Below, one piece after another: positions 1 through 64,000 of a stretch of DNA of 64,000 nucleotides. The position numbers and the translations under genes are program-made. Within the stretch, counting starts at the first letter, position 1; each line of letters opens with the position of its first letter. Origin of the DNA: PVC group bacterium. Its GTDB lineage: Bacteria > Omnitrophota > Gorgyraeia > B26-G9. Below the pieces are notes generated by a model. It ran no database searches, was not told where the DNA came from, and saw only the letters and a program-made list of their open reading frames with translations. The stretch spans positions 257,210 to 321,209 of the forward strand of contig JAAEQR010000072.1 in NCBI GenBank assembly GCA_024231215.1. The letters run 5' to 3'.

Positions 1-3000
1 AAAAAGAAGCAGCACAGTATATCGCGACTATTGGGCGCTCTCTGGATTCGTTAAAACCATATATCTATAATGAAGGGCTGACTGAAATTGACGAGCTTAA
101 AAAAGGGCGGAGTACAGCCAAAATATCATTTAGTCAATATGTTGTAGGTCTTGCTGATATGTTGAGGGAATATTCATTGTCGGTTGAAGCTTATCCGGCA
201 TTTTTTGAGTTGCAGAAAGTAGTAAAGTTGGAAGGAAAGGTGGATTTTGTTAAGGCAGATGAGGATCGGGCAAAATTAATAACTGCTTTAACCGAAGGCA
301 TCAATACTAAAGAAGATCTGGTTGAACTTGTAGATAAAAGTCTTCAGTTTAAAAAAGGAACTTTAACTGCTTCGGTTTATGCTAACTTTTTAAAGGATAT
401 GGCATTTAAGATCAGGCTTAATCTGGCGCCTTATGAAGAGTTTTGCACATACGCTGATTATATCAGCAGTTATGAAAAAGTGCCTAATGATCAGCTTTTT
501 GCGGAAATAAAATCAGTTGAAACAGCTTTACGTGACCAAGTTTACACAGATGATACTCAGAAGGAGCTGGATAAGCTGTATACACATCTTGGTATTTTGG
601 ATAAGCTTGTGAGTTTAACTATGCTTACCGAAGATATTGATTATTTTTTCGAGTATCAAGAAGAAATAAATACAGATACTTTTAGTCAATTTGTTGAAGA
701 ACAGGCAGAAGAGCTGGCAGTGATGGTTGTTTTGCCGGCTGATATTTCCTATCTTGATGTATACCTTCCCATTTGGACAAAATTCTATGATTTGGCCCAT
801 GAACGGGATATCTCTTTGATTGAAAATACTCTTAGCAAAATGGATTCAGATGATATGAATTTTGCGGCTTTGATAACGGGAGGATTTCATACAGAAAAAC
901 TTGCTAAAATATTAAAAGAGAAGAATATTTCGTATCTTGTACTTACTCCGCGTATTTCGCAGCATGATACTACCCCATACTTGGAACTTATGGGCGGGAA
1001 ACAAAGTATTCTTGATGATTTTGTGGAACAGATGCAAAGTACTTTGCAGACGATGAGTAATCTTATGGAAACAGACGGCAGTATGTCGACTGAGACACAG
1101 CAGATGGTAAAAGACAAATCAGATTCTTTTAAAAGCGCGGTTATTATAACTTCATTTGGCAGATTTGCTGCGCAAAGAGCTTCAGAAGGGATGACAAATA
1201 TTGAAGCAGTAAAAGAAGAATTCAAAGAGACGTTTACCCAGAATGTGGATACAGATCTGAAGGGTTTAGTAAAGAAAGTGATTGATAATGAAAATCTGAC
1301 CGTGAAATTAACCCCTGGCAGTGTTCAGGGGATTGCTACGGTAGGATTAAATAATAATAAAAATGCTTCACTGGTTTTTTCCTATACAAAAGAATCCGGC
1401 GCATCTGGCCAGCAATTTGCGGTATTGGATAAGGAGCCGGTGATTATTCCGGTGGCTACAGGTGCGGCAATTGCTTTAGCTGAAGGTATTGGTATGGATT
1501 TAATGAATGCTTCTCCTAAAGCTGTTATTCAGGCTTTAGTTGAATCAGGTGTTTCCGGGAAAGAAGTCAGGGCTCAAACATACGCGGCGATTAGTAAAAC
1601 AATAATAAAACTCAGCAGTCAAACCGGAATTACTACAGCAGAAGTTAAAGCTGAATTACAAAATACAATGACTGAAACAGCACTTCCTGTAGATAAACAG
1701 GAACAGCTGGTAAACGTGCTGACTAACTTTGTTGTAGGGGTAGAGGAAGCAAAGACTCCAAGTGCTAAGATAAATATGCTGCAGGCAGTAATTGATATTG
1801 CTCCGGTAGCAACCAGAATAGGTGAGGCAGTATCAGTTGATTTAGGATTAACTGATACTAAATCAGTTGATGTTATAACGCAGGGAGCAACACAAATAAG
1901 TAAAACCCCACAGCAGAAGAAAAACATTGTGGCTAATATGGCTAAGACATTAAATATAGAAGTTGCGATTTTAAATACAGCTATAGATTCAGCTATAATG
2001 CCGGCGGTGACAGCGGAGAGTCCGGCGGTGATACGTACCGCAAAGTCTGTAGTTGCAAAACTTGATTTATTCACAGCCCAGGTAGAAACAGTTAAAACAA
2101 GTCTAGCTCAGATAAGTATTAACCCAGAAGCAAAAGCCCAGATAATTACGGATTTAGCGGAGGCATTAAACTTTGATGCCGGAACGAACTTAAGTATTAC
2201 ACAGGTGACTAATGCCATAGACACGGCTATTATAGGAGAGACAGTAACAGTTAATGCCGGAGAAATTAAAACCGCGTTTGTTCAGCAGGGTATGGATGCG
2301 GGGCTTGCGGCTGATTTAGCAGATGTTGTTAAGGCAGAGTTGGGCATTAATGCCAATATTGAGACAATTGACGCATTGGCTGATATTGTATTGGAAAAAA
2401 CTCAGATAGATGTTACCGCAGCGGGAATAGATGAAAATACGCTAAAAAGTCAGTTTACACAGGGGTTAAGTACTGTGGTAGTGACCGCAGCAGCGATTCA
2501 GCCGGCTAATGTTAGCATAAGTAAAGTTGCTGATGTAGCGGATACCGGAGCTCAACAGCAGGCTGAAGCAATTGTCGCCCAGATCAGTCCGGAGCAGGTT
2601 GTCGCAATTAGAGGGTTAGTAGAACTCCAGCAGCCGGATATGAAGGATAAAGCGATTGAGGTTACAGGTGGTGATGTGCTGGTTTCGGAGATAAAAGGTG
2701 CTTTGGAGAATGTGGGCATAAATGCTGAAAATACGATTATGACTATAAGTTTGGGTAATTATAGTGATGGGGTTAAGGTTAATGTTACGCATATCGGAAA
2801 GACAAGTTTTGTCAGTATTAGCTCAGTGAATAAAAGTACGGAAAAAGTGGTTAAGAATAAGAGCAGTTCATTGCTATCCAAAATTGTTGCTTCTGTGGGA
2901 GATGATTTACAGATAAATAGCGATTGGTCAAAAATAAGCTCAAGTATGGCGGAATATCTGACCAGTACGAACGCAGAGCGTTTAACAGATTCCGGCCTTC

Positions 3001-3746
3001 CGATAACCGTAGCAGATAACAATCGAGAGAAGATTGGTAAAAAAAATGTTCTAGCAATAGATATGCGTTATTTGGCTACAGTAGAAAAATTAGAAGATGG
3101 TAAAGGAGTTACGCTTAAATTGTCAGCTGTGGGAAGTGAGGCTATTTTTGAGGCGATTACTAAGAAAATAGATATTATCGCGTATATCCCGGAGGAGATG
3201 ATGGGTGAGCAGGGAAAAACCATGGATACGCATGATTTGGTCAGAGGCTTAGAAGAACTAGGAATTCCCATGGAACATTTTAGCCTGGTGGTAGATAAAA
3301 AGATTGCGCAGCATGTAAGTGGAGTAGAAACAGTATCGCTAGAAACAGTAAAAGCTGTTGCTGAGAAAAAACACGGGGCAAATAATGTACGCATGCATTT
3401 TGCTGTGCAGGATAATCCAGATGATGTGGCGATACTTCAAAAAATGGAGGGAGTAACTTATACTGTGTTTAAAGCAAAATTAGAGCCAACTGAAGTACGT
3501 GTTATGGATTATGATATGCCGAAGATGCTTACTTCCATGATTCTTGGCAAAAGCCAGGAGTTGACCCAGGAAGATAAAGAGGCTGCAGTTGGGGTGATTT
3601 TGGCATCTATAAACGTTGATTGGTCTAAAGCTGATTTAAAGACTTTTTCCGAGACAGGATTAGAATCTTTGAATGAAACCACCAACAAGACAGAGTATTT
3701 GGATAAAAAATATGAACTTGTAGTAGCTTTTGGTACAGAAGCATAA
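1..3746 (+). CDS. 5'-truncated large secreted/hypothetical protein (ORF open from window edge; >1,240 aa in window). First ~300 aa in window align with the C-terminal two-thirds of the 529-aa paralogue at 3945..5534 (through a shared '...DISYLDVY...TGGFH...SYLVLTP' block), then a ~900-aa Ala/Thr/Val/Ile-rich low-complexity extension
   Basis: Frame 3 has no stop from nt 3 to 3746 (translated nt 3-158: KEAAQYIATIGRSLDSLKPYIYNEGLTEIDELKKGRSTAKISFSQYVVGLADMLREY..), so the gene starts upstream of the window. ~50% identity by eye with ORF 3945..5534 over the PADISYLDVYLPIWTKFY...ITGGFHTEKL...SYLVLTPRIS region (GGFH at nt ~876-890). Confidence 0.7.
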   Translation, partial: KEAAQYIATIGRSLDSLKPYIYNEGLTEIDELKKGRSTAKISFSQYVVGLADMLREYSLSVEAYPAFFELQKVVKLEGKVDFVKADEDRAKLITALTEGINTKEDLVELVDKSLQFKKGTLTASVYANFLKDMAFKIRLNLAPYEEFCTYADYISSYEKVPNDQLFAEIKSVETALRDQVYTDDTQKELDKLYTHLGILDKLVSLTMLTEDIDYFFEYQEEINTDTFSQFVEEQAEELAVMVVLPADISYLDVYLPIWTKFYDLAHERDISLIENTLSKMDSDDMNFAALITGGFHTEKLAKILKEKNISYLVLTPRISQHDTTPYLELMGGKQSILDDFVEQMQSTLQTMSNLMETDGSMSTETQQMVKDKSDSFKSAVIITSFGRFAAQRASEGMTNIEAVKEEFKETFTQNVDTDLKGLVKKVIDNENLTVKLTPGSVQGIATVGLNNNKNASLVFSYTKESGASGQQFAVLDKEPVIIPVATGAAIALAEGIGMDLMNASPKAVIQALVESGVSGKEVRAQTYAAISKTIIKLSSQTGITTAEVKAELQNTMTETALPVDKQEQLVNVLTNFVVGVEEAKTPSAKINMLQAVIDIAPVATRIGEAVSVDLGLTDTKSVDVITQGATQISKTPQQKKNIVANMAKTLNIEVAILNTAIDSAIMPAVTAESPAVIRTAKSVVAKLDLFTAQVETVKTSLAQISINPEAKAQIITDLAEALNFDAGTNLSITQVTNAIDTAIIGETVTVNAGEIKTAFVQQGMDAGLAADLADVVKAELGINANIETIDALADIVLEKTQIDVTAAGIDENTLKSQFTQGLSTVVVTAAAIQPANVSISKVADVADTGAQQQAEAIVAQISPEQVVAIRGLVELQQPDMKDKAIEVTGGDVLVSEIKGALENVGINAENTIMTISLGNYSDGVKVNVTHIGKTSFVSISSVNKSTEKVVKNKSSSLLSKIVASVGDDLQINSDWSKISSSMAEYLTSTNAERLTDSGLPITVADNNREKIGKKNVLAIDMRYLATVEKLEDGKGVTLKLSAVGSEAIFEAITKKIDIIAYIPEEMMGEQGKTMDTHDLVRGLEELGIPMEHFSLVVDKKIAQHVSGVETVSLETVKAVAEKKHGANNVRMHFAVQDNPDDVAILQKMEGVTYTVFKAKLEPTEVRVMDYDMPKMLTSMILGKSQELTQEDKEAAVGVILASINVDWSKADLKTFSETGLESLNETTNKTEYLDKKYELVVAFGTEA

Positions 3747-3770
3747 ATCTGGATTTCGAGTAACGAATAT

Positions 3771-3810
3771 GAAGAGGTTGTTATTTATTTAACAGCCTCT
3801 TTTTTATTTT
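3771..3810 (+). terminator. Rho-independent terminator after the truncated gene
   Basis: Inverted repeat aagaggttgtt / aacagcctctt (1 mismatch) with loop atttattt, followed by tttttatttt. Confidence 0.6.
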
Positions 3811-3853
3811 ATATAAAGTATGGTAAAATAGATGTTATTAGTATTAGCTTGCG

Positions 3854-3882
3854 TTGACAGGTTGAAAAACAGGTGGTATACT
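3854..3882 (+). promoter_or_regulatory. sigma70-like promoter: TTGACA - 17 nt - TATACT
   Basis: ttgaca at 3854-3859 and tatact at 3877-3882, ~60 nt upstream of the AGGAGG RBS of the 3945 gene. Confidence 0.55.
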
Positions 3883-3944
3883 TGATTGTTTTTATTATAA
3901 CCTTGTTTGTAAAATAAAATTCATACTTTAAAGGAGGATGGGGA

Positions 3945-5534
3945 ATGCAGGAAGTTAAGGGAAAATTGGCAAAATTATTCATATTGATTGTAGTGTTTGG
4001 GTTAAGTGCAGGGGAAGGTATTTCCTTTGCCCAGGATGTAGCAGAAGAAGAATCGCAAAAACCTAAAGATATCTTTAATATGGTAATTCCTTCAGACTGG
4101 GGGCGTGTCAGAGATGTATATAAAGGAAGCAAAGGCCAAAAGCAGGTAATTGTCCATATTCAGGATGCGCATTGTAACTACGATGCCCAGACAAATATTG
4201 GTAATATTTTAAACAAACTGGTAGAAGAATACGGTCTGAGCATAGCGGGTATAGAGGGAGCAACGGGCAAACTGGAGACAGAAGAGTTTTCTAGTTTTCC
4301 CGAAGATGATATCCGATATCAAGCTGCAGATTACTTTGTGCGCCAGGGTAAAATGAGCGGGGCGGAAGCTTTGGTTATCAGCCGGGGGGTAGAATATCCC
4401 TTGGAGCTTTACGGGATTGAAGATGGAGTATTATATTTAGATAACTTTAAGGCCTACCAGACATCACTTCCTTTTAAAAATGAGGCAAAGGTATTTTTCA
4501 TCAATCTAAAATATGCTCTTACCCGACTCAAAATGTTTTTATATAATACCGACTTGCTTGAATTCGATGTGCAGAAAAACGAGTTTGAGAAGAAAGTCCT
4601 ATCGCTTAATGATTATATTATTTTTCTATCTGGAGAAATGGCGAAGTACAATATTAATAAAACGGGATATGAGAATCTTTCTCGGTTGATTAAAGTAAAT
4701 AAAACAGAAGATAAGATAGATTTTGCTAAAGCAGAAGAAGAACGCACTAAATTGCTGACCGAACTTACCGGGATACTCTCAGAAGATGATATAAAAGCAT
4801 TACTTGATCAGGGAGTTGACTATCGCAACGGAAATATAACGGCAGCTCGTTATCTTGAGTTTGTTAGAGAACTGGCTCAGAATAATGAGATGAATCTTGA
4901 AGATTATAAGAACTTGGACCAGTACATTGATTACTCAGAAACGTATGATAAGATAAATAGTGCTTTGCTGTTTGATGAGATATGGCAGATTGAAGATGCA
5001 ATAAAAACTAACCTTTATACCGATGATGAGCAGGCAAAGCTGGACCTTTTGATTCGTGGGATGGAGACAATGGAGCGGCTTGTGGATATTAAGATGGTTA
5101 ACCGGGATCTTTCTTTTTATCAGGAACATAGTGACGAATTCAAGACAGATTCATACTATACCTTTATTACTAAGCAGGTAGAAAGATTCAAACTTGATAT
5201 TAACTTGCCTTCTGATATTAGTTACTTAGATGTTTATATCCCAGCCTGGGTCAATTTCTACAAAGTTGCGGGGAAAAGAGACGAAGCAATGATAGATAAC
5301 ACTATAAAGGTGATGGTCGAGAAAGACCGGAAAATAATGGCTATGGTTACCGGGGGCTTTCATACCCGGGAGCTGACTCGTATTATGCGGGATCGAGATG
5401 TCTCCTATATAGTTGTTACTCCGCACATCAAAAGCAATGAAGGTAATCGTTATTTTGATCTGCTTACCGGGGGAAAGACAGATTTAGAAAACTTCGTAGA
5501 AGCGATGAGTGAAGAAGTAACTTTGAAAGAGTAG
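3945..5534 (+). CDS. Secreted protein, QDAHC/GGFH paralogue family (possible TIKI/TraB/GumN/ChaN-like metallohydrolase fold)
   Basis: AGGAGG RBS 8 nt upstream of ATG; N-terminal signal peptide (KLAKLFILIVVFGLSAGEGISFAQD). Motifs VIVHIQDAHCNYDAQ, AGIEGATG and C-terminal VTGGFHTREL..SYIVVTP. The x-D/E-x-H-x-N N-terminal block and the C-terminal GxxH resemble the GExHD and GxGH signatures of the ChaN/TraB/TIKI superfamily (from memory, not searched). Confidence 0.8.
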   Translation: MQEVKGKLAKLFILIVVFGLSAGEGISFAQDVAEEESQKPKDIFNMVIPSDWGRVRDVYKGSKGQKQVIVHIQDAHCNYDAQTNIGNILNKLVEEYGLSIAGIEGATGKLETEEFSSFPEDDIRYQAADYFVRQGKMSGAEALVISRGVEYPLELYGIEDGVLYLDNFKAYQTSLPFKNEAKVFFINLKYALTRLKMFLYNTDLLEFDVQKNEFEKKVLSLNDYIIFLSGEMAKYNINKTGYENLSRLIKVNKTEDKIDFAKAEEERTKLLTELTGILSEDDIKALLDQGVDYRNGNITAARYLEFVRELAQNNEMNLEDYKNLDQYIDYSETYDKINSALLFDEIWQIEDAIKTNLYTDDEQAKLDLLIRGMETMERLVDIKMVNRDLSFYQEHSDEFKTDSYYTFITKQVERFKLDINLPSDISYLDVYIPAWVNFYKVAGKRDEAMIDNTIKVMVEKDRKIMAMVTGGFHTRELTRIMRDRDVSYIVVTPHIKSNEGNRYFDLLTGGKTDLENFVEAMSEEVTLKE

Positions 5535-5612
5535 TTAAAAAAAACAAAGACCATGATTGCAAGTTATTTATTTATAACACGTTATGAATATAAAAAAAAA
5601 TTGCGATACTCT

Positions 5613-5640
5613 TGCAAAATATAAAATCGTGTGGTATACT
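5613..5640 (+). promoter_or_regulatory. sigma70-like promoter: TTGCAA - 16 nt - TATACT
   Basis: cttgcaaa at 5613-5618, gtggtatact with the hexamer at 5635-5640; shares the GTGGTATACT -10 context with the 3854 promoter. Confidence 0.45.
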
Positions 5641-5780
5641 TTATCAACTTCTTTGTTTTACTTGTAATAATTTTTGTAGATTTTAATCAGTTTTAAAGTT
5701 TTGGGGCAGTTGAAAAAAAGGAAGAAAAAGTGAAGGAAAAAATGAAGAGTTTAACAATGGGTGACAAAAAAGGAGGAAGT

Positions 5781-7691
5781 ATGTTTAGAAAGGTATTATC
5801 GGTATTAATTATTTGTTCTTTTATGTTTTCTAATGCTTGTTTTGCTATGCCCGCAGCCGCTATACAGGCGAATGTGGATAATATGGCTTTGCAGAGCTTA
5901 GCGCAGGAATTTAAAGGAAATGTAGACCAAAAATTCGTAGATGCTTTTAAAACTAAAGTTGAGGCTGATAAAGCGGGATTTAGGGTATTATTGACTTTAT
6001 TAACCGGTAATAAATATGCTGATGATCAAGCAGCATTCGACACGATCATGGAAATGGCAAAAACTAGTAAACAGGACGGGGATTCGGTAAGTGATTTTTT
6101 ACTTAAAATGAAGATGAAAGTGGAAAAGGGTGTTGTTACCGGAACAACCCAAGGTGGTGTTACTATTAGTGCTACTGAGGAAAATAATAAGGTAGTAGTG
6201 AGTGACTCGAAAAGCTTAGAAGCAGAGATTGCTGCTGCAATACCTGGAAAAAATGCGCACAATGGTCGCTGGGATGTAACAGCTGAAGAAAAAGCTACTG
6301 GCGAGCTTATTACACTTGATGTTATCAGTGATGAACAGATGGAAGCAAGCGAAGAACTTACAGCTGCGGAATATAAGGCAGTAGAAGCAGCAATTGCAGA
6401 TATTAAAGCTGATGCTGAAAAGAATGCAGATAAGATGACTGTGGAAGAAAAAGCAGCAGTTGACAGATTAGACGATATGCTGAAAAATCATCAGATTAAA
6501 TCTATTGTAGATGTAGTAGAAGCACAGCATAAATATTCTTTTGGTGTAGAAAAGGAAAATGCTGATAAAAGCTTTACTTTCGGAGTTGGCAAAGCTATTC
6601 TTTCTCATGAGAATAAAAAAGTTTTAAAACAGAATATTTTACACTCAGCTTTAGCTGCAGGTAATGAAGGAAGTTTTGAAGCGCATTTAGATGTTATTAA
6701 GCGTCAGGCTGTGATTACTTCTCAGGATGAAGCAGACGAAGTTGGTACAGCGATGAATAAGTTGAAAAATGATATGTTGAAAAAAGTCACAGTAGATAAT
6801 GTTATTAAAGAAGGCAAACAGCTTAATACAGCTGAAAGTAAAAAAGTATTAAAGGATGCTGGTCTTGCGCAGGGTGATATGACCGATGACGTAATGGTGG
6901 ACTCGGTTAATAAAGTAATTGCAGAAGGATATGACCAGGATGTTCGTATTCCTATGATTTCATCTGGAAAAATATTCAATAAAAAGTTAAGTGCTGTTAA
7001 ATATAGACATGGTAGAGGTAGTAAAACTTCAGCGGCGTTGACGGTTAAAGAATTGACTGATATGATTAAAGAAGGAAAAGCTACAGCTTTAACTAAAGAG
7101 GTTAGTACTTTCCTTGATAAAAGTGTGGATGAAAACGGCGAATTAATGCCGAATACTGTTTTATCATCTCTTTTAACAGTTGCTCAAGAAGTAGGAAAGA
7201 ATACAGAGATAACTGGACCTAAACCGTTGAATATTGTTGATCTTGATGATACATCTTATGCTCGTTTAGAAGAGATTATTAAAGTTTGGGATGTTGCGCA
7301 TGTATTTAATCTTCAAAAAGGAAGTGCTAAGAGTTTGAATATTAGCGGAAAAGACTTGTCTATAATTCATACTGTCCAGGAACAGGATGCTATGGAAAAA
7401 GTAGACGGTGCGTTTTACCTGCCTTTGGATGGTAACTTGTTAACTCAGATGGCAAATGGTGAGGCAGTAAGTGAAATCTATGATATCGGAAGTGTATTAA
7501 TCGCAGCAATGACTCAGGATGTTACTAAATTGGGATTAACTGCCGATGCACAAAGTAAACTGAAAGCTCTTAGAGCAGACGGTAAAATAGATCTTCAACC
7601 GGTACTTACCGTAAGAGTTGCTGACGATGCTGCTTATCAAGATAGTTTTAAGCAGTTTAAGATTACATTGGCCCGTTTAAGAAAGGCGTAA
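5781..7691 (+). CDS. Secreted hypothetical protein (Ala/Lys/Glu/Val-rich, ~637 aa)
   Basis: The ORF track starts at a GTG at 5730, but AGGAGG at 5771-5776 sits 4 nt before ATG 5781 (MFRKVLSVLIICSFMFSNACFAMPAAA), a typical signal peptide. No recognisable catalytic motifs. Confidence 0.7.
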   Translation: MFRKVLSVLIICSFMFSNACFAMPAAAIQANVDNMALQSLAQEFKGNVDQKFVDAFKTKVEADKAGFRVLLTLLTGNKYADDQAAFDTIMEMAKTSKQDGDSVSDFLLKMKMKVEKGVVTGTTQGGVTISATEENNKVVVSDSKSLEAEIAAAIPGKNAHNGRWDVTAEEKATGELITLDVISDEQMEASEELTAAEYKAVEAAIADIKADAEKNADKMTVEEKAAVDRLDDMLKNHQIKSIVDVVEAQHKYSFGVEKENADKSFTFGVGKAILSHENKKVLKQNILHSALAAGNEGSFEAHLDVIKRQAVITSQDEADEVGTAMNKLKNDMLKKVTVDNVIKEGKQLNTAESKKVLKDAGLAQGDMTDDVMVDSVNKVIAEGYDQDVRIPMISSGKIFNKKLSAVKYRHGRGSKTSAALTVKELTDMIKEGKATALTKEVSTFLDKSVDENGELMPNTVLSSLLTVAQEVGKNTEITGPKPLNIVDLDDTSYARLEEIIKVWDVAHVFNLQKGSAKSLNISGKDLSIIHTVQEQDAMEKVDGAFYLPLDGNLLTQMANGEAVSEIYDIGSVLIAAMTQDVTKLGLTADAQSKLKALRADGKIDLQPVLTVRVADDAAYQDSFKQFKITLARLRKA

Positions 7692-7774
7692 CAATACTTT
7701 GCAAGGAGACATTAATTTGTCTCATTGCTTTATTTATGTTTGTTGTAGAATACTAAGTTTAGCATAAGATGGGA

Positions 7775-7816
7775 GGGCGGGCGAAACAAATAATCATGTT
7801 TCGCCCGCTTTTTTTG
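7775..7816 (+). terminator. Rho-independent terminator
   Basis: gcgggcgaaaca / tgtttcgcccgc, a 12-bp perfect stem with 8-nt loop, followed by ttttttt. Confidence 0.8.
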
Positions 7817-7847
7817 TGTGGGGATTGAAAAATTCAGGAGGTGTTTA

Positions 7848-9539
7848 ATGGGTATGTGGGGGAATGAAAGTTTGCGGCAAGGGGGCATGCTTGTGAATGC
7901 AAAGGAGATACTCAAGAATAGTATTGTATTCACATGTATTTTATTATTGATATCCGGTGTTTATTTGAATACCTGTAATGCAGAGTCTTTTTTAAAGACT
8001 AGAGTTGAGAAGATTGATGCTCCTAAGTTAAATGAGATTGATCGTATTAAGCAGGTCTTGCGGCATTTGGATATCCCGAGGGATGTTGGTTTTGTAAAAG
8101 AGATTCATACGCCTACTAATCCAAGTGAAAAACTGGTAATTAATATTCAGGATTTACATTGTCATTATCAAGCTCAAAAAAATATTGCAGCGTTGATTGA
8201 TCATCTTACAGATACATTCGGCTTGAAACTTGTTGGGGTAGAAGGTGGTTCTGGAAAGATAGATACTACATTCTATAAAGAATTACCCGATGAAAAAGTA
8301 AAAGAACAAGTAGCTGATTATTTCCTGCGTGAGGCGCGGATTAACGGAACAGAATACTTTGCTATAAATACTAAAAAAGATATTGCTCTTTATGGGGTGG
8401 AAGATCCGAAATATTACGATAAAAACTTAGATGCTTTTTTAACGGCTTTACCAAAAAGAGAAAAAATCATGGACGATATTGCGGTCTTGGAAAATGATCT
8501 GAATATATTAAAAGATCGTATTTATAATAAACGTTTAAAAGAACTAGATGATACTGTTGTGGCTTATGAAAACGGTAGTTTGCCGTTTGAAGATTATGTG
8601 GTATATGTTGCCGAGCAGTATGAAGATGGTAAATTAAAGCGTGATTTTAGAGAGTTGGCAAAGTTGGTTGATAGCATTCGAATAAAGCGTAATCTGAATC
8701 TGGAAAAAGTCGGGAAACAGCGGGAAAAACTTGTTAAGTTTCTAACTAAGAAATTACCGCGGTTGGAAATGGAAGATTTTTTAAAGATAACCATGGAGTT
8801 TAAGGCAAAAACAATAAAAGGGATGAAGTATCATAATAAAGTTAAAGAACTTTACGATAACCTTGATGCAAAAACAAAGACACTTGACCGGGCCTGGCCT
8901 GAACTTAGTAAGTATATAGTATATTTAAATAAATATGAAACTTTGGATAACTTTGCGATGTTTACAGAGTTGGATAAGGCTGTGGACAGGGTAAAAAGGA
9001 ATGCTTATACCAGCTATACTCAGAAAAAATTAGATCATAACTTAAAGACAATTCGTTTGGCGCGTAATTTATTTGCTACTAAGTTACTAAATCGAGATAT
9101 ACCGTCGATAAAAAAATATCGCAGTGATTTTAATTCTAAAAAGATGGCGAAGTTTATTGCATCTCAGGCGAAAAGATTAAAACTGGATCTACCGTTGCCG
9201 ACGGATATGGAGGAGATGGAAAAGACACTTCCTATAGTAGAAGATTTTTATTATTATGCTTCAAAACGCGATAATATTTTGGCTGAGAATACCTTGAATA
9301 GTATGAAAGCAGAAAATGAATGTATTGGTATTTTGGTTGCTGGTGGTTTTCATAGTGATGGGGTAGGTGAATATTTTAAAGATAAAAAAATAAGCTATAT
9401 AGTGTTAGCGCCTTATGTTGATGAATTAGAAGAGGATGATACGCGCTATATTAATGCTTTACAGGGCAAAAAGACTCCGTTTGAAGAGCAGTTAGAGAGA
9501 GAAGAACAATTAGCAAAAAATGAAGAAGAACAAGAATAA
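7848..9539 (+). CDS. Secreted/membrane-anchored protein, QDAHC/GGFH paralogue family (third copy)
   Basis: CAGGAGG at 7835-7841 with ATG at 7848 (track start 7818 lacks an RBS). Motifs VINIQDLHCHYQAQKNI, VGVEGGSGKIDT and VAGGFHSDGV..SYIVLAPYV mirror the 3945 gene; hydrophobic N-terminal segment IVFTCILLLISGVYL. Confidence 0.75.
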   Translation: MGMWGNESLRQGGMLVNAKEILKNSIVFTCILLLISGVYLNTCNAESFLKTRVEKIDAPKLNEIDRIKQVLRHLDIPRDVGFVKEIHTPTNPSEKLVINIQDLHCHYQAQKNIAALIDHLTDTFGLKLVGVEGGSGKIDTTFYKELPDEKVKEQVADYFLREARINGTEYFAINTKKDIALYGVEDPKYYDKNLDAFLTALPKREKIMDDIAVLENDLNILKDRIYNKRLKELDDTVVAYENGSLPFEDYVVYVAEQYEDGKLKRDFRELAKLVDSIRIKRNLNLEKVGKQREKLVKFLTKKLPRLEMEDFLKITMEFKAKTIKGMKYHNKVKELYDNLDAKTKTLDRAWPELSKYIVYLNKYETLDNFAMFTELDKAVDRVKRNAYTSYTQKKLDHNLKTIRLARNLFATKLLNRDIPSIKKYRSDFNSKKMAKFIASQAKRLKLDLPLPTDMEEMEKTLPIVEDFYYYASKRDNILAENTLNSMKAENECIGILVAGGFHSDGVGEYFKDKKISYIVLAPYVDELEEDDTRYINALQGKKTPFEEQLEREEQLAKNEEEQE

Positions 9540-9638
9540 TCTATTGTTTTCGCCTTGTGGCGATATTAGGGGCGATGGATGTAAAATATTGTAGGGGCAG
9601 AAGATTTTCTGCCCGAGATTAGGTAGGAGGAATTTTCC

Positions 9639-12575
9639 ATGTTTCACAGAAAAGAAAATCGTAGTTTTTCAAAATTAATTGCATTTATTCTCATTCAGGC
9701 GTTTGTATTGGTAAACGCGCCGATAATTTATGCCGGAGGGTTATTTGACCGTAGTGCGCAAGATATCGCTTGTTTATCTCCCCAGATGCATTTAGGTGCT
9801 TCTGCATTACAGCAGGCGTTTACGGTAGAACCGGAAATTGGGCCGAGTAATGACAAAACTATCAATCTCGATGTTCTGAATCAATTGCTTGATTCCGTAG
9901 AGCTGGATGAAAACTTATTGGCTATGGAAACGTATTTAAGAAAATTTCTATCACATGATGATATCAAAACTGATACCAAGAGTTGTATTGAAATGCTCAA
10001 AAAAAGAGGTTTATTATCTCCAGTTAGCGAAACAACAGTTGAGAATTTAGCAAGAGCTATGAAGCGGGGGATTACAAGGCAGGCAGATTTGTTTCGGGAT
10101 GATATTGTAGATAAGTCTAAATCTTATGTGCGAGCAGAGCAAACAACGCTTCGTACCAGGCTTGCGACTTTAAATTATCTTAATAACAACGCAAAAGACG
10201 CAGAACTTAATTTAATCAATGCGTATAGATGGACCCAAGGTGATAATACAATTCTAAACAATATTTATAATGTATTACAAAAAGCAGCGTTGGTTAGTAT
10301 CGAAGTAGGAGCTTTATGGGAAAAGATGTTATTAGAAGACGACGGAGACAAAGCAGATGCATTCCAGCAAATAACAGAGATTATTACTTCGCAGGAAGTG
10401 GCAAAAGCTAATCAGCTATTAATAAAGGAAATAGATACAGATTGTGAAAACAATAGGGTGGATAATGCCAGAACTAAATTGACTCAACTATTAACTAAAC
10501 AAGAGCTTTCTTTGTATGGTAAGAAAACATTAGTAGAAATCATAAGTGATAAACTTTCTTTGTCGGAAGAACAACATACTCAGGTTGTTGAAATGTCTGA
10601 AGATGAAATATCCGATGCAGATATAGTAGAGTCGATAATTATTAACCGACTTTCTAATAAGCTAAATAATCTGAACAAGTCACTAGAAATTAATTTAAAA
10701 GGAAGAATGTTTGATGCGGCTTTGGCTGATATGAAAAGCATTGAAGATATAGGTGTTTTAGGTTTTGAGGAAATGAGTGAATTTAGAGATGCACAGGTAT
10801 TAATGGATTCTGTTCTGTTCAAAGAAGCAAAATTTTGGGCAGACACAAGTCTGATTAGTTTTAGTCAGGGGGATAAATCGGAAGCTAATACATCACTAAA
10901 GAATATGCTTGAGATATACGCGCATGAAGCAACTGTATTAGAGACGCGGGGTGCAATATTTAACGAGTTAAAATATAAGAAGATGGTTACTGATGATGAC
11001 AGTGAATTTTTTACGGACTTGGAGAATGCAAATGATGCGTCATCTAGGGAAAACAGTATTAAAGTTATTGTAGCAGCGATAGAGAAGAATATTGAACCGG
11101 GAATAGAAATCTTAGCAGATAATGCGAAATCATCAGTGTATGGTGATTCTACTAGAGATGATGAATATTTGACGTCAGAACAGAAAACAGAATTACTGAG
11201 AGCAAAGACAGATTATTTGCGAGAGACGATTATAAATGCTGTATCTCGTGCATATGATAAAGCAGATGTGGCCGAAGGAAGTCTTTATATGCAACAACTG
11301 GTTGATCTTACAGCTGAGAATAAAACCGATGCAGAGTTTGTTGAGCAGACGGCAAACTTAATAATCAATACCTGGTTTGGCGGTAGTGCGAGATATAAAG
11401 GTAGAGTAATGTCTTTTTTTAATGAATCAAATACATCAGAAATAACTAAATTGATTAATGATCAGGTGATTCCAAGTAAAGCGGAAACGATAATTTCTTT
11501 AGTAAAGTGGGGTTATGATCGGGGAGATATCAAAACCGCGGAAGAATATCTGACTGAAGTATTGATGCTGAGTATTTCAGCCGGAGTTACACAGAGTTCG
11601 AGAATGCAAATTATAACTTCATTGAGAATTAATGGATTGGTGCGAGATAGTCTGAATCCTATTTTAACTAGCGATCTTGAAGCAGCGGTTAATGCAGAAG
11701 ATAAGGCTAAGAGTATTGAGAATATAGTTGCATATTTAACGGTAAATATCGGTCTGAATACAGTACGGGAAGATGTCCCTCAGATGCGGCGTTATTTGCG
11801 CAAACTCCAGACAATAGATGCGGGGAACAGCTTGCTTGTGCTACTTAATTCTTTTTTTGCAAAAGGAGTTTCAGCCGAACGCCAAAAAGAATTGGTGGAT
11901 ATGCTGGTGGCCGAAGAAGTAATTAGTGAAAATGAAAAAGATGCACGCTTAAATGAATTAACTAAAGCAATTGGAAAGTCTGAAAAGGTCTATGAGATAA
12001 GAGATATTATCCTTAAACAGGGGATACTGGTTGAAATGGCCGGCCAAATAAGTTTGGCTAACTGGCTTTATGAACAACTGGAAGCTGACAAAGCTGGCAG
12101 CTTTTTAAAATTGGTTTTGGATATTTGTGATGTAACTCCGACTTTAGGAAAAGATATATTTGCTTTGTTATCCGCGGTAGGATTAGAAAATGCAGATGAT
12201 ACACAAAGAGAGAATTTATATCAAATCCTGAGTAAAGATGATACACTTAAAAATGAAATTATTGAAACGATCAATTATAATCAACAGATTGAAAAAGCAG
12301 AGCGGTTGATGAGACTAATAAGCCTTCGCGCAGCGGATAAAAATGATATCGGTGGAAAACAAATGTTTAAAGAAATTAAACGCTTGCTTAAAATTTATTG
12401 TGATGAAGGATCGTCCGAGCGGTTAAAGAAAAATATTTTCGCATTAACATCTAGATTAAGTAATTTAAACATGAGAGCTTTGCTGGGAAGTATCTTCTCC
12501 TCAGTTTCTAAAAAAATAGAATCTGAGAAAGCTCCGACGGAACAAGTATTAAGTATAGTTGGTCAGGCGATATAA
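9639..12575 (+). CDS. Large hypothetical exported protein (978 aa) with the conserved N-terminal 'ILIQAF' hydrophobic motif
   Basis: GGTAGGAGG RBS before ATG; N-terminus MFHRKENRSFSKLIAFILIQAFVLVNAPIIYAGG (basic n-region, hydrophobic core, A-x-A-like end). The rest is helix-rich with no recognised domain. Confidence 0.75.
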   Translation: MFHRKENRSFSKLIAFILIQAFVLVNAPIIYAGGLFDRSAQDIACLSPQMHLGASALQQAFTVEPEIGPSNDKTINLDVLNQLLDSVELDENLLAMETYLRKFLSHDDIKTDTKSCIEMLKKRGLLSPVSETTVENLARAMKRGITRQADLFRDDIVDKSKSYVRAEQTTLRTRLATLNYLNNNAKDAELNLINAYRWTQGDNTILNNIYNVLQKAALVSIEVGALWEKMLLEDDGDKADAFQQITEIITSQEVAKANQLLIKEIDTDCENNRVDNARTKLTQLLTKQELSLYGKKTLVEIISDKLSLSEEQHTQVVEMSEDEISDADIVESIIINRLSNKLNNLNKSLEINLKGRMFDAALADMKSIEDIGVLGFEEMSEFRDAQVLMDSVLFKEAKFWADTSLISFSQGDKSEANTSLKNMLEIYAHEATVLETRGAIFNELKYKKMVTDDDSEFFTDLENANDASSRENSIKVIVAAIEKNIEPGIEILADNAKSSVYGDSTRDDEYLTSEQKTELLRAKTDYLRETIINAVSRAYDKADVAEGSLYMQQLVDLTAENKTDAEFVEQTANLIINTWFGGSARYKGRVMSFFNESNTSEITKLINDQVIPSKAETIISLVKWGYDRGDIKTAEEYLTEVLMLSISAGVTQSSRMQIITSLRINGLVRDSLNPILTSDLEAAVNAEDKAKSIENIVAYLTVNIGLNTVREDVPQMRRYLRKLQTIDAGNSLLVLLNSFFAKGVSAERQKELVDMLVAEEVISENEKDARLNELTKAIGKSEKVYEIRDIILKQGILVEMAGQISLANWLYEQLEADKAGSFLKLVLDICDVTPTLGKDIFALLSAVGLENADDTQRENLYQILSKDDTLKNEIIETINYNQQIEKAERLMRLISLRAADKNDIGGKQMFKEIKRLLKIYCDEGSSERLKKNIFALTSRLSNLNMRALLGSIFSSVSKKIESEKAPTEQVLSIVGQAI

Positions 12576-12688
12576 GGATAGTTTTTATTAGGGAGATTCT
12601 GAACAGTGGTAAAAAAAAAGTCAAAATTCACACAATTATTTTTATTCTTATCCAGGCATTTATCCTGCCGGGTGGGCTAGGGGCGGGT

Positions 12689-14608
12689 ATGCACAACAAG
12701 GACGCAGTGAATAGAATCTACTTGTCCCCACAATTAAATATAAATAGTGTTTTATTGCAGTCGGTATTTAACCGGATGCCGGTTGCTTCATCTCCCCGGA
12801 TAAAGGTTAACATTCCGGAACAAACCATACAAAAAAAATTCATTATTTCCGCTTCCCTTAGAAAGCGTTCTGTTTTACTTGATACTGCGTGGAAAGCTAT
12901 ACCAGCGATATATCGTTTTATTTTCGGTCCTGCATTTAAAATTATTCAGTCGCAGAAACATAAGCTTAAAGAACGTATAACCCAAGTTGTATTTAATCAT
13001 CTTTCACTCCGGAAACCATTACCTGTGTCGGCTGTGGTAAAGGATGATCTTTATGCAAGGTTGGCAGGCGCGGCAAATAATTTAATTGGCACATATGCGC
13101 CGGTATTTACTGACTCACAGGAAAAGGCAAAGCGTATAGAAAAGCAGCTAGTGGGAGGTCTTGCTTTTTTAAAGCAGATACAAATGGTTGATCAGCTGAT
13201 AGATAAGATTTGTTCTATAAAAAATAAGTCTGAATATATAAATGATTTTTTAGAGCTTTTTAGCCGGGAAGAAATACCAGCCTATACCAGAAAAGCTATT
13301 TTTGAACATATATTAAAGAAGAAGCTTTTTGTAGATGATCTGGATGAGAAATTATTCTTAGATTATGTTCAGGCGATAGAAATAGGAGACAGGAATAAAG
13401 CATATCGGCTGCATGTAAAGATTGTTGAGATGCTTGCGATGAACCTTTCTTTAAAGCATGAGGCATTGCTTATTGAGGCAATGATCGAGGCTTATAATCA
13501 GAAAGATTTGGATTCCGCAGAACAACGGCTTTCAGACTTGCTGGAAATGTATGCGGATATGAATAGGACTTCAGAATATAGAAACATATTATTTAAGAAA
13601 TTAAAAGGCAAGGTATTGATAGAAGAAAAAGATAGAGATTTATTTGATGAGCTTGTTGATATTTCAGAAAGTAATTTTCCCGTAAGCATCATAAAGAAGA
13701 ACATATTTGCTATGTTCTATCATGCATTGGCAACATATTTGAAAGAAGTGAATCCGTTCATTTATAAAATATTAAAAGCAGTTAAACTATACTTTACAGA
13801 GGAAGAAAAACCTAAAACTCCGAAGCCGGTTGTAGTTGATCCGGTGCTGACTCAAGATGTTTCCAAGGGAGTAGACAGTTGTCCGGTTTTTGCAGATGAA
13901 ATAATTGAAACTATTGATAGAGCATTGTCTAGCGATGATATTATTATTAATTTTTTACGGAAAGTATGTTTAGAAGCAGATTCATCAATAGATAGTTCAG
14001 AAAGAGAGCTATCTATTGTAAAACAATTCTTAAACGATACGATGTTTAATAACCCCCATATAGATAAAGAAAACATAATTATTGGATATGAGATGGAAAC
14101 AAGGGATGATATGTTTTTGCTGATGCGGGATATTATGCTTCGATATCGTGCAAATAGCGAACAAGGACTTCCTTTTGATTTTGAACTTTTGGCGGCACGA
14201 GTATTAAAAGAAGATGCACAGTTGTATTCATTTAAACTTATGGAGCCAATACGGAACTTTCATGGACTTGCGATAAGCAGGGTAGAAATTTGCGGGCCTA
14301 AGGATAAAAAGGAAAGAGGGAGTAAGGGTCGGTTGGCTTACATAGAGGTACCCTACAAAAGTTCTGGGGAGCGTGAATTTAATAGATTATATAAAGCTGC
14401 GCGTGATAATCAATATGATTATGGAAAATTTGCAGTTGGTGAAACAGTTTGCGAAAATGGCATAAAAATGTTTGAGATTATTATCAAGGGAGATGGCAAA
14501 TCGTCCGATTTTGGCATAAGATTTTCTATTAAGGATGAAACTTTCGGATTATATCCGAAAAATGATCATAATTTTGATCCCATGGAACTGGTTTTACAGG
14601 CAATATGA
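12689..14608 (+). CDS. Hypothetical protein. The in-frame region 12527-12688 upstream of the first ATG encodes the family N-terminal motif, so the true start is probably GTG 12606, reached only via a frameshift at the A9 tract 12611-12619
   Basis: The frame of ATG 12689 is open back to a TGA at 12524-12526 and translates ...KKKVKIHTIIFILIQAFILPGGLGAGM-HNK, which matches the KLIAFILIQAFVLVN motif of the 9639 gene. There is no ATG/GTG/TTG in that stretch. GTG 12606, 10 nt after AGGGAG at 12590-12595, lies in the other frame and would join with one extra A or a -1 slip at A_AAA_AAG. Confidence 0.6.
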   Translation: MHNKDAVNRIYLSPQLNINSVLLQSVFNRMPVASSPRIKVNIPEQTIQKKFIISASLRKRSVLLDTAWKAIPAIYRFIFGPAFKIIQSQKHKLKERITQVVFNHLSLRKPLPVSAVVKDDLYARLAGAANNLIGTYAPVFTDSQEKAKRIEKQLVGGLAFLKQIQMVDQLIDKICSIKNKSEYINDFLELFSREEIPAYTRKAIFEHILKKKLFVDDLDEKLFLDYVQAIEIGDRNKAYRLHVKIVEMLAMNLSLKHEALLIEAMIEAYNQKDLDSAEQRLSDLLEMYADMNRTSEYRNILFKKLKGKVLIEEKDRDLFDELVDISESNFPVSIIKKNIFAMFYHALATYLKEVNPFIYKILKAVKLYFTEEEKPKTPKPVVVDPVLTQDVSKGVDSCPVFADEIIETIDRALSSDDIIINFLRKVCLEADSSIDSSERELSIVKQFLNDTMFNNPHIDKENIIIGYEMETRDDMFLLMRDIMLRYRANSEQGLPFDFELLAARVLKEDAQLYSFKLMEPIRNFHGLAISRVEICGPKDKKERGSKGRLAYIEVPYKSSGEREFNRLYKAARDNQYDYGKFAVGETVCENGIKMFEIIIKGDGKSSDFGIRFSIKDETFGLYPKNDHNFDPMELVLQAI

Positions 14609-14647
14609 TCTGGATGAAATGAAAAGTTAAAAAAAGGATAAAATAAG

Positions 14648-14676
14648 TTGCAAAAACACGGTTTATAAGATATACT
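14648..14676 (+). promoter_or_regulatory. sigma70-like promoter: TTGCAA - 17 nt - TATACT
   Basis: ttgcaa at 14648-14653 and tatact at 14671-14676, upstream of the PilZ gene. Confidence 0.5.
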
Positions 14677-14712
14677 TTAACGGTTTGTGTGAGATGCTTT
14701 AGAGAGGAAATT

Positions 14713-15099
14713 ATGGGACAAGAAAGAAGAAAATACATACGTTTAAAAGTACACAGTTCAGTGGCTAATTGCCGTTTGTTGTCAATACGTCAAAGGGACC
14801 CGTGTAGTACCTTTACGGTCTGGCCGGTAAAAGACCTTGGAATTGGAGGGCTATCGGTTCATACTGAAGATGAAGTTCCTTTGGATACCTTAGCATATCT
14901 GAATATGGATCTGGATATCGCTATGCGTACCGTAGGAGTTCTTGCCAAGGTGATCTGGCGTAAGGCAAAAGATGTAGGCTATGAGCTGGGGCTGCAATTT
15001 TGCGGCTGGCCCAAAGAAGATGACCGGGATGCCATGGCTGATTATATTGAGCATCAGATCAGTAGTGAATCTGATTCTGAAGCTATAATTTTAGGATAA
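14713..15099 (+). CDS. PilZ-domain protein (putative c-di-GMP receptor), ~128 aa
   Basis: MGQERRKYIRLKVHS has the RxxxR motif (RKYIR); DLGIGGLSV is a D-x-S/G-x-x-G variant of the second PilZ signature. Probable start ATG 14713 (purine-rich GAGGAAA upstream) rather than track start 14689. Confidence 0.7.
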   Translation: MGQERRKYIRLKVHSSVANCRLLSIRQRDPCSTFTVWPVKDLGIGGLSVHTEDEVPLDTLAYLNMDLDIAMRTVGVLAKVIWRKAKDVGYELGLQFCGWPKEDDRDAMADYIEHQISSESDSEAIILG

Positions 15100-15120
15100 A
15101 TTAATAAGGAGACAATTTTG

Positions 15121-18100
15121 ATGAAGTTTCTAGGTTTAAAACATAGGATGTTAAAACCCAAAATTTGCAATAGAACGTGGCGAAGAACACTAATCTTTTG
15201 GGCTCAAAAAAGCTACAAAAAGCTTCGACAAACAATAAAGTGTGCCTGCGTTTTTTGTAACTTTTTGATCTCCAAAATATCAGCACTCTTTATCCCCGAC
15301 TATCGCAAAATCTGGGTTAAAATAATTGCAATGACACTTGTTCAGACATTTCTGATTGTGAATATCTGTGGACCAGTACATGCCCAAATTAATAATAAGG
15401 AACAGACTAATTCTGATTATCTGGCGCCGCAGGTGATTTTGAATCATGATACCATCCGAAATGCTTTTATTGATATTGTAGAAAATGGTAATATATTCGA
15501 TGGTCTTTTTGAAAGTGAAAATCAATTTAGCGAGGGGGCAGGGAATGATGGGAAGGTACATCATCAATCAACTAATATTTTTAATAATTTTTCAAGTCCG
15601 GTTTCTATCCCAAGTGATTTCGCTAACGGAAAAATAATCAGACTGGATAGCCCCACAGCACCACCGCCACCCGAGAATTTCAAACAAGTTTTTCCAACAG
15701 GTTTTAATGAATTTAAATTTGGTTTGTGGGGAAGATTAAGTTGGAACAAAGAAGATTTAGTTCAACACATGAAGAAATATGGAATAATTGTAGATTCTGA
15801 GGATTTTGATAAAGAACAATTGCGTAGGGTATATAACACGTTTGTTGTAGCGGTTGAAAAAGATAAAGATTTTACAAATGCATGGTTTATGTTGGGAGAA
15901 ATTCATATTTCCAGAGAAGATATGTATTTTCAGGCAGGAGAAGAGAAACCACACAAGCTTCTTTTCCCGCATGTTACAGAATATGAGACAAAAATAATTT
16001 TCTATAATTCTTTCTTTTATATTAATAGAATGACAAGAATTCATTTATTTGATGGAAGAAGCGTAAATGACCGCAAGAAGAATTTAATAGACACCGTTAA
16101 AATGGCTCATGATCTTAGTGTGTATTATGAGGGGAGGGGATTGCCGGTTAAAACTACTGATTTAGAGAGTGCTCAGGCGCAGGATATGTTTGAAAAATTA
16201 GATATAGTTGGAACTGAGTCCACAATAAAATTCATTCTTGATTCGATGAAAGATGAACCGTATGATGATATCAAAATAGCAGTTCCGGAATTAATATCGA
16301 TACAAGCTTTTAAAAACGCATTGAGGATATCGAGAATTAGTTATGAAGAGCTGGGTAGAGAACAAATGATAGAGCTGCTTACAAAGATAAATGAATTGGC
16401 ACAGGAAGATATGCTTAATAAGAGTCGGGTTGACGATGAGCTTTTAAATAGAGCAATATCTGAGTGTTCTAATGTTTCTCTTAGTGCTGGAAAAAAGAAA
16501 ATGCTTATTAAGAGTCTAAATAGTGCAATTGATACCTGGAAAAATGAAAAAAAGTATTGGGGAGTTAGAGAGCACTTTAGTGGCGGGCGTCAAATTCGGA
16601 CATTTCTTTTGTATCCATTTGGCATCCAGGAGTTAGACAGACTTCGAAATGAATCGAATGGATATAAAAATCCTCGTGTTTGGAAAATCCGAGAAGATGA
16701 AGATTCTATGGCTATGTATGAATTGTTATGGAGATATTCGCCTAAAAACCATGAGATAGAGGAGGGGCATTTACAGCAGGTTTTTGCGGCTGATCCAGAT
16801 AATCCTGTTCTAGATATTCCTTTAAAGGATGGATCACCTGATGATATACTTCGTTCAATAGTTGAGATTGCGGTGACTGATTGGAAACAAAAGGCGGCAG
16901 GTCTTTCGGGTGGATTTGTGTCTGCTATGAAGGGAATAACCAATACATTGGGACAGAATGGTTATAATGCGTATTTGCCTGGGCCGAAGACAGAAGGGTT
17001 GCTTAAAGAAGTGCATGCAAATGTTCCTATTTTTAGGCATGGTGGGTATATGGCAGTTGCATTAGATATATGGTTTTTTTATGTTTTTAGTGCCAGAGAA
17101 AACTTAAATGTTAATAAATTGAATCATATTGTAGAACATATTTGTAGGACAAGATATACATTTTTGAATGAAAGAGGAAGAAATCTAGTTAGGACTCATA
17201 TTCAGGAAATTGATAATAAACATCGCAAAGAAAGAAAACTTCGAACTCGCAATTTGAAGTTAAAAGAGGAAGATGATCATTGGGTAAATAATGGGAGTGG
17301 TACATTATTCCCTAAATTATTAAATGTAATGATGGGTATTCCTTTTTTTGCTGTAGAAACTATGATTCCGACAACATTAAAGGCTTCAACTATAGTTCAG
17401 CAAAGTCAGGGAGGTGCTGGTGGAGCGAACTTGGGTGCTTATCTGGTGGGAGGGATAGCTGTTGGATTTTCTGTTTGGATATATAATAAATTTTTTAGTC
17501 AAAAAGCAATTCGGAAAGAAATCGAGAGACTTTCTTTGGAAGCAATGGAGAAAAATGATGTTTCTAAATTAAGAAGATATTATGACAAATCTAATTATAA
17601 ACGTAAGCAGATGATTATTAATACGGTTGGAATAGCCGGAGAAGAAGCAACTAATGAGGCCTTTCTTCAACAACTTATAGCGAGTGAAGGTGACGATGCA
17701 TATGCTAAAGCTGTTGTGGATGGAGTCTATGAATTTTTGTTGCTTAGAACTAGCGATGTATTGTCGGGTACTATATATGAAATATCTGATTTATCATTGC
17801 AGGATTCTGTTTTACTAGAGTTCTTAGTAGAAGATGATATGGATAAAAAATATGATATAGTTATTGAAGATGAATTTGCTGTGGCAGATGAATTGGTCGA
17901 AGTTTTTGGGGAGTTGCAGCAAGAGCAAGCTGATTATGCACTGGGTAACAATGAATTTCATAAAGGAGAATTTTATAGGATGGTCAATGAGAATCCTGTG
18001 CTGAAAGAATCCTTGATTGACGCTGGTAGAAAAAAAGGTGAAGTTCTTCAGCGGTTTGCTATAAATAACTGGATTGCGGTACAAGCTAGAAAAAACAAAG

Positions 18101-18312
18101 AGGATGCTTCAATAGTAGTTGAAAAGTTACTTTCACCGGAAGCAAGAAGAAAAGTGGAAGAAATAGGGGATAATTCTAGTGATCCTGATTTTAGAGCTGA
18201 AGCTGAATTAGCGCTTATGCTGGATGAAAAATTAACAGTTGGAACATCAAGAAGCAGTGTAGATTCGAGAGAAAAAGACTCATTGATTGCAGTTATTGAG
18301 GCTGCAATTTAG
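15121..18312 (+). CDS. Large hypothetical membrane-anchored protein (1,063 aa). Basic Cys-containing N-terminal extension, then the conserved 'LVQTFLIVN' hydrophobic motif, then a later Gly-rich TM segment
   Basis: AAGGAG 9 nt upstream of ATG 15121. Motif RKIWVKIIAMTLVQTFLIVNICGPVHAQ at residues ~62-90; internal hydrophobic GAGGANLGAYLVGGIAVGFSVWIY at nt ~17400-17480. No catalytic motifs recognised. Confidence 0.7.
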   Translation: MKFLGLKHRMLKPKICNRTWRRTLIFWAQKSYKKLRQTIKCACVFCNFLISKISALFIPDYRKIWVKIIAMTLVQTFLIVNICGPVHAQINNKEQTNSDYLAPQVILNHDTIRNAFIDIVENGNIFDGLFESENQFSEGAGNDGKVHHQSTNIFNNFSSPVSIPSDFANGKIIRLDSPTAPPPPENFKQVFPTGFNEFKFGLWGRLSWNKEDLVQHMKKYGIIVDSEDFDKEQLRRVYNTFVVAVEKDKDFTNAWFMLGEIHISREDMYFQAGEEKPHKLLFPHVTEYETKIIFYNSFFYINRMTRIHLFDGRSVNDRKKNLIDTVKMAHDLSVYYEGRGLPVKTTDLESAQAQDMFEKLDIVGTESTIKFILDSMKDEPYDDIKIAVPELISIQAFKNALRISRISYEELGREQMIELLTKINELAQEDMLNKSRVDDELLNRAISECSNVSLSAGKKKMLIKSLNSAIDTWKNEKKYWGVREHFSGGRQIRTFLLYPFGIQELDRLRNESNGYKNPRVWKIREDEDSMAMYELLWRYSPKNHEIEEGHLQQVFAADPDNPVLDIPLKDGSPDDILRSIVEIAVTDWKQKAAGLSGGFVSAMKGITNTLGQNGYNAYLPGPKTEGLLKEVHANVPIFRHGGYMAVALDIWFFYVFSARENLNVNKLNHIVEHICRTRYTFLNERGRNLVRTHIQEIDNKHRKERKLRTRNLKLKEEDDHWVNNGSGTLFPKLLNVMMGIPFFAVETMIPTTLKASTIVQQSQGGAGGANLGAYLVGGIAVGFSVWIYNKFFSQKAIRKEIERLSLEAMEKNDVSKLRRYYDKSNYKRKQMIINTVGIAGEEATNEAFLQQLIASEGDDAYAKAVVDGVYEFLLLRTSDVLSGTIYEISDLSLQDSVLLEFLVEDDMDKKYDIVIEDEFAVADELVEVFGELQQEQADYALGNNEFHKGEFYRMVNENPVLKESLIDAGRKKGEVLQRFAINNWIAVQARKNKEDASIVVEKLLSPEARRKVEEIGDNSSDPDFRAEAELALMLDEKLTVGTSRSSVDSREKDSLIAVIEAAI

Positions 18313-18352
18313 CTTATGGGGCTGAAAAAAATAAAATAAATAGCATATTTGT

Positions 18353-18386
18353 CCGCTGGGGGGAAGAATATCCCGGCGGATTTTTA
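18353..18386 (+). terminator. Rho-independent terminator of the 15121 gene
   Basis: ccgctggg / cccggcgg, an 8-bp stem with one G.U pair and loop gggaagaata, followed by attttt. Confidence 0.65.
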
Positions 18387-18523
18387 ATTATCGGGCGATT
18401 CGTGAATCGCCCCTACAAGTCGAAAATAAATAAACATAATTGGGAGGGCAATTTTAAAAGAGTCAATGCTTACAACATCTTTATTTTCAATAGCTTGCAA
18501 CTTCTAAAAAAAGCGAAAAATCT

Positions 18524-18552
18524 TTGACAGGGCCTACTTTTTATGATATACT
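18524..18552 (+). promoter_or_regulatory. Near-consensus sigma70 promoter for the giant gene: TTGACA - 17 nt - (TGa)TATACT
   Basis: ttgaca at 18524-18529 and tatact at 18547-18552 with TG two nt upstream (extended -10-like). Predicted TSS ~18559, giving a ~190-nt leader to ATG 18749. Confidence 0.6.
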
Positions 18553-18660
18553 ATAAATGTCTTAAAAAAGAGGGTAAAATATTTATAACTGATTGAAAAT
18601 AAATGTTGTTAGAAAAACAATTCGACAGTTCCGAAAGGACTGCTTTAAGGTTGGGTGGGT

Positions 18661-18704
18661 GGGCTGAAGATAGAAATTATCTTCAGCATGCCCTTTTTTG
18701 TTTT
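18661..18704 (+). terminator. Intrinsic terminator/attenuator inside the 5' leader of the giant gene
   Basis: gctgaagata (18663-18672) / tatcttcagc (18678-18687), a perfect 10-bp stem with loop gaaat, then atgccc + tttttt g tttt. It lies between the promoter (18524-18552) and the start codon (18749). Confidence 0.6.
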
Positions 18705-18748
18705 CAGATACTGTTACAAAACGCACATCTACAAAATAAGGTGAAGAG

Positions 18749-21700
18749 ATGGTGACTCGAATATTTCATAGTATAGTCTACTGCGGGCACAAATTATTGC
18801 ACATCTGCAGCGTTGTGCTTCTTCAGCTTTCTCGTCGTACCGCAAAGGGTACGCCTCCGGAAGCTTCAGTCGCACGCCTTGCATCTGCACAACACTTTGT
18901 GTCCTCGCGACGACAATACCATGAAATACCCGAGTTGCGCGCAAATCGAAAATACAAATTGTGGTTTCGAATCGTATCCGCGATACTTGTCCAGGCCTTT
19001 TTGGTTATGGATATCGCTATGGCTTCGGGCGGAGATTTGAGCTGGTTAAAAACACCTAAAAATCTATCCCGTAGTGAAAGTAAAATTTCCCATCTTTCTC
19101 CCACCACAAAAATCGATAAAGGAGTTTTCCGAAACAGCGTTGAATTATGGAGCGCTCTTGCTATAGCAATGAATAGTCCTGATAATGAAGAGCTGCGCAA
19201 GCCTTATGGGATTAGTGTTGTTGATGCCCACAATAGAATAATGTCTATAACGATGGAGAAGGAAGTATTATTTATTTATCGTCTTGATGATGCGCCAATC
19301 GCTTTTAAATTAAACCCCGTTCTTGAAACTACAACTAATAAGATGAGATTGGGTGAATTTGAACTTGCGACAGTACCGATTGAAGAAGTAGTTGAAGTAG
19401 GCGGTGATTTACTTGGATATGAAAGAATTATTACTTCGCAGGAGTTTGCAGAACGCTTAGATGCTTTAAACAGCGCGCCAGAGTTTAATGAAGAAGAGGC
19501 TTTGGAGCTGGTCAGACAAATGATATTAGCGGCTGGGATTACCGGAGAGATTAAAACTATAGGTAGGGATCAATATGCGAAATGGAAGCCGGAGAAATGG
19601 GATGTGCAAAAAGAAGCGACCAAGCTGATGTATAAAGGTTGTGTAGTTAATATGCCGACTTCGGCTGGAAAGACGATTGTATTTAATGCTACAGGGATTT
19701 TACGTAATCTTGCTAATAGATTACAAAAAGATAAGAAACGCGAAGTAACGATTGTGCATACTGAAGAAAATTTGGTAGAAAGAGATGCTATGCAGGCAAG
19801 CAAAGTAAATCAAAAGTTTAAAATGACTACCGGATATGTAATTTCTCAGGATGGAGAACGTAAGGCGTATATTGATAAAAATGGAGAGATGGAGGAGACT
19901 ACAGAGCAAGATTTGTATAAGAATGCAGATATTGTTTATATTCATGTTTACAATTTTGTGCATAGATTTCAAGCTGATTGTTATACCGCTAAAAAGACAG
20001 AAGATATCGCTTTGCTTTGGGGCCAACAGACTTATTTTATGGCTTTTGATGAAGGTGATGTTCCTTTAAAACATCATATGTCTACGCCGAGTGTTCTTTC
20101 CGGTGGTAATGATTTGATAGAGGGAATTAGGAAGATGCGATTGCATTTTGCGAAAAAGACAATGCAGATACAGGAGATTGTTGATGAACTTATTCAGGGT
20201 GATTTGTTAGATCCTGTTACTGGTAAGGCATCTAATAATTATTGTGAAGTACATAAGGATTCAAAGACGGTTAATCTGACCCCGAACGGTAAGGATTGGC
20301 TAAGAGCTAAACTCGAAGGAGTGAAAGAATATACTGAAAATAGGAATACAGAGATGGGAGATTTTGATCTATGGTTAGACTTTACAGAGTTGGCTTTATC
20401 TGCATATCGTTGTTATAAGATGGGTGTAGATTATAAGATAAAGGCTGATGCAAATGGCAATAATCAGATTGTAATTATTGATAAAGATACTGGTATGGAG
20501 TTGCCCGGACGGCGCTGGAGTCATGGTGTGGATATTGCCGTGCGTTTAAAAGAAAACCGTCAGGGAACTGAAAAACTTGAAATCAAACCGGATCAGATGA
20601 TTATTGCTTCAATGATGTTGCCGGAAATTCTTAGCTCTCAATTGGGGCTAGTTTCCGGGATTAGTGCAGCTTCTGCTACAATTGGTGAAGATACGGCCCA
20701 GATGTATGATATCAAATGGAAAAATCTTAGTGATCGTACAGAAGAATCAAAAAGAGAAGAGCGAATTGTAGTAAGTTCTGATCAAAAAACATCAGAACAG
20801 CATGCACTGGATATGATTGAGGTTTTAAAAGCTGGTAGTAAGGTAAAAGACTATATGCAGAAATGGGGCATGCCGGATAAAGATAAAACAGGTGCTGTAA
20901 TTATACGTTGTGATTCGGAACCTGAAGGAGCGAAGTTCACAGATGAGCTTATTCAGAAGACTACTTTAGGGCAAAGGAATATACTCAGAATAAAACGAGA
21001 TGGTACAATCGTAGATGCTAATGGTGAGCAGATAAAAGGGGCGAGTTTGCAGAATTTGGATAGTTTAATTGCAAATGATAGTATAGATAATATCTTAATT
21101 GATTTCAGCTCGGGTAATCAGAATATGTTTACTGATTTGACGGGAGAGAAAAAACTGAAAGATAAAATTGCGACGCTTTCTAAAGATAAGCGGGTTATTA
21201 TTGTCTCCACAAACTTAGTTGGTCGTGGGGTGGACTTTAAAGGTGATAACATGGTGTGTATTTCTTTGAGCTGTGATATTGCCGAAGAAAGTGAAATTCA
21301 GCTTAAAGGACGAGTTGCTCGTGACGGCAGAAAGGGGTACTTTTTTGGTTTTTGGTCGATTCAGGATGAAGTTTTTGTGAAATACAAAAAACTTATTCCT
21401 GACTCCCGGATGCATTTTTCGACAAAAGTAAAAGATGGTAAAACGCATATTTTTACCCTGACTAATGATCCTAAGAAATCAGTAGAAAGTGAAAGGCATA
21501 TTGTAGGAATGAGAGATGTTATTAATGATCATATCCAGCAAATGCGTCGTGAACAGAAAAAATTCGGAGAATCTTTATGGGATCCGGGCGATGATTCTGG
21601 ACATAAAAAGGGTTTTGCCAAAGAATTTGTGGAAAATAGATATCGTGTGCTTGTTCGCGGGCTACAGGGGGTGGGGATCCCTGAATTGGATGATATCTTA

Positions 21701-24700
21701 GGAGAGCTATATTACAAATGTGCACAAATAGAAGGGGAAAAAGGTGATGTTGATCCTGTCACACTTGTTGAAATTTTGGAGAATGATTTTGGAGTAAGTG
21801 GTTTTTCTGAGGAGGAAGCGCAGAGTGTTTTAAATAATAATGATTATAATTTAGAGAGGTCTTTGCATCAAATCCTTACTGAATTATTGCAGGCGAAAAC
21901 CTTAGATGTGTTGGACCAAGAATGGAAGAGCTTTATTACACAAGCAGACTGGATTAAACATCGTTTAGAAAAAGAACCTTCCCGCAAAGAACAACGTGGA
22001 AAAGTACAAGCGCAGCAGATCTATGAAGAAATTAAAAATAAGATAGCAAAAAGTTATGCGCAAACACAAAAGACAATAAAAGAACGTTTGGCAAAAGAGG
22101 TGATTTATCAAGCTGCTGCATTTGCCGGAAAACTCCCCACAGATAAAGAGCTAGCTGATTCTAAGAATGAGAGGGAAAAGGAGCAAGAGAAAGATAAGAT
22201 TCCTTTAATGGATCGTGCTAAACTTTTTCTGGTTAAGTTTATTCCTTCGGCTGTAGTTATGTCTTTAAGTATTATGACAGCGGTTGGGATTGGCTATGTT
22301 TTTAAAATTCTGAGTGTTGAAGGTGTTAAGGGGGTAGCTGCTTTGCCTATAGCCGGAAATATATTTGCTTGGTTTTTAGGGTTAGGTCCAATTATCCTGG
22401 TTACAGTTACGATAAGCACAATATTGATAGCCTGGGCGTTGAATTCCCATATAAAACGTTTGTCCCAGGTTGATTCGACGATTGGAGAGATGGCTGAAAT
22501 AGTTACCCAGGCATCTGAGAAAAAGATAAGTGAAATTGGTATTGTTTCAGCTAAGTCGACTTTACGAAAAGTGTTAACTGTAACAGCTACATTTGCTCCA
22601 TTTGTTGCGGCCATGACGTTATTTTCTTTTATTGCTAGTGTTCCTTTTGTTGGAGTTGTAACGGTACCTATACTTGCTTCTGCGGTGTCTGGGGTTATCG
22701 GGATTGTATCTGCTTCATTACTTTTGTTTTTGTCTCGTAAAGAATTAAAGATAGCTCCTACTGTTCCTGTGGGAGCAGGAGCGCAGTTTATGCGTGGCCT
22801 AATTTCTGGAACAATAACAGTTTTAACTGTAGGGGCATTTCTCTGGGTTTCTTCCTCTGTTCTGACAAATCCTGTTGCCTGGGGTCTAATAATTACCCTG
22901 GCTAGTTCTTTTATTGCTAATAGAATATTTAGAAAAGCAACAAAAGTTCCATCTTCAAATATTTTATTGCCTTTATTGGGATTTGTAACCGGAATAAGCC
23001 TGGGGCTTGGAATTATTTTCGGTGTGGTTCCTTTGTTGGGGGCATCGGTACTTAAAACCCTTCCGGGGGCAATGGCCTCGGGAGCAATGAAAGGTCAAGG
23101 GGTTCTTCAGATTCTGGCATATATGGCGTCAATGTTATTTTCTTTTAAACTAGTTAAATTTACTTTGGCTCAATGGAAGCTATCGGAAAAAATAGCGCGT
23201 GAACCTATTGTAGCAGATGGACAGCCAGTAGTAGATGTGTCAAAACAAAAAAGATTAGCTTACTTGACACGAGCATATACACTTAATGCAAGAATGGTAA
23301 TGATGGGTCTGGGCGCGGTTGTAACATTGGCTTTGTTATTTAATACTGGCTGGCTGGCGTTTCTTGTTAATCTGGGGATTCCGATATGGATATCCCGGGT
23401 TGTTGCGGCATTTCCTGTTTTTGCTGGGGCTATATTTATTGCTTTTCTTACGCGTAATATTCTTGGGGCCAGAAAGAAAGTATTTAATTATTCTTATTTA
23501 AGCAAACGTAGAGTATGGAATTTTGTTAGCCAAAGCGTGATAAATAAAGGTAATAGCTGGAGTTTTTTAACTATCCAAGCACAATTAGAACGTGTCGGGC
23601 TTAAAACATTATCTGAACATATCACTGTCGGTATAGATGATTTTAAAGAACGGGTTGCAGATAGTAAGCATGCTTTAGGTTTAGCGCATGGTATTTTGAA
23701 TAATATGGCTCAGAATAGTGGTATTAATGAGAAAGACAAGCTTATGCAGTTATTTCTTACTGAACTGCAGAATTCTGAGCCTGGGGATGGAAGATTCTTT
23801 TCGCAGAAGGAAATAGATAGTATTATTTCTCAAATGATTGCAAGAAGTCATGACAAATTGCTAAGTAAAAAACAGCGACGAGTGTTTAGAAAAGCAATGA
23901 CAGCTGTTTTGGTGGAAATGGATTTAGCAAAAGTTGGTTTAGCAAGATTGTTACATATCGTTAAAGATCAGGAAAACATAGATAAATTTCTTGATTCTCT
24001 TCTTATGCCTACGATGGGAGTTCCAATGCTTGCCACAGCACCAATAGCTGCGGTAGTGAGTCAGAGTCAACAAGAGAGCAGTCCTTATGATAAGTGTAAA
24101 ATTGATGTAAAAGATATTTCTAAAGATGTTCAAGATTATTATGTATCATTAGCTGAAAAGGCATTTAGGGTGTCTTCAGTTTCTGCAGATGATACGACTG
24201 CTTTTGCTTTAGATTATGATTGGGCTCAACGGATGAAATCATTTCAATCGGAAATGAGAATTACTAGAGCAGAACAACAGGCAGGTGATGAGTTTGCAGG
24301 GCGTATGGAAGCAGCGCATCAGAAAATTAAAAAAGCAGATTCTGAAAAAGAACGAATTGAGGCAAGGCTGGAATTAACCAGAGTAATTCAAGAAGCTGGA
24401 TTATCTGTAATCAAGAATATTGATCTTTCCCCAGAAGAATCTAAAGTTCTAGAGCAGGTAACTCAGAAACTTGAAGTAATAACAACATTAATAAGTATCC
24501 GGGAAAATATGGCGAGGGCTACCTATGATTTTAATCAATGGAGAGAACGCGAAGCAACAGAAGATGAAATAGTTCAATATGAGAAAGAATCAACAAAAAC
24601 AATGGCTGAGTTGCAGGCAGTGTTTGTTAAAAAAGCAAAAAGCGCCAATATAGATCCAGAATCTTCGACTGATGCAATTATAGAGCAGAGAAAAAATATT

Positions 24701-27700
24701 ATTGATTCCCTAGATAAAATCTCTGCATATATCATAATGCGAAAAAATGAAATTAAGACAGCAGACGAAGAAATCTTATCTTTAAAAATGGATAACAGGG
24801 ATCTGAAATTATTAAGACAGGCAGAGGATGCTTTGGATAAAACAGAAGAAGCTAAGGCGTCTGATAGAGATCAAACCTTGTCTCCAAATAAAACTGTGGA
24901 GTCAGATAAAGCTCAGTCAGCACCACCTCCGAAAGAGGAGTCTTCACAGAGACCAGTTGATGGAATTATAGTAAAGCCGGTGCGAGAAGAAGATGAATCT
25001 TTTGCCGGAGGGGTAAGCCGGGGCTTTTTTAATCAGGGCGCTAGTCTGCGAGATATATCGGAAATACTAAAAAGTCAGGATACTTCGGCGGCGGAAACAT
25101 TCAATGCGCTTATAAATTTAGGCGAAGGCCAGAGTGCAAAAAAGGTTGTCATCGCAATGCAAGAAGAAGGTGGCTATTCGGAAGAGGTTACTTTTTCTGT
25201 AGCGGTAGATGTATTGATGGTTAATCGCGGATTTTCTATTGAAGAGACTACCATGATGCTTTCAGATCCAATTGTCTCTGGTCAAAATATGTCTCCGGAA
25301 CAGATGAGAAAATCAAAATTAATTGCTAAGCTTTTGCATGATAAAGATGCTAATAATCAAGATCAATTGCGTAAGGCATTAGATATGTTACTACTTTTAC
25401 CGGGACAGTTGAATGTAACGAAAATGCCTCGACAGTTTGATGAATTTCTAAATCTTACGCCAAGATTGGACGAGAATCATTTAAAAGATAAGATTGCTGG
25501 ATTACGCAGTAAACTTGATAATGGCCAGAAGATAACAGAAAAAGATGTTGCAGAAGCTCATGAGATAGCCCAAGCTGCTTTAAAGACGTTTGCGTTAACC
25601 CAAAAGGCCCAGGAGCGAAAACAACTTAAAAAAGCAGATAAAGTTATAAGCCCAGAGGATAAGATAAAGCAAAAGACATCTCAAGATGATTCGGCTGGAC
25701 TGAGTGAATACATAACCGAAGAACTTACAAAGAGCATATCCGGGCGAAAGATATTGAAAAAATCTGCTAAAGGTATTGAGTATTTTATCCTGGTTAGTAA
25801 AGAGCTTAGATATTTGATCTCCGCAATACGAGCATATCATAGTGATGATATTAAAAGGGCAGAAGAGAATCTCACAAATATGTTCAAGTTAGCTTTTAGT
25901 AATAAAGAGGCCCGCGATTTAGTTTTTGAAGTTCTGGATGATATTGATTATGTTACTGCAAAGGGAAAAGAAATTTACAGTGCGAGAAGTGTCAAGGGTG
26001 AAGACAAAGATGCGCTGATTAAAGAGCTGGTTGAAAAAATTACTGCCGGCAGAGAACATTTTAAAGTTTACTATGATAATCTAAAGACTATTTTACAAAT
26101 TTCTGCGCGTGAGCAGGGGAATGAAGAACAATTAAGACAACAGCTGGAGATTCCGGTCCGGGATATCTTAAAACATTATTTTGCAGAGCAAGAGACGCGG
26201 CAGTATATTCTTAAAATTTTAGATAAAGCAGATATTGTGGGTTCAAAGGAGAAAAAAGCTTTTGCGAAGATAGATAATGTTACGGATAGGAATGCGTTTA
26301 TTGACAAGACAACCGCAATGATTATTACAGACTTGGCATCTCCTGAGAAATTGAAAAAAATGAAAGAAGCTTTATCTACAGTAGATGATTTAATTATAGC
26401 CAGACAGTTGGAAAAGTTGATCAGTACTGATACTAAGAAGGCTGATGCTGTAGCTACTAGTACTCCGGCTGAAATTGCGGTTGAAACTGCTACACATATG
26501 TTACCGCCTAATCTTGCCGAAGGATATAATCAAATTGCCAAACAGCTTGGACTGAAAACTTTAGCTGTCCCGGAAGATTTTCTCGGCCTTCCTATATATA
26601 AACCAACTATACAAGCTATAGAGACTGCAGAAAAAGGTATAACTACTATAGCAAAGAAGATACAACCGGTATTACCAAAGATTGAACCGCAGGGTAAAGA
26701 AAACTGGGAAATGCAGGATCTCTTGGTAATAGATAATTTGCGTAAATTACTCCAGGGCGGGCAGGATTCGACAGGTAGTTTGATACAGACTGGCAAACTT
26801 GAAGAATCTCCGGAAGTTCAGGCAGCAAAGGCGCGATTGCGTGAAGCTATTGCACGCTATGAAGAATTAGATAAGGCTTATTCAGCTGTTAATCGTGAAT
26901 ATAACCGTTATTTTGGCATGATTCAGAGTGGAAAATATTTTATGAGTCTTAAAAAGGCAGTTATTGAACAAAACGCTGTAGCAAAACTAAAATTGCAGTT
27001 GCAAAAACTAAAAGAAGTAGATAGGAAATTCAGAGAAACAGAAAAGCAGTTTATTGAGGATTCGATTGCTGATCTGGATGAAAAAATCAAAGGACTTTCA
27101 GGCCCGGATAGTGCAATAGTTGTAAATGACAAAATGCTTCAGGAAGCATTAGCTAAGCTGGAAGAACAGATCAAGCAAACAGAGGAAGATATTAAGTCAG
27201 CCGGAATAACAATGCAGAAGTTACGTATTTCATTAGCAGATTGGGAGCAGGCAAAACAAGATATCAGGGCAGGCGAAGAGATAAATCTGGCTAAACTGTT
27301 GGGTATGGTAGAAGAATCAGACCGTACCTATGCGAGAAATAAATTACAGGCTTTGGTTGCTGATATTGCTCAGTTAGATGCGGAAAAGGGTAGATTATCA
27401 ATTGATCCTAATCGTACTTTAATTATGACCAATGGTCAGATTAACGCTAATTTGGAGGTAGTTGGACAGGCAGAGCTTGACGAACGGGTCTTAGGGCTTA
27501 TGATTGCGGATAGCACAAAACAATGGACAGTCTATCGATGGGGCAATCGCCTGAGTCTTACACAGTTTGAAGGAGCTCAGACGATTAAGCTTCAACATTT
27601 TGTTTTTGGACAAGATGCACAAAGCATATCAGAGCGGGAGAAGATGTTTAGAGATGCGTTTAGATACTGGAGCAGTCAGATAGAGTGGGCAGAATCTGAC

Positions 27701-30700
27701 ATTAAATATCTTAGACATGACCGTTTTAATGATCCTAGTTTATCAGAGGAAGAAAAGGCAATAATCTTACGGCAAGTAGAGAACTTGGAAGATAAAATGC
27801 AGTTTGCTGTGGATACAATTGAGGATTTGAAAGAAGATCAGAAATACTGGGATCCATCAAAATTAACAGTTGATAAAAGTTTTGCAGAAAAAAAACGGTT
27901 ATCTGAAAGAAAACTAGGATTTGTTCAGAAAAAGGTTGTTTTCTTTAATGATCTTATTCCTCTTTTAAAAGATATGCGTGATTTTGACTTTAATCAGGCT
28001 ACAGAAGGCAGGACTTATTGGCAGACGGAAATAGATGAGAAAACAGCAGAGCTTGGCTTGATCGAAACCGAACTTACTGCTTTACAAGATCAATTGAACG
28101 TGGATCCGAATAATACGACTTTAAGGCAACAGATTGAAATTAAGAGGCATCAGGTTTCCAATGTTTTGTTATATATTGAGTACGCTGAATTATCCAGAGT
28201 ATCCGCTGAAAGTAATTTGCGCTATATTGGTTCATTGGGCGGAACAGAAAATAAGTCAAAGGTAATAGAGCGGTTTGAAACAGTTGCTAAAGCTGGGGAG
28301 GATTATTATTCAGATACAGTTGATTTGCTAAATGAGATGCTGAGCAATCAAACACTGGTGATTGATACAGCTACGGCTTACTGGCAAAATATACGCACAG
28401 AATCAACCCAGCGTTTAGAAGAAATTAGTGGTTATTTAGATCCGAATAATACAGCAACATTAGCGCTTGATCATCCGGATAATCTTTTTAATGAAGCAGG
28501 TATTGCGGTTTCAATTGACCAAAGAATAAGTTTTCAGATAAAAGTATTGGATCCGAATAATACAGAAAAAGATGCACAAGGTAACTATATTTCCGCAGCA
28601 AAATCTAAAGAGCAGGCATTAAAAGAGCAGGCAATCTATCGCCAGAGAATTCAAGCTGAAGTGGCAAAGCCGGAAGAGGAAAGAGATGAAAACCATGAAA
28701 GTCTGTTATCTCTTTGGAAAACAGAGATCGCTAAACGAAATATATATATGCGAAACGCTGACCTGCAAGTCAAAAAAGCTAATATATATTTGGGAACACT
28801 TGCTTTATTAAAAACAGCTTATCAAGCGGAAGAAAATTCTTTAGGAGTATTAATTCCGTTGGTGCGCAAAGAACTTGATACTTTAGCAAAAAATAAAGAA
28901 TATCTTTTGGGCACTTCATCGGAAAGCCCAGAGAGCTTGGTTGACAGGAATATTAGTTTGATTAATGATGAACTGGCTTTTTATCCGATAGCCAGAGAAG
29001 CTGCGGTTAGAAAGTTAGAGTGGTTGGAAAAGACAAAGAAAGACGCTGCAATTATTTTAGGAGAGATTTCACCTGAGAACCAGATAATAGCAGATGACTT
29101 GGCAAAAGAGCACGAAGCAACGAAGCAAGAATTAGAAAAACAATTAGCTAAAATCCAGGAGGCAATACAAGAAATAAATGAAGAAATTAGCAAGGCTGAA
29201 GGCTGGCTGGGAAAACTAAATGATAAAGATCATGATGTGCTGATCCGGCTGCGAGAGACCATGGAAACTCGCTTGAATATATTAGAAGATACTATTAGGC
29301 AAAAAGGAAAATTGCTTTATCAGAGTAATCTGCTTAAAGAGTCTCAACGTCAGATCGCTAGTGAGATGGCGGAACTTCGCAAACTGGGTGTGTTGGATAT
29401 TGCCGTAGCCAATATTGGCGAAGAGCAAAAAGATTCGTTCCCCATGGTTTTGGATAAGAATTCATTAGAAAAGTTAGTACGTAATATTCTGAATGATCCT
29501 AATCGGCCGCAGGATTTGGTAAAGGCAGCTGCCGGAGATCTTTCCTTGGACAATGCAAAGGGTATTCTGCAGAAAGTTGGACTGCACCTAAAACGGTTTA
29601 GTTTTGGTGAAGATTATTATATTGTAACGCATATTGCCAGCGGGGAGTATCAGGAGATGTATCTAAGGCTGGGCAACTTTTTTGGATCTGGAGAGCATGT
29701 AAAGATAAGCCCGTTTATTTATACGGTAATGGCGGATGAACCGCGGCGTGGAGCAGAAGGTATTGGATTGGTTATGGATGTTGATCCTCAAAACATGCCG
29801 ATTCATTACGGGTTAATAGTGGATGTTTATAAGCCTAAGTATCAGGAAGTTGGTTATGATTATACTTTAACTGAAGAAAAGACCCGTTTGATGATTACCC
29901 AGGACTACACGATGCTTATGGTTCCGGAACAGGATGATAAGGGTAAGCCTACGGGTGAATATAAAGCGTTTCTCGGCGCAACTATGTTTGCGGATATGCC
30001 GATGAATATGAAATTTCAGGAAGATATATCTTCTTTTGGCGGAAGCGTACGCGGAGATTTAAAACTTACCGAGGCATTTAAACTTAGAGCGGATTTGAGC
30101 GCTATTCTTTTAAGAGATCCATATGATGAAAATTTCGAATGGCAGTTTGGAGATCTCATGTTCCCGGATAGTATCAAGAAATATAAAGCTTCTGTCCAGG
30201 GACAGGAAATGCAGCTGCTTTCTGAACGGCTGGCTTTAGAAGTAGATATGTGGAAACTGCTCAAAAAAGAAGGTAAAAAAGATGAATTTACGATGCAGTT
30301 TTTCCTGCAGCATGAAGACAATACAGAAGGTTATACTCAGACTTCTTTTGGGGCAGGACTTACCAAGGCCTTTGCTTGGAAATTAGTACAGCCAATAGAA
30401 ACTAAGGTTGTATTGGAAGGTGCGGTTGGATCTGAAACAGAAGATATTAAAATTGGTATAGACAATCGCATTGGCGGTGATGATGGCGTTGATGTTTCCT
30501 TGTCCGCTAAACTCCGGGGTGAAAATCGCAGTTATCTGGCTAAAGTATCTAAGGATGTTTTTGGTGTAAATATGGCGGTGACTTATGGAGATGAATATGG
30601 GCGGGGAGAGCCTGTTTTTGGATTTGAAGCTGGCCAAACAGTTAGTAAGGAAACCGTAATTGCAGATTCAATAGATGCAAGAGATGCGGGGAAGGATATT

Positions 30701-33700
30701 GAGAGGATAACAGCGGATGCGTCTGAACTTGCTAATAGTGAAGATTTGTTAACTAGTTCCTTATTATATACCTTAAAGAATGATACTGAGTTTTATGAAA
30801 CTTTGTTGGGGGCTCAAGAGAATATCGTAGCTGGTTTTAGCCGGTGGGTTTCAGTTATAGAAGCTCGTTACGGGGGATCTATTGATACCGATGAAGTTGA
30901 AAGTAAAATTAAGAAGTTATTTTCTATAGATTTGGGTGTTAATGTTATAGTGAAAAAGACCGGAACCAAAACAGGGGATGATTTAGCGTTAGTTCAGTTA
31001 AAAAGAGCGATTGAACAAAGCCGTCTAACTGTGAAGCAGGCGATGAATAGCTTAACCAAGGCCTATGTGGATATGGTCAATGCCAAGACTAGCTATGACA
31101 AAATAAATGTTTCCCGATTGCAGGAAATAATCAATGCTTCTGATAGTGAACAGACCAGAGAGAAACTTAGCTATCTAATTACTAAGGCAGAAACAGAGTG
31201 GGAATTAAATAAGGCTATATTTATCAGACTTACGGGAATGTCGGAAGTAGAGGTGGATATTATTCTCAATGATTTGCCAAAAGTAGAAACCGAAGCTGAT
31301 GTGCTAAAAGTAGAAGAAGCAATGAAGAAACAAATAGAACTGATGAAAAGCAATTGGCTGCCGTTGATGGAGAATATAGAGATTCGCGCGGAATTAAAGC
31401 AGAAGTCCTGGATAAGAAAGATATTATCACTTGCTCCAATAAAGAAAATAGTTGTAGGCTTTAGTCCTTCAGAGACAGCGTTGCAGCTTGATGATTTTGG
31501 TTTAAGTATGAGTATCCCGATAACTGTGTATGAAGACGGGGCAGAGAAAAAGGCGCGTCAATTGCCGATACCGGTAGAAGAGAAACTTTTAAGGCTGGAA
31601 TATAAAGAATACGTAAGAAAATCACAGTTTATTACGGGAACTATCGGCGATAAAATAAAGCTGGTGGATAATACTTTAAATGGATTGCGGGAGCGCGAGC
31701 CATTATTGATAGATCAATTGGGAGAGTCTGTAGAGGCTTATAATCATAAGATTGATGCTTCAGAGGCAGCTATCTGGAATAATTTGGATGAATCAATAAT
31801 CGCATTTTTAGGTAATGTAGATCTTGTCTTTACTAATATCAGGTATCAGACAGAGCTGGAAAATGAACAGAAATATCATGAATCTCTAGTTGTAAAAACA
31901 ACTTCTACAGAAATAAAGGATGAGGCTGTTTCGACCGGTATAAAAGAAACAGAGTTGAATAAAATATACAGAAGATATATTGCTCCGGCTGATCTTGAAT
32001 TGACAAAGGCTAAAGATAAACTGGAAATGGTTCAGGAAATTCAGCGCAGCGGCTCAGGCTGGTTTAGTAAGCTTGAAATTGATGTTGGCCCGAGAATAAG
32101 TGCGGGTAAAAGTATTTGGCCGCTTAAAACACATATTGTGATTGATCGGGCCCATAAACAAAGAGCTGAAAAACGCACCTGGGAAACTCTAAGTGAGGAA
32201 GAAAAAACAGCTTTAGTCGATGGCGAATTAAAGGCAAGGTTCTTAATTGCTTATTTGGATTATACTGATGCGTTAAAGACAGTAAATGCTTTGACTGATC
32301 TGGAAACTGATGTTCTGCCTTCTGGAATACAGGCTAATTATCGGGCATATGACGATTTTATTGAGAAAAAAGGAACGCTTAATTATTTCTTAGGACAACC
32401 GTACGATGCGGAAATCACTTTAGATATTCCTACATCTGAAGTGCAGGCAGAACTCGAAGACTTTTTTGGGCCGGATTTTGATAAAGATAAGTTAGAGGAA
32501 GATCTGGCTAAAGTGAAAATACTTATTCTCAATAGCGAATTGAAAATCATGCAGGCGGGTGGAAAGATGCGCTTGGATATTCCTCTATCAGAAATCGTTG
32601 CTTCTATTTCATCTTCTAATCCTGCTCCGATAACCTGGTGGCTGGGGATGAAGACTTTTAACTGGGCAACTGATATTTTCAGTAAGAGTAAAAAGATGAC
32701 TGAAGTTATGCAGAGAAGACTGGTCGAGGATGAGCTGAAAAAGGCAAAAGCAGAGTTAAAATTGACAGTATATGCCGGAGAAACAGCCAAGGCCAAGGCG
32801 CTGTCTGATGCCAGATATGCTAAGAGTGTTTATGAGAAAGTCAGGGCGAGGATTGGAACTCATGTTCATGCAGTGACGGATATTGCAGACAGACCACATA
32901 AGACACGTGGTTCTCCCCAGGATAGGAGTATTGCCAGTCTTATTGCTAGTGCAGTAGAACATCATCCGGAAGTTATTACGGCAGTGCATAACTTAGAAGC
33001 GGCAAAAGATGGCGTGTTTTCCACAGTGCCTTCTATGAAACAGTTGAGGTTCCAAGATACTGGTATGCGTATGGATTCTAATCTGTATAGCGGAGTTATG
33101 GAGTTTCTACCACAGGAACAAGACACCTATTATAATGACCAGCAGAGAATTCAACTTGAGATTAAAGCCGCGGAGAGTATTTTCTATGCGGCAGTTGATA
33201 AGGCACGCGCGGAAGTAACTAGTTTTATTTATCAATTAGCTTTGATTAATGACGTAAGCGATGCTTTAGGTATAAAAGAATCAGAATCTATTCTTGCTGC
33301 ACAAAAATCATCGGTAGAAAGACAGCTTAAGGAGATGGCTAATATCGATCCGGAAGCAAAATTAGTCATTACTGATATAGATGAAATTTCTTTGCAGGCA
33401 TTTGATTATAGCGGTACAGATATCGATAAATTGTCTTTTTCGATAAATGGTATCCCGGAGATAGAGGCGGTAGACGCCAGGATTAATCAACAGGTAATTG
33501 TGGTTAATAATGTGTTGAGAAGTTTAGGGCATTTGACTCCGACAGCGGCTATGGCTCATGTTTCCGATGAAGAAGTAAATGACTTTGCCGCACAGAAATA
33601 TTTCGCAATACCTAATGCTGCGGAAATTGCGCAGAGGATTAGTGGTCCGATTTATAATATGTTGCAAGAAGGGCTCAAACGTGACAAGCTAACAAATAAT

Positions 33701-36700
33701 CTATCTAGGGAGATCGAGACATCTTTGCAGGATTTGACAGCTGTGATGAAAAGATATAAGCAAAGTAAACAAACAATGCTGTCTTTCTATCGCGAATATA
33801 TGGCCAGCGTGCGGCAATTAAAAGAAAAGAAAATATCTGAACCGGAGATGTTGGCGGCACTGGAGCAGTTTAAGAATTACCTTAATGTATATTTGGATAA
33901 TGTAAAAACCTACCAGAATAGATTTCATTATTTAAACGCTTTGTTAAGCACAGCTGGTATTGACACTGATTCCTTAGAGGCAGACACTGAAACTTGGGCT
34001 ATGGGAGTGCAACCGCGGTTTTTAACTTCTATAGAAAATATAGGAGTTGATGAGTCTGATCAGAACCGTTTGCCGGCTGAGGGGGATGTGCAGACCCAGT
34101 TAGGAGCTATCCGGAGTAAGGTTACGGATAAGTGGAACAATATAGAGTTAAAGGTATATGGAGATAGAAAAGTTACCGTTCAGAATATAAGCCGGAAATA
34201 TCAGCAGATATTCCAGGCTTATCCTCAAATCGTCAATGCAGTAATGACTAAGGGTGATTATATGGCGATTACCGAAGATTTTGTTGGGAATCAATTAATT
34301 CCTTTCTATAAAGAAGTGCTTGAGCTTGTTTATGATGAAGAAGGTACCCCTTATGAAGTACGTGAGGAAATCTTGGAGCTTGTTGGCAGAGAAGAAGTAA
34401 TTAAATTTAAAGTACTTCTTAGAGATAACCCGCCTGAGATTGCCAAAGCGGTTTTGGTCGAAGATACAATCAAGGAAGTGTTTAATAGATATCTAGTAAT
34501 TATAAATGCCTTAGCAAAAGATAAGGCGTTATCTTTTGGACAGAAAGCTGAATTGCAGGATGAGATTGCCGCGCTTAGACAGAGACAGATGGTAAGTCCG
34601 GTTTATGAAAAATACGAAATTAATAAACAGCAGATAGTAGAACAAATTTCAGCGGAATCTCAGAAATGGAAAGCAGGAGAATATAAACCTGAGGTATCCA
34701 AAGAACGGGAATTATCAGATGAAGAAATTATGCCTAAAGAGTCGATGGATTTGCAGACTTTATTTGAAAATACTATCCAGAAGATACAGTCTGGATTGAG
34801 ACATCATGCGTTGAATAATAGGTTAATGAGAGAAAAAACTGACGTAGCAATTGTGGATTGGGAAAAAGGCAAGCGATACAGTGTATTAAAAGGTTCCCAG
34901 GATCATCCGGAGCTTTTGTTTGATTCAGTAGAGAAATATGAAGAATATCTTGATCGTCAAGGTTTGCGTATGGAATTCTATACGGAGATTTCAAAATATC
35001 AAACAGCTGATCCTGAAGGACGAGGCAGGAAACTTTCGGAATGGGAATTAAGAGGCTTGGAAAAAGAAGGCATTTCTTATCAGGTATTTATTGTAGATCA
35101 AGAGGGAGAAGTTTTTGGTCGAGCTGTATTTAGCCGTGACTTATTAAAGAAGAAACAGGATAAAAAACTGGCTTATATCAATGCCCAGAAAGAACAGGCA
35201 GATCAGATGCGCAATGCCGAATATGCGGTCCAAATGCAGGCGCATCCGGATTATCCGGGGATGTGGAATCAGACGGTTAAAGCTTGGAAAGCAAGTGAAA
35301 TCGTGCCCTTGATTAATCTCGAGACAAAATTGCCGCAGCTTAATAATCGAGGATTTGCGATTTTATATCTTCAACCGATAAATGAAGATGGGACTTATCA
35401 GAAAGATGCGCAGACAGGTAAGCAGATAAGGCTGGAGCTCGGGGCATATCGTTATATCCAGGGCAAGCTTATTGAGGTTAGTCCGGCTGAAGAAGATGTG
35501 ATATTTATTGTTAAATCAACGATCAAAGATAATAATCCGGAAACCGGCGATAAGGTTCTTTTCGGGATCAAGTCGATAGAGAGAGAAATCGCTATGACAA
35601 CTTATGGCGAATATCTCGCAGTTTTGAATGTTCGTAATTTAGCTAATTCTATTAAAGCAGGACAAGTGTGGAAAAACTTTGAGACTTTAATGCCGATATT
35701 TGGTGCAACCACTAATAGTTATCAGGCAGTAGGTCAGGCCAGGGTAGGTTTTAATCTCTGGATGGCTTTGAGCGGACTGGGTTTGCCGGAAACACCGAAT
35801 ATAGATGATGTAGCAGACTTTTTTAAACAGAAATGGGGAACAGGAAAATACCAGGGGGAATATGATGAGGCTTATGAATTGGAGTACCAGCAGTTTTTGA
35901 AATTTATAACTAAATCTCCGGATTATAAAGATCCTGGATATAAAGAAAAAGTTTATGACTATTTAAATAAAGAACAACAGTTAAATACCAAACATAATAT
36001 TGCTTATGGAAAATGGGTGCTATTTACAGCGGATGCTTTAGCTGAGAGTACGGGGAAAACCAGAGATGATGATGGGTTGTTAAGAGGAATGTTTGCTTAC
36101 TTCCGGGGAACAGAGCTGAATGTTAATACTCTGGTTGGAGATGTTTTTAATATTAAAGATGCAGAAGGTAAAAAATATTATGGAAAAGGGATTACTAAAA
36201 ATACAGAAGGCTGGGGGCGCTTGTTTACAGGGCATGGGTTGACATTTGATACGGCGCCTTTAATTGATGTGGCTTTTACGGATAAGACGATTGGTGATTT
36301 AGGTATAGAAGATTTACTTAAGAATTATGTTTTTGGATATCCTGAATTTGGAAGTGAAGAAGATCAGCGTGAATATCTTGATCGATTAATGAATTCTTAT
36401 AACTTTGATATGAAACTGAAGAAAACAGCTAATCCTTTTGGTCGGGTATCTCAAGATAAGGATGCGTCGAAGAAAGCAAATTTACAAAAGATTGCGGACC
36501 TGAAGCTGGATCAATTTCATATGTCGATATATATTAGCCGCACTCCGGTATTAAATTCTAAAACAGGTGAAATAGAAGTAGAAGAAAGTATTGTGATTCC
36601 GGGATTGCTTGGATTTGAAGCGCGCCAGAAAGAATTGGTTCGTAACTTAGAAAATGCCAGATTATATGAAGAAGGTATTAGAAGTAAAGGATTAGTTATA

Positions 36701-39700
36701 GAAAAGAGTTCAGGCAGTAGTGCTCCGATATTGATACAACAAATTGTAAAAAGAGATGAACAGGATCAGATATCTCGACAGGATACATATGATTTTCTTT
36801 CCAGCAGGATGAACAGTCAGAGCGGCACAATTACGGAATATCATCAGTTTGCTACAGGCAAAGGTCCATCTGTGCAGAGTGGAAGGGGAACTTTGTATGG
36901 TAACGCATTGGTTGGAGGAGTTTTGGATTTAGCCGGGGCAAGACGAGAACGTCAGGTGATTACCGATTATTTTACAGATACTCAGAGTCTGCATGTTTAT
37001 CGTCAGGATTCTAATGCAAAAGGCAAGACCAAAAGTGTATTTGTAGGTTTAGCGGATATGTTTAATCCGGATTCGTATACCGGAGAGAAAGTAGAAGAAT
37101 ATGCAACTACAGGTCCAATTTTACATGATACTTTGCGTAAATTGCGTGAATTTAAGAAAACCGATGATGAGAAATATTTGAATTCAGCATTAATAAACTA
37201 TGGTGCAGTTAAGGAACGTCAGGATACGAACGGTGGTGTAGTAAAGGGAGTTGAACGCGATGACTTAAGAGATGCCGAAGAAAGACATCATTTAATTCAA
37301 TCTGGTGAAGAAAATATTACTTTCCTTAGGGTCTTAAGAGAAACTCGAGACATACTTAAAAACAAACTTAAAGATCGGACGCTAAAAGATAAGAAAATGT
37401 ATGAACGACTCCTGAGAGATGTTGAAAGCAGATTAGAACAGGGATTGAGCTTTATTTATACGCAGCTCTATAATAAAGAAACGAATGAGTTTAGTCGTGG
37501 GTTACAGTTTGTTGATGGAAAATGGCAGAGAGACAATGTGCTTGCCATTGATGTTTTGAACCTTTTGATCTTAGAGGATGGAGCGGATAATGTTGCTTAT
37601 AATATAGGAAGACAGATATTGGGGGCCAAGGCTTCAAATGAAGAAGTAATGCAGACTGGTATGATGCATCTTTTGGAAATGTGGGATAAGAAAGAACGTC
37701 CTGTGGAAAGGGGCGGTACTTTAGTAACTGATACGGTAACATTAGCTGATGGCAGAAAAGTGACTGTAACCCTACACGATGTAACAGACCAGGCTAGCCG
37801 CGGAGACCGCAAAGCTGCTGTATTTGTGGAGCAGGCACTTATTGATGCCTCGGCACATTTACAGATGGCTAATGATTTAAGGGCAATTGCGCAGGATTCT
37901 ACTGATTCGCGTTTTCGTGAAGAAATGCTTAAACGCGCGGAAGCGGAAATGGAGGCTTACAAACAGCATATTGCTGATTGTGATAAATTAGCGGTTCGCG
38001 TTAAAGATCGCGGCGTGGGATATCCCTATGCCACACGTAGCGGCATAAAACCATTTGCTGATTCAGTCTGGGTTGTTCCTGAGCATTTTGCTAATACATC
38101 AGCTACAGCCTGGGCATTTTTCGCGAAATCCGGTTATAATTTGTTTACTCATGAAATACTCGATGGAGCATTGGAAACTCGGTATGTAGACACAAATAAC
38201 ATTTCACCAATAATGCATAAGATTAGTAATGCTTATAACGGTAGTTATGATAAAAAGCTTATGCCAGGTAAAGATGATATTACTGGTAAAAATAATATCG
38301 AATTAGCGGTAAAGAAATTAGAAGAACTTATGCGTAAGCAAGCAAGTGGAAAGGTGCCTAGTATTCATGATGATTATCTTGTGGCTTTTGATGCAAAAGC
38401 AGGTATTTACTGGTACTGGCAGGTAACGAGTAGTCCAAAAGGTATTCCGGTTCGAAGACTGGTGGAAGTTACAATGATTGCAGATGAGGCTAGTCTTAAA
38501 CATGATTTAGAAAATTTAAGTTTAAGTTATGAATATGCCCAGTTAATCAATAAAGCCCAGGCGGAAAATAAGTTTGCACTGGAACTGACTACAGATGATG
38601 GTAAGCCGTTCCGCTTGCCAGATGGTCGGCCGGCAGTATTACTTAATCCTGAGCTCTTTTTCAAGAAGCTTGATCAGGTTGATAGGATGCCGGATAGACA
38701 GCAGAAGCAGATTGAACGCCGTGGTTGGATTTTAGCTGGGGAATTAGGTGAAGCCTTAGGTACAGACGATGATACTCCAATAAGAATGCGTTCGATATTC
38801 CCCTTAGGCGATTGGCAGAGAACAAGAATTAACCCTAAAACCGGGGTAGAGGAAACAGTATTTAATACTAAGGGCAAAGGATTGACAAAGGTTGTGAATG
38901 ATGTATTTACAACTACTATTCGATATAACGAGATTGGTAATATTTTAGGTAGTGTAAGTGTTCATAATACTACAGGAGAAACATTAAGGGAATCTATTGC
39001 AGTTGGACAGAATGTTGAAAAAGAAAAAATTGCTTTTGAAGTTTCTATACCTGTGCTGGGTCAGTCGAGCAGAGAGATTTTTGGGCCTGATTCAAGTGAT
39101 CCGATTTGGGAAATTACGGATACGGGAATTAAACTTAATGCCTTGGGTGATTTTGGAATAAAAAGTGCGGATATATGGCATCAGGAAGGTACTTTGGATA
39201 ATCCAACCCGCGGCATCTTAGGCTGGCACGAAGCAACTGTAAATAGAGATTTGCAAAATCATGAACTTACTGTACACAGGACTAATCTTTTAAATGATAA
39301 AGAAAAAGATACAACGTTTGATCTGACTTATTTAGGCCGAGAAAAGAAAGTAGCCAGCATTGGGGAAAACAGGGTTAATAGTAAATATTATGAAGATACT
39401 TACTATGCTGGTTTAATTCCCCAGATGGTTGAAGTGGATGGGTTGAAAACCGGCAATCGCTTAGGGTATGTCGAGATTGAGAATTATGATCGGCGGACGC
39501 GAAATACAACAGGTAGATATTTTGATGTTATAAAAATTAATGGATTTAATACTGAGAAAACAGCATTTGAAGATGTGAAAAACGGGCCGTTTACACGGAT
39601 GATCTGGTCGCATCGTTTTGAAGCACCGATTAAAATTCAAACTTCGCAGCGTGTTACTGATCTTAAGCATAATAAATATGAGACAGAATATTTGGCAGCA

Positions 39701-42700
39701 AAGCGGTGTGGAAAAACCGGAGAAATTGTGGAGATTTCTAAAGGTGAATATAACAAGCAGAGACAGCAATGGGGGGATCAGACCCAGGTATATCATCGAT
39801 TTGTTGCCGAAGGAGATTCTAATAATATTATTGAACGCAAACAGACAAAAATTAGTGGTATTTATGGATATACAATGGATACGTTTGTGGATGATCTGTT
39901 AGAAGGGAGTCCTTCCAGTATACGCTATATCCCAGCATATAATGATGATTCTTATGAGATTGGCTTAAATGCCTATCTTAAAGATGATACAGGTAAACAT
40001 GGTATTAAGTTCCATGATTATACTGATTATATTTGGAATAATAATTTCTTGGCTCGGACCGTAGATTCAGGGACATCTTTTGTTCATACTGCGGTAATGG
40101 ATGGGGAAGGTCGTAACGTTAGAGAAATTAGAGGGAATTATAAGGTTAAGGTTGTGAATAAAACAGGGTTTGAAGCGGGAACTAATCGACCGCTTAAATC
40201 TGCAATGTTTGTGAATGAGAAAGAATGGATGAGTTTTGAATATGGCAAGACTGATCCAAAAACTAAAGTGCAGAGAGTAACAGTTGTTCCAGTTGATTGG
40301 GGATTGGTACATACAGAGGATTATCGTATTGGCGATATTTTTGCCCGGCCGTTTAATATTAAATATGAAGATGGTTCTGAAGTGTTTGTGGATAAATGGG
40401 TGGAGTATCGTAATATTCCGTTGCTTGCTCATACGGTTAATCGTTATGGACGTACAGTTCAGAGATCTGAATTAGATTCATTCCCTGTAGAAGAAGGGTT
40501 AAATCTTAGCAAAAATAGCATATATGAAGTTTCTTTATTTGACAAAGAAACTGTCCAGAGTGCTAAGGCTTTTATTATGGGGACTCCGGTACCGTATTAT
40601 CTCCTTGATGATTTTGATAAAACATATATGGATATGCGTAAATCTTATGAATCGCCATATTATACAATTGATACGCGTGGTGATTTTGGTAGGACGATGA
40701 TGTTAGATAACCAAGATTTGATAGAGAATGTTGTAAGTATATATAAAAGTGAATTGGATTTATATAAAGGAGAGAATAGTAGTGATCTTGTTAATGGGGA
40801 AGATGTTTTGCAGGTGCTCAAGGTTGATTTTGACGGCAAAAAGAGAGATAAAGCAACCCAGACAATCTATGACCGGCTGGCGAATCCGTTAGAGGAGAAA
40901 ACCGGACATTTTGTGGTTAAGAAAACAGCCCGGGTATATAATGCAGAGAATATTTTAAATGATGAAATTGATGAGACAGCTTTTTCACAACGGGCGGTAA
41001 TAGCTTATAATCAGGGATTATTACAAAAAGATGTGGAAGGTGATTATAATATATACAGGTTTGTTCCGGTTAGAACAGATGTTAAATTTAAAAAAGCTGT
41101 GGATTATAAAGTGAATTATGATCAGAAGTATCGGGATGTTATTACCGGTCGTATGGTATATCGTAGTATTCGTTCTTCAGATTTGTCCTTTACTCCGAGA
41201 AGTTTGGAGGGTGGGGATAGCGGGGATCCTTTTATTGCTTGGTTGCCTGAGTTTACTACCGAAAACTATATTTATCACAGTAGCAATCCGTGGATGCGGA
41301 ATATCCATAATCCGTATTGGGTTTCTCAGGATGTAGTTTCTTATCGGATAAACTATGGGGTAGAATTTGATGGAAATGGAGTTGTTCTTAATATTGCTAA
41401 ATCGTCATCTGATTTTTTACCGATTACGGTTAAAGGTCGGCAAATGTTTATAGGAGACATTCCTTGGCAGATGAGAGGTGTAACTTTCTTTAGTACAGTT
41501 AAAGGGAAGCAACTGGATACAGAGGAATATCTTACGAAGGCTGATATCTGGATAGAAGATATAGAGAAGATGGCGTTGGCTGGTATAAATACAGTAAGAA
41601 CTTCAAAGCCTGTGAGTGGAAATATTCTTAATGCTTTTTCTGTATATGGGATTAAAGTTATTGTTGGATTAAGAGAAGCTGAATACGAAGAGTATGTAGA
41701 GGAATTTAAAGGACATGCGTCGATATTAACATGGGATATTATAGATGAGGAAGATTATCCTGAGGATAGTGATCAGAGATATCGGAAGTTACAGCAAATA
41801 GCTGAGCATATACATGAGTTGGATCCGGACCACCCGGTAAGTACAGTACATGATGGTTTGTTAGAGAAAAAAGATTTGGATATAGCCTCGGCTATTGATA
41901 TCTGGGGAATCAATACCTCTCTATGGGATAATGGTGGACAGATTTTCTCAGAATGGGAAAGAATGTCTGATAAACCAATGTACTTATCTAGAATAAGAAT
42001 GGATTCATTAGATAATAGGAGACTTAAACCCGACCAAGGAGGACAGGCGGTTGCGGTATATAATCTTTGGAAACGTATAGATGAGAATAGCAGTATATAT
42101 TCCGCAGATAACGTGTGTTTAGGGGTAACATATCATTCTTGGGTGGATGAATTATGGCGTACAGGAGCCCCTGATCAACAGAATATTGGGGGAGAAGTGG
42201 ATAATGTTCCGTATGATGGGTTTACTAATATCGAATATACAGGTTGGAATAAATCCGATGGGACAACAAAAGATGTGTATAAACTTATGCAGATGGTTTG
42301 GACACATATTCCCATGGGGACTGCTTTAGCGGATAAGTCTATCCCAGGAGTAAAGATCAATACTAAACCAACAAGAGAAACTGTATATAAAGATAAAATA
42401 TGGTATGACCATAAAGGAAATAATAGTCTTGAAATTGTAGACGGTCTTTCTCCTCAAGGTTCTCCTATGGCGAGATATTCTTATACTTTGCCTCAGTCTT
42501 TACCGTCTTTGGAAAATAGTGTTACTTTTGTTCCGGTTGAAGAAGATAGGGAATTTACAGCTGTAAATTTAGCCATTAGTCCGGATTATTTGCAAGGAAA
42601 TGATTTCCTCTATTTTTACACCAAAGACATAGAAAATCCGTCTGCAGAAGTTGTTTTTATAGATGCTTTTGGGAAACAGCAAGTAACTGTTTCTGAAAAT

Positions 42701-45700
42701 GAAAAACACATGAAATTATGGGTTCCAATCTCACAAAATCAGGTGTTTGTGCCGGGTATGGATAAAATGAAAGAAGTTGTTTCTGTAGATTCTTCACGCT
42801 GGGATATTAAAAATAAACGACTTTGGGTAGTATCATTGGCACGATTAAAAGAAGTCTCTGAACTTAATGATGTACATAAACTCCAGGTAAGAATTGATGG
42901 AAAAACAAATAAAGATTCTCGCATTTCTACAATTGGAGTGTTGGGTAATAGTGAAAGAGACATGGATAAAGTGGAGACAACTGAAGTAACCAGGCTTAGC
43001 TGGGGGGATGGATCAACCATGATTGCTGCATTAAAAGATACCGAGGGCAGACCGCGGAGTATAGTGCAGTTATTAGGTAGAAAACATGAATATGAGACTT
43101 TGGCAACTTCTGCGAAGAAATGGAATGCTTTGTCCTTATTTACAAATAAAATGCAGGATCCGGAAGTCACAATATTCAGTGATCCTCAGAAGAAGGATTT
43201 TTCTGTTTCTCTTTGGAGTCCATCTGGTTATAAGTTATCAGGTATTCTTTTAAGTTTAAAAGATAAAAATAACGGTTCAATTGTAATTAAACTGGCGGCT
43301 CGTAACGCGTTTGAAACCCAGATGGTTATGGATTTTGAGCTTGGGTATGTACAGGGAGATATTCCGGCAAATATAGCGTATGGAACAGATGATTTCGTAG
43401 TTTTCCCAATTGGTAAGAATCCTGTGATTGCTAATATGAATTCTAATATTTTTAATAAAATTAATGACTTTTTACAGCAAAGGGTGGATCCGACTTTTAA
43501 ATTAACAGAAGAACAGAAAGAATTAATTTGGCATTATTCGCAAGCTGAAAATATGGTTAAGATTGTTGAACAGTTTCCGCTTGCGGATGAAGCTGTTTCC
43601 GGCAATGTTCCTTTTTATGCATATCCGGAATTTGAGAATGAGATTAAATCTAGAGTGCAACCAGAAAAGGCTTCAGATATAATTAACAGTGAGAGTATTA
43701 AAAATATTTTGTTACGATATGTTTCAGATCTTGAGGAAAGACTACAAGCAGGGCAGACTCCGTTGGTGCCGATTAATATTGGGACCTATTCAAAAGATAA
43801 TATAAACACCGAAGATTATGTTTCTACGGTCGATGAATTGGAATCTATAGTGCCGATGCTTGTGGACTTGGGGATGATTAAAGAAGCTGAAATGATCGTA
43901 AGGTTTTATATTGAAGAAGCGACTCAAAAAGGATTATATCCAGTATCTGATTATTACAATAGACAGACAGGAGAAAAAGAATATTTTGACGCATATTCTG
44001 CTAATGTGCTTCCTTCTTCGGTGACAGCCAAATCACAGATTGCTTTGGTCAATTCCTGTTTAATGATGATGCAGGTGACGGGCGATGCTTATTATTATAA
44101 GGCTGCGGAAAATACATTTGATCGTTTATTAGAGTTTAATCCGCAGATAAAAAATGCTATGCATAAGAAGGATGATGTTTCACTTTGGGAAAAAATCACA
44201 CAGTCTCAATTGGTGGAATTGTCTTTAGACTATCTCAACCGCAATGTAACTGTGGGTGGATTAACTGATCTAGAACCGAATTTAGATATGGATTATATTG
44301 GCACAAGGAAAAAACTTCCGGTACAGCCAGATTATTATCCGACCCAGACTAATAATAAAGCGTATCTTTTGCTATCTAAAATAAAAGATATGGCCGAAGA
44401 ACTACCAGATATGGGTGATTCGTTTTTACAAAAAGCTGTCTGGTTTGAATCATTACAAATAACATGGCTGAAAGATAATTTATTTAATCGTTTAGAAGAT
44501 AGTTCTCAAAAAGGCCTGATTCCAGATGGGATTTTTGACCTCTATAGTTCGCAGGGAGTTGAAGGGGCGGATGAAAATTATATTAAAACGCTGTGTCCTA
44601 ATCCGGTAGCTAATTTTGCTTCTTCAAAATCAACTTTAGAAGCAGCGTTGCAGGCTGGATACATTACTTCTGAGGAATTCAAAGTTATAGTAGATAATCT
44701 AGCTAAATATTTTCATAAAGAATTAGAGCTAGACGGCAAAAAGGTTAATGGTCTTGATTCTATAACACGTTTTATAGATAGGCCGGATTTAATCTTCCTG
44801 GATAATATGGTTGATTTACTAAATCTTGTTTCTAAAACTGGGGATAAAGAGGTCTGGGATCGAATTAGCCAGACTATAGATACATATCCTCTTAAAGATA
44901 AAATGTTGCCGACGGTTATTGCTGAGACTGACTTTTCTAAAGGTAGTGTTGATTCAGGCATTGGTTTTGATTCTGGATATGGGATATCCGGTAGACAATT
45001 CCGGGTTTTACCTTCGGCAGAAGATGATAGAAGCCCGCCTTCTTTGAAAGCTAGTATTGGTTATAGCTTTGCCAGATTACGGGATGGATACTCGCCTTAT
45101 TCTTCTAAGCTTGAAAAAGAAGAGAGGTTTGAATCTGAACGTAAAAAAGCGATAGAATATATCATTTCCGGTAGGGGAAATGAGGGGGATTTCAAACTTT
45201 TACTTAGTCCGAAAAAGCGCTATGGAGGATTATTTGGTATTGGCAGTACGCTTGCAGCTACGCTTATTGTTAAACTGGTGCTGACAATTATTGCTACTGT
45301 GATGTCGAGAAAACAGAGGCGAATAAACAGATTAATGAAAGACAGTAAATATAAAGGCAGTACTCCTGTGTATAAGCGGAAGTTGATCTATACAATGTTA
45401 GAACGGTATCGTAAACAGGTACTTAAGGTAGTAGAAGGAGCTCATTTTAAAGGGGTTAGCGTGGGAAAAGATAAAATTCTGAGTGCTACAGAGATAAGTA
45501 CATCTTTTAAGGCTACAGATGCTCATATTGAGGGAGCTTTTTCCAACTATCTATTTGTATTGAGAACGCTTGCAATGGAATGGGTAAGAAGAAAAAAAGA
45601 TTTAGGAGAAGAAGATGATGCTTTGCTAGTATCAGACCCATTTTTAGATAGTGTGGATGAATTAACTCTAATGCTGGGATTATTTATAAGGCAAGAGATT

Positions 45701-48700
45701 GTAAAAGGAGAAGATATTCAAATTCAAGGGAAGATAGAGGCTTATTTACAGCATTATGTGGTGCAGCTTAGACATATTTTGCATAAAAGAGATATTGCTA
45801 GCAAAGAAGGTAATCCAATGGATATGGATAAGCTGGATTCACAGTTTCAGAGGATTATAGCTGATTTAGGTATTCCTAATTTTGGAGATAACCCAGTAGC
45901 TTCTTCACAGGTAGTACCGTATATTGACCGGGAGCAAAGGCGGTATGTAATTAATTATTATGCTATTGCTTCCCGGGACATTGCTCAGGCGCGTCGAAAC
46001 TTGGCTAAGACTAGACAAGATTTTACTAAACAGAAAAAAATTCTTAAAGAAAAAGAAGCAACGGTACTTTCATCGCAAATGGCCCCAGAAAAAAAAGAAC
46101 AAATGCTGGCTGAGCAAAGATCAGTTGTTGTGAGTGCAGAGATAAAATTAGATCGAGAGAGAATAGAGTATGAAAAATTCAAGGAAAGATGGCGTTTAGA
46201 GGAAGCTAATAAGCTAGGAAAAGAACGGCAGGAACGTTTTGAAGAAAATTTTTTACCGCGGTTTGAACAATTTATAAAAGAAGAAAAACTAACTTCGATT
46301 GCTCCGGCAATTATGGAGCCGGCAATGTTCTTAGACCGTTTTGTTATGCTTTCTTTAACATCAATAATATCCGCTGTAACTTTTATCAGTTATACTGCTC
46401 CTTTAGTGGCTTTGAAAATTTCATTTTTAAATGCGTTTGGAGCATGGAGTCTACCGTTTTTAATTAGTATTGCTGGAGTTTTGGTTTTCAACACAGTGCG
46501 TGAATACCTGGCTCTTTTAAATCATGATCGGATTGACAATACGCCTCGGGGGAAGGTACTGAGCTACGCAACGGGTATTTTCTTATTAATAAGTGGGATA
46601 GTGATTGGTCAGATGATGCAGGTAACCTATTTAGATATGGCATTGATAAAGTGGCTTGGAGTATTTGTAATCATTGCTGAGAGTTTGAATTTGATAATGC
46701 CTCAGCTTTTTATGCCTGTTTATGCTTGGGTAAAAGACTCAGTTTTATTAATTTTTAAGGTTCCGTATGCTTTATTTCAGGCGATTTTTAATCCACAATA
46801 TTATATTAAAATATGGAAGGAAAATAAATTATTCAAAGAATTTTTCCCTACGGTTAATAAACTTAACCCAGCCGAGAGATCATCACATTCTTTACTAGGA
46901 ATAAGTGCGTATTATCATTTTAAACCTGGACTTGTGCTCGCAGATATGGCGATATTTGATAAGAAATCTTATGAGGGGCTTAGCAATAGCAAAAAGGCGG
47001 TTAAATTTGCAGCTAATTTGGTGCAAACAATTGGATCTATGCGGAATATATTTGTATATATTCTTTACTATGTCGCGATATTTTTTGTAGCTGCATATTT
47101 CGGGCAAGATCATAATATCTATGGCTGGTTTGTTACTCGTTTTGAAGCTGGTGAGATTCATAAAGTATTTTTTGGATTGACAAGCTATGTTATTTTATCA
47201 CAATATCTTGCTTCTTTTGCTATATTCATGTTTTTGACTGTAAAAATGTCAATAATCAAGAGTCTTGTGGAAGGGTTTAGATATAATGTCTGGTATCGTT
47301 TTACCAAATACACATTAACCGACGAAGTAAATGACAAAGTGGAAAATGCGAAGAAAGTGTTAAAGAATGACGGAGAGCCTAAATACTTCGCGATTATGAA
47401 TTTTGGAGGACAGTCAATGGTACCACCTTCTTTTAAGCTTGCTCGAAAGTGGAAAAATGTAGAGAAAGGCAAAAAGGCAGCAATACAGAATCTTTTAGAC
47501 CATATAGATATTCACTTGCAGGCAAAGACGCAGGGGTTAATGACACTATTAAAAACATACAATCTATTAGGTGATAGTCCAAGAAGGACAAAAGAATGCG
47601 TGTATGAAGTTTTAGATGCGTTAATCTCCCGAGAGATGGAGGAAAAAACTACACTTTTTGATCTAATCCAGTTAAATAATACTCAGTTACCGGAAGATTT
47701 GCAGGTCACGGCTAGTACAGACAAAAAGGATAAGCATTGCGCTGATAATGTGGCGATAGGATATTATTTGCGGCTCTATCTTACTGAGATGACCGGTGCT
47801 TCCGGAAATATGTCTTGTGCTGCGAATTTAGTTGCCAAGGCAATTAAAGTTAATGAACTGGGTCTATCTAAATATGCTCGCTTTATTATTTCACATAATA
47901 AATATAAATATGCTCCGGGGACTGATAATCCAACTAATCTTTTTGACCAGCATAGTGGTGAAGAGATTGTGGAAATAGCACAGAGAGACAAGTTGAAAAA
48001 ATTGATCTCTATTATTTCCGGAGGGGCATATGTTGCGGGTGAAAAGGAAGCTGGGGAAGTGCATTATACCTGGACTCATTTCGGGATGAAGTCAGCGGGT
48101 ATGAGCAGTATATTTCTCTCCAAGATAGTATCCGATACTAAATGGTTTTTTGTTGAAGACAGAGATGCTACAATTCCGGATACGGCTAGATGGTTATCTG
48201 ACGGAGCAACGATGATTGGCGATGAAAATATAGCGATAATGATTGCTAATCGCGATACCAGCTGGCATTATCATCCTACTTCCGAAGCTTCATTTTTAGT
48301 CGAACAGGGATTTTGTTCTACAGGAGCTAAAAAGACCTCTACTGGTTGGGGGAACCTTAAAAGGGAAACTTGGGGAGAAGCTCTAACGATGATATCATAT
48401 CCGGATTCTCCGGTTATGCCTTTAACCGGAAGAACGGGAAAGGTGCAGAAGCAGGAAGGAATAGGTTTTTGGAATAGGCTTTATAATAATCTATTTGGAT
48501 TGATTGGATTTATTCCCAATGCTATGGGGCAAAGCGAAGACCGCTGGGCAGCACACGAGACAGCTCATACCCAAATTGCGATGGGAGGTAATCCTAGGTA
48601 TGTTATGAGTAAGGGGATTTGGAATAAACTTCGAGAGACGAGTTTTGCTACACCTTGGACGCAAGCGCCGGTACGTTGGTCAGCTGGAAGACTTCAGGGA

Positions 48701-50941
48701 CTTAATGATTATATTATGCAAACAATTAATGAATTGGGTGGGGAAGCTATTTGGAATCGAGAGTATGATGTAAACGAAGGACGTTTTTATATCATTATGC
48801 CATTAGCTATGCTTACTGTATTTAGCGGGTGGCTTATGATTTTGTTTGACTTGACTCCGTTTGTGGGAATTAATGCTATTTTTTGGAGTATTGGAATACT
48901 TGCAAATCAGATACTTACTTTTCATGGACTTTTAGCTTATTTAAGAAAAACAGGATACGTTGCGCTAAGTGCAGCAGTGTTTGGAATTATCGGGATGGGG
49001 CTAGGATTTATGTCCGGTGGCATGCTGGGAGCAGTAATTTGGGGAATTGTTGGTCAGTTGTACGGAGGTTTTATTGTTGGTTTTAATGCTTGGATGTCTA
49101 AACGTATTCGAGATGCGGTTCTTTTTGCTTCGCGGGTGAACATTGAGACTTTTGCCCAGATAAAAGGACATATAGGAATTAATTTCGAATTTAAGCTTTC
49201 GGGTAAAGGTGGGGATAGTCCAGCTGTCCCGTGGATTGGTTTGTCGATATTCTATAATCAAAAAGCCAAAAAATTACAATTTATATCCATATGGAATCAA
49301 GATGAAAATAAAAAGGAAATAGATATAACTAGTTTGAATTTTATAGTATTTGTTGGTGCAGTTATTTCTGTGATTACTTTTTTAGTTATTCCGAAGCTTT
49401 CATTGTTAAACGTGATAATGACAATCCTTGGATTGATTTTTATTATGGGTATACCTATGGGACCGTTTTTAATGAAGCGAAAAATTGGAGAACATAGTCC
49501 CATAGGTGAGTTTATTGGAAAGAATATAGTGGGTTTTGGTGGCGGAGCTTTATTTCTTACGGCAATTTCTCTACTGGGACGGCATGGGGTGATGAGTGGA
49601 TTTGACATGTTGGTTTCCGGGGCGGGATGGCTATTGATGATTGCGGTGAATGTAATTCCAATAATACGAATAATTACTCAGTGGCAGTTTAGGGATGTTC
49701 CGGAAGGATCCATAAGTATTAATACATTTAGAGATCCTGAAACTGTAAAGAAGCTACACAAGAAGAAGGTCGATGAAATTGCTCGTAAAAAAGCTAAGAA
49801 AAATGCTAAGTTTAAGGTCAAAGAAATTACTCATAGACAAGCTAAGAAAAAGGCTAGGTTTTTGGAATGGCTATATCTTAGCAGGGATGCTAGAGTTACT
49901 TCTGAAACAGCGCGTGGTTTCTGGTGGGCGATGATTACTTTAAGTTGGTTTATACTTGTTCCTAGAGATGCTGTGATTACTGCGTCTTTTGGTAAATATA
50001 TGTCAGCTTTTCCCATTGCATTAGTAGTTAGTATTGTTACAAAGGGAATAATATATATAATTATAAGTGTATGGTTAGGTAAATTTGTTGAGGTTATCCA
50101 GACTCGTTGGTGGATTGCGAAATCTAATGCTTTGCGTCGGACAATACTGCCGTTAATTGAACAAGCTGTAAATTCAGGTCGTTACACGTATACTTTGAAT
50201 GAAATATTGACGCGTTTTCCTGCTATAGATAAAGGGATAAGTAATCGATCCTTCCGTCAGGTCAAAACGGCATATAGAGACATTCATAGGATGTTGAACG
50301 AATATGATAATCGTAATATACTTGATAATTCAGAGATAATTAAAATAAATGCTCTCGAGTTTTATAAAGTAGATACTAAGACAATTGTTGCGTCTCCTAA
50401 GGTGATGTCTGCATTAATTGGGATTACAGCGTTAATGGGATTAACTTATATAAATTATCAATTTGGATTTGAGGGAGTGGTTATCGGCATTCAGGCTTTT
50501 TCTAGAACGTTAAATACATTCGTGGCTCAACTGCCTTTCCAAGAGGGATTTGTTGCGCAGAATATCCATTGGCTTATAACTGCAGGGAGCGCGCTGTTAG
50601 GTCTTATCATTATAAGGTTAAGGAGAAGGTTCTTAAAGGCTGTCAGGGGTAGAAGCAAAGAGGATCTATTGGGAGGGGTGATGCCATATTTAATAAAGGG
50701 AAGGAACAAAGCTCCTAAAAAATCTTCACCTAAAAATGCTATAGTATCAATTCTTGAGGCATTTTCATCTGCTGCTCGGAAGAGGCAGGCAATAGTTAAG
50801 CCAACAGTTACTTCTTCAGATGAAAAATGGATAGAAGGAGAAGAATCAAAGGAACGTGGTTCTCCTCTTTCGGGGTTAATTAAATTAGATGATAGAGAAG
50901 AAGCAGTTCAGGAAAGTTTGTTGATTGAGGCTGCGATTTAA
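18749..50941 (+). CDS. Giant multidomain protein (10,730 aa): N-terminal extension + hydrophobic '[10 protein letters not shown]' motif, SecA-like ATPase module, ~10-helix membrane domain, ~1,700-aa coiled-coil-like tract, long beta-rich body containing a degenerate clan GH-A glycosidase-like domain, and C-terminal polytopic membrane bundles
   Basis: A single frame is open for 32,193 nt in AT-rich DNA, where stops should occur every ~20 codons, so this reflects selection. Domain calls come from motifs read in the translation (see sub-features). The start is uncertain: ATG 18749 has a weak SD, and in-frame TTG 18935 gives [22 protein letters not shown].., which fits the family N-terminus. Confidence 0.85.
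   Translation: [10730 protein letters not shown]
19430..21700 (+). other. SecA-like module within the giant protein (NBD1, PPXD-like insert, NBD2, start of helical scaffold)
   Basis: Blocks matching E. coli SecA from memory: WDVQ..[8 protein letters not shown] vs FDVQ..MRTGEGKT (Walker A, nt 19652-19675); NLVERDAM vs [26 protein letters not shown] vs [41 protein letters not shown] vs [21 protein letters not shown] (nt ~20042); VNLTPNG vs [42 protein letters not shown] vs [49 protein letters not shown] vs ATNMAGRGTDI (nt ~21206); [26 protein letters not shown] vs [28 protein letters not shown]. Confidence 0.8.
22200..23470 (+). other. Polytopic membrane domain (~10 predicted TM helices) immediately after the SecA-like module
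   Basis: Successive ~20-aa hydrophobic stretches: [216 protein letters not shown]. Confidence 0.6.
24150..29450 (+). other. K/E/Q/L-rich, heptad-like alpha-helical (coiled-coil-prone) tract of ~1,700 aa with short interruptions
   Basis: Composition and periodicity of the translation (e.g. [14 protein letters not shown].., [33 protein letters not shown].., [35 protein letters not shown]..); recurring LDPNNT/VDPNNT motifs around nt 28100-28560. Confidence 0.5.
41360..42030 (+). other. Degenerate clan GH-A (TIM-barrel glycosidase)-like domain inside the giant protein, paralogous to the downstream GH genes but lacking the nucleophile motif
   Basis: Aligns block-by-block with ORF 54692 and ORF 59001: MRGVTFFS vs [19 protein letters not shown] vs MGANVFRIYHH / [20 protein letters not shown] vs [21 protein letters not shown] vs VLMWVFGNENNY (acid/base Glu retained as DE); [14 protein letters not shown] vs [23 protein letters not shown] vs [18 protein letters not shown] replaces KPVLVTEYG (nucleophile TEYG lost). 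Confidence 0.55.
46300..50650 (+). other. C-terminal region of the giant protein with multiple TM-helix bundles separated by soluble segments and a highly basic K-rich linker (~49740-49870)
   Basis: Hydrophobic runs: [267 protein letters not shown]. Basic linker [38 protein letters not shown]. Confidence 0.55.
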
Positions 50942-50978
50942 TAAATATTTTCAGGAAAGGCAAAGAAAGGCAAAGCTC

Positions 50979-51335
50979 ATGGATAATATTCAAAATAAAA
51001 GGCAATGTAAGAGAGGGCAGGTTCAAGATACTTCTGTTAGTCTGAGATCTCTAGACCCTTTGGTATGGTTTAAATTCTGGGGAGGTTCTGAGTGTTGTGT
51101 GCGCGATATAAGCCTTTTAGGGGTGGGATTGTGTTGTGATGAAAGGCTTCCGGTTGGGACCAGATTAAGCATTGATTTGAGGTTAGGTCGAAGGGAAAGC
51201 AATATTCGTATTTTTGGTCGCGTTGCTTGGACGGAAAAAACAAGAGATAATTACCGGGCGGGAGTGAGATTTTCTTGGTGGAAAGATGACCAGGATAAGA
51301 AAATACTAGACGATTTTGTAGAAAAATTGAATTGA
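50979..51335 (+). CDS. PilZ-domain protein (putative c-di-GMP receptor), ~118 aa, immediately downstream of the giant gene
   Basis: MDNIQNKRQCKRGQV contains RxxxR (RQCKR); VRDISLLGVGL is D-x-S-x-x-G. The track start 50925 overlaps the giant gene stop; ATG 50979 is the first start after the TAA at 50939-50941. Confidence 0.7.
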   Translation: MDNIQNKRQCKRGQVQDTSVSLRSLDPLVWFKFWGGSECCVRDISLLGVGLCCDERLPVGTRLSIDLRLGRRESNIRIFGRVAWTEKTRDNYRAGVRFSWWKDDQDKKILDDFVEKLN

Positions 51336-51572
51336 GTAAATTAAAAAATCCCATCGAATGATGCAACCTATTCATTTTAAATCAGTTATGTCTATAAAAA
51401 AAATGCATTTTTCTTTGCAATATCTTAAAGGTTATGGTATAATTAATAAATTTTGGGTAACTTATTAAAAGCGTTAAACAAAGTTCATAAAAACATATCA
51501 TTTAATATAATAGTATAGAAACAAGGTGTTTGACATATTTGATGGTAAACAATTGTTGAGAGGTTTTATACT

Positions 51573-53045
51573 TTGAAAGTAAAATTATTTGTATCTAAAA
51601 ATTTTAATGTAATAATATTTATGCTTATTTTGCTGTGTTTTTCTCATATGAATACATCAAAGTTGCAGTCGGGACTGTTTTTGTCTGTCATTGAAAAGGA
51701 TAAATCAATAGAGCATTCTAGTTTGAATTATTTTCCTTCGAATAATTTATTAAGTAAAGAAAGTTTTCTTGCTCCAGTTTTACAGATGCAAAAAGATGAA
51801 TTTAGGATAAATTTTTATAAAGATCTTTTTGTCGAGCAATACATTAAGAACTGGAGAGTAATAGAAGGTCTTCAAAGCAGGGAAGGTCGTAGAATCCAAC
51901 GAAAGGGTGGTTTGGAGAAGGTCAAAAAGTGGAATTTGTCATTGGGGTCTAAATGGAAAATTCCGGGGTTAGAAGAACAACTGAAACTAGAGATGCCATG
52001 GATACAGAGGCTGTGGTATCTTCCCGGGCTTAAGAAAGCGCTTGCGGACAAACACAGGGATATTAATCATAAACATCTTGAATTTCTGTTTGATTATTAT
52101 CCAGAAGATGCTATGGAGTGTGTGCGTATTGCAATTACAGATGATGGATTTTTGCTTTCTCCAAATTTATTGAAAGCTTTGAATGAAATTGGACCAAAAG
52201 CAAAAAGTGTAAGTGATCTTTTATATGGGGTTCTGCTTCATCGCTTTTTTGGTTTCGCGGATATTAAAAAAGTCAGAGAAATTATTAAAACAATTAATAT
52301 AGAAGACTTGTCGGCATTAGACTCTGTTCAAGCAGCAGATATGAGAGTAGTCGTAGAAACCTTAACTGCAATTGATTCTGAGCATCTTGCAGATTTGAGA
52401 CTCATTGCGATGGATAAAATAGTTGGGCTTATTCAGAAAATAAAACAAGCAGAAGATTGGCTGTCTGAGGCACGCAGATTTGAAACTAAATTATATGAGG
52501 AAGAAGAAGCTGAAAGTAACGTTCCGGTAAGAGAAATAAATCATCAGTTGATCTATATCGATGAGGAAATAAGAAAACAAACTGTATATGAAACCATATA
52601 TTCGGAAGGAACTCAGGATCCAGAATCCAAGTCGATTCCCTTAGACACAACGTTTGAGGCGGAGAAATTGCGTAAATGGGAGAAGGAGATACGAGAGGAT
52701 AAATCCTGGAAAGAAGTAGAAAGAATAAATAAAAAGGTTAAGGCTCAGGTTTTTGCTTTGGTAAAAAAGATTAGCGATGGTAAATATGAGATAAAGGGAG
52801 ATTTGAAAAGTGCTATAAGGCGTCTTCATGACAAAGCATCAAAGATAATGAATGCTTTTATTTTTACAGAAATAGATATGGTTCCGGCAGCTACATTTAT
52901 CCCGGATGAAAGTGAATCTAGAAGACTAGAATGTCTTGAAGTAATTGAAGGATTGTTCAGGTATTATGCTTTTGATACTAGTAGTACAAAATTTTCAGTT
53001 ACTGTTCCTTGGGCAGGTCTAAATAAGATTGAGCAATCAATTTAA
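51573..53045 (+). CDS. Hypothetical protein with N-terminal hydrophobic segment (490 aa)
   Basis: TTG start 11 nt after GAGAGG; N-terminus KVKLFVSKNFNVIIFMLILLCFSHMNTS. No recognised motifs; the start codon is uncertain (alternative ATG at 51621). Confidence 0.5.
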   Translation: MKVKLFVSKNFNVIIFMLILLCFSHMNTSKLQSGLFLSVIEKDKSIEHSSLNYFPSNNLLSKESFLAPVLQMQKDEFRINFYKDLFVEQYIKNWRVIEGLQSREGRRIQRKGGLEKVKKWNLSLGSKWKIPGLEEQLKLEMPWIQRLWYLPGLKKALADKHRDINHKHLEFLFDYYPEDAMECVRIAITDDGFLLSPNLLKALNEIGPKAKSVSDLLYGVLLHRFFGFADIKKVREIIKTINIEDLSALDSVQAADMRVVVETLTAIDSEHLADLRLIAMDKIVGLIQKIKQAEDWLSEARRFETKLYEEEEAESNVPVREINHQLIYIDEEIRKQTVYETIYSEGTQDPESKSIPLDTTFEAEKLRKWEKEIREDKSWKEVERINKKVKAQVFALVKKISDGKYEIKGDLKSAIRRLHDKASKIMNAFIFTEIDMVPAATFIPDESESRRLECLEVIEGLFRYYAFDTSSTKFSVTVPWAGLNKIEQSI

Positions 53046-53132
53046 GCAATAAAGGGACAATTTTTAGTGGTTGGATTTTTGCTTGTTCTCGCCCCATTAT
53101 TTGTTAAAACTTACCTATTATTAGAGTGTATC

Positions 53133-53161
53133 TTGACATCTATTATGTTTTATGATATAAA
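53133..53161 (+). promoter_or_regulatory. sigma70-like promoter: TTGACA - 17 nt - (TGa)TATAAA
   Basis: ttgaca at 53133-53138 and tataaa at 53156-53161 with TG upstream; same TTGACA..TTTATGATATA architecture as the giant-gene promoter. Confidence 0.5.
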
Positions 53162-53216
53162 AGAAAGCTCATATATGAATCTTACAAAAACCTATATATA
53201 GGAAGGAGAGGACTAA

Positions 53217-54677
53217 ATGAGTGTTAAACACTATGCTACTGCCCCGGAAGATCGCATTGCTATTCTTCAAAAAGTTGCTTATGGTTTGGGAATGTTATGT
53301 AATAATTTAATCCCTGCGGCACTTGGGTGTATGGCAGTTGTCCTTAATTTAGGCTTAGGTATGAATCCTGCCTTAATAGGCTATATAATGTCTTTTCCTC
53401 GGTTGGTCGATGCTTTTACTGATCCTGTCATGGGTTATGTTTCTGATAATACAAAATCACGTTTTGGCCGGCGCAGGCCATATATCTTTTTTGGAGCAAT
53501 TCTTTCAGGAGTCATATTTGCTTTAATTTGGCAGCTTGGTGCTGGTCATAGTGAAATGTTCTATTTCTGGTTTTTCCTGATTGGATGTATTCTTTTATTT
53601 GTTGGTACTACTGTTTTTGCTACACCTTTTATTGCCTTTGGCTATGAAATGACTCCGGATTATCATGAGAGAACAAGAGTTATGGCTTGGGCTAATTGGT
53701 TTGGACAGATTCCTTGGCTGTTGTGCCCGTGGTTCTGGTGGATAATGGCTAATAAGAATTTCTTTGAGACTTCGGTTGACGGAGCCAGAGCTATAGCTCT
53801 AGGTGTGGGGGCAACAGTTGTTATCCTTGGGATAATGCCGGCTATTTTCTGTAAAGAACGCTATAAAAATACTGCTGGAACTGAAACTAAATCAGTTAAG
53901 GGCGCATTGGATAAAATTAAAGAATTTGGAACTGGATTTGTTAATACAATTAAAGTTCCGCCTTTCCTTAAGTTGTGTACAGCCACCTTCTTTCTTTTTA
54001 ATGGATTTATGCTTGTTTCTGGATTAGGGATGTATGTATTAATCTATTATTTATTTGGTGGAGATACGGTAATGGGAGGTAAGTATAGTGGACTTTTTGG
54101 CACTACCTCTGCTCTTTCAACAATATTTATTGTTATTCCGCTTGTAACAAGGCTTTCAACGAAATTAGGTAAAAGAAAAGCATTTATTATATCAACATCT
54201 ATCTCTATCCTTGGATTTCTTATTAAATGGTGGTGTTTTAACCCAGAGTATGCGCATTTAATAGTATTTAAAGGGATATCGTTAATTCCATTATTACCGG
54301 CTGTTTTGATTTCCTTTGGGATTGGTGGGTTATTTACAACTGTCGGCGCAATGATGGCGGATACTTGTGATTTAGATGAATTAAGTAGTGGCAGTAGAAG
54401 AGAAGGGGTTTTTGGGGCTATTTATTGGTGGACAGTTAAATTAGGAATGTCTGTAGCTTTTGCATTGTCCGGGCATGTTCTTAATGCTACGGGGTTTAAT
54501 GTTGAATTAGGTACTGCTCAGGCAGCAAAAACACTATTAATGCTTAGAGTTTTTGATATTATAATTCCAATTATAACGTCAATAATAGCAATACTCGCAA
54601 TAGTTTTTTATAAAATTACTGAAGAAAGAGCGCATGAAATCCGGGCTGAACTTGAAAAACGGCGCGGAAAAAATTAG
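53217..54677 (+). CDS. MFS-type glycoside-pentoside-hexuronide (GPH):cation symporter family sugar transporter (MelB/GusB-like)
   Basis: GGAAGGAGAGG RBS. N-terminal signature YGLG..DAFTDPVMGYVSDNTKSRFGRRRPYIFFGAI (GPH-family D-x-x-T-D-P-x-x-G-x-x-S-D-x-T-x-x-R-x-G-R-R-R-P motif) and ~12 hydrophobic helices. Confidence 0.75.
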   Translation: MSVKHYATAPEDRIAILQKVAYGLGMLCNNLIPAALGCMAVVLNLGLGMNPALIGYIMSFPRLVDAFTDPVMGYVSDNTKSRFGRRRPYIFFGAILSGVIFALIWQLGAGHSEMFYFWFFLIGCILLFVGTTVFATPFIAFGYEMTPDYHERTRVMAWANWFGQIPWLLCPWFWWIMANKNFFETSVDGARAIALGVGATVVILGIMPAIFCKERYKNTAGTETKSVKGALDKIKEFGTGFVNTIKVPPFLKLCTATFFLFNGFMLVSGLGMYVLIYYLFGGDTVMGGKYSGLFGTTSALSTIFIVIPLVTRLSTKLGKRKAFIISTSISILGFLIKWWCFNPEYAHLIVFKGISLIPLLPAVLISFGIGGLFTTVGAMMADTCDLDELSSGSRREGVFGAIYWWTVKLGMSVAFALSGHVLNATGFNVELGTAQAAKTLLMLRVFDIIIPIITSIIAILAIVFYKITEERAHEIRAELEKRRGKN

Positions 54678-54691
54678 TTTGTTATAAAAGT

Positions 54692-56587
54692 ATGAGAACA
54701 TTCAAAATTATAGTTATCTTTTATTTGATGATATTTCTTGTAGCTGGGTATTGTTTTGCTGCGCCTGAGCCTACTTTTAAACTATATGATCAGGGTACAG
54801 AAGATATTGTTAATTATGAAGAGTATGGTGAATTTAAAAATATAGGTAAAGAAGGATATAAGTACAAACCTAAGAAACGAAAAGAATTATCTGCAGCAGT
54901 AGGTGAAGGGATATACCCGAATACAAAAAGCCTGTCTAAAGATCCTCAGTTCAAAAAATATAAAAAGAATAAAAAGCTTCTGGGCAGCCAATGGGCGTTT
55001 GTAAATAGTGCTGATTATCAGGCAAATTTTTATCGCTGGGCAATGGCAGCAGAAAGTCCAGGGGTGAAATTATTTTATACAGCTCAAGCTTTAGAGAATG
55101 CTGATCATATAAAGCACGCGATTAAAGCTTACTATGCATTGGTTGTGAATTTCCCAAAAGAGGTTGGTGTTACCTATTGGGGGACACCATGGTATGTAGG
55201 CCCGGCTTCCTTAGATAGAATCCTATATCTGACCCAAGAATATCCGGAATTAGGAATAAAACTTGTTGATGCTAAAATTAGCGTAGAAAACCGCTATGAT
55301 GATAATCGGCGTAACGATGTGTTCATGGTTAATCCGGGAAAATTAATACAGTGCGATCCTAGTGAAGTGATAGGTAAACCTGCTGATTTAAAGGTTCTTG
55401 ATGTCATTGAACGCAAAGATTTTGGTCAGGTAAGTTTAGTTAAATATGGCAATGGCCATTGGCAAATGCTTGTTGACGGTGAGCCGTTTATGATAAAAGG
55501 TGTTGCCTATCAACCAAGCATGATCGGTCAAAGCCCGGATATCGGGACTTTAGAAGACTGGTCGCATATGGATAAGAACAAGAACGCTAAAATTGACAGT
55601 CCGTATGATGCTTGGGTTGATAAAAATAAAAACAATATTCAAGACGATAATGAGCCATCAATCGGTGATTTTCAGTTGTTGAAAGATATGGGCGCAAATG
55701 TGTTCAGAATTTATCATCATGATTTTGTCGGGAATAAAAAGATATTCCAGGATTTATATAAAAATTACGGTATTCGCATTATAATCGGAGATTTTTTAGG
55801 AATGTATGCCGTTGGTTCCAAGGCTTCCTGGGATCCCGGAACCAATTATTCTGATCCGCAGCAGCAGAGGAATATGCTTGATTCGGTAATGAAAATGGTT
55901 AATGATTACAAGGACGAACCTTGTGTATTAATGTGGGTTTTTGGAAATGAAAATAATTACGGCACAGCGAATAATTCAGGAGAAGAACCTGAAGCATACT
56001 ATCATTTTGTTAATGAGGTAGCAAAGAAAATAAAAGAAGTTGATCCCCATCATCCGGTAGCAATTTGTAATGGAGATATACATTTTCTTGATATTTTTGC
56101 CCAGCAGTGTCCGGATGTAGATATATTTGGGGTTAATTCATATCGGGGCAAACATGGATTTGGTTATTATAATTTTTGGCTTCCGATTAAAGAAATTGCC
56201 GATAAACCTGTACTGGTTACCGAATATGGGTGTCCTGCTTACGGCCATAAGTACAGTCGTGATTACGCAGAGAATTTTCAGGCTGAATATCTTGTGAATA
56301 ATTGGATGGATATGGTTGATAATAGTGCCGGTTCCGGATCGGGCAATGCCATTGGTGGGGCTTTGTTTGAATATCTGGATGAATGGTGGAAAACAGGAGC
56401 ACCTCCCGGATATCCGGACATCATTCAAGATGTAGTGCCTAATGTGGGAGGGCCTTATGTTGATGGCTGGTATTATGAGGAATGGTTTGGGATAGTTAGC
56501 CAGGGAGACGGTACAGATTCTCCGTTTATGCGTCAATTAAGAAAAGCATATTTTGAGTTACAGAAAATTTGGAAAGAAGAAGAATGA
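54692..56587 (+). CDS. Secreted clan GH-A glycoside hydrolase (GH2/GH5-like TIM barrel)
   Basis: Signal peptide MRTFKIIVIFYLMIFLVAGYCFA. Catalytic-type motifs VLMWVFGNENNY (acid/base NE(P)-like) and KPVLVTEYGCPAY (TEYG nucleophile-like), plus GANVFRIYHH and EWWKTG. The stop overlaps the next gene's ATG (ATGA). Confidence 0.65.
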   Translation: MRTFKIIVIFYLMIFLVAGYCFAAPEPTFKLYDQGTEDIVNYEEYGEFKNIGKEGYKYKPKKRKELSAAVGEGIYPNTKSLSKDPQFKKYKKNKKLLGSQWAFVNSADYQANFYRWAMAAESPGVKLFYTAQALENADHIKHAIKAYYALVVNFPKEVGVTYWGTPWYVGPASLDRILYLTQEYPELGIKLVDAKISVENRYDDNRRNDVFMVNPGKLIQCDPSEVIGKPADLKVLDVIERKDFGQVSLVKYGNGHWQMLVDGEPFMIKGVAYQPSMIGQSPDIGTLEDWSHMDKNKNAKIDSPYDAWVDKNKNNIQDDNEPSIGDFQLLKDMGANVFRIYHHDFVGNKKIFQDLYKNYGIRIIIGDFLGMYAVGSKASWDPGTNYSDPQQQRNMLDSVMKMVNDYKDEPCVLMWVFGNENNYGTANNSGEEPEAYYHFVNEVAKKIKEVDPHHPVAICNGDIHFLDIFAQQCPDVDIFGVNSYRGKHGFGYYNFWLPIKEIADKPVLVTEYGCPAYGHKYSRDYAENFQAEYLVNNWMDMVDNSAGSGSGNAIGGALFEYLDEWWKTGAPPGYPDIIQDVVPNVGGPYVDGWYYEEWFGIVSQGDGTDSPFMRQLRKAYFELQKIWKEEE

Positions 56588-57243
56588 AGAAAAAAAATAA
56601 TATAGTCAATAGAAAAAAAATAAATATAATGGTGGTTTTTTTTGTTATTTGTTTTTTATTTTCTCTATGGACTATAAGCTATGAGCCATGGACTTCTCTT
56701 TCTTTTGCTCAGGAGGAAGTGAAAGAAGAAGAAATAAAGCAGGTTTTTGTCTATGCGGATAAGGATTCTGAGAAAAATAGTTTTTCCCCCTCAGAATGGA
56801 TAGCTGATGGAGAGGATTTGAGTTTCGATGGCGGTTGGGAAAAAGATCCGCAGCAGGGAAAGACTTGCATAAAAATAGATTATAAGGCAGCTGGTAATTT
56901 TGGTTGGGCGGGGATATACTGGGTTAATCCAAAAGGGAATTGGGGTAATCAAAAAGGGGGGTATGATCTTCGTTTTGCTAAAAAGCTTACATTTTGGGTG
57001 CGCGGTGAAAAGGGTGGCGAATATATTGCGGGATTTAAATTCGGGGGGTTAAAAGGAGTCTTCCCGGATTCAGATAACCATGGTATCGGCCCCATAACGT
57101 TAACCGAACAATGGCAAGAATTAAGCATAGATATATCTCAAAGAAACATGAAATATATCAGTGCCGGGTTTAGTTTTGCCATTACTAAAGCCCATAATCG
57201 CAATGGTTGCACTTTTTATATAGATAATATAAAATATGAATAA
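56584..57243 (+). CDS. Secreted beta-sandwich/CBM-like protein, tandem paralogue A
   Basis: ATG 56584 overlaps TGA 56585-56587, suggesting translational coupling. Hydrophobic N-terminus VVFFVICFLFSLWTIS. Conserved with B and C: KTCIKIDYKAAGNFGWAGIYW, LTFWVRGEKGGE, FKFGG, GIGPITLTEQWQELSIDIS, CTFYIDNIKYE. Confidence 0.65.
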   Translation: MKKKNNIVNRKKINIMVVFFVICFLFSLWTISYEPWTSLSFAQEEVKEEEIKQVFVYADKDSEKNSFSPSEWIADGEDLSFDGGWEKDPQQGKTCIKIDYKAAGNFGWAGIYWVNPKGNWGNQKGGYDLRFAKKLTFWVRGEKGGEYIAGFKFGGLKGVFPDSDNHGIGPITLTEQWQELSIDISQRNMKYISAGFSFAITKAHNRNGCTFYIDNIKYE

Positions 57244-57283
57244 AGATATCCGCTACAAAAATCGGCGGATCCAATTTGTGTAG

Positions 57284-57313
57284 ATCATTTAGTTCATAAA
57301 GTCGCTAAATGAT
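57284..57313 (+). promoter_or_regulatory. Conserved 5'-UTR stem-loop upstream of CBM-like paralogue B
   Basis: atcatttag / ctaaatgat, a 9-bp stem with 12-nt loop ttcataaagtcg, ~15 nt upstream of the AAGGAGG RBS. Preceded by a second hairpin atccgc..gcggat (57248-57270). Confidence 0.5.
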
Positions 57314-57343
57314 GTGCTTATTAGAGAAAGGAGGAGCAAGGTG

Positions 57344-57991
57344 ATGAAAAAATTAAGTTGGATTGTAGTAGTAATGATTTTGGGATTATTCTTGAGCTTG
57401 AATGTTCAAGCGCAGGATATGGCTGAGGATTATGAAGAAGAGGAATTAGTTGGTAGACCGGCAAAGTTTGTAGATGGGGTTTTTGGGGTTTATTATGATC
57501 GGGGTAATCGTCAGAATCATTATATCCCATCGGGCTGGATGGGTGATCATGGTGATATCAAGATGAATGAGAATTGTAAAGAGAACCCGCATAGCGGCAA
57601 GAGCTGTATAAAGTTTACCTATACCGCAGAAGGCAAGCAGGGGGCGAATTGGTGTGGAGTAGCTTGGCAGAACCCGGCAAATAACTGGGGTGAAAAAAAT
57701 GGCGGAAAAGACTTGACTGGAGCAACAAAGCTGACTTTCTGGGCCCGAGGGGAACAGGGAAATGAACGCATACTGGAGTTTAAATTCGGCGGTATCGGAG
57801 GAACTTATGCGGATTCTGATTCTATGGGTATTGGACCAATTGATGTTACTACAGAGTGGCAGCAATATACTATAGACTTAACGGATACTGACTTATCTTA
57901 TATTATTGGAGGCTTCTGTTGGTCGACAAATGCGGATGCTAATCCTGATGGATGTGTTTTTTATCTTGATGATATCCAATATGAAAAATAA
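57344..57991 (+). CDS. Secreted beta-sandwich/CBM-like protein, tandem paralogue B
   Basis: AAGGAGG 9 nt before ATG 57344 (MKKLSWIVVVMILGLFLSLNVQAQD). ~75% identical to paralogue C: KSCIKFTYT..GKQGANWCGV.WQNP.NNWGEK.GG, KLTFWARGE, GIGP.D.TTEWQQYTIDLTD, C..YLDDIQYE. Confidence 0.75.
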   Translation: MKKLSWIVVVMILGLFLSLNVQAQDMAEDYEEEELVGRPAKFVDGVFGVYYDRGNRQNHYIPSGWMGDHGDIKMNENCKENPHSGKSCIKFTYTAEGKQGANWCGVAWQNPANNWGEKNGGKDLTGATKLTFWARGEQGNERILEFKFGGIGGTYADSDSMGIGPIDVTTEWQQYTIDLTDTDLSYIIGGFCWSTNADANPDGCVFYLDDIQYEK

Positions 57992-58023
57992 TTATTGAAA
58001 AATCTAGGTTAGATTGATTATAA

Positions 58024-58062
58024 AAGGGTAGGGGTTAGAATAGTAGCTTCTACCCTTTTTAA
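58024..58062 (+). terminator. Rho-independent terminator (repeated element, copy 1)
   Basis: aagggtag / ctaccctt stem with 18-nt loop gggttagaatagtagctt, followed by ttttt. Confidence 0.6.
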
Positions 58063-58183
58063 TAGTAAGGGGTGTTAGTTCACAGAACAGAGAGGGTTGC
58101 ATTTTTTTTATAGATGATATAAAATAAAGAACAATAGAAATAGGTTGTTTTGCCAAAAGACTTGGCAGATTTAATTCGCGTAG

Positions 58184-58215
58184 ATTACTTAGCTTTACGT
58201 TGTTCGCTAAGTAAT
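58184..58215 (+). promoter_or_regulatory. Conserved 5'-UTR stem-loop upstream of CBM-like paralogue C
   Basis: attacttagc / gctaagtaat, a perfect 10-bp stem with 12-nt loop tttacgttgttc, ~15 nt upstream of the AAGGAGG RBS. Preceded by a second hairpin tgccaa..ttggca (58151-58168). Same stem/loop geometry as 57284-57313 with covarying sequence. Confidence 0.5.
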
Positions 58216-58243
58216 GCGTTTATTAAAGAAAGGAGGCAAAGGA

Positions 58244-58879
58244 ATGCAAAAGATTAAAATTTTACTAGTGATGCTTATTGCTAGTTTGATACTGAGTGTT
58301 AATGTACAGGCTCAGGATGATAATTACGAGGAATTAATTGGTAGGCCGGGAAAGTTTGTAGACGGGGTATTCGGAGTATACTTTGACCGGGGTAATCGTC
58401 AGAATCATTTTTGTCCTTCAGGCTGGATGGGCGATTTTGGCGATGTAAAGATGAATGAAAAATGGACAGATAACCCGCATAGCGGCAAGAGCTGTATAAA
58501 GTTTACTTATACGGGAAAAGGCAAGCAGGGTGCAAATTGGTGTGGCGTGTTCTGGCAGAATCCTCCAAATAACTGGGGTGAAAAAAAGGGTGGTTTCGAC
58601 TTGAGCGAAGCGACAAAACTTACTTTCTGGGCCAGAGGAGAAACAGGCAAAGAACGTATTCAGGAATTTAAAATGGGTGGTATTGGCGGGACTTATTCGG
58701 ATTCTGATTCGGCTGGAATCGGTCCGGTTGATCTGACTACAGAGTGGCAGCAATATACGATTGATCTTACTGATGTTGATCTTACATATGTTAACGGTGG
58801 TTTTTGCTGGTCAACTAATATTGATGCTAATCCGGAAGGATGTGTGTTATACTTGGATGATATTCAATACGAACAGTAA
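58244..58879 (+). CDS. Secreted beta-sandwich/CBM-like protein, tandem paralogue C
   Basis: AAGGAGG before ATG 58244 (MQKIKILLVMLIASLILSVNVQAQD); see paralogue B. Confidence 0.75.
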   Translation: MQKIKILLVMLIASLILSVNVQAQDDNYEELIGRPGKFVDGVFGVYFDRGNRQNHFCPSGWMGDFGDVKMNEKWTDNPHSGKSCIKFTYTGKGKQGANWCGVFWQNPPNNWGEKKGGFDLSEATKLTFWARGETGKERIQEFKMGGIGGTYSDSDSAGIGPVDLTTEWQQYTIDLTDVDLTYVNGGFCWSTNIDANPEGCVLYLDDIQYEQ

Positions 58880-58915
58880 TTGTGGGGGGAAGAATAGTCA
58901 ATATATAGATTTGTA

Positions 58916-58955
58916 AAGGGTAGGGGTTAGGGGAAAAGCTTCTACCCCTTATTTA
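58916..58955 (+). terminator. Probable terminator (repeated element, copy 2)
   Basis: gggtag / ctaccc stem with loop gggttaggggaaaagctt (same GGGTTAG..AGCTT loop core as copy 1), followed by a weaker cttattta T-tract. Confidence 0.45.
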
Positions 58956-59000
58956 TAATTAAGGGAGTTTTTTAAGAAGGGAAAATAAAGGGAATTTATA

Positions 59001-60272
59001 ATGAAAAGACGTACAATCGCTATATTTTTAATTTTAATTTTCGGCTTTAATTTTGAACTAAAAGCGGAAACGGATAAGATTGTTATTAAGAAGTTAAAAA
59101 ACGGACATTATCAGATGCTGGTGAATGAAAAACCGTATGTGGTAAAAGGTGTCTGTTATGCTCCGATACCTATAGGTAAAAGTCATTTGACTAATTTTAT
59201 GTGCGATCCAAACAAACCTTGGGTTGTAGATGGAAAAATCATGCAGGAAATGGGTATTAATACGATCAGATTATACCATGCTGGAGATGAACCAAAATTT
59301 TGCAAAGCAATGATTGAGGATTTATATAAGCTTTATGGGATACGTACAATTTTAGGTCATAATTTGGGGTTTTGGGATTATCCACCGCCTAATTATGGAG
59401 ATGAGGAATTTATTAAGGAGATAACCGAAGAAACCCTCAAAATGATTGAATATTTTAAAGATACCCAGGGAATTTTATTCTGGAACTTAGGGAATGAGAA
59501 TAATTATAGCTTTGACGGCCGGATAAATCCTTGGAGTACTCCGGAGATTGATGAATTGAAAAGTCATCGGGATAAAACAAATGCCCGGGCAAAGATTTAT
59601 TATTCTTTTGTAAATGAGGTAGCAAAAAAGATAAAAGAAATCGATCCTAATCATCCTGTATCCTTAGGTAATGGGGAGACAGTAGGTCTTAAAATTGCTG
59701 CGGGAAATTGTCCGGATGTTGATTTGTTAGGATGCATAGTATATCGTGGAAAGGTATTTGGTACTTTTTTCAAAGAAGTTAAACGTAAATTTGATAAACC
59801 GGTGGTATTAACTGAATATGGTTGTGACGCCTATAATGCAGTAAAACAAAAAGAAGATCAGAGGAATCAGGCGAAGTTTTTAAGAAGTCAATGGTTGGAT
59901 TTAGAGAAAAACTTTGCGAATGGAGAAGGCATAGGTAACTGTTTGGGCGGTGCTATATTCGAATGGACCGATGAGTGGTGGAAAACATCTGAATCTGACC
60001 GAGATAGTTGGCTGGTGCATGATATAAGCGCTAGCTGGGGTATGGGAGCGTATGATTTTGATGCTAAGGCGGGAAAGAATATGAACGAGGAATGGTTTGG
60101 TCTTCTGGCTATATCTGAGGAATTAGATGAAAGTGGTAATAATAAAAGGATTCCGCGCAAAGCATATTATGTCTTAAGAGCATTGTGGAATGATAAAGTA
60201 GCTCGAGAAAAAGAAACAGAAAAAAAGAAAAAGCCTAAGGGTGCTAAAGTTATAAAGAAGAATACGAAATAA
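59001..60272 (+). CDS. Secreted clan GH-A glycoside hydrolase (second copy, shorter)
   Basis: Signal peptide MKRRTIAIFLILIFGFNFELKA. Motifs GINTIRLYHAGDEP, ILFWNLGNENNY, YYSFVNEVAKKIKEIDPNHPVS, KPVVLTEYGCDAY, EWTDEWWKT, collinear with ORF 54692. Confidence 0.65.
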   Translation: MKRRTIAIFLILIFGFNFELKAETDKIVIKKLKNGHYQMLVNEKPYVVKGVCYAPIPIGKSHLTNFMCDPNKPWVVDGKIMQEMGINTIRLYHAGDEPKFCKAMIEDLYKLYGIRTILGHNLGFWDYPPPNYGDEEFIKEITEETLKMIEYFKDTQGILFWNLGNENNYSFDGRINPWSTPEIDELKSHRDKTNARAKIYYSFVNEVAKKIKEIDPNHPVSLGNGETVGLKIAAGNCPDVDLLGCIVYRGKVFGTFFKEVKRKFDKPVVLTEYGCDAYNAVKQKEDQRNQAKFLRSQWLDLEKNFANGEGIGNCLGGAIFEWTDEWWKTSESDRDSWLVHDISASWGMGAYDFDAKAGKNMNEEWFGLLAISEELDESGNNKRIPRKAYYVLRALWNDKVAREKETEKKKKPKGAKVIKKNTK

Positions 60273-60273
60273 C

Positions 60274-60296
60274 GCCGCAAATGGGCGTTTTGCAGG
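60274..60296 (+). terminator. Weak hairpin/terminator
   Basis: aacgcc gcaaat ggcgtt followed by ttgc; short U-tract, so low confidence. Confidence 0.3.
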
Positions 60297-60324
60297 AGCA
60301 CTATTAACAAAGAGAGGTGGAGGC

Positions 60325-62163
60325 ATGAAATGGTTCAATAACCTTATGTTTTTGATCTGTATTGGGATGATGTTCCTTTATTATCCAGTCCAAATAAATG
60401 CTGCGGAAACAGCTTCTATTGATAATTCTTTTCGCCAAGAATTAAATACAAAGATTAACAATTTTTTCCAAGAGAAACAATTTGTAGAAGCAATAGAATA
60501 TTTAGAAGCGCTTAATGCAGAAAAAGTGGCTGAAGAAAACGCAGATTCTCTTTATATAGAATACTATTTGATGCTTACTAAAACAACTTATCTCGATTAT
60601 CTGGAGTCTGAAGAAGATTGGGAGAATTATTATAATTCTTATCAAGATCTTGATATAGAGATTATTGAAACAGCTGAGTATCTTGTTTCTGAGTATTCGG
60701 TTTCAGGTGTAATTGTTGATGTCCAGTCTCTTGCCTGGAAAGCATATATGCGGGAGGAAGATAAAGAGGCAGCTGACGGTGCATTTGATGCTTTAGTCGA
60801 TATGGTTATTGCCTATACGGCTGAACAGGGTGATATCGTCAAGTTTAAGGAATTAGCTGATTTAGTAAATAGTCAGGCTGGCTATTCGCAGATGAACACA
60901 TTGTTTGCTGAATATCGCGATTATCTTATAGAAACAGAGGCAGATATAAGTTCGGTTGATAGTTTATCAGAAGTTGCCCGTTCATACTTAGAAACCGAAG
61001 ATATAGATACAGCAATTATTATTTATGAACATTATATGGAGCTGCTTGCTGAGCATTATGATACAAATGAAAGTTTAGAAAAGTTAAGTATGATTGCGGA
61101 TAAATTCCGACATCACGGATTCTCTCCGGCGCAAGATGCTGATTTTGCCGAAACAGTATATGATTATGTGCAGCAGAAGTTTGGTTTGGAAGCTCTATCT
61201 GATATGGATATGCTGGCTCGGGCTTATAATTTAGAGTTAAACGGACAATATGAGCGTGCTTTCGAGGAATATAAAAATTTTGTAAAGATGTTTCCGGATA
61301 GCCAGTTCATACATGAAGCATATACGCGTCTAGGGGTGATTAGTTTTTATTGTTTATCAAAACCAGAGCAGGGGATTGCTTTTTTTCAAAAAGTTCTGGA
61401 GGATGCCGGAAATTCATTTAATGCCCCATTTTGTATGTATGAAATGGCCTTATTCTATCAATGGAATCAAGAGCATGATATGGCACGTGAATTATATTTG
61501 CAATTATCTGAAGGGGAAGGGATGTTTGCTGACTTAGCAGCGCAGCGTTTAGCAGAGATAGATGAGGGGGATCAAATGCAGAGTGATCTTACCTCTTTAT
61601 TTGATCTTGTTTTGAAGGAGAAAACAGAGGACTCTACGATAATTATGGAGCTGACGGCACAGCCGGATCGGGGTATTGTCGGAGAAGAGATAATATTAAC
61701 CGGAGTGGCACAGGATTTCTCTGCCGGGACAGTTCAACCGTCGTTTAGTTATGAATGGTTACGGGATACGGGGACAAGCGGAGATCCTGGTAATGTGACA
61801 GAATTTAAAACAACTTACGATACTCCCGGCCCGAAAATTGTCTGTTTTTCAGCAGAGGTAGCAGATAGCCGGGCAGTTATTGGTAAGGTTATATGGATTT
61901 ATGAGCTGGCAGTAAGTATGCCTGAGACAGAAGAGGTGAAAACCGGGGAGTCAGTAGATTTTAAAGCGCAGATTTCACCTCCGATCACAGAAGAAGATTA
62001 TTTAAAATGGGCCTGGACGCTTAGCGGTCCGGAAGAAGTTTCAGGGGAAGGTAAAGAGTTTAGTGCTGTATTTGCAGAAAGTGGTAGTTACGAAGGCCAG
62101 TTGGAAATTTCTAATGGCGAGATAAAAGCAGTAAAGAAGTTTACTTTTCAGGTAACCGAATAG
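60325..62163 (+). CDS. Secreted hypothetical protein: N-terminal helical (TPR-like?) region plus two C-terminal PKD/Ig-like repeats
   Basis: GAGAGGTGGAGG RBS; signal peptide MKWFNNLMFLICIGMMFLYYPVQINAAE. C-terminal repeats FSYEWLRDTGTSGDPGN..KIVCFSAEV and LKWAWTLSGPEEVSGEGKEFSAVF..GSYEGQL resemble PKD-type beta-sandwich repeats (motif-level only). Confidence 0.6.
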   Translation: MKWFNNLMFLICIGMMFLYYPVQINAAETASIDNSFRQELNTKINNFFQEKQFVEAIEYLEALNAEKVAEENADSLYIEYYLMLTKTTYLDYLESEEDWENYYNSYQDLDIEIIETAEYLVSEYSVSGVIVDVQSLAWKAYMREEDKEAADGAFDALVDMVIAYTAEQGDIVKFKELADLVNSQAGYSQMNTLFAEYRDYLIETEADISSVDSLSEVARSYLETEDIDTAIIIYEHYMELLAEHYDTNESLEKLSMIADKFRHHGFSPAQDADFAETVYDYVQQKFGLEALSDMDMLARAYNLELNGQYERAFEEYKNFVKMFPDSQFIHEAYTRLGVISFYCLSKPEQGIAFFQKVLEDAGNSFNAPFCMYEMALFYQWNQEHDMARELYLQLSEGEGMFADLAAQRLAEIDEGDQMQSDLTSLFDLVLKEKTEDSTIIMELTAQPDRGIVGEEIILTGVAQDFSAGTVQPSFSYEWLRDTGTSGDPGNVTEFKTTYDTPGPKIVCFSAEVADSRAVIGKVIWIYELAVSMPETEEVKTGESVDFKAQISPPITEEDYLKWAWTLSGPEEVSGEGKEFSAVFAESGSYEGQLEISNGEIKAVKKFTFQVTE

Positions 62164-62184
62164 ATAAGGAGATGTTTTCAATAC

Positions 62185-64000
62185 ATGCAAACCAAAGAGC
62201 GAAGAAAATATATTCGCTTAAATAAGATATTTCCTGTCGAATTACAAGTTGTAGACCTCCATAATAAACCGCTTAGCGGTCTTCTTCAAGGCTTTACCCG
62301 TGATGTTAGTTTTGAAGGTGTATGTATAGCAATCAATAATTTTGATCATCTGCATCTGGAAGCGCTTTTAAAACAACAAGCAAAAGTCATTCTCTTTTTA
62401 AATATACCTTTAAAACATGAATCGGTTAGAGCTGTATCTAGTTTAATATGGATGGAGAAATCGGATACTCCGTATGAGCACAGTTATCATTTGGGGATGA
62501 AGTATGAAGTAATAGATAAGGTAGAACAACGGCAGATTATACGGCATGCATGTTTTACCAGGCGTTTTCCGCGGGTGGTAGCTGTATGCTTTATTATTTT
62601 TGTTTTGTCTTCAATATACCTGTTGTTTGAAAATAGACGGCTTCTTTATGATAATAAATTGCTGGTAAAAGAAATAACAGTATTTTCCCATCGGCAGTTT
62701 GAGGTGCAGACAGCCTTGGACAAAATAGAGGCAGAAAAAATCATTGTGCACAAACTATTGCAAAATAGCAGTCAAGAGCTCAAAAATCTGAAAGGACAGG
62801 TTATTTTACTGGACCAGAGTTTACGAGATAAACAATTAAAAGATAGGACTGCTGTAGATTTGCTTATCAATGAACGTCGTCAGCTGGATAGACAATTGGC
62901 TTTATTGATAAAGGATAAAACAAAGTTGGAAGAAAAATTAAAAAATTATAGTGAGAATGAAACAGAATTAAAAACACAATTAGTTGATCTTAAGGGTAAA
63001 CGAATGCTTTTGGGGAGCAAGAGTTTGCAACTAATGTATAAGTGGCTTATATCCGCACAGTCTGGGAAAACAGGACTTGTGCTTAGTTATGAAGACGATT
63101 CGTCATTAATAGATGTTGGTTTTACGTATGATCAGGCACTAAGTGCTTTTAATTTTGTTTATTTTGAGGAATATACAAGGGCTGAAAAGATTTTTGATTT
63201 TTTTAAAACTAAAGCACAAAGAATAGAGGGAGGTTTTGCAAATGCATACGATGTTGTTAACGGCAGTGTAAATGAATACATTGTGCATAGTGGACCATCC
63301 AGCTATCTTGGTTTAGCAATGTTATATTATGAAGACAAGACCGGAAAGGGTAAATATCGTTCACTTGCTTGTGATATCGGAGATTGGGTTTTAACTCTAC
63401 AAAAAGAAAGTGATCAGGGGGGGGTATGCGGTGGTCCTGGGTTAACCTGGAGCAGTACCGAACAAAACTTAGCAGCATATGTTTTATTTAAGAATCTAGC
63501 TAAACGCACTCAAGAGCAGAAGTACTCAAGAGCTGCGGAAAAGATATTAGTTTGGTTAAAAGATGTGGCGTATAATCATAAACTTAAGCGGTTTAACCGT
63601 GGTGCTTCTGATGGAATGATTGCGACGGATGCTATTGCTCTAAGTATTTTGGCTTTGGGGCCGGCCGGATTAAGTGAAATAGGCATCGATGTAGAAGATT
63701 TGATCGTTTGTGTGGAAGAAAACTGTAAGATACAAGTATGGGTTAAGGATGTTTTCGGTAAAAGACAAAGTGTTACTGGCTATGATTTTTGTTCTCCGTC
63801 AAGTATTGGCAGGCGAGGGTTAGTGTCGGTTGAGTGGACGGCACAGATGGTTATAGCGTATAAAGAATTGAGCCGCTATTATTTGAAGGAAAATAATGAT
63901 AAAAAGGCTCGTAGATATATGAGTAAGGCAGATTACTATCTGGGAGAACTTGAGAAGTTATTGCTGGTTCGATCGTCCGGGTTTGGTGTCTCTAGAAGTA
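62185..64000 (+). CDS. 3'-truncated multidomain membrane protein: N-terminal PilZ domain, TM helix, coiled coil, then a C-terminal domain with possible (alpha/alpha)6-type glycosidase-like motifs; continues beyond the window
   Basis: Not in the ORF track because there is no stop before nt 64000. MQTKERRKYIRLNKIF (RxxxR) and TRDVSFEGVCI (DxSxxG) give PilZ. RFPRVVAVCFIIFVLSSIYLLF is a TM helix. QFEVQTALDKIEAEKIIVHKLLQNSSQELKNLKGQVILLDQSLRDKQLKDRT..LEEKLKNYSENETELKTQL is a coiled coil. The C-terminal LVLSYEDDSSLIDVGFTYDQALSAFNF..GGVCGGPGLTWSSTEQN is unassigned. Confidence 0.65.
   Translation, partial: MQTKERRKYIRLNKIFPVELQVVDLHNKPLSGLLQGFTRDVSFEGVCIAINNFDHLHLEALLKQQAKVILFLNIPLKHESVRAVSSLIWMEKSDTPYEHSYHLGMKYEVIDKVEQRQIIRHACFTRRFPRVVAVCFIIFVLSSIYLLFENRRLLYDNKLLVKEITVFSHRQFEVQTALDKIEAEKIIVHKLLQNSSQELKNLKGQVILLDQSLRDKQLKDRTAVDLLINERRQLDRQLALLIKDKTKLEEKLKNYSENETELKTQLVDLKGKRMLLGSKSLQLMYKWLISAQSGKTGLVLSYEDDSSLIDVGFTYDQALSAFNFVYFEEYTRAEKIFDFFKTKAQRIEGGFANAYDVVNGSVNEYIVHSGPSSYLGLAMLYYEDKTGKGKYRSLACDIGDWVLTLQKESDQGGVCGGPGLTWSSTEQNLAAYVLFKNLAKRTQEQKYSRAAEKILVWLKDVAYNHKLKRFNRGASDGMIATDAIALSILALGPAGLSEIGIDVEDLIVCVEENCKIQVWVKDVFGKRQSVTGYDFCSPSSIGRRGLVSVEWTAQMVIAYKELSRYYLKENNDKKARRYMSKADYYLGELEKLLLVRSSGFGVSRS

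Follow-up and report, generated by a model that had tools for sequence, protein, structure and literature searches.

A GTG start, an A9 run and a conserved N-terminal module upstream of the annotated start of a gene in an Omnitrophota-type giant-gene locus

The GenBank protein MCP4649174.1 (GY853_03715; 639 aa, 12689-14608) is mis-started. Its reading frame extends upstream through a conserved N-terminal module, and the only canonical start codon adjoining that module, the GTG at 12606-12608, lies in another frame, the two frames meeting in a run of nine A (A9, 12611-12619). The reading we favour, with a probability of about 0.45, is a non-programmed slipped-strand contraction from A10 to A9 in the hypermutable 5' homopolymer of a 667-aa gene begun at GTG 12606. 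All coordinates refer to the window, i.e. the whole 64,000-nucleotide stretch of DNA that was analysed, and all features described lie on its + strand.

The frame junction between 12527 and 12700

Frame 0 starts at the GTG, reads GTG GTA AAA AAA AAG and encodes MVKKKSKFTQ... up to a TAG at 12678-12680, which ends a 24-aa peptide, MVKKKSKFTQLFLFLSRHLSCRVG. The -1 frame (frame 2), which holds ATG 12689, is open back to 12527 and encodes ..KKKVKIHTIIFILIQAFILPGGLGAGM, and between 12527 and 12689 it contains no ATG, GTG or TTG. These 54 open codons 5' of ATG 12689 form the longest such stretch among the 15 ORFs of the window for which it could be measured (chance probability about 0.026). The A9 run, where the frame changes, occupies about codons 2-5 of the 12606 gene and encodes the Lys run of a putative signal-peptide n-region; the tract lengths that keep the gene in frame are A10 and A7. 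Adding one A to the run yields the N-terminus MVKKKVKIHTIIFILIQAF... and a reconstructed gene of 667 aa (12606-14608), of which the annotated ORF would be the 3' body. The positions in the earlier note for AGGGAG (12590-12595), the GTG, the A9, the TAG and the open frame back to 12527 are all confirmed. Its structural inference, that the true N-terminus lies upstream of ATG 12689, that translation starts at GTG 12606 in the other frame and that both frames join within the A9, is supported.

Concerning translation initiation, the Shine-Dalgarno (SD) sequence AGGGAG pairs with the anti-SD at -8.9 kcal/mol, at a spacing of about 9-10 nt from GTG 12606. This is the best ribosome-binding site in the vicinity, it belongs to the top 5% of random window positions, and its strength is comparable to that of the well-supported starts at 9639, 15121 and 53217. 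For ATG 12689 an SD-like run is found a mere 1 nt from the start codon. Other starts were considered and rejected: ATT 12596 and CTG 12599 abut the SD (spacing 0-3 nt), and a frame-1 start near 12606 is ruled out by a TAA at 12610-12612. Read-through from, or fusion with, the upstream 9639 gene was likewise rejected, because TAA 12573 and then TAG 12579 occur in that same frame. Neither a terminator nor a convincing promoter was found between the 9639 gene and 12606, and co-transcription of the two genes is therefore likely.

An A9 run is not unusual by itself, since the window holds two runs of at least nine A against 4.3 +/- 2.1 expected. Only the one at 12611-12619 lies within coding sequence, and the probability that one of the two lands by chance inside the 15-nt frame junction is about 5e-4. 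It is a simple repeat in a 5' coding region able to switch the frame, as in contingency loci, and it is also a run of at least nine A/T placed at a frame junction, as in cases of transcriptional slippage. Seven other Lys runs of at least three codons occur in the genes of the window, and none is written AAA-AAA-AAA despite AAA accounting for 68% of Lys codons (p about 0.06), which makes such a long A-run unusual for this genome; its presence could reflect selection for slipperiness.

A further interpretation requires no frame change at all. Translation might begin in frame 2 at a non-canonical ATT (12587-12589), giving MREILNSGKKKVKIHTIIF..., or at ATG 12689, the start annotated in GenBank, giving a truncated, module-less and possibly neofunctionalised protein. 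The ATT is in frame, stands 8 nt after an SD, AAGGA (12574-12578), which is a typical spacing, and is separated by 20 codons from the LxQAF motif described below, slightly beyond the 13-19 of the family. But AUU start codons are very rare and weak, the SD pairing here is weaker as well (-6.0 kcal/mol), and initiation at ATG 12689, besides its SD-like run only 1 nt away, would forfeit three of the five invariant family residues. Either start also leaves unexplained a strong SD and a GTG lying out of frame exactly at a homopolymer (p about 5e-4). We consider this interpretation improbable.

A shared N-terminal module in a giant-gene locus

The homology that extends the gene upstream was obtained with a profile built from the N-termini of the 9639, 15118 and 18749 genes, leaving out the 12689 gene. 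Searched against the six-frame translation of the window, it gave a single match outside the training sequences, at 12617-12763 in frame 2 (E=1.7e-7), so that family homology in this frame starts at 12617, within the A9 run. The matched stretch comprises basic residues, the hydrophobic helix IIFILIQAF, a linker and YLSPQ. We define the family by the pattern LxQAF...L[SA]P, that is, an N-terminal module with a basic n-region, an IIsFILIQAF core and TL[AS]P about 20 residues further on, and the 12606 gene displays all of these. An alignment of 10 sequences has five invariant residues, L15, Q17, F19, L40 and P42, the first three of which precede Met29, the annotated start of the 12689 ORF; all five are present only if frame 2 is translated upstream of ATG 12689. 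The annotated ATG removes the sole conserved part of MCP4649174.1, and the annotation should therefore either begin at 12606 and include a frame change or mark the gene as disrupted. The earlier note had drawn attention to FILIQAF upstream of ATG 12689, and its 7-aa identity to residues 16-22 of the 9639 protein holds. Its statement that different codons are used is only partly right, because just three of the seven codons differ, all of them synonymously, which leaves 18 of the 21 nt identical.

For comparison there were eight homologues with short N-termini, none of them an orthologue; seven come from five metagenome contigs. All eight start at an ordinary in-frame ATG, 13-19 codons before LxQAF. 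The prediction that one extra A would create a family-type N-terminus is borne out by these sequences: MVKKKVKIHTIIFILIQAF... aligns from residues 2-5 on with residues 2-8 of their true N-termini, and nearly end to end with the eight. The n-regions of the family are rich in Lys and Arg, with A6-A7 runs in contigs L002 and L005, and no run longer than A7 occurs in the n-regions of the paralogues or homologues. Outside the module the protein bodies of the members are unrelated to each other. The module of the 12606 gene is probably a signal peptide or a membrane anchor.

The 12689 protein retrieved only itself, by word-index search, by exhaustive phmmer against 1.84 billion representative proteins, and in genome and metagenome contigs; an orthologue of the 12606 gene was not found in the protein, genome-contig and metagenome-contig collections searched, and no relatives were found for the 9639 protein or for the first 1000 aa of the giant protein. 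A four-sequence N-terminal alignment gave no matches when used as a profile against a 5.8-billion protein set and, turned into a degenerate DNA pattern, five loci on metagenome contigs. Look-ups of the exact products of the 12689 ORF, the PilZ gene and the 9639 gene returned no record, and no independent assembly of the same population was found. Pfam and NCBIfam contain no significant family for the 12689, 9639 or 15118 proteins, and a single-sequence AlphaFold model of the 12689 protein was unusable (pLDDT 34).

Upstream of the 12606 gene lies a paralogue of 978 aa with the same N-terminal module and an ordinary ATG (9639-12575). Downstream follow a PilZ-domain gene (14713-15099; Pfam PilZ, E=1.2e-7), 44% identical to the PilZ genes of contigs L001 and L005 and marking the syntenic slot, a paralogue carrying the module at about aa 66-123 (15121-18312; homologues in L002, L001 and L005), and a giant gene of 10,730 aa (18749-50941) with the module at aa 69-134 and SecA-like domains at aa 278-860. 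The giant protein and the proteins encoded in tandem beside it thus have this module of about 55 aa in common, and other metagenomes contain it on unrelated bodies. Domain matches in the window (SecA_DEAD 9.4e-11, SecA_PP_bind 4.4e-10, MFS_2 6.2e-55, PilZ 1.2e-7, Glyco_hydro_2_C 4.3e-13) identify an Omnitrophota-type giant-gene locus; GenBank labels the source 'PVC group bacterium'. The locus resembles those that West-Roberts et al. describe (bioRxiv 10.1101/2023.11.21.568195): a divergent SecA DEAD domain sits in a gene exceeding 10,000 aa, small PilZ genes are close by, and genes for sugar import and glycoside hydrolases follow downstream. In the passages of that preprint that were searched, no description of the shared N-terminal module or of a homopolymer frame break was found. 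Syntenic contigs hold zero, one or two module genes in the slot, and none of them holds the 12606 gene. Judged from these comparisons, the 12606 gene is an ORFan and an additional copy, occupying a slot in which genomes differ in the number of copies.

Possible slippage, recoding and switching at the A9 run

The earlier note had put forward as its headline a programmed frameshift of the dnaX type. Two overlapping slippery heptamers can indeed be read from the sequence at 12611-12620, A_AAA_AAA (12611-12617) and A_AAA_AAG (12614-12620), both of the X_XXY_YYZ form and in phase with GTG 12606, and a -1 shift on either one would give the identical product MVKKKVKIH.... The second is the heptamer of E. 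coli dnaX, in the same phase, and an AGGGAG hexamer lies upstream of the E. coli site too. In E. coli dnaX an SD-like element about 10 nt upstream accompanies an essential 3' stem-loop, the site is conserved, and two functional products are made 1:1 (PMC5009743). Here, in contrast, the hexamer serves as the initiation SD and ends (12595) 15 and 18 nt before the heptamers, outside the 9-14 nt over which an SD stimulates -1 shifts (PMC5009743). Folding with shuffled controls revealed no 3' stem-loop or pseudoknot beyond chance: the first 26 nt after the slip site are unpaired, the minimum free energy of -13.6 kcal/mol hardly departs from the average of the shuffles, -13.1 (z = -0.19), and a wider fold around the site gives z = +0.92. 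In Rfam no frameshift element, riboswitch or other known RNA was found, all matches being far below gathering scores. The shift site is absent from the eight homologous N-termini, with their ordinary ATGs and runs of at most A7. An ordinary in-frame ATG in orthologues was the outcome that the earlier note had set against its own proposal, and it is realised only in part, all eight sequences showing such an ATG but being homologues and not orthologues. Given the absent 3' structure and Rfam match, the SD distance and the ordinary starts of all homologues, we do not retain the dnaX-type headline.

A broader form of recoding also has to be weighed, in which the A9 is maintained and, after initiation at GTG 12606, RNA polymerase slippage and -1 tRNA-Lys slippage on A_AAA_AAG near the initiating SD, together or singly, send a fixed minority of products into the module frame, AGGGAG doubling as 5' stimulator. 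Such a double role, initiation plus 5' stimulation, has a precedent in IS911 (PMC5009743), as frame restoration by slippage has in mxiE (see below), and the C_AAA_AAA near the start codon of pDEST17 supports 25-60% shifting (PMC1851650). A run of A9 suffices for RNA polymerase to slip efficiently (PMC5009743, PMC1088944), both heptamers stand in phase, and the SD, the GTG and the 639-codon body are all intact. On the other hand, heptamers including A_AAA_AAG shift at only about 0.1-0.55% in E. coli when stimulators are lacking (PMC4066793), the shiftiness of A_AAA_AAG requires a single tRNA-Lys (PMC5009743) and no tRNA gene lies in the window, the 24-aa frame-0 product lacks an evident role, and no orthologue was found that would show conservation. 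Together with the structural results and homologue starts above, this makes maintained recoding a quite unlikely account.

Under the contraction that we favour, the product of the 12606 gene would have 667 aa and begin with a basic, Lys-rich n-region, behind which comes the conserved hydrophobic N-terminal module of the family. Val-Lys-Lys-Lys codons in an AT-rich genome would have produced a poly(A) run, and the sequenced allele, if real, would carry A9, one base short of the in-frame A10, so that the gene runs out of frame within its first five codons. The heptamer would then not be an evolved signal but would simply follow from Lys codons with a G after them. The contracted copy would be an additional, dispensable and lineage-specific member of a fast-evolving family, and the allele would accordingly be an OFF or low-expression one, like inlA alleles with a frameshift in the 5' poly(A). 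Decoded in the standard way, an A9 template would make the 24-aa peptide. Full-length protein would arise mainly by RNA polymerase slippage on A9/T9, with one A added in a fraction of transcripts, and to a minor extent by -1 slippage of tRNA-Lys on A_AAA_AAA or A_AAA_AAG; probably, then, transcriptional slippage rescues some expression and ribosomal slippage adds a little more, with yields extrapolated from E. coli and Thermus. Against the contraction, the open 639-codon body with its intact SD and GTG fits a very recent change and a maintained recoded gene equally well, and the absence of AAA-AAA-AAA from the other Lys runs also counts against it.

Published systems offer partial parallels. 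Nine A or T is the typical threshold for efficient bacterial transcriptional slippage, such runs are hypermutable, and they are already known in disrupted ORFs and ORFans (PMC1088944, PMC5009743). The survey of Baranov et al. 2005 (PMC1088944), which lists ORFan cases of unassessable functional status, contains disrupted ORFs with 9A/9T resembling ours, in which A9 sits exactly at the frame break and one inserted A in the mRNA would restore the ORF. Cases of 9A/9T are also cited for the endosymbionts Buchnera and Blochmannia (PMC5009743), but the present genome appears free-living or epibiotic, of moderate AT content and not degenerate, and slippage is here predicted only. In Shigella flexneri mxiE (PMC5009743, PMC1088944) a short upstream frame likewise holds the start, and slippage on a homopolymer is required for the long product; mxiE, however, is a regulator for which slippage was shown experimentally, and our break falls at about codons 2-5. 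From the sense-strand A9 one would expect transcripts that differ in their number of A, as in Thermus thermophilus dnaX (PMC5009743, PMC1088944), although here the run adjoins the start and belongs to an accessory ORFan.

A parallel to the favoured reading is offered by Listeria monocytogenes inlA alleles (Orsi et al. 2010, PMC2831843), in which a one-base change in a 5' poly(A) run of a surface-protein gene leads to a short peptide, of 8 aa there against 24 aa here. The inlA tract is hypermutable and reversible, as we infer for the A9, and changes at about 1000 times the average frequency of point mutations; such tracts are a common route of gene inactivation (PMC2831843). For inlA, polymorphism was seen across strains and its rate measured (PMC2831843), whereas our case is one sequence from an unrelated organism and protein family.

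Another reading is adaptive phase variation, with the poly(A) acting as a contingency tract that turns a surface-exposed accessory protein ON (A10/A7) and OFF (A9/A8) by replication slippage, the OFF state having been assembled. A hypermutable run at about codons 2-5 of a gene with a predicted N-terminal export or anchor module is what such switching would use, 5' poly(A) tracts being a general switching device (PMC2831843), and long A-runs are otherwise avoided in the Lys runs of the window genes. Outside the module the family is hypervariable, related genomes differ in how many copies they carry, and this type of giant-gene locus has been proposed to serve attachment and predation (bioRxiv 10.1101/2023.11.21.568195). 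Yet this is the single such tract in 64 kb of coding sequence, paralogues and homologues go no further than A7 in their n-regions, and A9 is at the low end of usefully switching lengths. We deem phase variation unlikely, if less so than recoding.

It should be noted, finally, that the allele may be an artefact of assembly or consensus, the genome having A10 (or A7) and an ordinary GTG-initiated gene in which the longest class of coding homopolymer was miscounted. The source is a metagenome-assembled genome, the A9 belongs to the longest homopolymer class in the window, and a single added base restores a family-typical N-terminus; with no homologue of the 12689 protein to compare, a frameshift could not be flagged in the GenBank annotation. 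Against this, the window is otherwise free of indel errors, no run of at least 7 bases breaking the frame in any called ORF, including the 10,730-codon (32-kb) ORF, and in a pair of related contigs an in-frame A9 in a family member was reproduced in assemblies from two samples (L003 6419, L004 1779), so that A9 runs can be assembled stably. Such an error is unlikely, though more probable than phase variation. Transcriptional slippage on the A9, phase variation and homopolymer error, the other candidates of the earlier note, are the live options.

Meaning for the locus and the family

If the contraction is correct, this would add a little-known lineage with giant genes to the cases in which a slip-prone 5' poly(A) run shuts off or dampens a probable envelope protein. 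Heterogeneity of the tract length, if true, would suggest that accessory proteins are switched on and off in an Omnitrophota-like giant-gene locus. Maintained recoding, if true, would keep an accessory partner of the giant SecA-domain protein at a low or condition-dependent dose. It would be the first case of recoding to be described from a giant-gene locus of Omnitrophota, and the frameshift would operate within the first five codons. The shared N-terminal module of about 55 aa may in the end prove more useful than the frame break.

Anatomy of the frame junction

The 12689 gene (GenBank MCP4649174.1, GY853_03715), annotated from ATG 12689, encodes 639 aa in the -1 frame (frame 2) relative to GTG 12606 (frame 0); it belongs to a metagenome-assembled genome labelled 'PVC group bacterium', whose contig here is 708 kb long. 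The frame-0 ORF (GTG GTA AAA AAA AAG TCA ..., + strand) extends from GTG 12606, with AGGGAG 10 nt ahead of it (12590-12595, +), to TAG 12678-12680, and its product is only 24 aa long. It contains an A9 run (12611-12619, +), where two overlapping slippery heptamers, A_AAA_AAA (12611-12617, +) and A_AAA_AAG (12614-12620, +), are both in phase with frame 0. The frame of ATG 12689 is open back to 12527 and has no ATG, GTG or TTG before 12689. A -1 shift on either heptamer, or one added A, yields MVKKKVKIHTIIFILIQAF..., and A7 instead of A9 would likewise be in frame. Reading 12300-13000 confirmed the earlier note's observation, with all its coordinates. Its further claim, that FILIQAF is shared with the neighbouring 9639 protein in different codons, holds for the residues (7/7 identical), but the codons differ at only three places, all synonymous.

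An N-terminal module is common to four consecutive + strand genes: 9639, the 12689 gene, 15118 and 18749, the last a 10,730-aa ORF. A profile made from the N-termini of 9639, 15118 and 18749 only was searched against all six translated frames of the window, and its sole non-training match lies in frame 2 at 12617-12763 (E=1.7e-7), starting within the A-run and running across the annotated Met. Ten aligned sequences share L15, Q17, F19, L40 and P42 without exception; the first three, together with the near-invariant I11 and A18, all lie upstream of ATG 12689, hence the annotated start would remove the best-conserved part of the protein. Of the 15 window ORFs measurable in this respect, this one has the most open codons ahead of its ATG, namely 54 (chance probability ~0.026). 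A9 runs are not rare per se in the window (2 observed vs 4.3 +/- 2.1 expected); the other one, at 5592-5600, is intergenic, just past the 3945 gene stop and ~130 nt upstream of the 5730 ORF, with an A8 run nearby at 5537-5544. The probability that one of the two should land in the 15-nt junction is ~5e-4. Given the profile match, the open upstream frame and this low probability, the A9 run is the site of the frame change.

Choice of the start codon

Concerning initiation, GTG 12606 shows anti-SD pairing of -8.9 kcal/mol at a spacing of 9 nt, like 9639, 15121 and 53217 and within the top 5% of random positions. A non-canonical or downstream start, which would dispense with a frame change, is improbable: at ATG 12689 the SD-like run (-7.5 kcal/mol) is too near, at 1 nt, and the best-conserved residues would be lost, while ATT 12587, in frame 2 with AAGGA upstream at 7 nt, pairs more weakly (-6.0 kcal/mol) and stands 20 codons from the L of LxQAF. 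In the homologues with short N-termini (seven metagenome ORFs and 9639) an ordinary in-frame ATG lies 13-19 codons ahead of this residue in 8/8 cases, with a Lys/Arg-rich n-region preceding LxQAF; from GTG 12606 plus one A the distance is 14 codons. BLAST alignments of the corrected protein begin at its residue 2-5 and at residue 2-8 of the homologues. With the strongest SD and module homology in frame 2, GTG 12606 as the real start, joined at the A-run as first proposed, is upheld, and the gene model should begin at 12606. A frame-1 start is ruled out by TAA 12610, which closes that frame, and read-through from the 9639 gene by tandem stops (TAA 12573, TAG 12579); no terminator was found between these two genes.

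Recoding, slippage and the origin of the run

The dnaX-type programmed -1 shift raised as a candidate in the earlier note finds no backing. The 26 nt past the heptamer are unpaired, the sole hairpin beginning at 12647; folding is no better than for shuffled sequence (z = -0.19 for 12621-12700, +0.92 for 12570-12720), and Rfam returned sub-threshold noise only. AGGGAG lies 15 or 18 nt from the heptamers, outside the 9-14 nt required for SD-like stimulation of -1 shifts (PMC5009743). Unstimulated shift-prone heptamers in E. coli, A_AAA_AAG included, shift at 2-10 times the 0.055% background, i.e. <=0.55% (PMC4066793). Shiftiness of A_AAA_AAG moreover hinges on a single tRNA-Lys in the cell, whereas Thermus, with two, relies on A9 transcriptional slippage instead (PMC5009743); the window holds no tRNA genes. 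Homologue n-regions contain runs no longer than A7, those of A6-A7 in L002a and L005 (metagenome ORFs) deriving from Lys codons, so that A-runs arise naturally at this position. With plain ATG starts in the homologues as well, programmed recoding is very unlikely. Codon usage speaks on the other side: none of seven other Lys runs (at least 3 codons) in window genes uses AAA-AAA-AAA, although AAA makes up 68% of Lys codons (p ~0.06), which suggests avoidance of long A-runs in window coding sequence and points towards selection for the A9 run. Adaptive phase variation is considered unlikely.

Runs of nine A or T allow efficient RNA polymerase slippage in bacteria, are hypermutable in replication, and mark the typical length where selection against such runs appears (PMC5009743; PMC1088944). 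An assembly error is somewhat unlikely. The A9 is the only coding one in the window, so an error there keeps some probability, but no run of at least 7 bases breaks a called ORF, a 32-kb ORF is unbroken, and metagenome loci L003 (6419-6427) and L004 (1779-1787) carry an in-frame A9 within a module-family gene, identical in assemblies of two different samples; these observations, with no other indel signs in the window, make an error less likely.

We favour a real, non-programmed allele, at a probability of about 0.45. An A10 to A9 one-base contraction of the Lys-codon homopolymer in the n-region would have broken an accessory, putative envelope-protein gene, any rescue by slippage being incidental; full-length protein would then arise mainly via transcriptional slippage, with a minor ribosomal contribution. 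Among documented cases Listeria inlA comes nearest, with 5' poly(A) frameshift alleles in a tract that changes ~1000-fold faster than the mean point mutation frequency (PMC2831843); next come the disrupted ORFs with 9A/9T runs that Baranov et al. catalogued (PMC1088944).

A module family beside a giant gene

The 12689 protein retrieved only itself by word-index search, by exhaustive phmmer against 1.84 billion representatives, and in GTDB genome and JGI metagenome contigs; the 9639 protein and the giant protein N-terminus were equally without relatives in database searches. As a degenerate DNA pattern, the module recovered five metagenome loci (L001-L005), on which seven ORFs (six distinct ones) bear it. 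In L001, L002 and L005 these lie directly downstream of a 7818 homologue (58-77% amino-acid identity), and in L001 and L005 they adjoin a PilZ gene 44% identical to that of the window (14713-15099, downstream of the 12689 gene); owing to these shared neighbours, the three loci and the window are syntenic. The module genes that separate the 7818 homologue from the PilZ/15118-like gene number none in L005, one each in L001 and L002, and two in the window; this slot behaves like a variable cassette region. The relatives' loci hold no counterpart of the frameshifted gene, and proteins are unrelated beyond the module except for the 15118/L002b/L005/L001b group. From slot count, missing counterpart and unrelated bodies, the frameshifted gene is, on sequence comparison, a lineage-specific extra copy in a family that evolves fast and varies in copy number. 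Small PilZ genes are also interspersed among module genes in L001 (4183-4527) and L005 (2397-2765, 6264-6626).

The giant ORF (18749-50941), of Omnitrophota type, has SecA_DEAD, SecA_PP_bind and Helicase_C domains between aa 278 and 860 but no Pfam match over most of its length; its segment at ~aa 7565-7851 resembles the GH2-like proteins encoded at 54692 and 59001. With PilZ, and an MFS sugar transporter and GH2-like hydrolases downstream, the window is of the same locus type as the Omnitrophota giant-gene loci of bioRxiv 10.1101/2023.11.21.568195. Two paralogue sets without known domains are also present: 159/3945/7818 (159-9539; 28-37% identical) and 56569/57314/58214 (56569-58879; 39-73% identical, with signal-peptide-like N-termini).

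The module itself (~55 aa) comprises basic residues, an IIsFILIQAF hydrophobic core, ~20 aa and TL[AS]P. It heads the giant SecA-domain protein, its three tandem neighbours and the seven ORFs on the five contigs, on mostly unrelated bodies (in the window at 9639-9830, 12617-12763, 15310-15490 and 18950-19150). It has no Pfam or NCBIfam match, loosely resembles the class III (prepilin-like) signal [S/A]-F-x-L-I-E, with Q replacing E, and may be a dedicated targeting signal. Two by-products may be of greater interest than the frame break: this recurrent module and the slot of variable cassettes that precedes the giant gene.

Follow-up and report, generated by a model that had tools for sequence, protein, structure and literature searches.

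Four neighbouring large proteins (G1–G4) encoded in a 64,000-nucleotide stretch of DNA, hereafter the window, carry a common two-part N-terminal module of about 60 residues, in which a basic stretch is followed by a hydrophobic helix with a near-invariant polar residue, a linker, and a second conserved box, termed the LSP box. The module is N-terminal and conserved, heads tandem gene arrays, co-occurs with a conserved gene (gene D), PilZ genes, and genes for giant proteins, and is fused to cytoplasm-type domains. A hydrophobic N-terminal motif in the four proteins had been noticed in a preliminary description of the window. This motif may well belong to an N-terminal "address tag", of which it is the visible part; the tag, specific to the Candidatus Omnitrophota lineage, would mark a large multigene family of big, otherwise unrelated proteins, giants included, encoded in tandem arrays. 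We propose, with a probability of roughly one half, that the module is a dedicated membrane-targeting and docking tag.

Architecture of the module

The helix follows the consensus F-[KR]-I-I-[AS]-x-x-L-I-Q-A-F-L-x-x-[DN]-x-A-W-A-G-G. The LSP box, which lies 25–32 residues past the Q-[AT]-F core and was missed in the preliminary description, reads L-[SA]-P-x-h-x-[IL]-[ND]...F in the family and takes the form [YCH]-L-[SA]-P-x-h-x-h...F in G1–G4; the length of the linker between helix and box is constrained (14.3±2.7 residues). The family logo displays K/R at 96%, Q at 88%, F at 97%, D/N at 90%, and L-[SA]-P at 100/97/97%. The conserved K/R stands eight residues before the Gln and the conserved D/N six residues after it, and the h-region between them comprises 13 apolar positions with the Gln mid-way, a position that is always polar, being K, N, H, or E where it is not Q. 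According to the logo, this h-region is the most conserved part of the module.

The flanks of the helix are asymmetrically charged, with means of 3.8 K/R vs 0.27 D/E in the 15 residues preceding it (n=138) and 1.1 K/R and 2.0 D/E on its C-terminal side. In the c-region, the A-W-A triplet has A, S, C, or T at −3 in 84% and A, C, or S at −1 in 90% of the family; in the window, G3 and G4 read VHA and AMA, respectively, and G1 and G2 fit the AxA pattern less well. The LSP box is not hydrophobic (mean Kyte–Doolittle value of 0.20) and is followed by no positive cluster, which rules it out as a second membrane pass. An AlphaFold2 model of the module, built on the four window sequences, was too poor to be informative (pLDDT 50.5).

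Copies in the window and the starts of their genes

A six-frame search of the 64 kb with the regular expression [ILVMT][ILVM][ILVM]Q[ATS]F[ILVM][ILVM] returned exactly four matches, all at the N-termini of G1–G4, where the preliminary description had placed its four instances (Table 1). Pairwise BLASTP, with E values of 1e-4 to 0.5 within the window's own proteins, revealed that the N-terminal ~55 residues are the only similarity common to the four, apart from weak extra matches between G1 and G2. The G1 motif, SKLIAFILIQAFVLVNAPIIYAGG, is at 9639, and ATG 9639 is preceded at 8 nt by a strong Shine–Dalgarno (SD) sequence, GGAGG. The G2 motif (12608–12688) and its module (12608–12769) begin upstream of the first ATG of the gene (12689), in a stop-free stretch that contains no ATG, GTG, or TTG. 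The start of G2 is likely GTG 12606, one frame off, with the SD sequence AGGGAG at 12590–12595; this requires an A10 instead of an A9 run at 12611–12619, or a −1 slip on A_AAA_AAG. The public annotation of G2 (P0041) starts at ATG 12689 and misses the helix. Runs of at least 8 A occur only in G2, and poly-A tracts are thus ruled out as a general phase-variation device of the module family.

In G3 and the giant G4 (10,730 residues), the module occupies residues 63–117 of the ORF from 15118 and residues 63–131 of the ORF from 18749, respectively. For these genes, the preliminary description had offered either internal starts or small cytoplasmic heads of Zn-knuckle type. The head of the giant (18749–18934) is not conserved and consists of a translated RNA hairpin leader of ~190 nt (MFE −72.4 kcal/mol, z = −5.2; no structured-RNA match in an Rfam scan of the window), and internal starts are therefore favoured. 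The starts of orthologues and relatives, the position of the core in the family, and codon scores all point the same way: G3 likely starts at TTG 15265 rather than at ATG 15121, and the giant likely starts at TTG 18935. The G3 orthologue in L014, whose reading frame is open for just 8 codons upstream of its Met, aligns with G3 from residue 63 onwards; in the giant's relatives (P0003, P0005, P0009, P0018, P0030, P0039, and P0049), the start precedes the helix by 6–15 residues. Codon scores are −0.23 and −0.45 bits/codon for the two extensions, the latter for that of G3 (15121–15264), vs +0.17 to +0.27 at real coding starts. The proposed Cys/His Zn-knuckle heads are rejected on three grounds, namely codon usage, the hairpin, and the starts of orthologues. 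The public annotation mis-starts two of the four module genes in the window.

A fifth, degenerate copy (G5), which the family HMM does not report at E<0.1, is placed after a PilZ gene, as are module genes in three related loci (L002, L006, and L015). The glycoside-hydrolase genes and further secreted-type genes of the window start with ordinary signal peptides of a different kind, which the family HMM does not match.

Table 1. Module copies and associated features in the window.
Feature	Position	Strand	Gene or extent	Sequence or signature	Score
Module copy 1 (G1)	9639..9827	+	gene 9639-12575, 978 aa	MFHRKENRSFSKLIAFILIQAFVLVNAPIIYAGG...CLSPQMHLGASALQQAF	family HMM E=4.5e-17
Module copy 2 (G2)	12606..12769	+	gene end 14608		family HMM E=7.9e-14
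Module copy 3 (G3)	15304..15468	+	gene end 18312	RKIWVKIIAMTLVQTFLIVNICGPVHAQ...YLAPQVILNHDTIRNAF	family HMM E=6.9e-19
Module copy 4 (giant G4)	18935..19141	+	ORF to 50941	LRANRKYKLWFRIVSAILVQAFLVMDIAMASGG...HLSPTTKIDKGVFRNSV	family HMM E=1.3e-18
Degenerate copy 5 (G5)	51573..51815	+	ORF 51573-53045, 490 aa	ordinary hydrophobic N-terminus and LSP-type box FLAPVLQMQKDEFRINF	
GC-rich long hairpin, leader of the giant	18752..18938	+	ATG 18749 just 5' of base, TTG 18935 in 3' base		
SecA-like ATPase of the giant	19580..21328	+	aa 278-860 of long ORF	NBD1, preprotein-binding domain, Helicase_C	
Conserved gene D	7818..9539	+	573 aa, directly upstream of first module gene	motifs IQDLHCxY, GVEGGSG, GGFH	
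PilZ gene 1	14689..15099	+	136 aa, between G2 and G3		Pfam PF07238 E=1.5e-7
PilZ gene 2	50925..51335	+	136 aa, directly after giant		Pfam PF07238 E=7.9e-10

Family extent and organization of the loci

With a 67-position profile based on nothing but the four window copies, 102 proteins were retrieved among 1.84e9 representative proteins at a cut-off of E<=1e-3; 101 of them match at residues ~1–90, and the remaining one is a false positive, a repeat protein. In 99 family members, the start of the core falls at residue 2–43, and in 93 of these at residue 8–21. These matches are no echo of the query, because their consensus (DIAWAGG; K/R eight residues before Q) is hardly present in it. The preliminary claim of a family-specific, signal-like element, consisting of a basic stretch, a hydrophobic core in which Q-[AT]-F is invariant, and small residues at the end, held in relatives and orthologues. 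All named sources of module proteins are Candidatus Omnitrophota. Word-index searches with full-length G1, the first 1000 residues of the giant, and the four-copy alignment retrieved only G1 itself or nothing, and a scan of a genome collection with a tightened module alignment retrieved a single locus. No description of the module was found in the literature or family libraries searched. Degenerate relatives in L015, L005, L011, and L013, together with G5, combine ordinary cleavable-looking signals with the LSP box.

Co-directional genes in tandem arrays start with the module in 15 related loci; the arrays often follow gene D and sit beside PilZ and giant genes. The number of tagged genes per array is six in L008, five in L002 and L009, four in L005, L012, and the window, and three in L007 and L014; five loci have gene D upstream, and six have an adjacent PilZ gene. 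Homologues of D occupy the same position in L005, L008, L011 (E=4.8e-223), and L014, and paralogues are encoded in the window at 3945–5534 and in the N-terminal part of the ORF 159–3746. The co-occurring peptidase or sorting gene suggested in the preliminary description has a candidate in D, directly upstream of the arrays. The N-terminus of D is ordinary and signal-like; neither Pfam at E<=10 nor a PDB profile search gave a match, and its AlphaFold2 model, of moderate quality (pLDDT 65.8), had no Foldseek match in the PDB below E=0.07. A resemblance of D to TraB/TIKI/GumN-type proteases is not supported by these searches. Orthologues of the second PilZ gene keep its position in L002 (E=1e-53), L006, and L015, and the co-encoded PilZ proteins carry no signal.

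Domains behind the tag

The SecA-like region of the giant matches Pfam SecA_DEAD (9.4e-11) and SecA_PP_bind (4.4e-10) as well as NCBIfam SecA (1.9e-18), and its best PDB sequence matches are SecA. Its catalytic motifs, MPTSAGKT, FDEGD, and QLKGRVARDGRKG, are intact, and simple hydropathy scans, on which all membrane-helix calls here are based, predict no membrane helix between the module and this ATPase. The other fused domains include SAM methyltransferases, GGDEF, AAA+, GT1/GT4, PGM, PGK, NDK, GDH, UDPGP, NUDIX, cNMP-binding, ROK, CofD, PPDK, and ATP-grasp. The fused enzymes depend on ATP, GTP, SAM, or NAD, and the tag also precedes the SecA-like ATPase and SecY; among the families displayed in the domain scans, none of those behind the tag is typically secreted. 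An intact RRGGDEF motif lies 25 residues after an LSP box with no membrane helix between them by hydropathy. In P0039, the order is tag, SecY (E=3.6e-36), and SecA, and the stretch preceding SecY would lie inside, since the topology of SecY is fixed.

A second signal-like hydrophobic segment follows the tag in about 40% of members, and most tagged proteins have none. The next hydrophobic segment after the tag has its K/R-richer flank on the N-terminal side in 34 cases vs 12, and Tat-like RRxF motifs are confined to the second, downstream segments of a few members. A count of membrane-helix parity before GGDEF and Walker-A domains was too noisy to be used. A SecY homologue in the 9-helix cluster of the giant (aa 1159–1770) is not supported (no phmmer match; hhalign probability 0.3%).

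Proposed role of the tag and alternative explanations

In the reading that we prefer, the basic stretch and the 13–18-residue hydrophobic helix would constitute a Sec/SRP-type signal, as suggested by charge bias and hydrophobicity, which brings the nascent N-terminus to the cytoplasmic membrane and leaves it inside. The conserved positions, i.e., the K/R, the mid-helix Gln, the D/N, A-W-A-G-G, the 14-residue linker, and the L-[SA]-P box, would be read by a common partner, such that every tagged protein would be brought to, and stay at, one envelope machine together with the giant. Gene D and the SecA-like preprotein-binding domain, with SecY added in some giants, are candidate partners. The tag most likely would stay as a tether with the enzyme parts on the cytoplasmic side, which is the weakest step of the model. 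Consistent with tethering are the cytoplasm-type fused domains, the intact GGDEF and SecA-like motifs, the topology of SecY in P0039, the prevailing K/R-richer N-terminal flank of the next hydrophobic segment, and the signal-less PilZ proteins. The strong conservation of the h-region argues for retention of the helix; to our knowledge, no cleaved signal class has the h-region as its most conserved part. However, the helix displays a textbook N-in/C-out polarity and an AxA-type end, and the degenerate relatives with ordinary cleavable-looking signals plus the box argue for a genuine Sec signal. Standard rules place the bulk of single-helix members, G1–G4 included, outside, with no conventional way back across the membrane, given that the LSP box lacks both hydrophobicity and a positive cluster behind it. 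The tether model requires the post-helix stretch to return at or through a protein partner, e.g., as a signal-plus-loop hairpin that engages the Sec channel. Furthermore, SecA-like giants and D, the candidate partners, are not present within 10 kb of every array.

The main rival, which we consider possible but doubtful, is a cleavable, dedicated export signal of the accessory-Sec kind, close to the "cargo of one export system" of the preliminary description. The tag would be a type I signal peptide cut after A-W-A, its mid-helix Gln would steer it off the housekeeping route, the LSP box would act as an early-mature recognition element like the AST domain of SecA2 substrates, and the whole cargo, enzymes included, would reach the envelope, surface coat, or prey via the SecA/SecY-like parts of the giants. 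The n–h–c layout, the charge bias, and the small residues at −3/−1 do fit Sec, and the continuum with ordinary signal peptides that carry the box (L015, L005, L011, L013, and G5) and the SecA-like and SecY domains in tagged giants point in the same direction, as does the ordinary signal peptide of D, owing to which D would meet the box outside the cytoplasm. Published topology predictions likewise place most giant-protein domains outside (10.1101/2023.11.21.568195). Simple export is nevertheless not established, because the domains behind the module are cytoplasm-type enzymes, including the SecA-like ATPase: the cargo would need ATP, GTP, SAM, NAD(P), or nucleotide sugars, the SecA-like motor would itself leave the cytoplasm, the post-tag stretch of P0039 is placed inside by its SecY, and the signal-like or Tat-like segments still present downstream would be superfluous or face the wrong way. 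Pfam and NCBIfam scans also found neither a KxYKxGKxW motif nor Asp proteins. A further reading, which we judge unlikely, is that the giants themselves contain a self-contained Sec-like machine, with their SecA-like motor and, in some, SecY, and that the tag is its cognate signal, acting in cis in the giant as a signal-plus-loop hairpin on the channel and in trans in the array proteins. Cytoplasm-type enzymes would then be tethered to or fed through the giant. Such a dedicated protein-targeting system would be of a new kind and would account for the topology paradox long noted for Omnitrophota giants.

It is improbable that the helix and box form a purely intramembrane or cytoplasmic assembly domain, which would hetero-oligomerize array products and giant into a scaffold-and-client enzyme complex with no targeting specificity. 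A polar residue always kept in the helix, one tag common to tandem arrays of different enzymes, and the helix as the most conserved part agree with such a domain; however, a 13-residue apolar run behind a basic N-terminus would be taken by SRP/Sec anyway, the AxA-type end and constrained linker would be left unexplained, and AlphaFold2 modeling of the module gave no structural support. Signal peptides are compositionally alike, and two of the four copies are located outside, or well within, the naive ORFs, which might suggest a chance resemblance of ordinary signal peptides or an artefact of annotation or translation. This explanation, to which we assign a negligible probability, is refuted by the confinement of the regular expression to four N-termini, the significant and positionally fixed profile matches among 1.84e9 proteins, the constrained spacing between helix and box, the conserved synteny, and the failure of ordinary signals of the same loci to match.

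Few bacterial gene products are as poorly understood as the giant proteins of Omnitrophota, whose length can reach about 147,000 residues, and published work cannot place them on a membrane side or say how they arrive there. A short, portable, sharply defined tag, present on giants as well as on dozens of neighbours of ordinary size that bear enzymes, makes their location experimentally approachable. Additionally, the tag makes it easy to locate where these genes truly start, circumscribes a large multigene family that had not been recognised before, and flags the strongly conserved gene D as a candidate component.

Relation to known signals and systems

Similar to Type I (Sec/SPase I) signals, the module has a positive n-region, an h-region within the usual range of about 7–15 residues, though with a near-invariant Gln in its middle, and an AxA c-region, but the fused domains are of nucleotide- or cofactor-dependent cytoplasmic types rather than of cargo that would work outside the cytoplasm. 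The KxYKxGKxW motif had no NCBIfam or Pfam match on the N-termini and is not in the family logo, from which the Tat motif S/T-R-R-x-F-L-K is also absent. The lipobox [LVI][ASTVI][GAS]C is not found, Cys being present in only about 9% and the −1 residue being Trp where Cys follows A-W. The class III prepilin motif G|F/M-T-L-x-E after a short basic leader occurs in no module copy. Double-glycine leaders carry a near-invariant GG (GA/GS) at −2/−1 after an amphipathic leader; here, Gly reaches only 43–47% at each of the two residues that follow A-W-A, the helix is hydrophobic throughout, and no C39 domain was matched by Pfam in the window.

The accessory Sec system (SecA2/SecY2), whose serine-rich glycoprotein substrates (GspB, Fap1) have a specialised signal peptide and an AST domain, resembles the module family in its family-specific signal, a core with conserved hydrophobicity-lowering residues, a conserved early-mature segment, a dedicated SecA paralogue, very large cargo, and clustered genes. 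Unlike that system, which occurs in Firmicutes or Actinobacteria, the module is found in Omnitrophota, lacks KxYKxGKxW, Asp1-3, and the glycosyltransferase set, and heads cytoplasm-type enzymes instead of serine-rich repeats. No separate SecA2, SecY2, or Asp genes occur in the window; the SecA-like unit is a domain inside the tagged giant, and P0039 contains a SecY–SecA fusion.

The ESPR of very large autotransporters and two-partner-secretion proteins is likewise a conserved N-terminal signal element limited to unusually large proteins and precedes a normal signal, as the tag precedes a second segment in part of the family; however, it is a ~25-residue n-region extension with another motif and no Pfam match here, and most tagged proteins are single-signal. 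Class III Type IV pilins also have a hydrophobic N-terminal helix that is highly conserved, holds a single conserved polar residue (E5 in pilins, Gln in the module), and is retained as an assembly element, as well as many paralogues in arrays; Type II/IV secretion genes have been reported in the vicinity of Omnitrophota giants. In contrast to pilins, the module lacks the G|F-T-L-I-E cleavage motif, its basic stretch is no short leader, and its cargo comprises 300–10,000 residues rather than a pilin head. The tripartite C-terminal sorting signals of the LPXTG/sortase, PEP-CTERM/exosortase, and GlyGly-CTERM/rhombosortase systems similarly combine a short motif, a hydrophobic helix, and a basic cluster in large paralogous families per genome with a co-occurring conserved dedicated gene. 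The module is their N-terminal mirror image, and gene D has no detectable relation to sortases or to any Pfam, PDB-sequence, or PDB-fold family.

Text searches of two papers on giant-gene loci (10.1101/2023.11.21.568195; 10.64898/2026.06.07.730766) found no conserved N-terminal motif and no mention of the same motif on neighbouring normal-sized genes, of the SecY fusion, or of gene D. The window itself corresponds to an Omnitrophota giant-gene locus of the "Archaeovorin" type as delineated by West-Roberts (2023), with a giant SecA_DEAD/PP_bind ORF followed by PilZ, a transporter, and glycoside hydrolases: the divergent SecA_DEAD and preprotein-binding domain of the giant has no scaffold or wing, many membrane helices are present, PilZ stands right after the giant, and MFS and glycoside-hydrolase genes lie downstream.

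A conserved N-terminal module

The window is a single co-directional run of large ORFs with ~37% G+C. The preliminary description had reported an N-terminal motif common to four consecutive large proteins (G1, G2, G3 and the giant, G4), and all four instances are present; a core regular expression, applied in six frames, matches exactly these four sites in 64 kb. The similarity shared by G1–G4 is essentially confined to the N-terminal ~55 residues in BLASTP comparisons among window proteins. Alignment revealed a second conserved box that the preliminary description had left out, [YCH]-L-[SA]-P-x-h-x-h...F, 25-32 residues past the core, and the whole element, hereafter the module or tag, comprises a basic stretch, a hydrophobic helix, a linker and this LSP box. 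The window's ordinary secreted-type proteins carry ordinary signal peptides and do not match the family HMM.

Word-index searches for relatives did not retrieve the family. An exhaustive HMMER search of 1.84 billion representatives (E<=1e-3), using a profile built from the four window copies only, retrieved 102 proteins of 55 to 6,383 residues, all matched at the very N-terminus except one repeat-protein false positive; the motif, for which the preliminary description had proposed an HMM scan of the whole proteome, marks an N-terminal family conserved elsewhere. Of 99 members, 93 have the core beginning at residue 8-21; the core-to-box spacing is again 25-32. The family logo begins with a K/R-rich start, followed by the helix F-[K/R 96%]-I-I-[A/S]-h-h-L-I-Q-A-F(97%)-L-h-h-[D/N 90%]-h-A-W-A-G-G-x-G-[D/E]-L, in which the Gln is present in 88% of members and otherwise replaced by K, N or H, a linker of 14.3±2.7 residues, and the box [S/T]-[T/C/Y]-L(100%)-[S/A]-P(97%)-x-h-x-[I/L]-[N/D]-x3-h...[Q/K/R]-x-x-[F/Y]. 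The D-I-A-W-A-G-G consensus of the matches is barely seen in the query copies, so the family is genuine and does not simply reflect the profile used to find it. Members with organism names belong to Candidatus Omnitrophota, including one on another contig of the window's own MAG ('PVC group bacterium', locus tag GY853); one cluster labelled Paceibacterota, on 1-2 kb contigs, is probably mis-binned. No model for the module exists in Pfam or NCBIfam, and it is unmentioned in the Omnitrophota giant-gene papers (West-Roberts et al. 2023, 10.1101/2023.11.21.568195; 10.64898/2026.06.07.730766) and in a full-text literature search for the motif.

In the window and 15 related loci scanned with the family HMM, the module stands at the head of an ORF in every case, and module genes form co-directional tandem arrays of six (L008), five (L002, L009), four (L005, L012, the window) or three genes (L007, L014). 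Behind the module, the bodies of the array proteins are mutually unrelated.

Features of the window in and around the module array
Feature	Position (nt)	Residues	Remarks
Gene D paralogue	159-3746		
Gene D paralogue	3945-5534		
Gene D	7818-9539		
Module copy, G1	at 9639		
Module copy, G2	12608-12688		Upstream of the first ATG of G2
A9 run, G2	12611-12619		
PilZ gene 1	14689-15099		Inside module array; small, single-domain, no signal peptide
Module copy, G3	ORF from 15118	63-117	
Promoter-like element	18524-18552		TTGACA-17-TATACT
Hairpin and T-run	18663-18705		After G3
Module copy, giant	ORF from 18749	63-131	Protein of 10,730 residues
Leader hairpin, giant	18752-18938		Imperfect, ~190 nt
Membrane-helix cluster, giant	~22223-24058	1159-1770	9 predicted helices
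GH2-type TIM-barrel match	~41,700-42,200		Weak; helix-free middle of giant
Membrane-helix cluster, giant	~45248-50620	8834-10624	16 predicted helices
PilZ gene 2	50925-51335		Right after giant; small, single-domain, no signal peptide
G5	51573-53045		Fifth, degenerate module copy at head
Three tandem paralogues	56569-57243, 57314-57991, 58214-58879		Between glycoside-hydrolase genes

Translation starts

G1 has a normal start with a strong SD. The G2 module has no in-frame start codon, and the only plausible start of the gene, GTG 12606, lies 10 nt past the SD AGGGAG and one frame off the module. This zero frame reads GTG GTA AAA AAA AAG and includes an A9 run with a dnaX-type slippery heptamer, A_AAA_AAG; one added A in the run, or a -1 slip on the heptamer, restores the frame as MVKKKVKIHTIIFILIQAF... 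The break could stem from a homopolymer or assembly error or from slippage during transcription or translation, or G2 could be a pseudogene; in any case it is not a trait of the family as a whole. In public annotation, G3 (P0002) starts at Met 15331, inside the hydrophobic helix, and G2 (P0041) at 12689, after it, so that both modules are invisible in public protein records.

For G3 and the giant, the preliminary description had offered either internal starts or additional protein heads. Several observations favour the former: family members begin 6-15 residues ahead of the helix, the alignment of the G3 orthologue begins at G3 residue 63, with 8 codons of open frame ahead of the orthologue's Met, and the codon usage of both 60-residue extensions is non-coding. 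The giant's extension is an RNA hairpin (MFE -72.4 kcal/mol, z=-5.2, 0/200 shuffles) with 49.5% G+C, against ~37%, and protein heads of ~60 residues are thus unsupported. ATG 18749, which is preceded by an SD, lies just 5' of the hairpin base, and TTG 18935, the start that agrees with the rest of the family, falls within its 3' base; the hairpin, which has no match in Rfam, may control translation of the giant. Because good SDs precede the long-ORF ATGs of G3 and the giant and not the internal TTGs, the internal starts are considered probable rather than proven.

A signal-like module on cytoplasmic-type proteins

Judged from their sequences, the module taken alone is a textbook Sec signal, and the parts behind it are cytoplasmic in character throughout. 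In the module, a basic n-region is followed by an h-region of 13 residues and a polar c-region whose -3 and -1 residues are small, and the charge bias is strongly N-in/C-out. The Pfam domains behind it include SAM methyltransferases, GGDEF, AAA+, GT1/GT4, PGM/PMM, PGK, NDK, glutamate dehydrogenase, UDPGP, NUDIX, cNMP-binding, HATPase_c, ROK, CofD, PPDK and ATP-grasp, and no typical secreted domain is found among the Pfam families displayed. Catalytic motifs are intact, such as the PGM serine loop and an RRGGDEF located 25 residues past the box, from which no hydrophobic segment separates it.

With membrane helices called from hydropathy alone, the giant has ~1,060 residues after the tag that contain no predicted helix, within which lies a SecA-like ATPase whose Walker A, DExD and arginine-finger motifs are intact. 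Its two helix clusters are separated by ~7,000 helix-free residues; the first is conserved with P0049, a family protein, and a likeness of this cluster to SecY is not detectable. A 1,527-residue fragment from an ENA metagenome (P0039, identical to P0109) combines the tag (6-65) with a complete, genuine SecY domain (382-704, E=3.6e-36) and SecA_DEAD/PP_bind (1006-1524), a SecY–SecA fusion of which no mention was found in the giant-gene papers. The fixed topology of SecY, together with the predicted two-helix hairpin ahead of it, places the post-tag stretch of P0039 in the cytoplasm.

A second hydrophobic segment occurs within 200 residues in ~44% of members. In 34 cases vs 12 the flank on its N-terminal side carries more positive charge, and some of these segments are Tat-like RRxF signals; this again implies that the chain just behind the tag is cytoplasmic. 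P0038, P0100, P0101 and P0054, together with a P0008-like group (residues ~75-125), carry another signal-like element 70-100 residues past the tag, which is either Tat-like (T/S-R-R-x-F-F/I-K and then hydrophobic residues) or Sec-like (K/R-N, hydrophobic residues and P-F-A-S-P-A-L-S-A-A). The LSP box was also considered as a lipid-exposed return pass, which a test of its sequence rejected.

Proposed role of the module

Our conclusion is that the module serves as a dedicated N-terminal address tag, whose conserved helix and box a common partner would recognise. We favour, at a probability of about one half, a role in targeting and docking that leaves the tag in place and most of the protein in the cytoplasm. 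A cytoplasmic bulk would need protein-assisted return of the chain, for which a Sec-type channel, engaged in a signal-plus-loop hairpin mode, is the natural candidate because tagged giants carry SecA/SecY parts. It is rather unlikely, though conceivable, that the giants encode a novel Sec-like system for which the tag is the cognate signal. The main rival is an export signal of the accessory-Sec type that is cleaved off, the LSP box then acting like an AST. This reading agrees with the sequence rules and with the observed continuum towards ordinary signals followed by a box; it would also put nucleotide-dependent enzymes, and the motor itself, outside the cytoplasm, and we consider it possible, though less likely than targeting and docking. 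Lower still rank a pure oligomerisation domain, which appears improbable, and chance, which is hardly credible.

The closest systems in working are specialised signal and sorting sequences, i.e., the aSec signal with its AST, ESPR and the pilin N-terminal helix, and the module is a mirror image of the tripartite LPXTG and PEP-CTERM signals. It lacks the motif that defines each of these systems and, unlike all of them, is most strongly conserved inside the hydrophobic core and attached to cytoplasm-type enzymes. We place the module among lineage-specific targeting signals.

Neighbouring genes

Gene D immediately precedes the first module gene in five loci (the window, L005, L008, L011 and L014) and is conserved far better than the tagged proteins (L011 homologue, E=4.8e-223). 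Its product carries an ordinary signal peptide, and the motifs IQD-x-H-C, GVEGGSG and GGFH are invariant in the protein family; no relatives were found in Pfam, PDB sequences or Foldseek-PDB, and an AlphaFold2 model (shallow run, pLDDT 65.8) predicts an alpha/beta core into which a helical region of ~300 residues is inserted. The arrays are flanked by PilZ genes, and close orthologues of PilZ gene 2 (E=1e-53) occupy the corresponding place in other loci. These genes, together with GGDEF domains on several tagged relatives, suggest c-di-GMP control of the module system. The order giant, PilZ, module gene, MFS, glycoside hydrolase is repeated in L002, L006 and L015, and the window resembles published Omnitrophota giant-gene loci in its divergent SecA_DEAD/PP_bind and in the PilZ and hydrolase genes downstream. 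The three tandem paralogues near the end of the window (~220 residues) have no Pfam match; they carry ordinary signal peptides and a common motif, ...PSGWMGD.GD.KMNE...SGKSCIKFTY...WGEK.GG.DL.

Follow-up and report, generated by a model that had tools for sequence, protein, structure and literature searches.

The 64-kb window, i.e., the whole stretch of DNA that was analysed, is probably a typical Omnitrophota giant-gene locus that receives c-di-GMP input through three separate PilZ receptors. It lies on a 708-kb MAG contig that carries the label 'PVC group bacterium', and its relatives are all Omnitrophota. Judged by sequence, all three ORFs (PilZ#1 to PilZ#3) are genuine PilZ domains with conserved predicted c-di-GMP-binding motifs. 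PilZ#2 is the conserved partner that closes the apparent transcription unit of the giant gene at its 3' end, and its position is kept across species despite the divergence of the giant proteins. PilZ#1 is paired with the gene of a 1,064-aa membrane protein, not with the giant gene, and PilZ#3 is part of the cassette for glycan uptake and hydrolysis further downstream. The initial annotation had proposed from the three domains that the system is gated by c-di-GMP. As a whole, this interpretation is partly supported, and c-di-GMP control of the locus appears plausible.

The finding is sound but mostly known, as the association was published in 2023 and PilZ genes of the locus were annotated. New here are an independent quantification of the association between PilZ and giant genes, the distinction of three PilZ contexts, and the description of a PilZ-TM-(α/α)6 family and of common terminal motifs.

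Table 1 Features of the window discussed in the text
Feature	Position	Strand	Description
PilZ#1	14713..15099	+	Stand-alone PilZ, 128 aa; PF07238 32.4 bits, E=1.2e-7
1,064-aa membrane protein	15118..18312	+	Start 18-21 nt 3' of PilZ#1 (start at 15118 or 15121)
Promoter-like site	18524..18552	+	TTGACA-17-TATACT, extended -10 TG; 11/12 consensus matches
Giant gene	18749..50941	+	10,730 aa, 32,193 nt
SecA_DEAD / SecA_PP_bind / Helicase_C region	19580..21328	+	Giant-protein aa 278-860
TM-flanked C-terminal module	47591..49159	+	Giant-protein aa 9615-10137; no family match
PilZ#2	50979..51335	+	Stand-alone canonical PilZ, 118 aa; PF07238 39.9 bits
490-aa secreted or anchored protein	51573..53045	+	Tail '…NKIEQSI'
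MFS_2 (glycoside-type) sugar transporter	53217..54677	+	Pfam E=6.2e-55; 77% identical to relative's gene
Glycosidase-like block	54692..60272	+	Two clan GH-A TIM-barrel genes flanking three tandem paralogues
Clan GH-A TIM-barrel glycosidase-like genes	54692-56587; 59001-60272	+	
Three ~220-aa paralogues	56569-57243; 57314-57991; 58214-58879	+	Signal peptides
TPR plus PKD protein	60325..62163	+	Pfam
PilZ#3	62185..64000	+	Cut by window end; full protein P0027, 651 aa; PF07238 24.9 bits

Identity of the PilZ domains

A PilZ domain was called where the score exceeded the gathering cut-off of Pfam PF07238 (22.5 bits). The comparison with Pfam, which the initial annotation had suggested for its three proposed PilZ domains, recovered all of them above this cut-off (Table 1), and the coordinates given earlier for these ORFs and their neighbours hold. 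The score of PilZ#3 barely clears the cut-off; many members of its family have a precomputed PF07238 match. PilZ#1 and PilZ#2 are already named PilZ proteins in the NCBI annotation. A custom PilZ HMM applied to all six frames found no PilZ domain in the window beyond these three. A fourth PilZ was sought in the gap between 18312 and 18749 and as a fusion to the 1,064-aa protein, and was found by neither ORF listing, tblastn nor HMM; the closest relative has a 121-aa PilZ at this place.

The motifs claimed for all three, RxxxR plus D-x-S/G-x-x-G, are likewise present. The former reads RKYIR in PilZ#1 and PilZ#3 and RQCKR in PilZ#2, and the latter reads DLGIGG, DISLLG, and DVSFEG in PilZ#1, PilZ#2, and PilZ#3, respectively. 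PilZ#2 and PilZ#3 have the canonical [D/N]hSxxG of the class defined by Galperin & Chou (bioRxiv 10.1101/814665). In PilZ#1, glycine replaces the usual serine. Five residues (R8, R12, D43, S45, and G48) are invariant in the 22 sequences of the PilZ#2 family. In the PilZ#3 family (n=54), the two arginines are kept in 52-53 members, D/N in all 54, and the final glycine in 53, and the serine position is S in 40 and G, the variant of PilZ#1, in 11.

Predicted folds agree with this assignment for PilZ#2 and PilZ#3. The AF2 model of PilZ#2 (pLDDT 77.8) has six strands and a helix at 104-117, and that of PilZ#3 (pLDDT 90.4, pTM 0.80) has a PilZ barrel at the N-terminus. In Foldseek searches, the PilZ#2 model matched MotI, VCA0042, the BcsA PilZ domain, YcgR, and Alg44. 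Query-normalised TM-scores against solved PilZ domains were about 0.44-0.65, and the modelled barrel plus helix agrees with c-di-GMP-bound structures.

The giant gene and PilZ#2

The giant protein starts with an anchor, a SecA-like ATPase (SecA_DEAD E=1.2e-10, SecA_PP_bind 4.6e-10, Helicase_C 1.9e-5 in Pfam), and a TM cluster. No TM segments are predicted for the ~7,000 aa of its middle part, where a weak GH2_C-like stretch is located, and its C-terminal part holds a conserved module flanked by TM clusters, followed by the tail '…SLLIEAAI'. It has 26 hydrophobic segments. The C-terminal module has a TM-soluble-TM layout and the invariant motifs DR, TGW, SED, K.RE, and RW..G..Q; a scan of 1.8 billion representative proteins found 127 representative homologues, mostly inside proteins of 3,000-7,700 aa. 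The N-terminal ~2,080 aa are the only part of the giant protein conserved with its closest relative, L007 (900/2,078 identities in BLASTP, 43%), and within the last 3,300 aa the two share one block only, at 28% identity. Across relatives, the giant proteins are mosaics that have diverged almost past recognition. The closest relative's PilZ#2 is 67% identical, against the 43% of the giant N-terminal 2,078 aa.

A gap of 437 nt lies 5' of the giant gene and holds a promoter-like site (Table 1), promoter and terminator calls being consensus matches only. The site is kept in the closest relative, where a block of 83 nt is 82% identical and lies just 5' of the giant gene. No c-di-GMP riboswitch or any other Rfam family was found in the window, including this conserved leader.

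The initial annotation described two PilZ genes hugging the giant gene. This applies to PilZ#2, which follows directly after the giant stop codon at a distance of 37 nt with no terminator-like site between, and not to PilZ#1, which is 3.65 kb away, with a 3.2-kb gene and the 437-nt gap between. PilZ#2 appears to be co-transcribed with the giant gene. The next gene begins after a gap of 238 nt with promoter-like sites at 51414-51443.

PilZ#2 has 24 homologues, 47-67% identical. Where named, these are from Omnitrophota/Omnitrophica; the exceptions are one 'Pacebacteria' label and the 'PVC group' entry of the window itself. The PilZ#2 orthologues (45-67% identical) lie directly 3' of an ORF that fills the entire 10-kb flank (at least 3,180 aa) in 9 of 14 distinct loci. 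PilZ#2 orthologues were found directly 3' of ORFs of 11,887, 6,877, 9,126, and 8,365 aa. In two loci (L012 and L016), the orthologue follows a 544-584-aa protein, not a giant, and three genomes have a second PilZ#2 paralogue behind a pseudopilin-like gene; the partner of PilZ#2 therefore need not be 'giant' as such. The kept synteny nevertheless argues for a functional link between PilZ#2 and the giant gene, and hence for c-di-GMP input into the system.

PilZ#1, upstream genes, and terminal motifs

The placement of PilZ#1 directly 5' of the gene starting at 15118 or 15121 was correctly described. This gene has a strong Shine-Dalgarno sequence, and its 1,064-aa product carries a 'YLAPQ' motif in the N-terminal anchor and ends in the tail '…AVIEAAI'. 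No Pfam or NCBIfam family matched it, and it is 25% identical to the product of an 879-aa gene at the equivalent position in L007. PilZ#1 itself has a single homologue among 5.8 billion proteins (P0026, 64% identical, from the closest relative) and, by this measure, is lineage-restricted. Its upstream neighbour is a 639-aa protein with the C-terminus '…ELVLQAI'. The six ORFs between 159 and 14608 gave no Pfam family above threshold.

A clade-specific C-terminal tail '…φφxQAI' was observed on the giant and neighbouring proteins. In its fuller form, the pattern is φφx[Q/N/E][A/S]I-COOH, and the pattern of the N-terminal anchor is 'ILxQAFLV…LSPQ'. Both are found on the giant protein and on a set of fast-evolving neighbours of 250-1,400 aa. 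The '…QAI' tail was considered as a known C-terminal sorting domain and had no match in NCBIfam. The tail is not general to the family of the C-terminal module, in which an AI terminus occurs in just 3 of 127 proteins.

Downstream cassette and PilZ#3

The 490-aa protein behind PilZ#2 had no match in Pfam or NCBIfam. Following the sugar transporter, the genes of the glycosidase-like block are 74-82% identical to the relative's genes; the glycosidase-like genes matched GH2_C (4.3e-13 and 1.3e-8) and GH72 (35.1 and 26.2 bits). The TPR plus PKD gene lies directly 5' of the PilZ#3 family gene, as it does in L005/L016, L018-L020, and L022. In L022, a pseudopilin-like gene lies downstream of the PilZ#3 homologue.

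PilZ#3 was described as the N-terminal PilZ of a truncated multidomain membrane protein, and the full protein and its AF2 model confirm this. The PilZ barrel is followed by a TM helix, a helical hairpin stalk of ~150 aa, and an (α/α)6-barrel domain. In exact look-ups aimed at extending the sequence past the window, neither the TPR protein nor P0027 had a record. The 58 homologues form a family of ~650-aa proteins with this order of PilZ, TM helix, coiled coil, and (α/α)6 domain, in which many acidic residues are invariant. Foldseek matched PilZ#3 to structures of cellobiose 2-epimerase/AGE, GH76, and GH8 (E=6e-10 to 2e-6), and the modelled outer (α/α)6 domain is predicted to be glycan-active. 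In each of the seven contexts seen, the family member lies in or beside a glycan cassette, and this holds even for a member of 32% identity.

Proposed mechanism and alternative explanations

At high c-di-GMP levels, PilZ#2 would bind the nucleotide through RxxxR/DhSxxG and dock on the giant protein in a conserved cytoplasmic region; docking would license or brake the export, deployment or activity of the giant protein. The likeliest target would be the N-terminal SecA-like ATPase with the membrane base, the sole region comparably conserved; the short conserved C-terminal tail may serve instead. PilZ#3 would be a second, membrane-spanning receptor. Its cytoplasmic barrel is predicted to run straight into the TM helix and the coiled-coil stalk, which would carry the extracytoplasmic glycan-active domain and might link glycan processing by the neighbouring sugar-uptake/hydrolase cassette to c-di-GMP. 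PilZ#1 may be a recent paralogue with a similar job for the 1,064-aa membrane protein 3' of it. The cyclases and phosphodiesterases setting c-di-GMP levels would sit outside the window: the initial annotation had suggested looking for GGDEF/EAL genes nearby, and no GGDEF, EAL or HD-GYP domain was found within the 64 kb, either in the giant protein or in its neighbours.

Several other explanations were weighed. PilZ#2 might regulate the sugar-uptake/hydrolase cassette 3' of it (e.g., through binding to the transporter or to a regulator), its adjacency to the giant gene being incidental to that of the cassette. The window and L001 do have the cassette behind PilZ#2, and L005/L016 keep the MFS-GH cassette downstream with no giant ORF directly upstream. 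However, in L004, L008/L014, L009, L013, and L015, the downstream genes are different (Y1 transposase-like genes and other large proteins) and the giant ORF is still upstream, and in L011 a transposase-like gene and a 1,044-aa ORF come first, with cassette-like ORFs further on. Since the downstream genes vary in several loci while the giant stays upstream, PilZ#2 is tied to the giant gene and not to the cassette; the 37 nt to the giant stop, compared with 238 nt and promoter-like sites to the next gene, also make the cassette an unlikely target. Accidental clustering of three domains within 50 kb of a PilZ-rich genome would fit the lineage-specific PilZ#1, but it is hardly credible, as the positions of PilZ#2 and PilZ#3 are kept across genomes in which the orthologues share only 45-67% identity and no stray PilZ was seen in ~300 kb of related loci scanned. 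The case against chance thus rests on cross-species synteny, not on PilZ density. The small PilZ proteins might also be adaptors that have lost their response to c-di-GMP, as in the case of the Xanthomonas PilZ protein XC1028, so that there would be no second-messenger control. The DLGIGG of PilZ#1, in place of D-h-S-x-x-G, and the lack of c-di-GMP turnover domains in the window would suit such adaptors, and non-binding PilZ proteins are documented (bioRxiv 10.1101/814665). Yet those on record lack RxxxR / D-h-S-x-x-G (bioRxiv 10.1101/814665), whereas both motifs are kept without exception in the PilZ#2 family and are close to invariant in the PilZ#3 family, which renders the loss of c-di-GMP binding quite improbable.

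The initial annotation also drew a parallel to cellulose synthase, BcsA. For this analogy to hold, the gated target has to be a processive glycan synthase. Such a synthase (GT48/GT2-like) could be the TM-flanked C-terminal module of the giant protein, gated by the separately encoded PilZ#2, and the downstream TPR protein and glycosidases would complete a synthase-dependent polysaccharide system. The giant protein of one relative, L004, indeed carries PF02364 Glucan_synthase (E=2.1e-69) and Glyco_trans_2_3 ~1,100 aa from its C-terminus, and its gene is followed by a bAvd-like gene and then by PilZ. The TM-soluble-TM layout of the window's module and its invariant SED, K.RE, and RW..G..Q fit a synthase, and its motifs align with the L004 GT48 core ('NEDIYAG…RGGR…K.RE') in BLASTP (E=3e-4) and, in the same register, in hhalign, although the probability of the latter alignment is only 0.1-0.2%. 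Pfam, however, gave no match for the window's module or for nine of its homologues, the profile HMM of the module did not recover the L004 GT48 domain, and hmmsearch against PDB sequences returned no match, hence no PDB synthase. Moreover, the giant proteins of L008, L009, L011, L013, and L015 have no GT48/GT2-type domain and that of L017 has only a weak 17-bit partial match to the module HMM, but all of them precede PilZ#2 orthologues. The GH72 matches downstream are weaker than the generic GH2_C matches. A strong GT48/GT2 domain is present in the giant protein of one relative, but for that of the window the link to such a synthase is statistically unsupported; the module's resemblance to the catalytic core of GT48/GT2 is no more than a lead, and a split synthase of this kind is improbable.

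In a wider reading, the locus would encode a machine that deploys hypervariable surface proteins when licensed by c-di-GMP. The tail and the N-terminal anchor would mark the giant protein and its neighbours as clients of one apparatus. Small PilZ genes would always lie directly 3' of a tail-bearing gene, and their products would be c-di-GMP-dependent adaptors that couple the clients to export via the tail or the SecA-like motor of the giant protein, while PilZ#3 would relay the signal across the membrane to the external (α/α)6 glycan enzyme. If true, one second-messenger pulse (e.g., on prey contact) would synchronise attachment proteins, glycan cutting, and sugar uptake. Taken as a whole, this reading is rather doubtful, and the narrower one, that of c-di-GMP input through three separate receptors, is preferred.

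A role in attaching to and digesting prey or host cells is ascribed to the giant genes of Omnitrophota. The conserved PilZ partner is the sole regulatory handle seen so far. It makes it testable whether c-di-GMP switches the giant protein on. PilZ#2 and the SecA-like domain are of a size that permits expression and assays in vitro, with no need to culture the organism.

Comparison with known systems

Giant-gene loci of Omnitrophota were described by West-Roberts et al. 2023 (bioRxiv 10.1101/2023.11.21.568195, section 11, Fig. 5C). According to that section, small pilZ genes, sugar transporters, and glycosyl hydrolases lie behind most of the giant genes, and GGDEF domains are invoked for many giant proteins (bioRxiv 10.1101/2023.11.21.568195). 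Term searches of this preprint (bioRxiv 10.1101/2023.11.21.568195) gave no mention of the upstream PilZ, of the PilZ-TM-(α/α)6 protein or of the C-terminal tail. The window resembles these loci in its giant multi-TM protein with a divergent SecA_DEAD domain, in the small pilZ directly 3' of the giant gene, followed by a carbohydrate transporter and glycosyl hydrolases, and in its homologues from Omnitrophota MAGs. It differs from them in three respects: the giant protein (10,730 aa) lacks a GGDEF domain; the importer belongs to the MFS_2 type and is not a binding-protein-dependent ABC transporter, the form present in L023; and Pfam found no homologue of type II / type IV secretion in the upstream 18 kb. 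The type II / type IV-like secretion cluster that precedes the published loci could be situated 5' of the window.

With BcsA, the locus shares a PilZ with RxxxR/DxSxxG beside a large multi-TM envelope protein, a PilZ#2 model that superposes on the BcsA PilZ domain, and a processive-synthase-type domain in the giant protein of a relative. BcsA is a GT2 enzyme with a C-terminal PilZ domain gating its active site. In contrast, PilZ#2 is a separate ORF 37 nt past the giant stop, not fused to the C-terminus of a synthase, and no gating loop is identifiable.

Alg44 of the alginate system consists of a PilZ domain, a TM helix, and a periplasmic HlyD/MFP-like domain, and LapD signals c-di-GMP inside-out through a periplasmic output domain that sequesters a protease. 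In its predicted architecture, PilZ#3 is similar to both: one TM helix joins an N-terminal PilZ in the cytoplasm to a large domain outside it, and c-di-GMP could therefore act across the membrane. However, the outer domain is modelled as an (α/α)6 barrel on a long coiled-coil stalk, unlike the HlyD/MFP-like domain of Alg44, with which topology alone is shared, and unlike the protease-sequestering domain of LapD. The PilZ domain of Alg44 is in turn matched by the PilZ#2 model.

As single-domain proteins of ~120 aa, PilZ#1 and PilZ#2 resemble MapZ/PA4608, MotI/DgrA, and the PilZ of the Xanthomonas PilZ-FimX-PilB system, and by analogy they are expected to act by binding a partner. We know of no precedent for a SecA-like motor inside a giant protein as a PilZ target. 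The partners of known stand-alone PilZ adaptors are often motors or ATPases; the difference is that the putative target here would be a SecA-like motor built into the giant protein.

Identity and predicted partners of the three PilZ proteins

The three PilZ ORFs reported in the initial annotation were recovered at their positions, and all exceed the 22.5-bit cut-off of the Pfam PilZ model PF07238 (see table). A custom PilZ HMM, built from 80 relatives and run on all six frames of the window, returned the same three ORFs and no fourth PilZ domain. By the definition of Galperin and Chou (bioRxiv 10.1101/814665), the PilZ motifs are RxxxR and [D/N]hSxxG. Both fit in all three ORFs, save for Gly in place of the usual Ser in PilZ#1. 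The three-PilZ observation is correct and not due to chance. The window is AT-rich (G+C ~37%), and all its substantial ORFs lie on the + strand. On a 708,307-bp MAG contig labelled "PVC group bacterium", NCBI already names the proteins identical to PilZ#1 and PilZ#2 "PilZ domain-containing protein" and P0027, the full-length PilZ#3, "hypothetical". The named homologues come from Omnitrophota/Omnitrophica, but one is labelled Pacebacteria by its source.

Coordinates of the features discussed (window positions unless a locus from a related genome, L001-L024, is named)
Feature	Location	Strand	Remarks
PilZ#1	14713-15099	+	128 aa; PF07238 32.4 bits; RKYIR/DLGIGG
PilZ#2	50979-51335	+	118 aa; PF07238 39.9 bits; RQCKR/DISLLG; 37 nt after giant-gene stop
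PilZ#3	62185-window end	+	ORF running off window; PF07238 24.9 bits; RKYIR/DVSFEG; P0027, 651 aa
Membrane protein gene	15118-18312	+	1,064 aa
Giant gene	18749-50941	+	10,730 aa
Giant-gene regions compared with it	L007:13972-20382; L001:2-9940
Conserved block	18523-18602; L007:13786-13867		83 nt
C-terminal tail	12555-12575; 14588-14608; 18292-18312; 50918-50941; 53025-53045
N-terminal anchor	9639-9760; 12689-12770; 15300-15450; 18960-19120
TM-flanked soluble domain	47591-49159		giant protein
Glucan_synthase domain	L004:5400-6300		GT48, PF02364; in giant gene of GCA_004196255.1
Glycosidase-like genes	54692-56587; 59001-60272		TIM barrel
~220-aa paralogues	56569-58879		three in tandem
Extra PilZ gene	L007:13106-13471		121 aa
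Second PilZ#2-like paralogue regions	L018:4734-10366; L019:4630-10366; L020:4270-10354
bAvd-like gene	L003/L004:9595-9948		117 aa
Y1_Tnp genes	L008:10551-11189; L009:14077-14745; L011:10457-11110; L022:16637-17308; L023:15435-16067

Two of the PilZ genes were thought to hug the giant gene. This stands for PilZ#2, whereas PilZ#1 pairs with the 1,064-aa gene, which starts 18-21 nt after it behind a strong Shine-Dalgarno sequence. The proposed gating of the giant-gene system by c-di-GMP is reasonable as a proposal; the assignment of each PilZ to its partner needs correcting. No terminator-like site was found between the giant-gene stop and PilZ#2, and promoter-like sites are present in the 238-nt gap 3' of PilZ#2. 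The best promoter-like site of the region (TTGACA-17-TATACT, with an extended -10) lies in the 437-nt gap ahead of the giant gene. It sits in an 83-nt block, 82% identical to the closest relative at the equivalent position, which is the sole conserved intergenic DNA found in this comparison and matches no Rfam family. A 21-nt gap separates the TPR-PKD gene from the start of PilZ#3. These consensus matches suggest three predicted units: PilZ#1 with the 1,064-aa gene, the giant gene with PilZ#2, and the glycan cassette through the TPR-PKD gene with PilZ#3.

Only one homologue of PilZ#1 was found in 5.8 billion proteins; it is 64% identical and comes from the closest relative (L007), where its position is equivalent. 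That genome has an extra canonical PilZ directly before its giant gene, 33% identical to PilZ#2, with no counterpart in the window, where the 437-nt gap is non-coding. PilZ#1, PilZ#2 and the extra protein are mutual nearest relatives (22-33% identity) and look like a local paralogue expansion.

Association of PilZ#2 with giant genes

PilZ#2 has 24 homologues (~119 aa each, 47-67% identity), and R8, R12, D43, S45 and G48 do not vary in the family alignment. The PilZ#2 model (pLDDT 77.8) comprises six strands plus a helix at the C-terminus, and its top PDB matches are MotI/DgrA, VCA0042, BcsA, YcgR, Alg44 and PA4608. Gene tables were drawn up around five homologues. The PilZ gene directly follows a giant gene of 11,887 aa in L001, 9,126 aa in L008 and 8,365 aa in L009. 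In L004, a bAvd-like gene stands between a 6,877-aa giant gene and PilZ, and in L005 PilZ comes after three shorter proteins. When the family alignment was run against GTDB species-representative genomes, 12 loci were returned, of which 11 are titled Omnitrophota MAGs and one (L011) uncultured Planctomycetia bacterium. Pooling gives 14 distinct loci; in 9 of them the upstream ORF adjoining the PilZ#2 orthologue fills the whole 10-kb flank (3,180 aa or more). Among the exceptions are L012 and L016, where the preceding protein has only 544-584 aa. L001 shares the window's cassette, whereas the genes downstream of PilZ#2 are wholly different in several loci; the link is therefore to the upstream gene and not to the sugar cassette.

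In L018-L020, a second PilZ#2-like paralogue (45-49% identical) lies 22-25 kb downstream of the first, preceded in order by a PilZ#3-family gene, a ~778-aa gene and a ~229-aa gene. The 215-aa L022 counterpart of the latter has weak pseudopilin matches (N_methyl/T2SSJ). The corresponding stretch after PilZ#3 falls outside the window.

Mosaic giant proteins and the possible target of PilZ#2

The giant proteins are mosaic. Between the window and its closest relative, identity is 48-82% for flanking genes, 67% for PilZ#2 and 74-82% for the sugar cassette. The first ~2,080 aa of the giant protein, with the N-terminal anchor, the SecA-like ATPase and the first TM cluster, are 43% identical, whereas similarity over the last 3,300 aa is limited to one 560-aa block (28% identity). 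The 978-, 639- and 490-aa tail-bearing proteins gave no tblastn match in the closest relative at 1e-5. The simplest reason for an adaptor to be conserved is that its target is conserved too, and PilZ#2 would accordingly act on the SecA-like motor in the cytoplasm and the membrane base of the giant protein. Alternatively, the conserved element acted upon would be the short C-terminal tail.

Two further kinds of gene occur at these loci. The bAvd-like gene has bAvd and 23S_rRNA_IVP Pfam matches; bAvd is a diversity-generating retroelement accessory protein, and the gene may bear on the hypervariability of giant and tail-bearing proteins. Y1_Tnp genes (IS200/RAYT-like tyrosine transposases) are found in five loci, directly 3' of the PilZ gene in L008 and L011, and may drive mosaic rearrangements.

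Shared terminal motifs

The giant proteins and many neighbours of 250-1,400 aa have a common tail: two hydrophobic residues, any residue, Q/N/E/G, A/S and a C-terminal I. Examples are LIEQAI, IIDQAI, LIGQAI, IVGQAI, LVLQAI/VLQAI, VIEAAI, LIEAAI, IEAAI and KIEQSI. It also occurs in L001, L004, L005, L007-L009, L011-L013, L015 and L017, and is confined to the window's clade. When ORFs of 120 aa or more are counted over the window plus 15 non-redundant loci, 29 of 135 on the + strand end in [AS]I, versus 0 of 86 on the - strand. NCBIfam sorting-domain models did not match the tail. An N-terminal hydrophobic anchor, "ILxQAFLV…LSPQ" (ILxQAFLVxN, then (Y/H)L(S/A)P(Q/T)), is also common to tail-bearing proteins; the 978-aa, 1,064-aa and giant proteins have it, and in the 639-aa protein only the LSPQ part is present. 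Such sharing suggests that tail-bearing proteins, hypervariable among close relatives, are paralogous at both ends. PilZ genes of the PilZ#1/#2 clade always lie directly 3' of a tail-bearing gene, even a non-giant one (L012, L016), except for the L018-L020 paralogues and L004, where the bAvd-like gene intervenes. PilZ is absent after many tail-bearing genes.

The PilZ#3 family and the glycan cassette

The PilZ#3 family has at least 58 members of ~650 aa. In the AlphaFold model (53-sequence alignment; pLDDT 90.4, pTM 0.80), the terminal helix of a predicted PilZ barrel (residues 1-110) runs on as a TM segment; a helical hairpin then extends to about residue 291, and residues 300-651 form an (α/α)6 barrel. 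For the (α/α)6 barrel, Foldseek gave matches (E=6e-10 to 2e-6) to cellobiose 2-epimerases/AGE, GH76, GH8 and other related enzymes of the six-hairpin type. The family shows no variation at many acidic residues, which is consistent with an active enzyme. The gene ends the glycan cassette directly after a TPR(-PKD) gene in the window, L005/L016, L018-L020 and L022. The L023 member (32% identical) closes a binding-protein/permease/GH2_C cassette, with a 200-aa ORF directly before it, and the L024 member (36% identical) has an unrelated gene context.

The ~220-aa paralogues of the cassette each have a signal peptide and the C-terminal end FY(L/I)D(D/N)I(Q/K)YE. They are 75-79% identical in the relatives' cassette and had no family match. 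The glycosidase-like proteins exceed the Pfam cut-off for GH72 as well as GH2_C. GH72 is a fungal β-1,3-glucanosyltransferase family.

Comparison with known systems

No GGDEF, EAL or HD-GYP domain was found in any window ORF, and no Rfam family, c-di-GMP riboswitches included, matched the window; the signal source therefore lies elsewhere in the genome. As for the likeness to BcsA drawn in the initial annotation, the L004 giant protein has a GT48 domain (E=2.1e-69; eukaryote-type β-1,3-glucan synthase) plus Glyco_trans_2_3. Together with the GH72 matches, this hints at β-1,3-glucan chemistry; those matches may instead reflect generic clan GH-A similarity. The window protein has a different module at a comparable position, a soluble domain between TM clusters. 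This module defines a family of 127 representative proteins, mostly of 3,000-7,700 aa, with invariant SED, K.RE and RW..G..Q motifs. BLASTP (E=3e-4) and hhalign, the latter at a probability of 0.2%, align them with the L004 core "NEDIYAG…RGGR…K.RE". The module and nine homologues had no Pfam match, and its profile HMMs failed to recover the L004 domain or any synthase of known structure. The likeness to a synthase core is thus a lead without statistical support.

With 26 hydrophobic segments and, at aa 278-860, an N-terminal SecA_DEAD/SecA_PP_bind/Helicase_C region, the giant protein places its gene among those of the kind described by West-Roberts et al. 2023 (bioRxiv 10.1101/2023.11.21.568195). 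The core of the finding, the association of giant genes with PilZ, is already in that preprint, which states that small pilZ genes, sugar transporters and glycosyl hydrolases come after most giant genes of Omnitrophota. More potential lies in two by-products: the protein family of PilZ-TM-(α/α)6 architecture, and the terminal motifs common to the giant protein and its neighbours.

Follow-up and report, generated by a model that had tools for sequence, protein, structure and literature searches.

The 5' end of a giant gene in the analysed window (the whole 64-kb stretch of DNA) raises the question of whether its leader and the GC-rich island that overlaps the annotated start codon form a structured RNA, possibly a c-di-GMP riboswitch, that decides on transcription into the gene, as had been proposed in a sequence-only reading of the region. 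The 32-kb gene comprises 10,730 codons, starts with the ATG at position 18749 and encodes a protein with many hydrophobic segments, in which the Pfam domains SecA_DEAD (2.2e-11), SecA_PP_bind (3.8e-10) and Helicase_C were detected near the N-terminus. A PilZ gene (50925..51335) is located directly 3' of the giant gene and is followed by genes encoding an MFS transporter and glycosyl hydrolases. Pfam yielded two PilZ genes in the window, which flank the giant gene, instead of the three that had been counted previously. With its long reading frame, its SecA domains, the PilZ gene on its 3' side and its relatives, the gene is a giant gene of the Candidatus Omnitrophota SecA-DEAD type. Published giant proteins of the Omnitrophota frequently have GGDEF domains, with PilZ genes following them (10.1101/2023.11.21.568195), and the reading frame of the window shares the SecA_DEAD, SecA_PP_bind and Helicase_C domains, the hydrophobic segments and the downstream PilZ gene with the subsequent transporter and glycosyl hydrolase genes with the giant genes described by West-Roberts et al. 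2023 (10.1101/2023.11.21.568195). Neither the leader motif nor the insertions reported below feature in that study, in which a term search gave 0 occurrences of promoters, terminators or leaders.

Relatives of the giant gene were reached by a full HMMER search that provided the sequences for an N-terminal alignment and, from these, the related loci. No relatives were returned when the first 450 residues were used in a word-indexed protein search, and the 900-residue N-terminus, used as one query, matched nothing in genome or metagenome contigs. The comparison of leaders includes 11 homologous Candidatus Omnitrophota loci, all of them from Omnitrophota MAGs, and hence 12 leaders including that of the window. 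Among these, L001 represents a syntenic orthologue that is collinear with the giant protein from residue 65 to 1880 and shows 46% identity over 1,840 residues. The leader and the start of the giant gene are composed of the following features:

18524..18552, + strand: sigma-70-type promoter with TTGACA (18524-18529), a 17-nt spacer, TATACT (18547-18552) and TG at 18544-18545 (extended -10 TGaTATACT)
18553..18622, + strand: A-rich leader start with ATAAATGTCTTAAAAAAG, ..TTGAAAATAAA.., GTTAGAAAA and ACAATT as conserved alignment columns
18626..18642, + strand: GAAA-loop hairpin CAGUuCC-GAAA-GGACUG, weak (-6.1 kcal/mol, z = -1.7)
18649..18663, + strand: G-rich tract GGTTGGGTGGGTGGG, the 3' part of which is the base of the terminator stem
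18657..18693, + strand: terminator-type stem-loop, in which a perfect 10-bp stem is capped by a GAAAU loop and separated from the base GGGU/GCCC by a 2x2 internal loop
18694..18704, + strand: U tract TTTTTTGTTTT directly 3' of the stem, consisting of U6 (18694-18699) and GUUUU
18738..18751, + strand: SD sequence AAGGTGA, a 4-nt spacer and the start codon ATG (18749-18751)

The near-consensus promoter with its upstream TG had been recognised correctly: it agrees with the consensus at 11 of 12 positions, and no site within 17800-19800 scores higher. A-tracts are located at 18506-18520, just 5' of the promoter. In the alignment of the 12 leaders, T1, T2 and G3 of the -35 region as well as TG-n-TATACT form invariant columns, the hexamer pair TTGACA/TATACT was found by pattern in 10 loci, and the conservation of the promoter between the window and L001 is above that of the protein encoded downstream. 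Likewise, three G positions of the SD sequence and the ATG are invariant across the 12 leaders, and the initial methionine of the giant protein aligns with that of the 11 homologues. The promoter TTGACA-17-TATACT with an upstream TG, an A-rich 5' UTR, the SD sequence AGGTGA and the ATG are common to the leader of the window and the homologous leaders of the 11 relatives. RNAalifold predicted no conserved helix in the A-rich leader start (18553..18622), whose pattern TGNTATACTWWAAATGTNTTAA occurs once in the window, and no consensus structure was obtained for an additional conserved block in the leaders of the relatives (TAGGGGCYAAGG..CACTTAA). The GNRA-type hairpin at 18626-18642 is present as described before, but it is weak and specific to the window, since the relatives contain TAATCTGAACAAAT at this position and form no aligned hairpin.

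The intrinsic terminator assigned previously to 18661-18704 is likewise present and is shared with part of the relatives. In the window and in five related loci, the invariant leader tract GGNTGGGTGGGTGGG is followed by a 16-bp stem-loop and a U-rich tail. Apart from a single N position, the G tract does not differ between the window and the loci L002, L003, L006, L008 and L015, and it occurs once per locus. The perfect 10-bp stem is formed by GCUGAAGAUA and UAUCUUCAGC (18663-18672/18678-18687), to which RNAfold adds the pairs GGGU/GCCC (18657-18660/18690-18693), and the extended stem then abuts U6; a simple consensus scan had missed the terminator because the T run begins 6 nt past the perfect stem. 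The stem-loop has a folding energy of -21.9 kcal/mol (z = -4.3), and its U tract ends 45 nt upstream of the ATG. In the six-sequence alignment, 96.9% of the cells of the 16-pair consensus helix are paired, compared with 43-58% in slid controls. Four helix pairs show compensatory changes, and the covariation score was matched in 0 of 500 shuffles, with the restriction that the set comprises only six sequences and that most of the compensatory changes set the window apart from the other five. The tails of the relatives are U-rich, although weaker than that of the window. The terminator module is absent in six of the 11 related loci, namely L001 (the closest orthologue), L004, L005, L007, L012 and L013.

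Since a promoter scan detected no credible promoter-like site between the terminator and the ATG, control of the 32-kb gene by read-through can reasonably be assumed, and it is plausible from the sequence that the leader terminator acts as an attenuator of the giant gene. Most RNA polymerases that initiate at the strong promoter would halt at about position 18700, and read-through transcripts alone would reach the SD sequence and the ATG 45 nt further downstream. The leader element would then limit or gate the expression of the 32-kb gene, or it may simply be leaky. Attenuators based on intrinsic terminators are found in 5' leaders of bacterial genes, and the LoaP, RfaH and EAR-type systems provide examples of protein-dependent antitermination of long operons. 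The leader of the window resembles these systems in that a promoter is succeeded by a conserved GC-based stem and its U tract in front of the start codon of a very long transcription unit, and in the presence of a conserved sequence element just 5' of the terminator. It differs from them in that no alternative antiterminator helix, leader peptide, known factor-binding motif or matching Rfam family was found. With respect to these components, the search for alternative terminator and antiterminator pairings recommended earlier for the leader returned no conserved alternative helix (RNAalifold), a conserved leader ORF was not detected, and no NusG paralogue is present among the window proteins scanned. 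Of the previously suggested conditional attenuation, the strong promoter and the conserved, covarying terminator-type stem before the start codon are supported; an antiterminator or a ligand that would confer the condition was not found.

Downstream of the start codon, the giant gene contains two adjoining features, the first of which is missing from every relative found:

18752..18934, + strand: GC-rich island of 183 nt (61 codons), in frame and stop-free, separating codon 1 from the conserved N-terminus
18935..19108, + strand: conserved N-terminal signal-anchor module of the giant protein, beginning with L63 (RANRKYKLWFRIVSAILVQAFLVMDIAMASGGDLSWLK...SHLSPT)

The compositional anomaly noted over the annotated start is genuine, as the GC content reaches 0.49-0.54 over 18760-18940 compared with 0.376 in the window and is accompanied by a reversal of the GC skew. 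The island is an imperfect palindrome that is predicted to fold into one hairpin of 66 pairs (18752-18938; -70.8 kcal/mol, z = -7.1), with outer arms of 24 nt that are 83% complementary. The string GUACC-GCAAAG-GGUAC, also pointed out before, is located at 18837-18852 and represents the tip of this long hairpin. The insertion junctions are ATG|GTGACTCG and CCCGAG|TTGCGC; alternatively, the sequence can be read as a 181-nt element ACTCG...CGAGT (18755-18935) with TG on either side. All 11 aligned homologues show a gap of 61 residues opposite the island, contain an in-frame stop codon a few codons upstream of the ATG, and their proteins start with M-x4-K-K-Y-N-L-x-F. Moreover, the alignments of seven further database homologues begin at query residues 62-68, and the TTG at 18935, codon 63 of the giant gene, is equivalent to codon 2 in the relatives. 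Accordingly, the island is a lineage-specific palindromic insertion that separates the ancestral start codon from the conserved N-terminal signal-anchor.

This finding modifies the earlier view of the island in several respects. The overlapping reading frames 18813..19040 (+), 18729..18944 (-) and 18823..19200 (-) exist, but only two of the six frames are open throughout, namely the frame of the gene and its palindromic mirror. The interpretation as structured RNA rather than coding sequence holds for the structure, in view of the z-score of -7.1, but because the island keeps the reading frame, an in-frame insertion that is translated is the best interpretation. As a conserved element of the leader it fails, being absent from all 11 aligned homologous loci. 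Long minimum-free-energy hairpins of similar length are common in the window, yet strong z-scores are confined to the island and to a second insertion described below (z = -4.55), the other long hairpins having z-scores of -2 or weaker. Related loci amounting to about 125 kb yielded no hairpin stronger than z = -2.8. A GC-regressed energy scan alone did not single out the island; its signal consists of the single-hairpin shape together with the shuffle-based z-scores.

A comparable structure was identified in the neighbouring gene 15118..18312:

15151..15312, + strand: second in-frame hairpin insertion of about 162 nt (54 codons), stop-free

This insertion is located between a conserved decapeptide, MKFLGLKHRM, and a signal-anchor of the same kind as that of the giant protein. 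Its hairpin spans 15149-15324 (-42.7 kcal/mol), and the orthologue of the neighbouring gene in L001 shows a gap of 54 residues at this site. The two insertions are unrelated in sequence, with local alignment scores within the shuffle distribution.

With respect to its origin, the first insertion is most likely, by analogy, a candidate for a selfish or foreign palindromic element of the MITE or RPE kind, which may have been tolerated in a permissive stretch in front of a signal peptide; the insertion in the neighbouring gene is of the same kind. In-frame palindromic elements have been documented in Rickettsia (PMC10969869). The insertions resemble Rickettsia RPEs and intragenic MITEs (ERIC, BOX) in their size of about 160-180 nt and in being imperfect palindromes that form one long hairpin (PMC10969869). 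As in RPEs, they are inside coding sequences, keep the frame without stop codons so that they would be read as a translated extra peptide, and are missing at the orthologous site of relatives (PMC10969869). The first is a short palindrome with terminal inverted repeats, and both have empty sites in the homologous genes (11 homologues of the giant gene, L001 for the neighbour). They differ from RPEs and MITEs in that the two insertions have no common sequence, clear target-site duplications are absent and repeated copies were not found; BLAST searches of the 64-kb window, 16 related loci and plasmid or phage collections detected no other copy of either insertion. The candidate target-site duplication of the first insertion is limited to 2 bp (TG at 18753-18754 and 18936-18937), for which the chance expectation is 1 in 16. 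Further differences from RPEs are the host, which belongs to the Omnitrophota, and the position of both insertions at the extreme 5' end of a gene in front of a signal-anchor, one of them right after the start codon. An invertible, phase-variable segment was considered for the island and rejected: no recombinase gene is present among the neighbours scanned, and the interior is itself palindromic, so that an inversion would alter little.

Overall, the locus is probably explained by a native leader with promoter and terminator that is followed by a lineage-specific in-frame hairpin insertion, and alternatives were weighed separately for the leader and for the insertions. The flagged stretch does not represent a c-di-GMP riboswitch, a reading that the data already contradict. 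A GEMM or c-di-GMP-I-like riboswitch composed of the leader and the GC island, with a ligand choosing between terminator and antiterminator, was suggested by the terminator in the leader, by the PilZ genes on both sides of the giant gene and by the GGDEF domains and subsequent PilZ genes of published Omnitrophota giant proteins (10.1101/2023.11.21.568195), but it now deserves next to no credence. The recommended cmscan of the leader against Rfam produced no riboswitch match: at the gathering score, no model matched in the whole window or in 12 related loci, and at E-values up to 10 the region 18300-19200 gave five weak matches to sRNA or snoRNA models and none to GEMM (RF01051), c-di-GMP-II or any other riboswitch. 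Moreover, the string thought to recall the GEMM core is part of the lineage-specific insertion past the terminator; being located downstream of the terminator, the island cannot decide on termination, it is missing from all homologous leaders, and it forms one long hairpin instead of the multi-helix fold of an aptamer. What the window has in common with c-di-GMP-I (GEMM, RF01051) and c-di-GMP-II riboswitches is context only, namely the vicinity of PilZ genes and the location of a GNRA-loop hairpin 5' of the terminator; no covariance model of these families matched at any threshold tried, and the hairpin lacks conservation. A better though still unlikely alternative is that 18559-18704 chiefly specifies a trans-acting sRNA of about 140 nt, with the giant gene expressed by incidental read-through. 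A strong promoter and a strong terminator indeed enclose about 140 nt, the 5' part is conserved in sequence and not in structure, and the weak sub-threshold Rfam matches are to sRNA models that contain a terminator. However, in six of the 11 related loci the promoter leads into the giant gene with no terminator module in between and hence belongs to the giant gene, and the 45 nt in front of the ATG offer no alternative promoter; in addition, an sRNA and an attenuator would not exclude each other. Somewhat less credible again is a more far-reaching interpretation, in which the invariant tract GGNUGGGUGGGUGGG at the stem base would be the sensor of an undescribed class of attenuators that control transcription into 30-kb giant genes of the Omnitrophota; separately, the in-frame hairpins would constitute a new translated palindromic family of the Omnitrophota directed at the 5' ends of genes for secreted proteins. 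With three GGG runs and one GG run, the tract is laid out like a guanine-vacancy G-quadruplex, and formation of the quadruplex or binding of a protein or a guanine nucleotide would strip the terminator of its stem base and might cause read-through. A G-quadruplex antiterminator is not favoured in the ViennaRNA model, in which quadruplex folding of the G tract yields -1.4 to -2.7 kcal/mol, whereas the stem base contributes about 12 kcal/mol.

According to the preferred reading of the insertions, ribosomes would start at the ATG at 18749 and read the island as an N-terminal extension of 61 residues, from a transcript in which a very stable hairpin is predicted to begin 3 nt past the AUG and to make opening of the ribosome-binding site modestly costlier (13.4 kcal/mol, compared with 10.6 kcal/mol, about 3 less, when the insert is removed). 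By chance, the first insertion would be open in frame with a probability of 0.064 and the second with one of 0.025; with a further factor of 1/3 for the length of each, the joint probability is about 2e-4. It is much less probable that the island is untranslated and that translation starts at the TTG at 18935, with the hairpin in the 5' UTR either bringing the SD sequence near or hiding the start codon and with the frame of the ATG being accidental. This start would align with codon 2 of the homologues and yield the normal N-terminus MRANRKYKLWF, and stop codons are rare in the island because the region is GC-rich. Against it stands the conserved and intact SD sequence and ATG at 18738-18751, from which initiation continues in frame, whereas the TTG has no SD sequence and is buried in the basal helix, so that its predicted opening energy amounts to 19.6-21.3 kcal/mol compared with 13.4-16.5 kcal/mol at the AUG. 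Both insertions are open at the low joint chance given above, and the neighbouring gene retains the conserved decapeptide 5' of the second insertion, which must therefore be translated. A translational bypass as in T4 gene 60 was rejected, since matching take-off and landing codons are missing and the take-off site is not followed by a stop codon. More serious, although still rather unlikely, is the view that both long hairpins are selected regulatory devices of very large secreted or membrane proteins, for instance RNase III targets, thermosensors or translation throttles. Both are located at the 5' ends of adjacent genes, in equivalent positions in front of the same kind of signal sequence, and neither is intergenic, a pattern more suggestive of selection or targeting than of selfish insertion at random; the proximity of the first hairpin to the AUG with its predicted cost of about 3 kcal/mol points in the same direction, and unrelated sequences would result from convergent selection on structure. 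On the other hand, the predicted effect on the ribosome-binding site is modest, the second hairpin begins 35 nt past its ATG and thus outside the initiation footprint, the closest orthologue and all other relatives do without the hairpins, and each hairpin is a single sequence that offers no basis for covariation.

These data have consequences for the annotation of such loci: the first 61 residues of the giant protein are outside the N-terminus of the family, as are residues 11-64 of the neighbouring protein, and GC-rich islands that are open in multiple frames should not be mistaken for riboswitches. The occurrence of in-frame palindromic insertions is extended past the Rickettsia-type cases, and a gene of 10,730 codons can accommodate a stable palindrome right after its start codon without being destroyed. 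No report on the regulation of giant genes in uncultured Omnitrophota is known, and the two giant-gene papers searched mention neither promoters nor terminators. The leader, with its conserved promoter and the terminator module containing an invariant G tract, provides a concrete handle on the regulation of giant genes, and this module can be searched for in metatranscriptomes.

The giant ORF lies in a window with a G+C content of 37.6%, and the deduced protein carries SecA_DEAD, SecA_PP_bind and Helicase_C domains near its N-terminus. Two PilZ genes were detected in the window by Pfam, where a reading of the sequence alone had counted three, and an MFS transporter and glycosyl hydrolases are encoded further downstream. 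The same picture was published for giant genes of the Omnitrophota (10.1101/2023.11.21.568195). The NCBI proteins of the window include MCP4649173, MCP4649175 and MCP4649180.

Features of the giant gene, its leader and the neighbouring PilZ genes
14689..15099: PilZ gene directly 5' of the gene preceding the giant ORF (Pfam)
18524-18552: promoter, 11/12 positions matching, upstream TG
18626-18642: GAAA-loop hairpin, weak (-6.1 kcal/mol, z = -1.7)
18663-18687: terminator stem, perfect, 10 bp
18749..50941, + strand: giant ORF, 10,730 codons
18752-18934: first insertion, 183 nt (DNA-level boundaries)
50925..51335: PilZ gene directly 3' of the giant ORF (Pfam)

Neither word-indexed searching of proteins nor locus scans with a single protein yielded relatives; a full HMMER run against 1.84 billion representatives returned 205. 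Seven of these match the query from residue 62-68 on, starting at their own residue 2-11, with N-termini of the form M(L/F)(Q/N)xxK(K/R)YN(L/I)WF...AFL..DIA.AAGGDLRWLK. Further loci were retrieved with an alignment of this N-terminal module, namely 11 from GTDB species genomes, three more from JGI metagenomes and two from ENA. Of the GTDB records, nine are labelled Candidatus Omnitrophota and two Planctomycetia; all relatives are taken to be Candidatus Omnitrophota. The protein of locus L001 (JBDRPX010000003.1) is 46% identical to the giant protein across 1,840 residues and collinear with it from query residue 65 on; genes homologous to the upstream PilZ gene and to 15118..18312 also keep their order, and L001 is a true orthologous locus. 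An extra PilZ gene (4126-4491) is located in L001 between the homologue of 15118..18312 and the giant gene, where the window contains the promoter and leader only.

An N-terminal module is common to three proteins of the window, encoded by genes 9639..12575 and 15118..18312 and the giant gene (9639-9740, 15310-15400 and 18935-19108, respectively). It follows the pattern K..(I/L)..I.A..L(V/I)Q.F(L/V).., followed by a small-residue site and the motif 'xLAPx', and is covered by no Pfam family. The module resembles a lineage-specific signal or anchor that would serve a dedicated export route, and the signal-anchors of genes 15118..18312 and 9639..12575 are of the same kind as that of the giant protein.

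The leader and the GC-rich start of the giant ORF had been interpreted in the sequence-only reading as a candidate riboswitch or attenuator, with control by c-di-GMP considered plausible. The GC-rich island was recovered (G+C 0.49-0.54 with reversed GC skew over ~18760-18940), as were the three additional ORFs. The riboswitch itself is rejected: no Rfam family reached the gathering score anywhere in the window, permissive filters applied to 18300-19200 returned five chance-level sRNA/snoRNA matches (E 0.12-3.8), no riboswitch and nothing inside the island, and the related loci were likewise negative.

The island proved to be a hairpin-forming in-frame insertion that is specific to the lineage and probably translated. 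In the window, 61 extra residues directly follow M1; these are missing in 11 of 11 homologues of the protein-level alignment (L001-L008, L012, L013 and L015). Each of the 11 loci from GTDB genomes (L001-L011) has its frame closed by a stop located 4-45 codons 5' of the ATG at which the conserved N-terminus begins. Boundaries that fit equally well delimit a 181-nt element, ACTCG...CGAGT (18755-18935), with TG on either side, and its removal leaves ATG GTG CGC GCA AAT CGA AAA TAC AAA TTG TGG TTT, which encodes MVRANRKYKLWF and is residue-for-residue collinear with MLQSTKRYNIWF of the relatives. The stretch 18752-18938 folds into a single imperfect hairpin with 66 pairs and an energy of -70.8 kcal/mol (z = -7.1 against dinucleotide shuffles), compared with z values of +0.5 to -2.0 for 13 other MFE hairpins of like length in the window. 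This palindrome accounts for the high GC content, the reversed skew, the open minus-strand mirror frame and the GUACC-GCAAAG-GGUAC apex that had been noted from the sequence.

A second insertion, of 54 codons (~15151-15312), is present in gene 15118..18312 relative to its L001 orthologue; the N-terminus reads MKFLGLKHRM, the 54 residues and then IWVKIIAMTLVQ in the window, and MRALNLKNRMCFKITAFIILQ in L001. It coincides with the hairpin 15149-15324 (-42.7 kcal/mol, z = -4.55); apart from this one and that of the island, no long hairpin of the window is significant. The two insertions have no sequence likeness to each other, and no hairpin beyond z = -2.8 was found in ~125 kb of related loci. 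Three coding stretches (55441-55630, 1681-1870 and 20621-20810) also fold unusually well (z -4.3 to -5.0), but their folds are branched and not single hairpins; compared with L001, 20621-20810 is not inserted sequence.

In shuffles of the same composition, the chance of a stop-free frame is 0.064 (first insertion) and 0.025 (second insertion), and the joint chance that both frames are open and both lengths divisible by three is ~2e-4. The second insertion must be read through, since its gene keeps the conserved N-terminal decapeptide upstream of it. The giant gene retains an intact SD and AUG, and the UUG at 18935 is without an SD and lies inside the basal helix; the predicted opening energy is 19.6-21.3 kcal/mol for the UUG versus 13.4-16.5 for the AUG, and 10.6-12.9 for the AUG with the insert deleted. 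We conclude that both insertions are probably translated as N-terminal extensions and that the first would impose a moderate structural penalty on initiation.

The insertions are built like intragenic MITEs and most of all like the Rickettsia palindromic elements (reviewed in PMC10969869), with which they share a short imperfect palindrome, a site that is empty in relatives and a reading frame that is kept. The defining trait of those elements is, however, their multiple copies, and neither insertion was seen twice in the sequences searched, with no further copies in the window, the 16 related loci, plasmids or phages. The main rival to a mobile origin is a selected regulatory role of the two hairpins, for which there is room because both precede the signal-anchors of adjacent genes and none is located in intergenic DNA.

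Upstream of the giant ORF, the strong promoter that had been proposed was found. An alignment of twelve upstream regions spans the -35 hexamer through the ATG. Invariant in it are the -35 TTG, the extended -10 (TG-n-TATACT), every G of the SD (AGGTGA) and the ATG; the A-rich 5' UTR also holds the conserved blocks ATAAATGTCTTAAAAAAG, TTGAAAATAAA and GTTAGAAAA. Since leader, SD and ATG are conserved across this alignment, ATG 18749 is the ancestral start codon of the giant-gene family and not an accidental upstream ATG. The promoter region is near-identical in the window and L001, while protein identity is only 46-50%. The -10 hexamer is bracketed by an inverted repeat, CCTACTTTTTATGATAT / ATGTCTTAAAAAAGAGG (18533-18573), which has both arms in conserved columns and may be an operator. 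The proposed GNRA hairpin exists but is weak, and among the aligned leaders it is confined to the window. The leaders of relatives contain a further conserved block (..TAGGGGCYAAGG..RCACTTAA..) downstream of the terminator module and ahead of the SD (L002 4460-4560, L004 230-330, L008 4900-4995, L015 4165-4262 and L016 1-78; in L003 and L006 just upstream of the ATG), which is absent from the window and gave no convincing consensus fold with RNAalifold. L010 (~4880-4960) and L011 (~340-420) contain leaders of a paralogous gene family whose products have this N-terminal module too; a conserved hairpin of another kind, TTACCTGTTGNAGTGATCTT...AAAGATGACGAACAGGTA, is common to both leaders.

The terminator was confirmed as well: in RNAfold the stem is lengthened by GGGU/GCCC and then abuts the U6 at 18694-18699 (-21.9 kcal/mol, z = -4.3). 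The G tract GGNTGGGTGGGTGGG is invariant and occurs once per locus in six leaders (window, L002, L003, L006, L008 and L015), each with a stem-loop 3' of it that RNAalifold folds as a 16-pair helix; 96.9% of the cells are paired, versus 43-58% with the partner slid by 1-3 columns. Changes on both sides occur at four pairs (GCUGAAGAUA/UAUCUUCAGC in the window versus GGUGAAAGU(U/G)/(A/C)(A/G)CUUUCACC in the other five), and the covariation score was reached in 0 of 500 shuffles, in a small sample of six leaders, where the majority of the compensatory changes set the window apart from the remaining five. The stem is followed by U6-G-U4 in the window; the relatives have tails that are U-rich but weaker. 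The module is absent from L001, L004, L007, L012 and L013, and at this position L005 carries another hairpin with UUUU after it. No alternative pairing or leader ORF conserved among the leaders was found, and a G-quadruplex in the G tract is energetically not favoured. The terminator after gene 5730..7691 (~7770-7815; GGGAGGGCGGGCGAAACA...TGTTTCGCCCGC, then T7) likewise shows a run rich in G on the 5' side; z is -5.1 for the intergenic stretch 7621-7810 as a whole.

Because the 45 nt between terminator and ATG contain no promoter-like site and the 10,730-codon frame is intact, expression of the giant gene would depend on transcriptional read-through at the leader terminator. We infer that the latter is either an attenuator or a leaky terminator; its conservation supports the attenuator proposed from the sequence and stops short of proof. 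The invariant G tract is the sole feature without a ready explanation. The leader element and the hairpin insertion are fresh instances of already known kinds.
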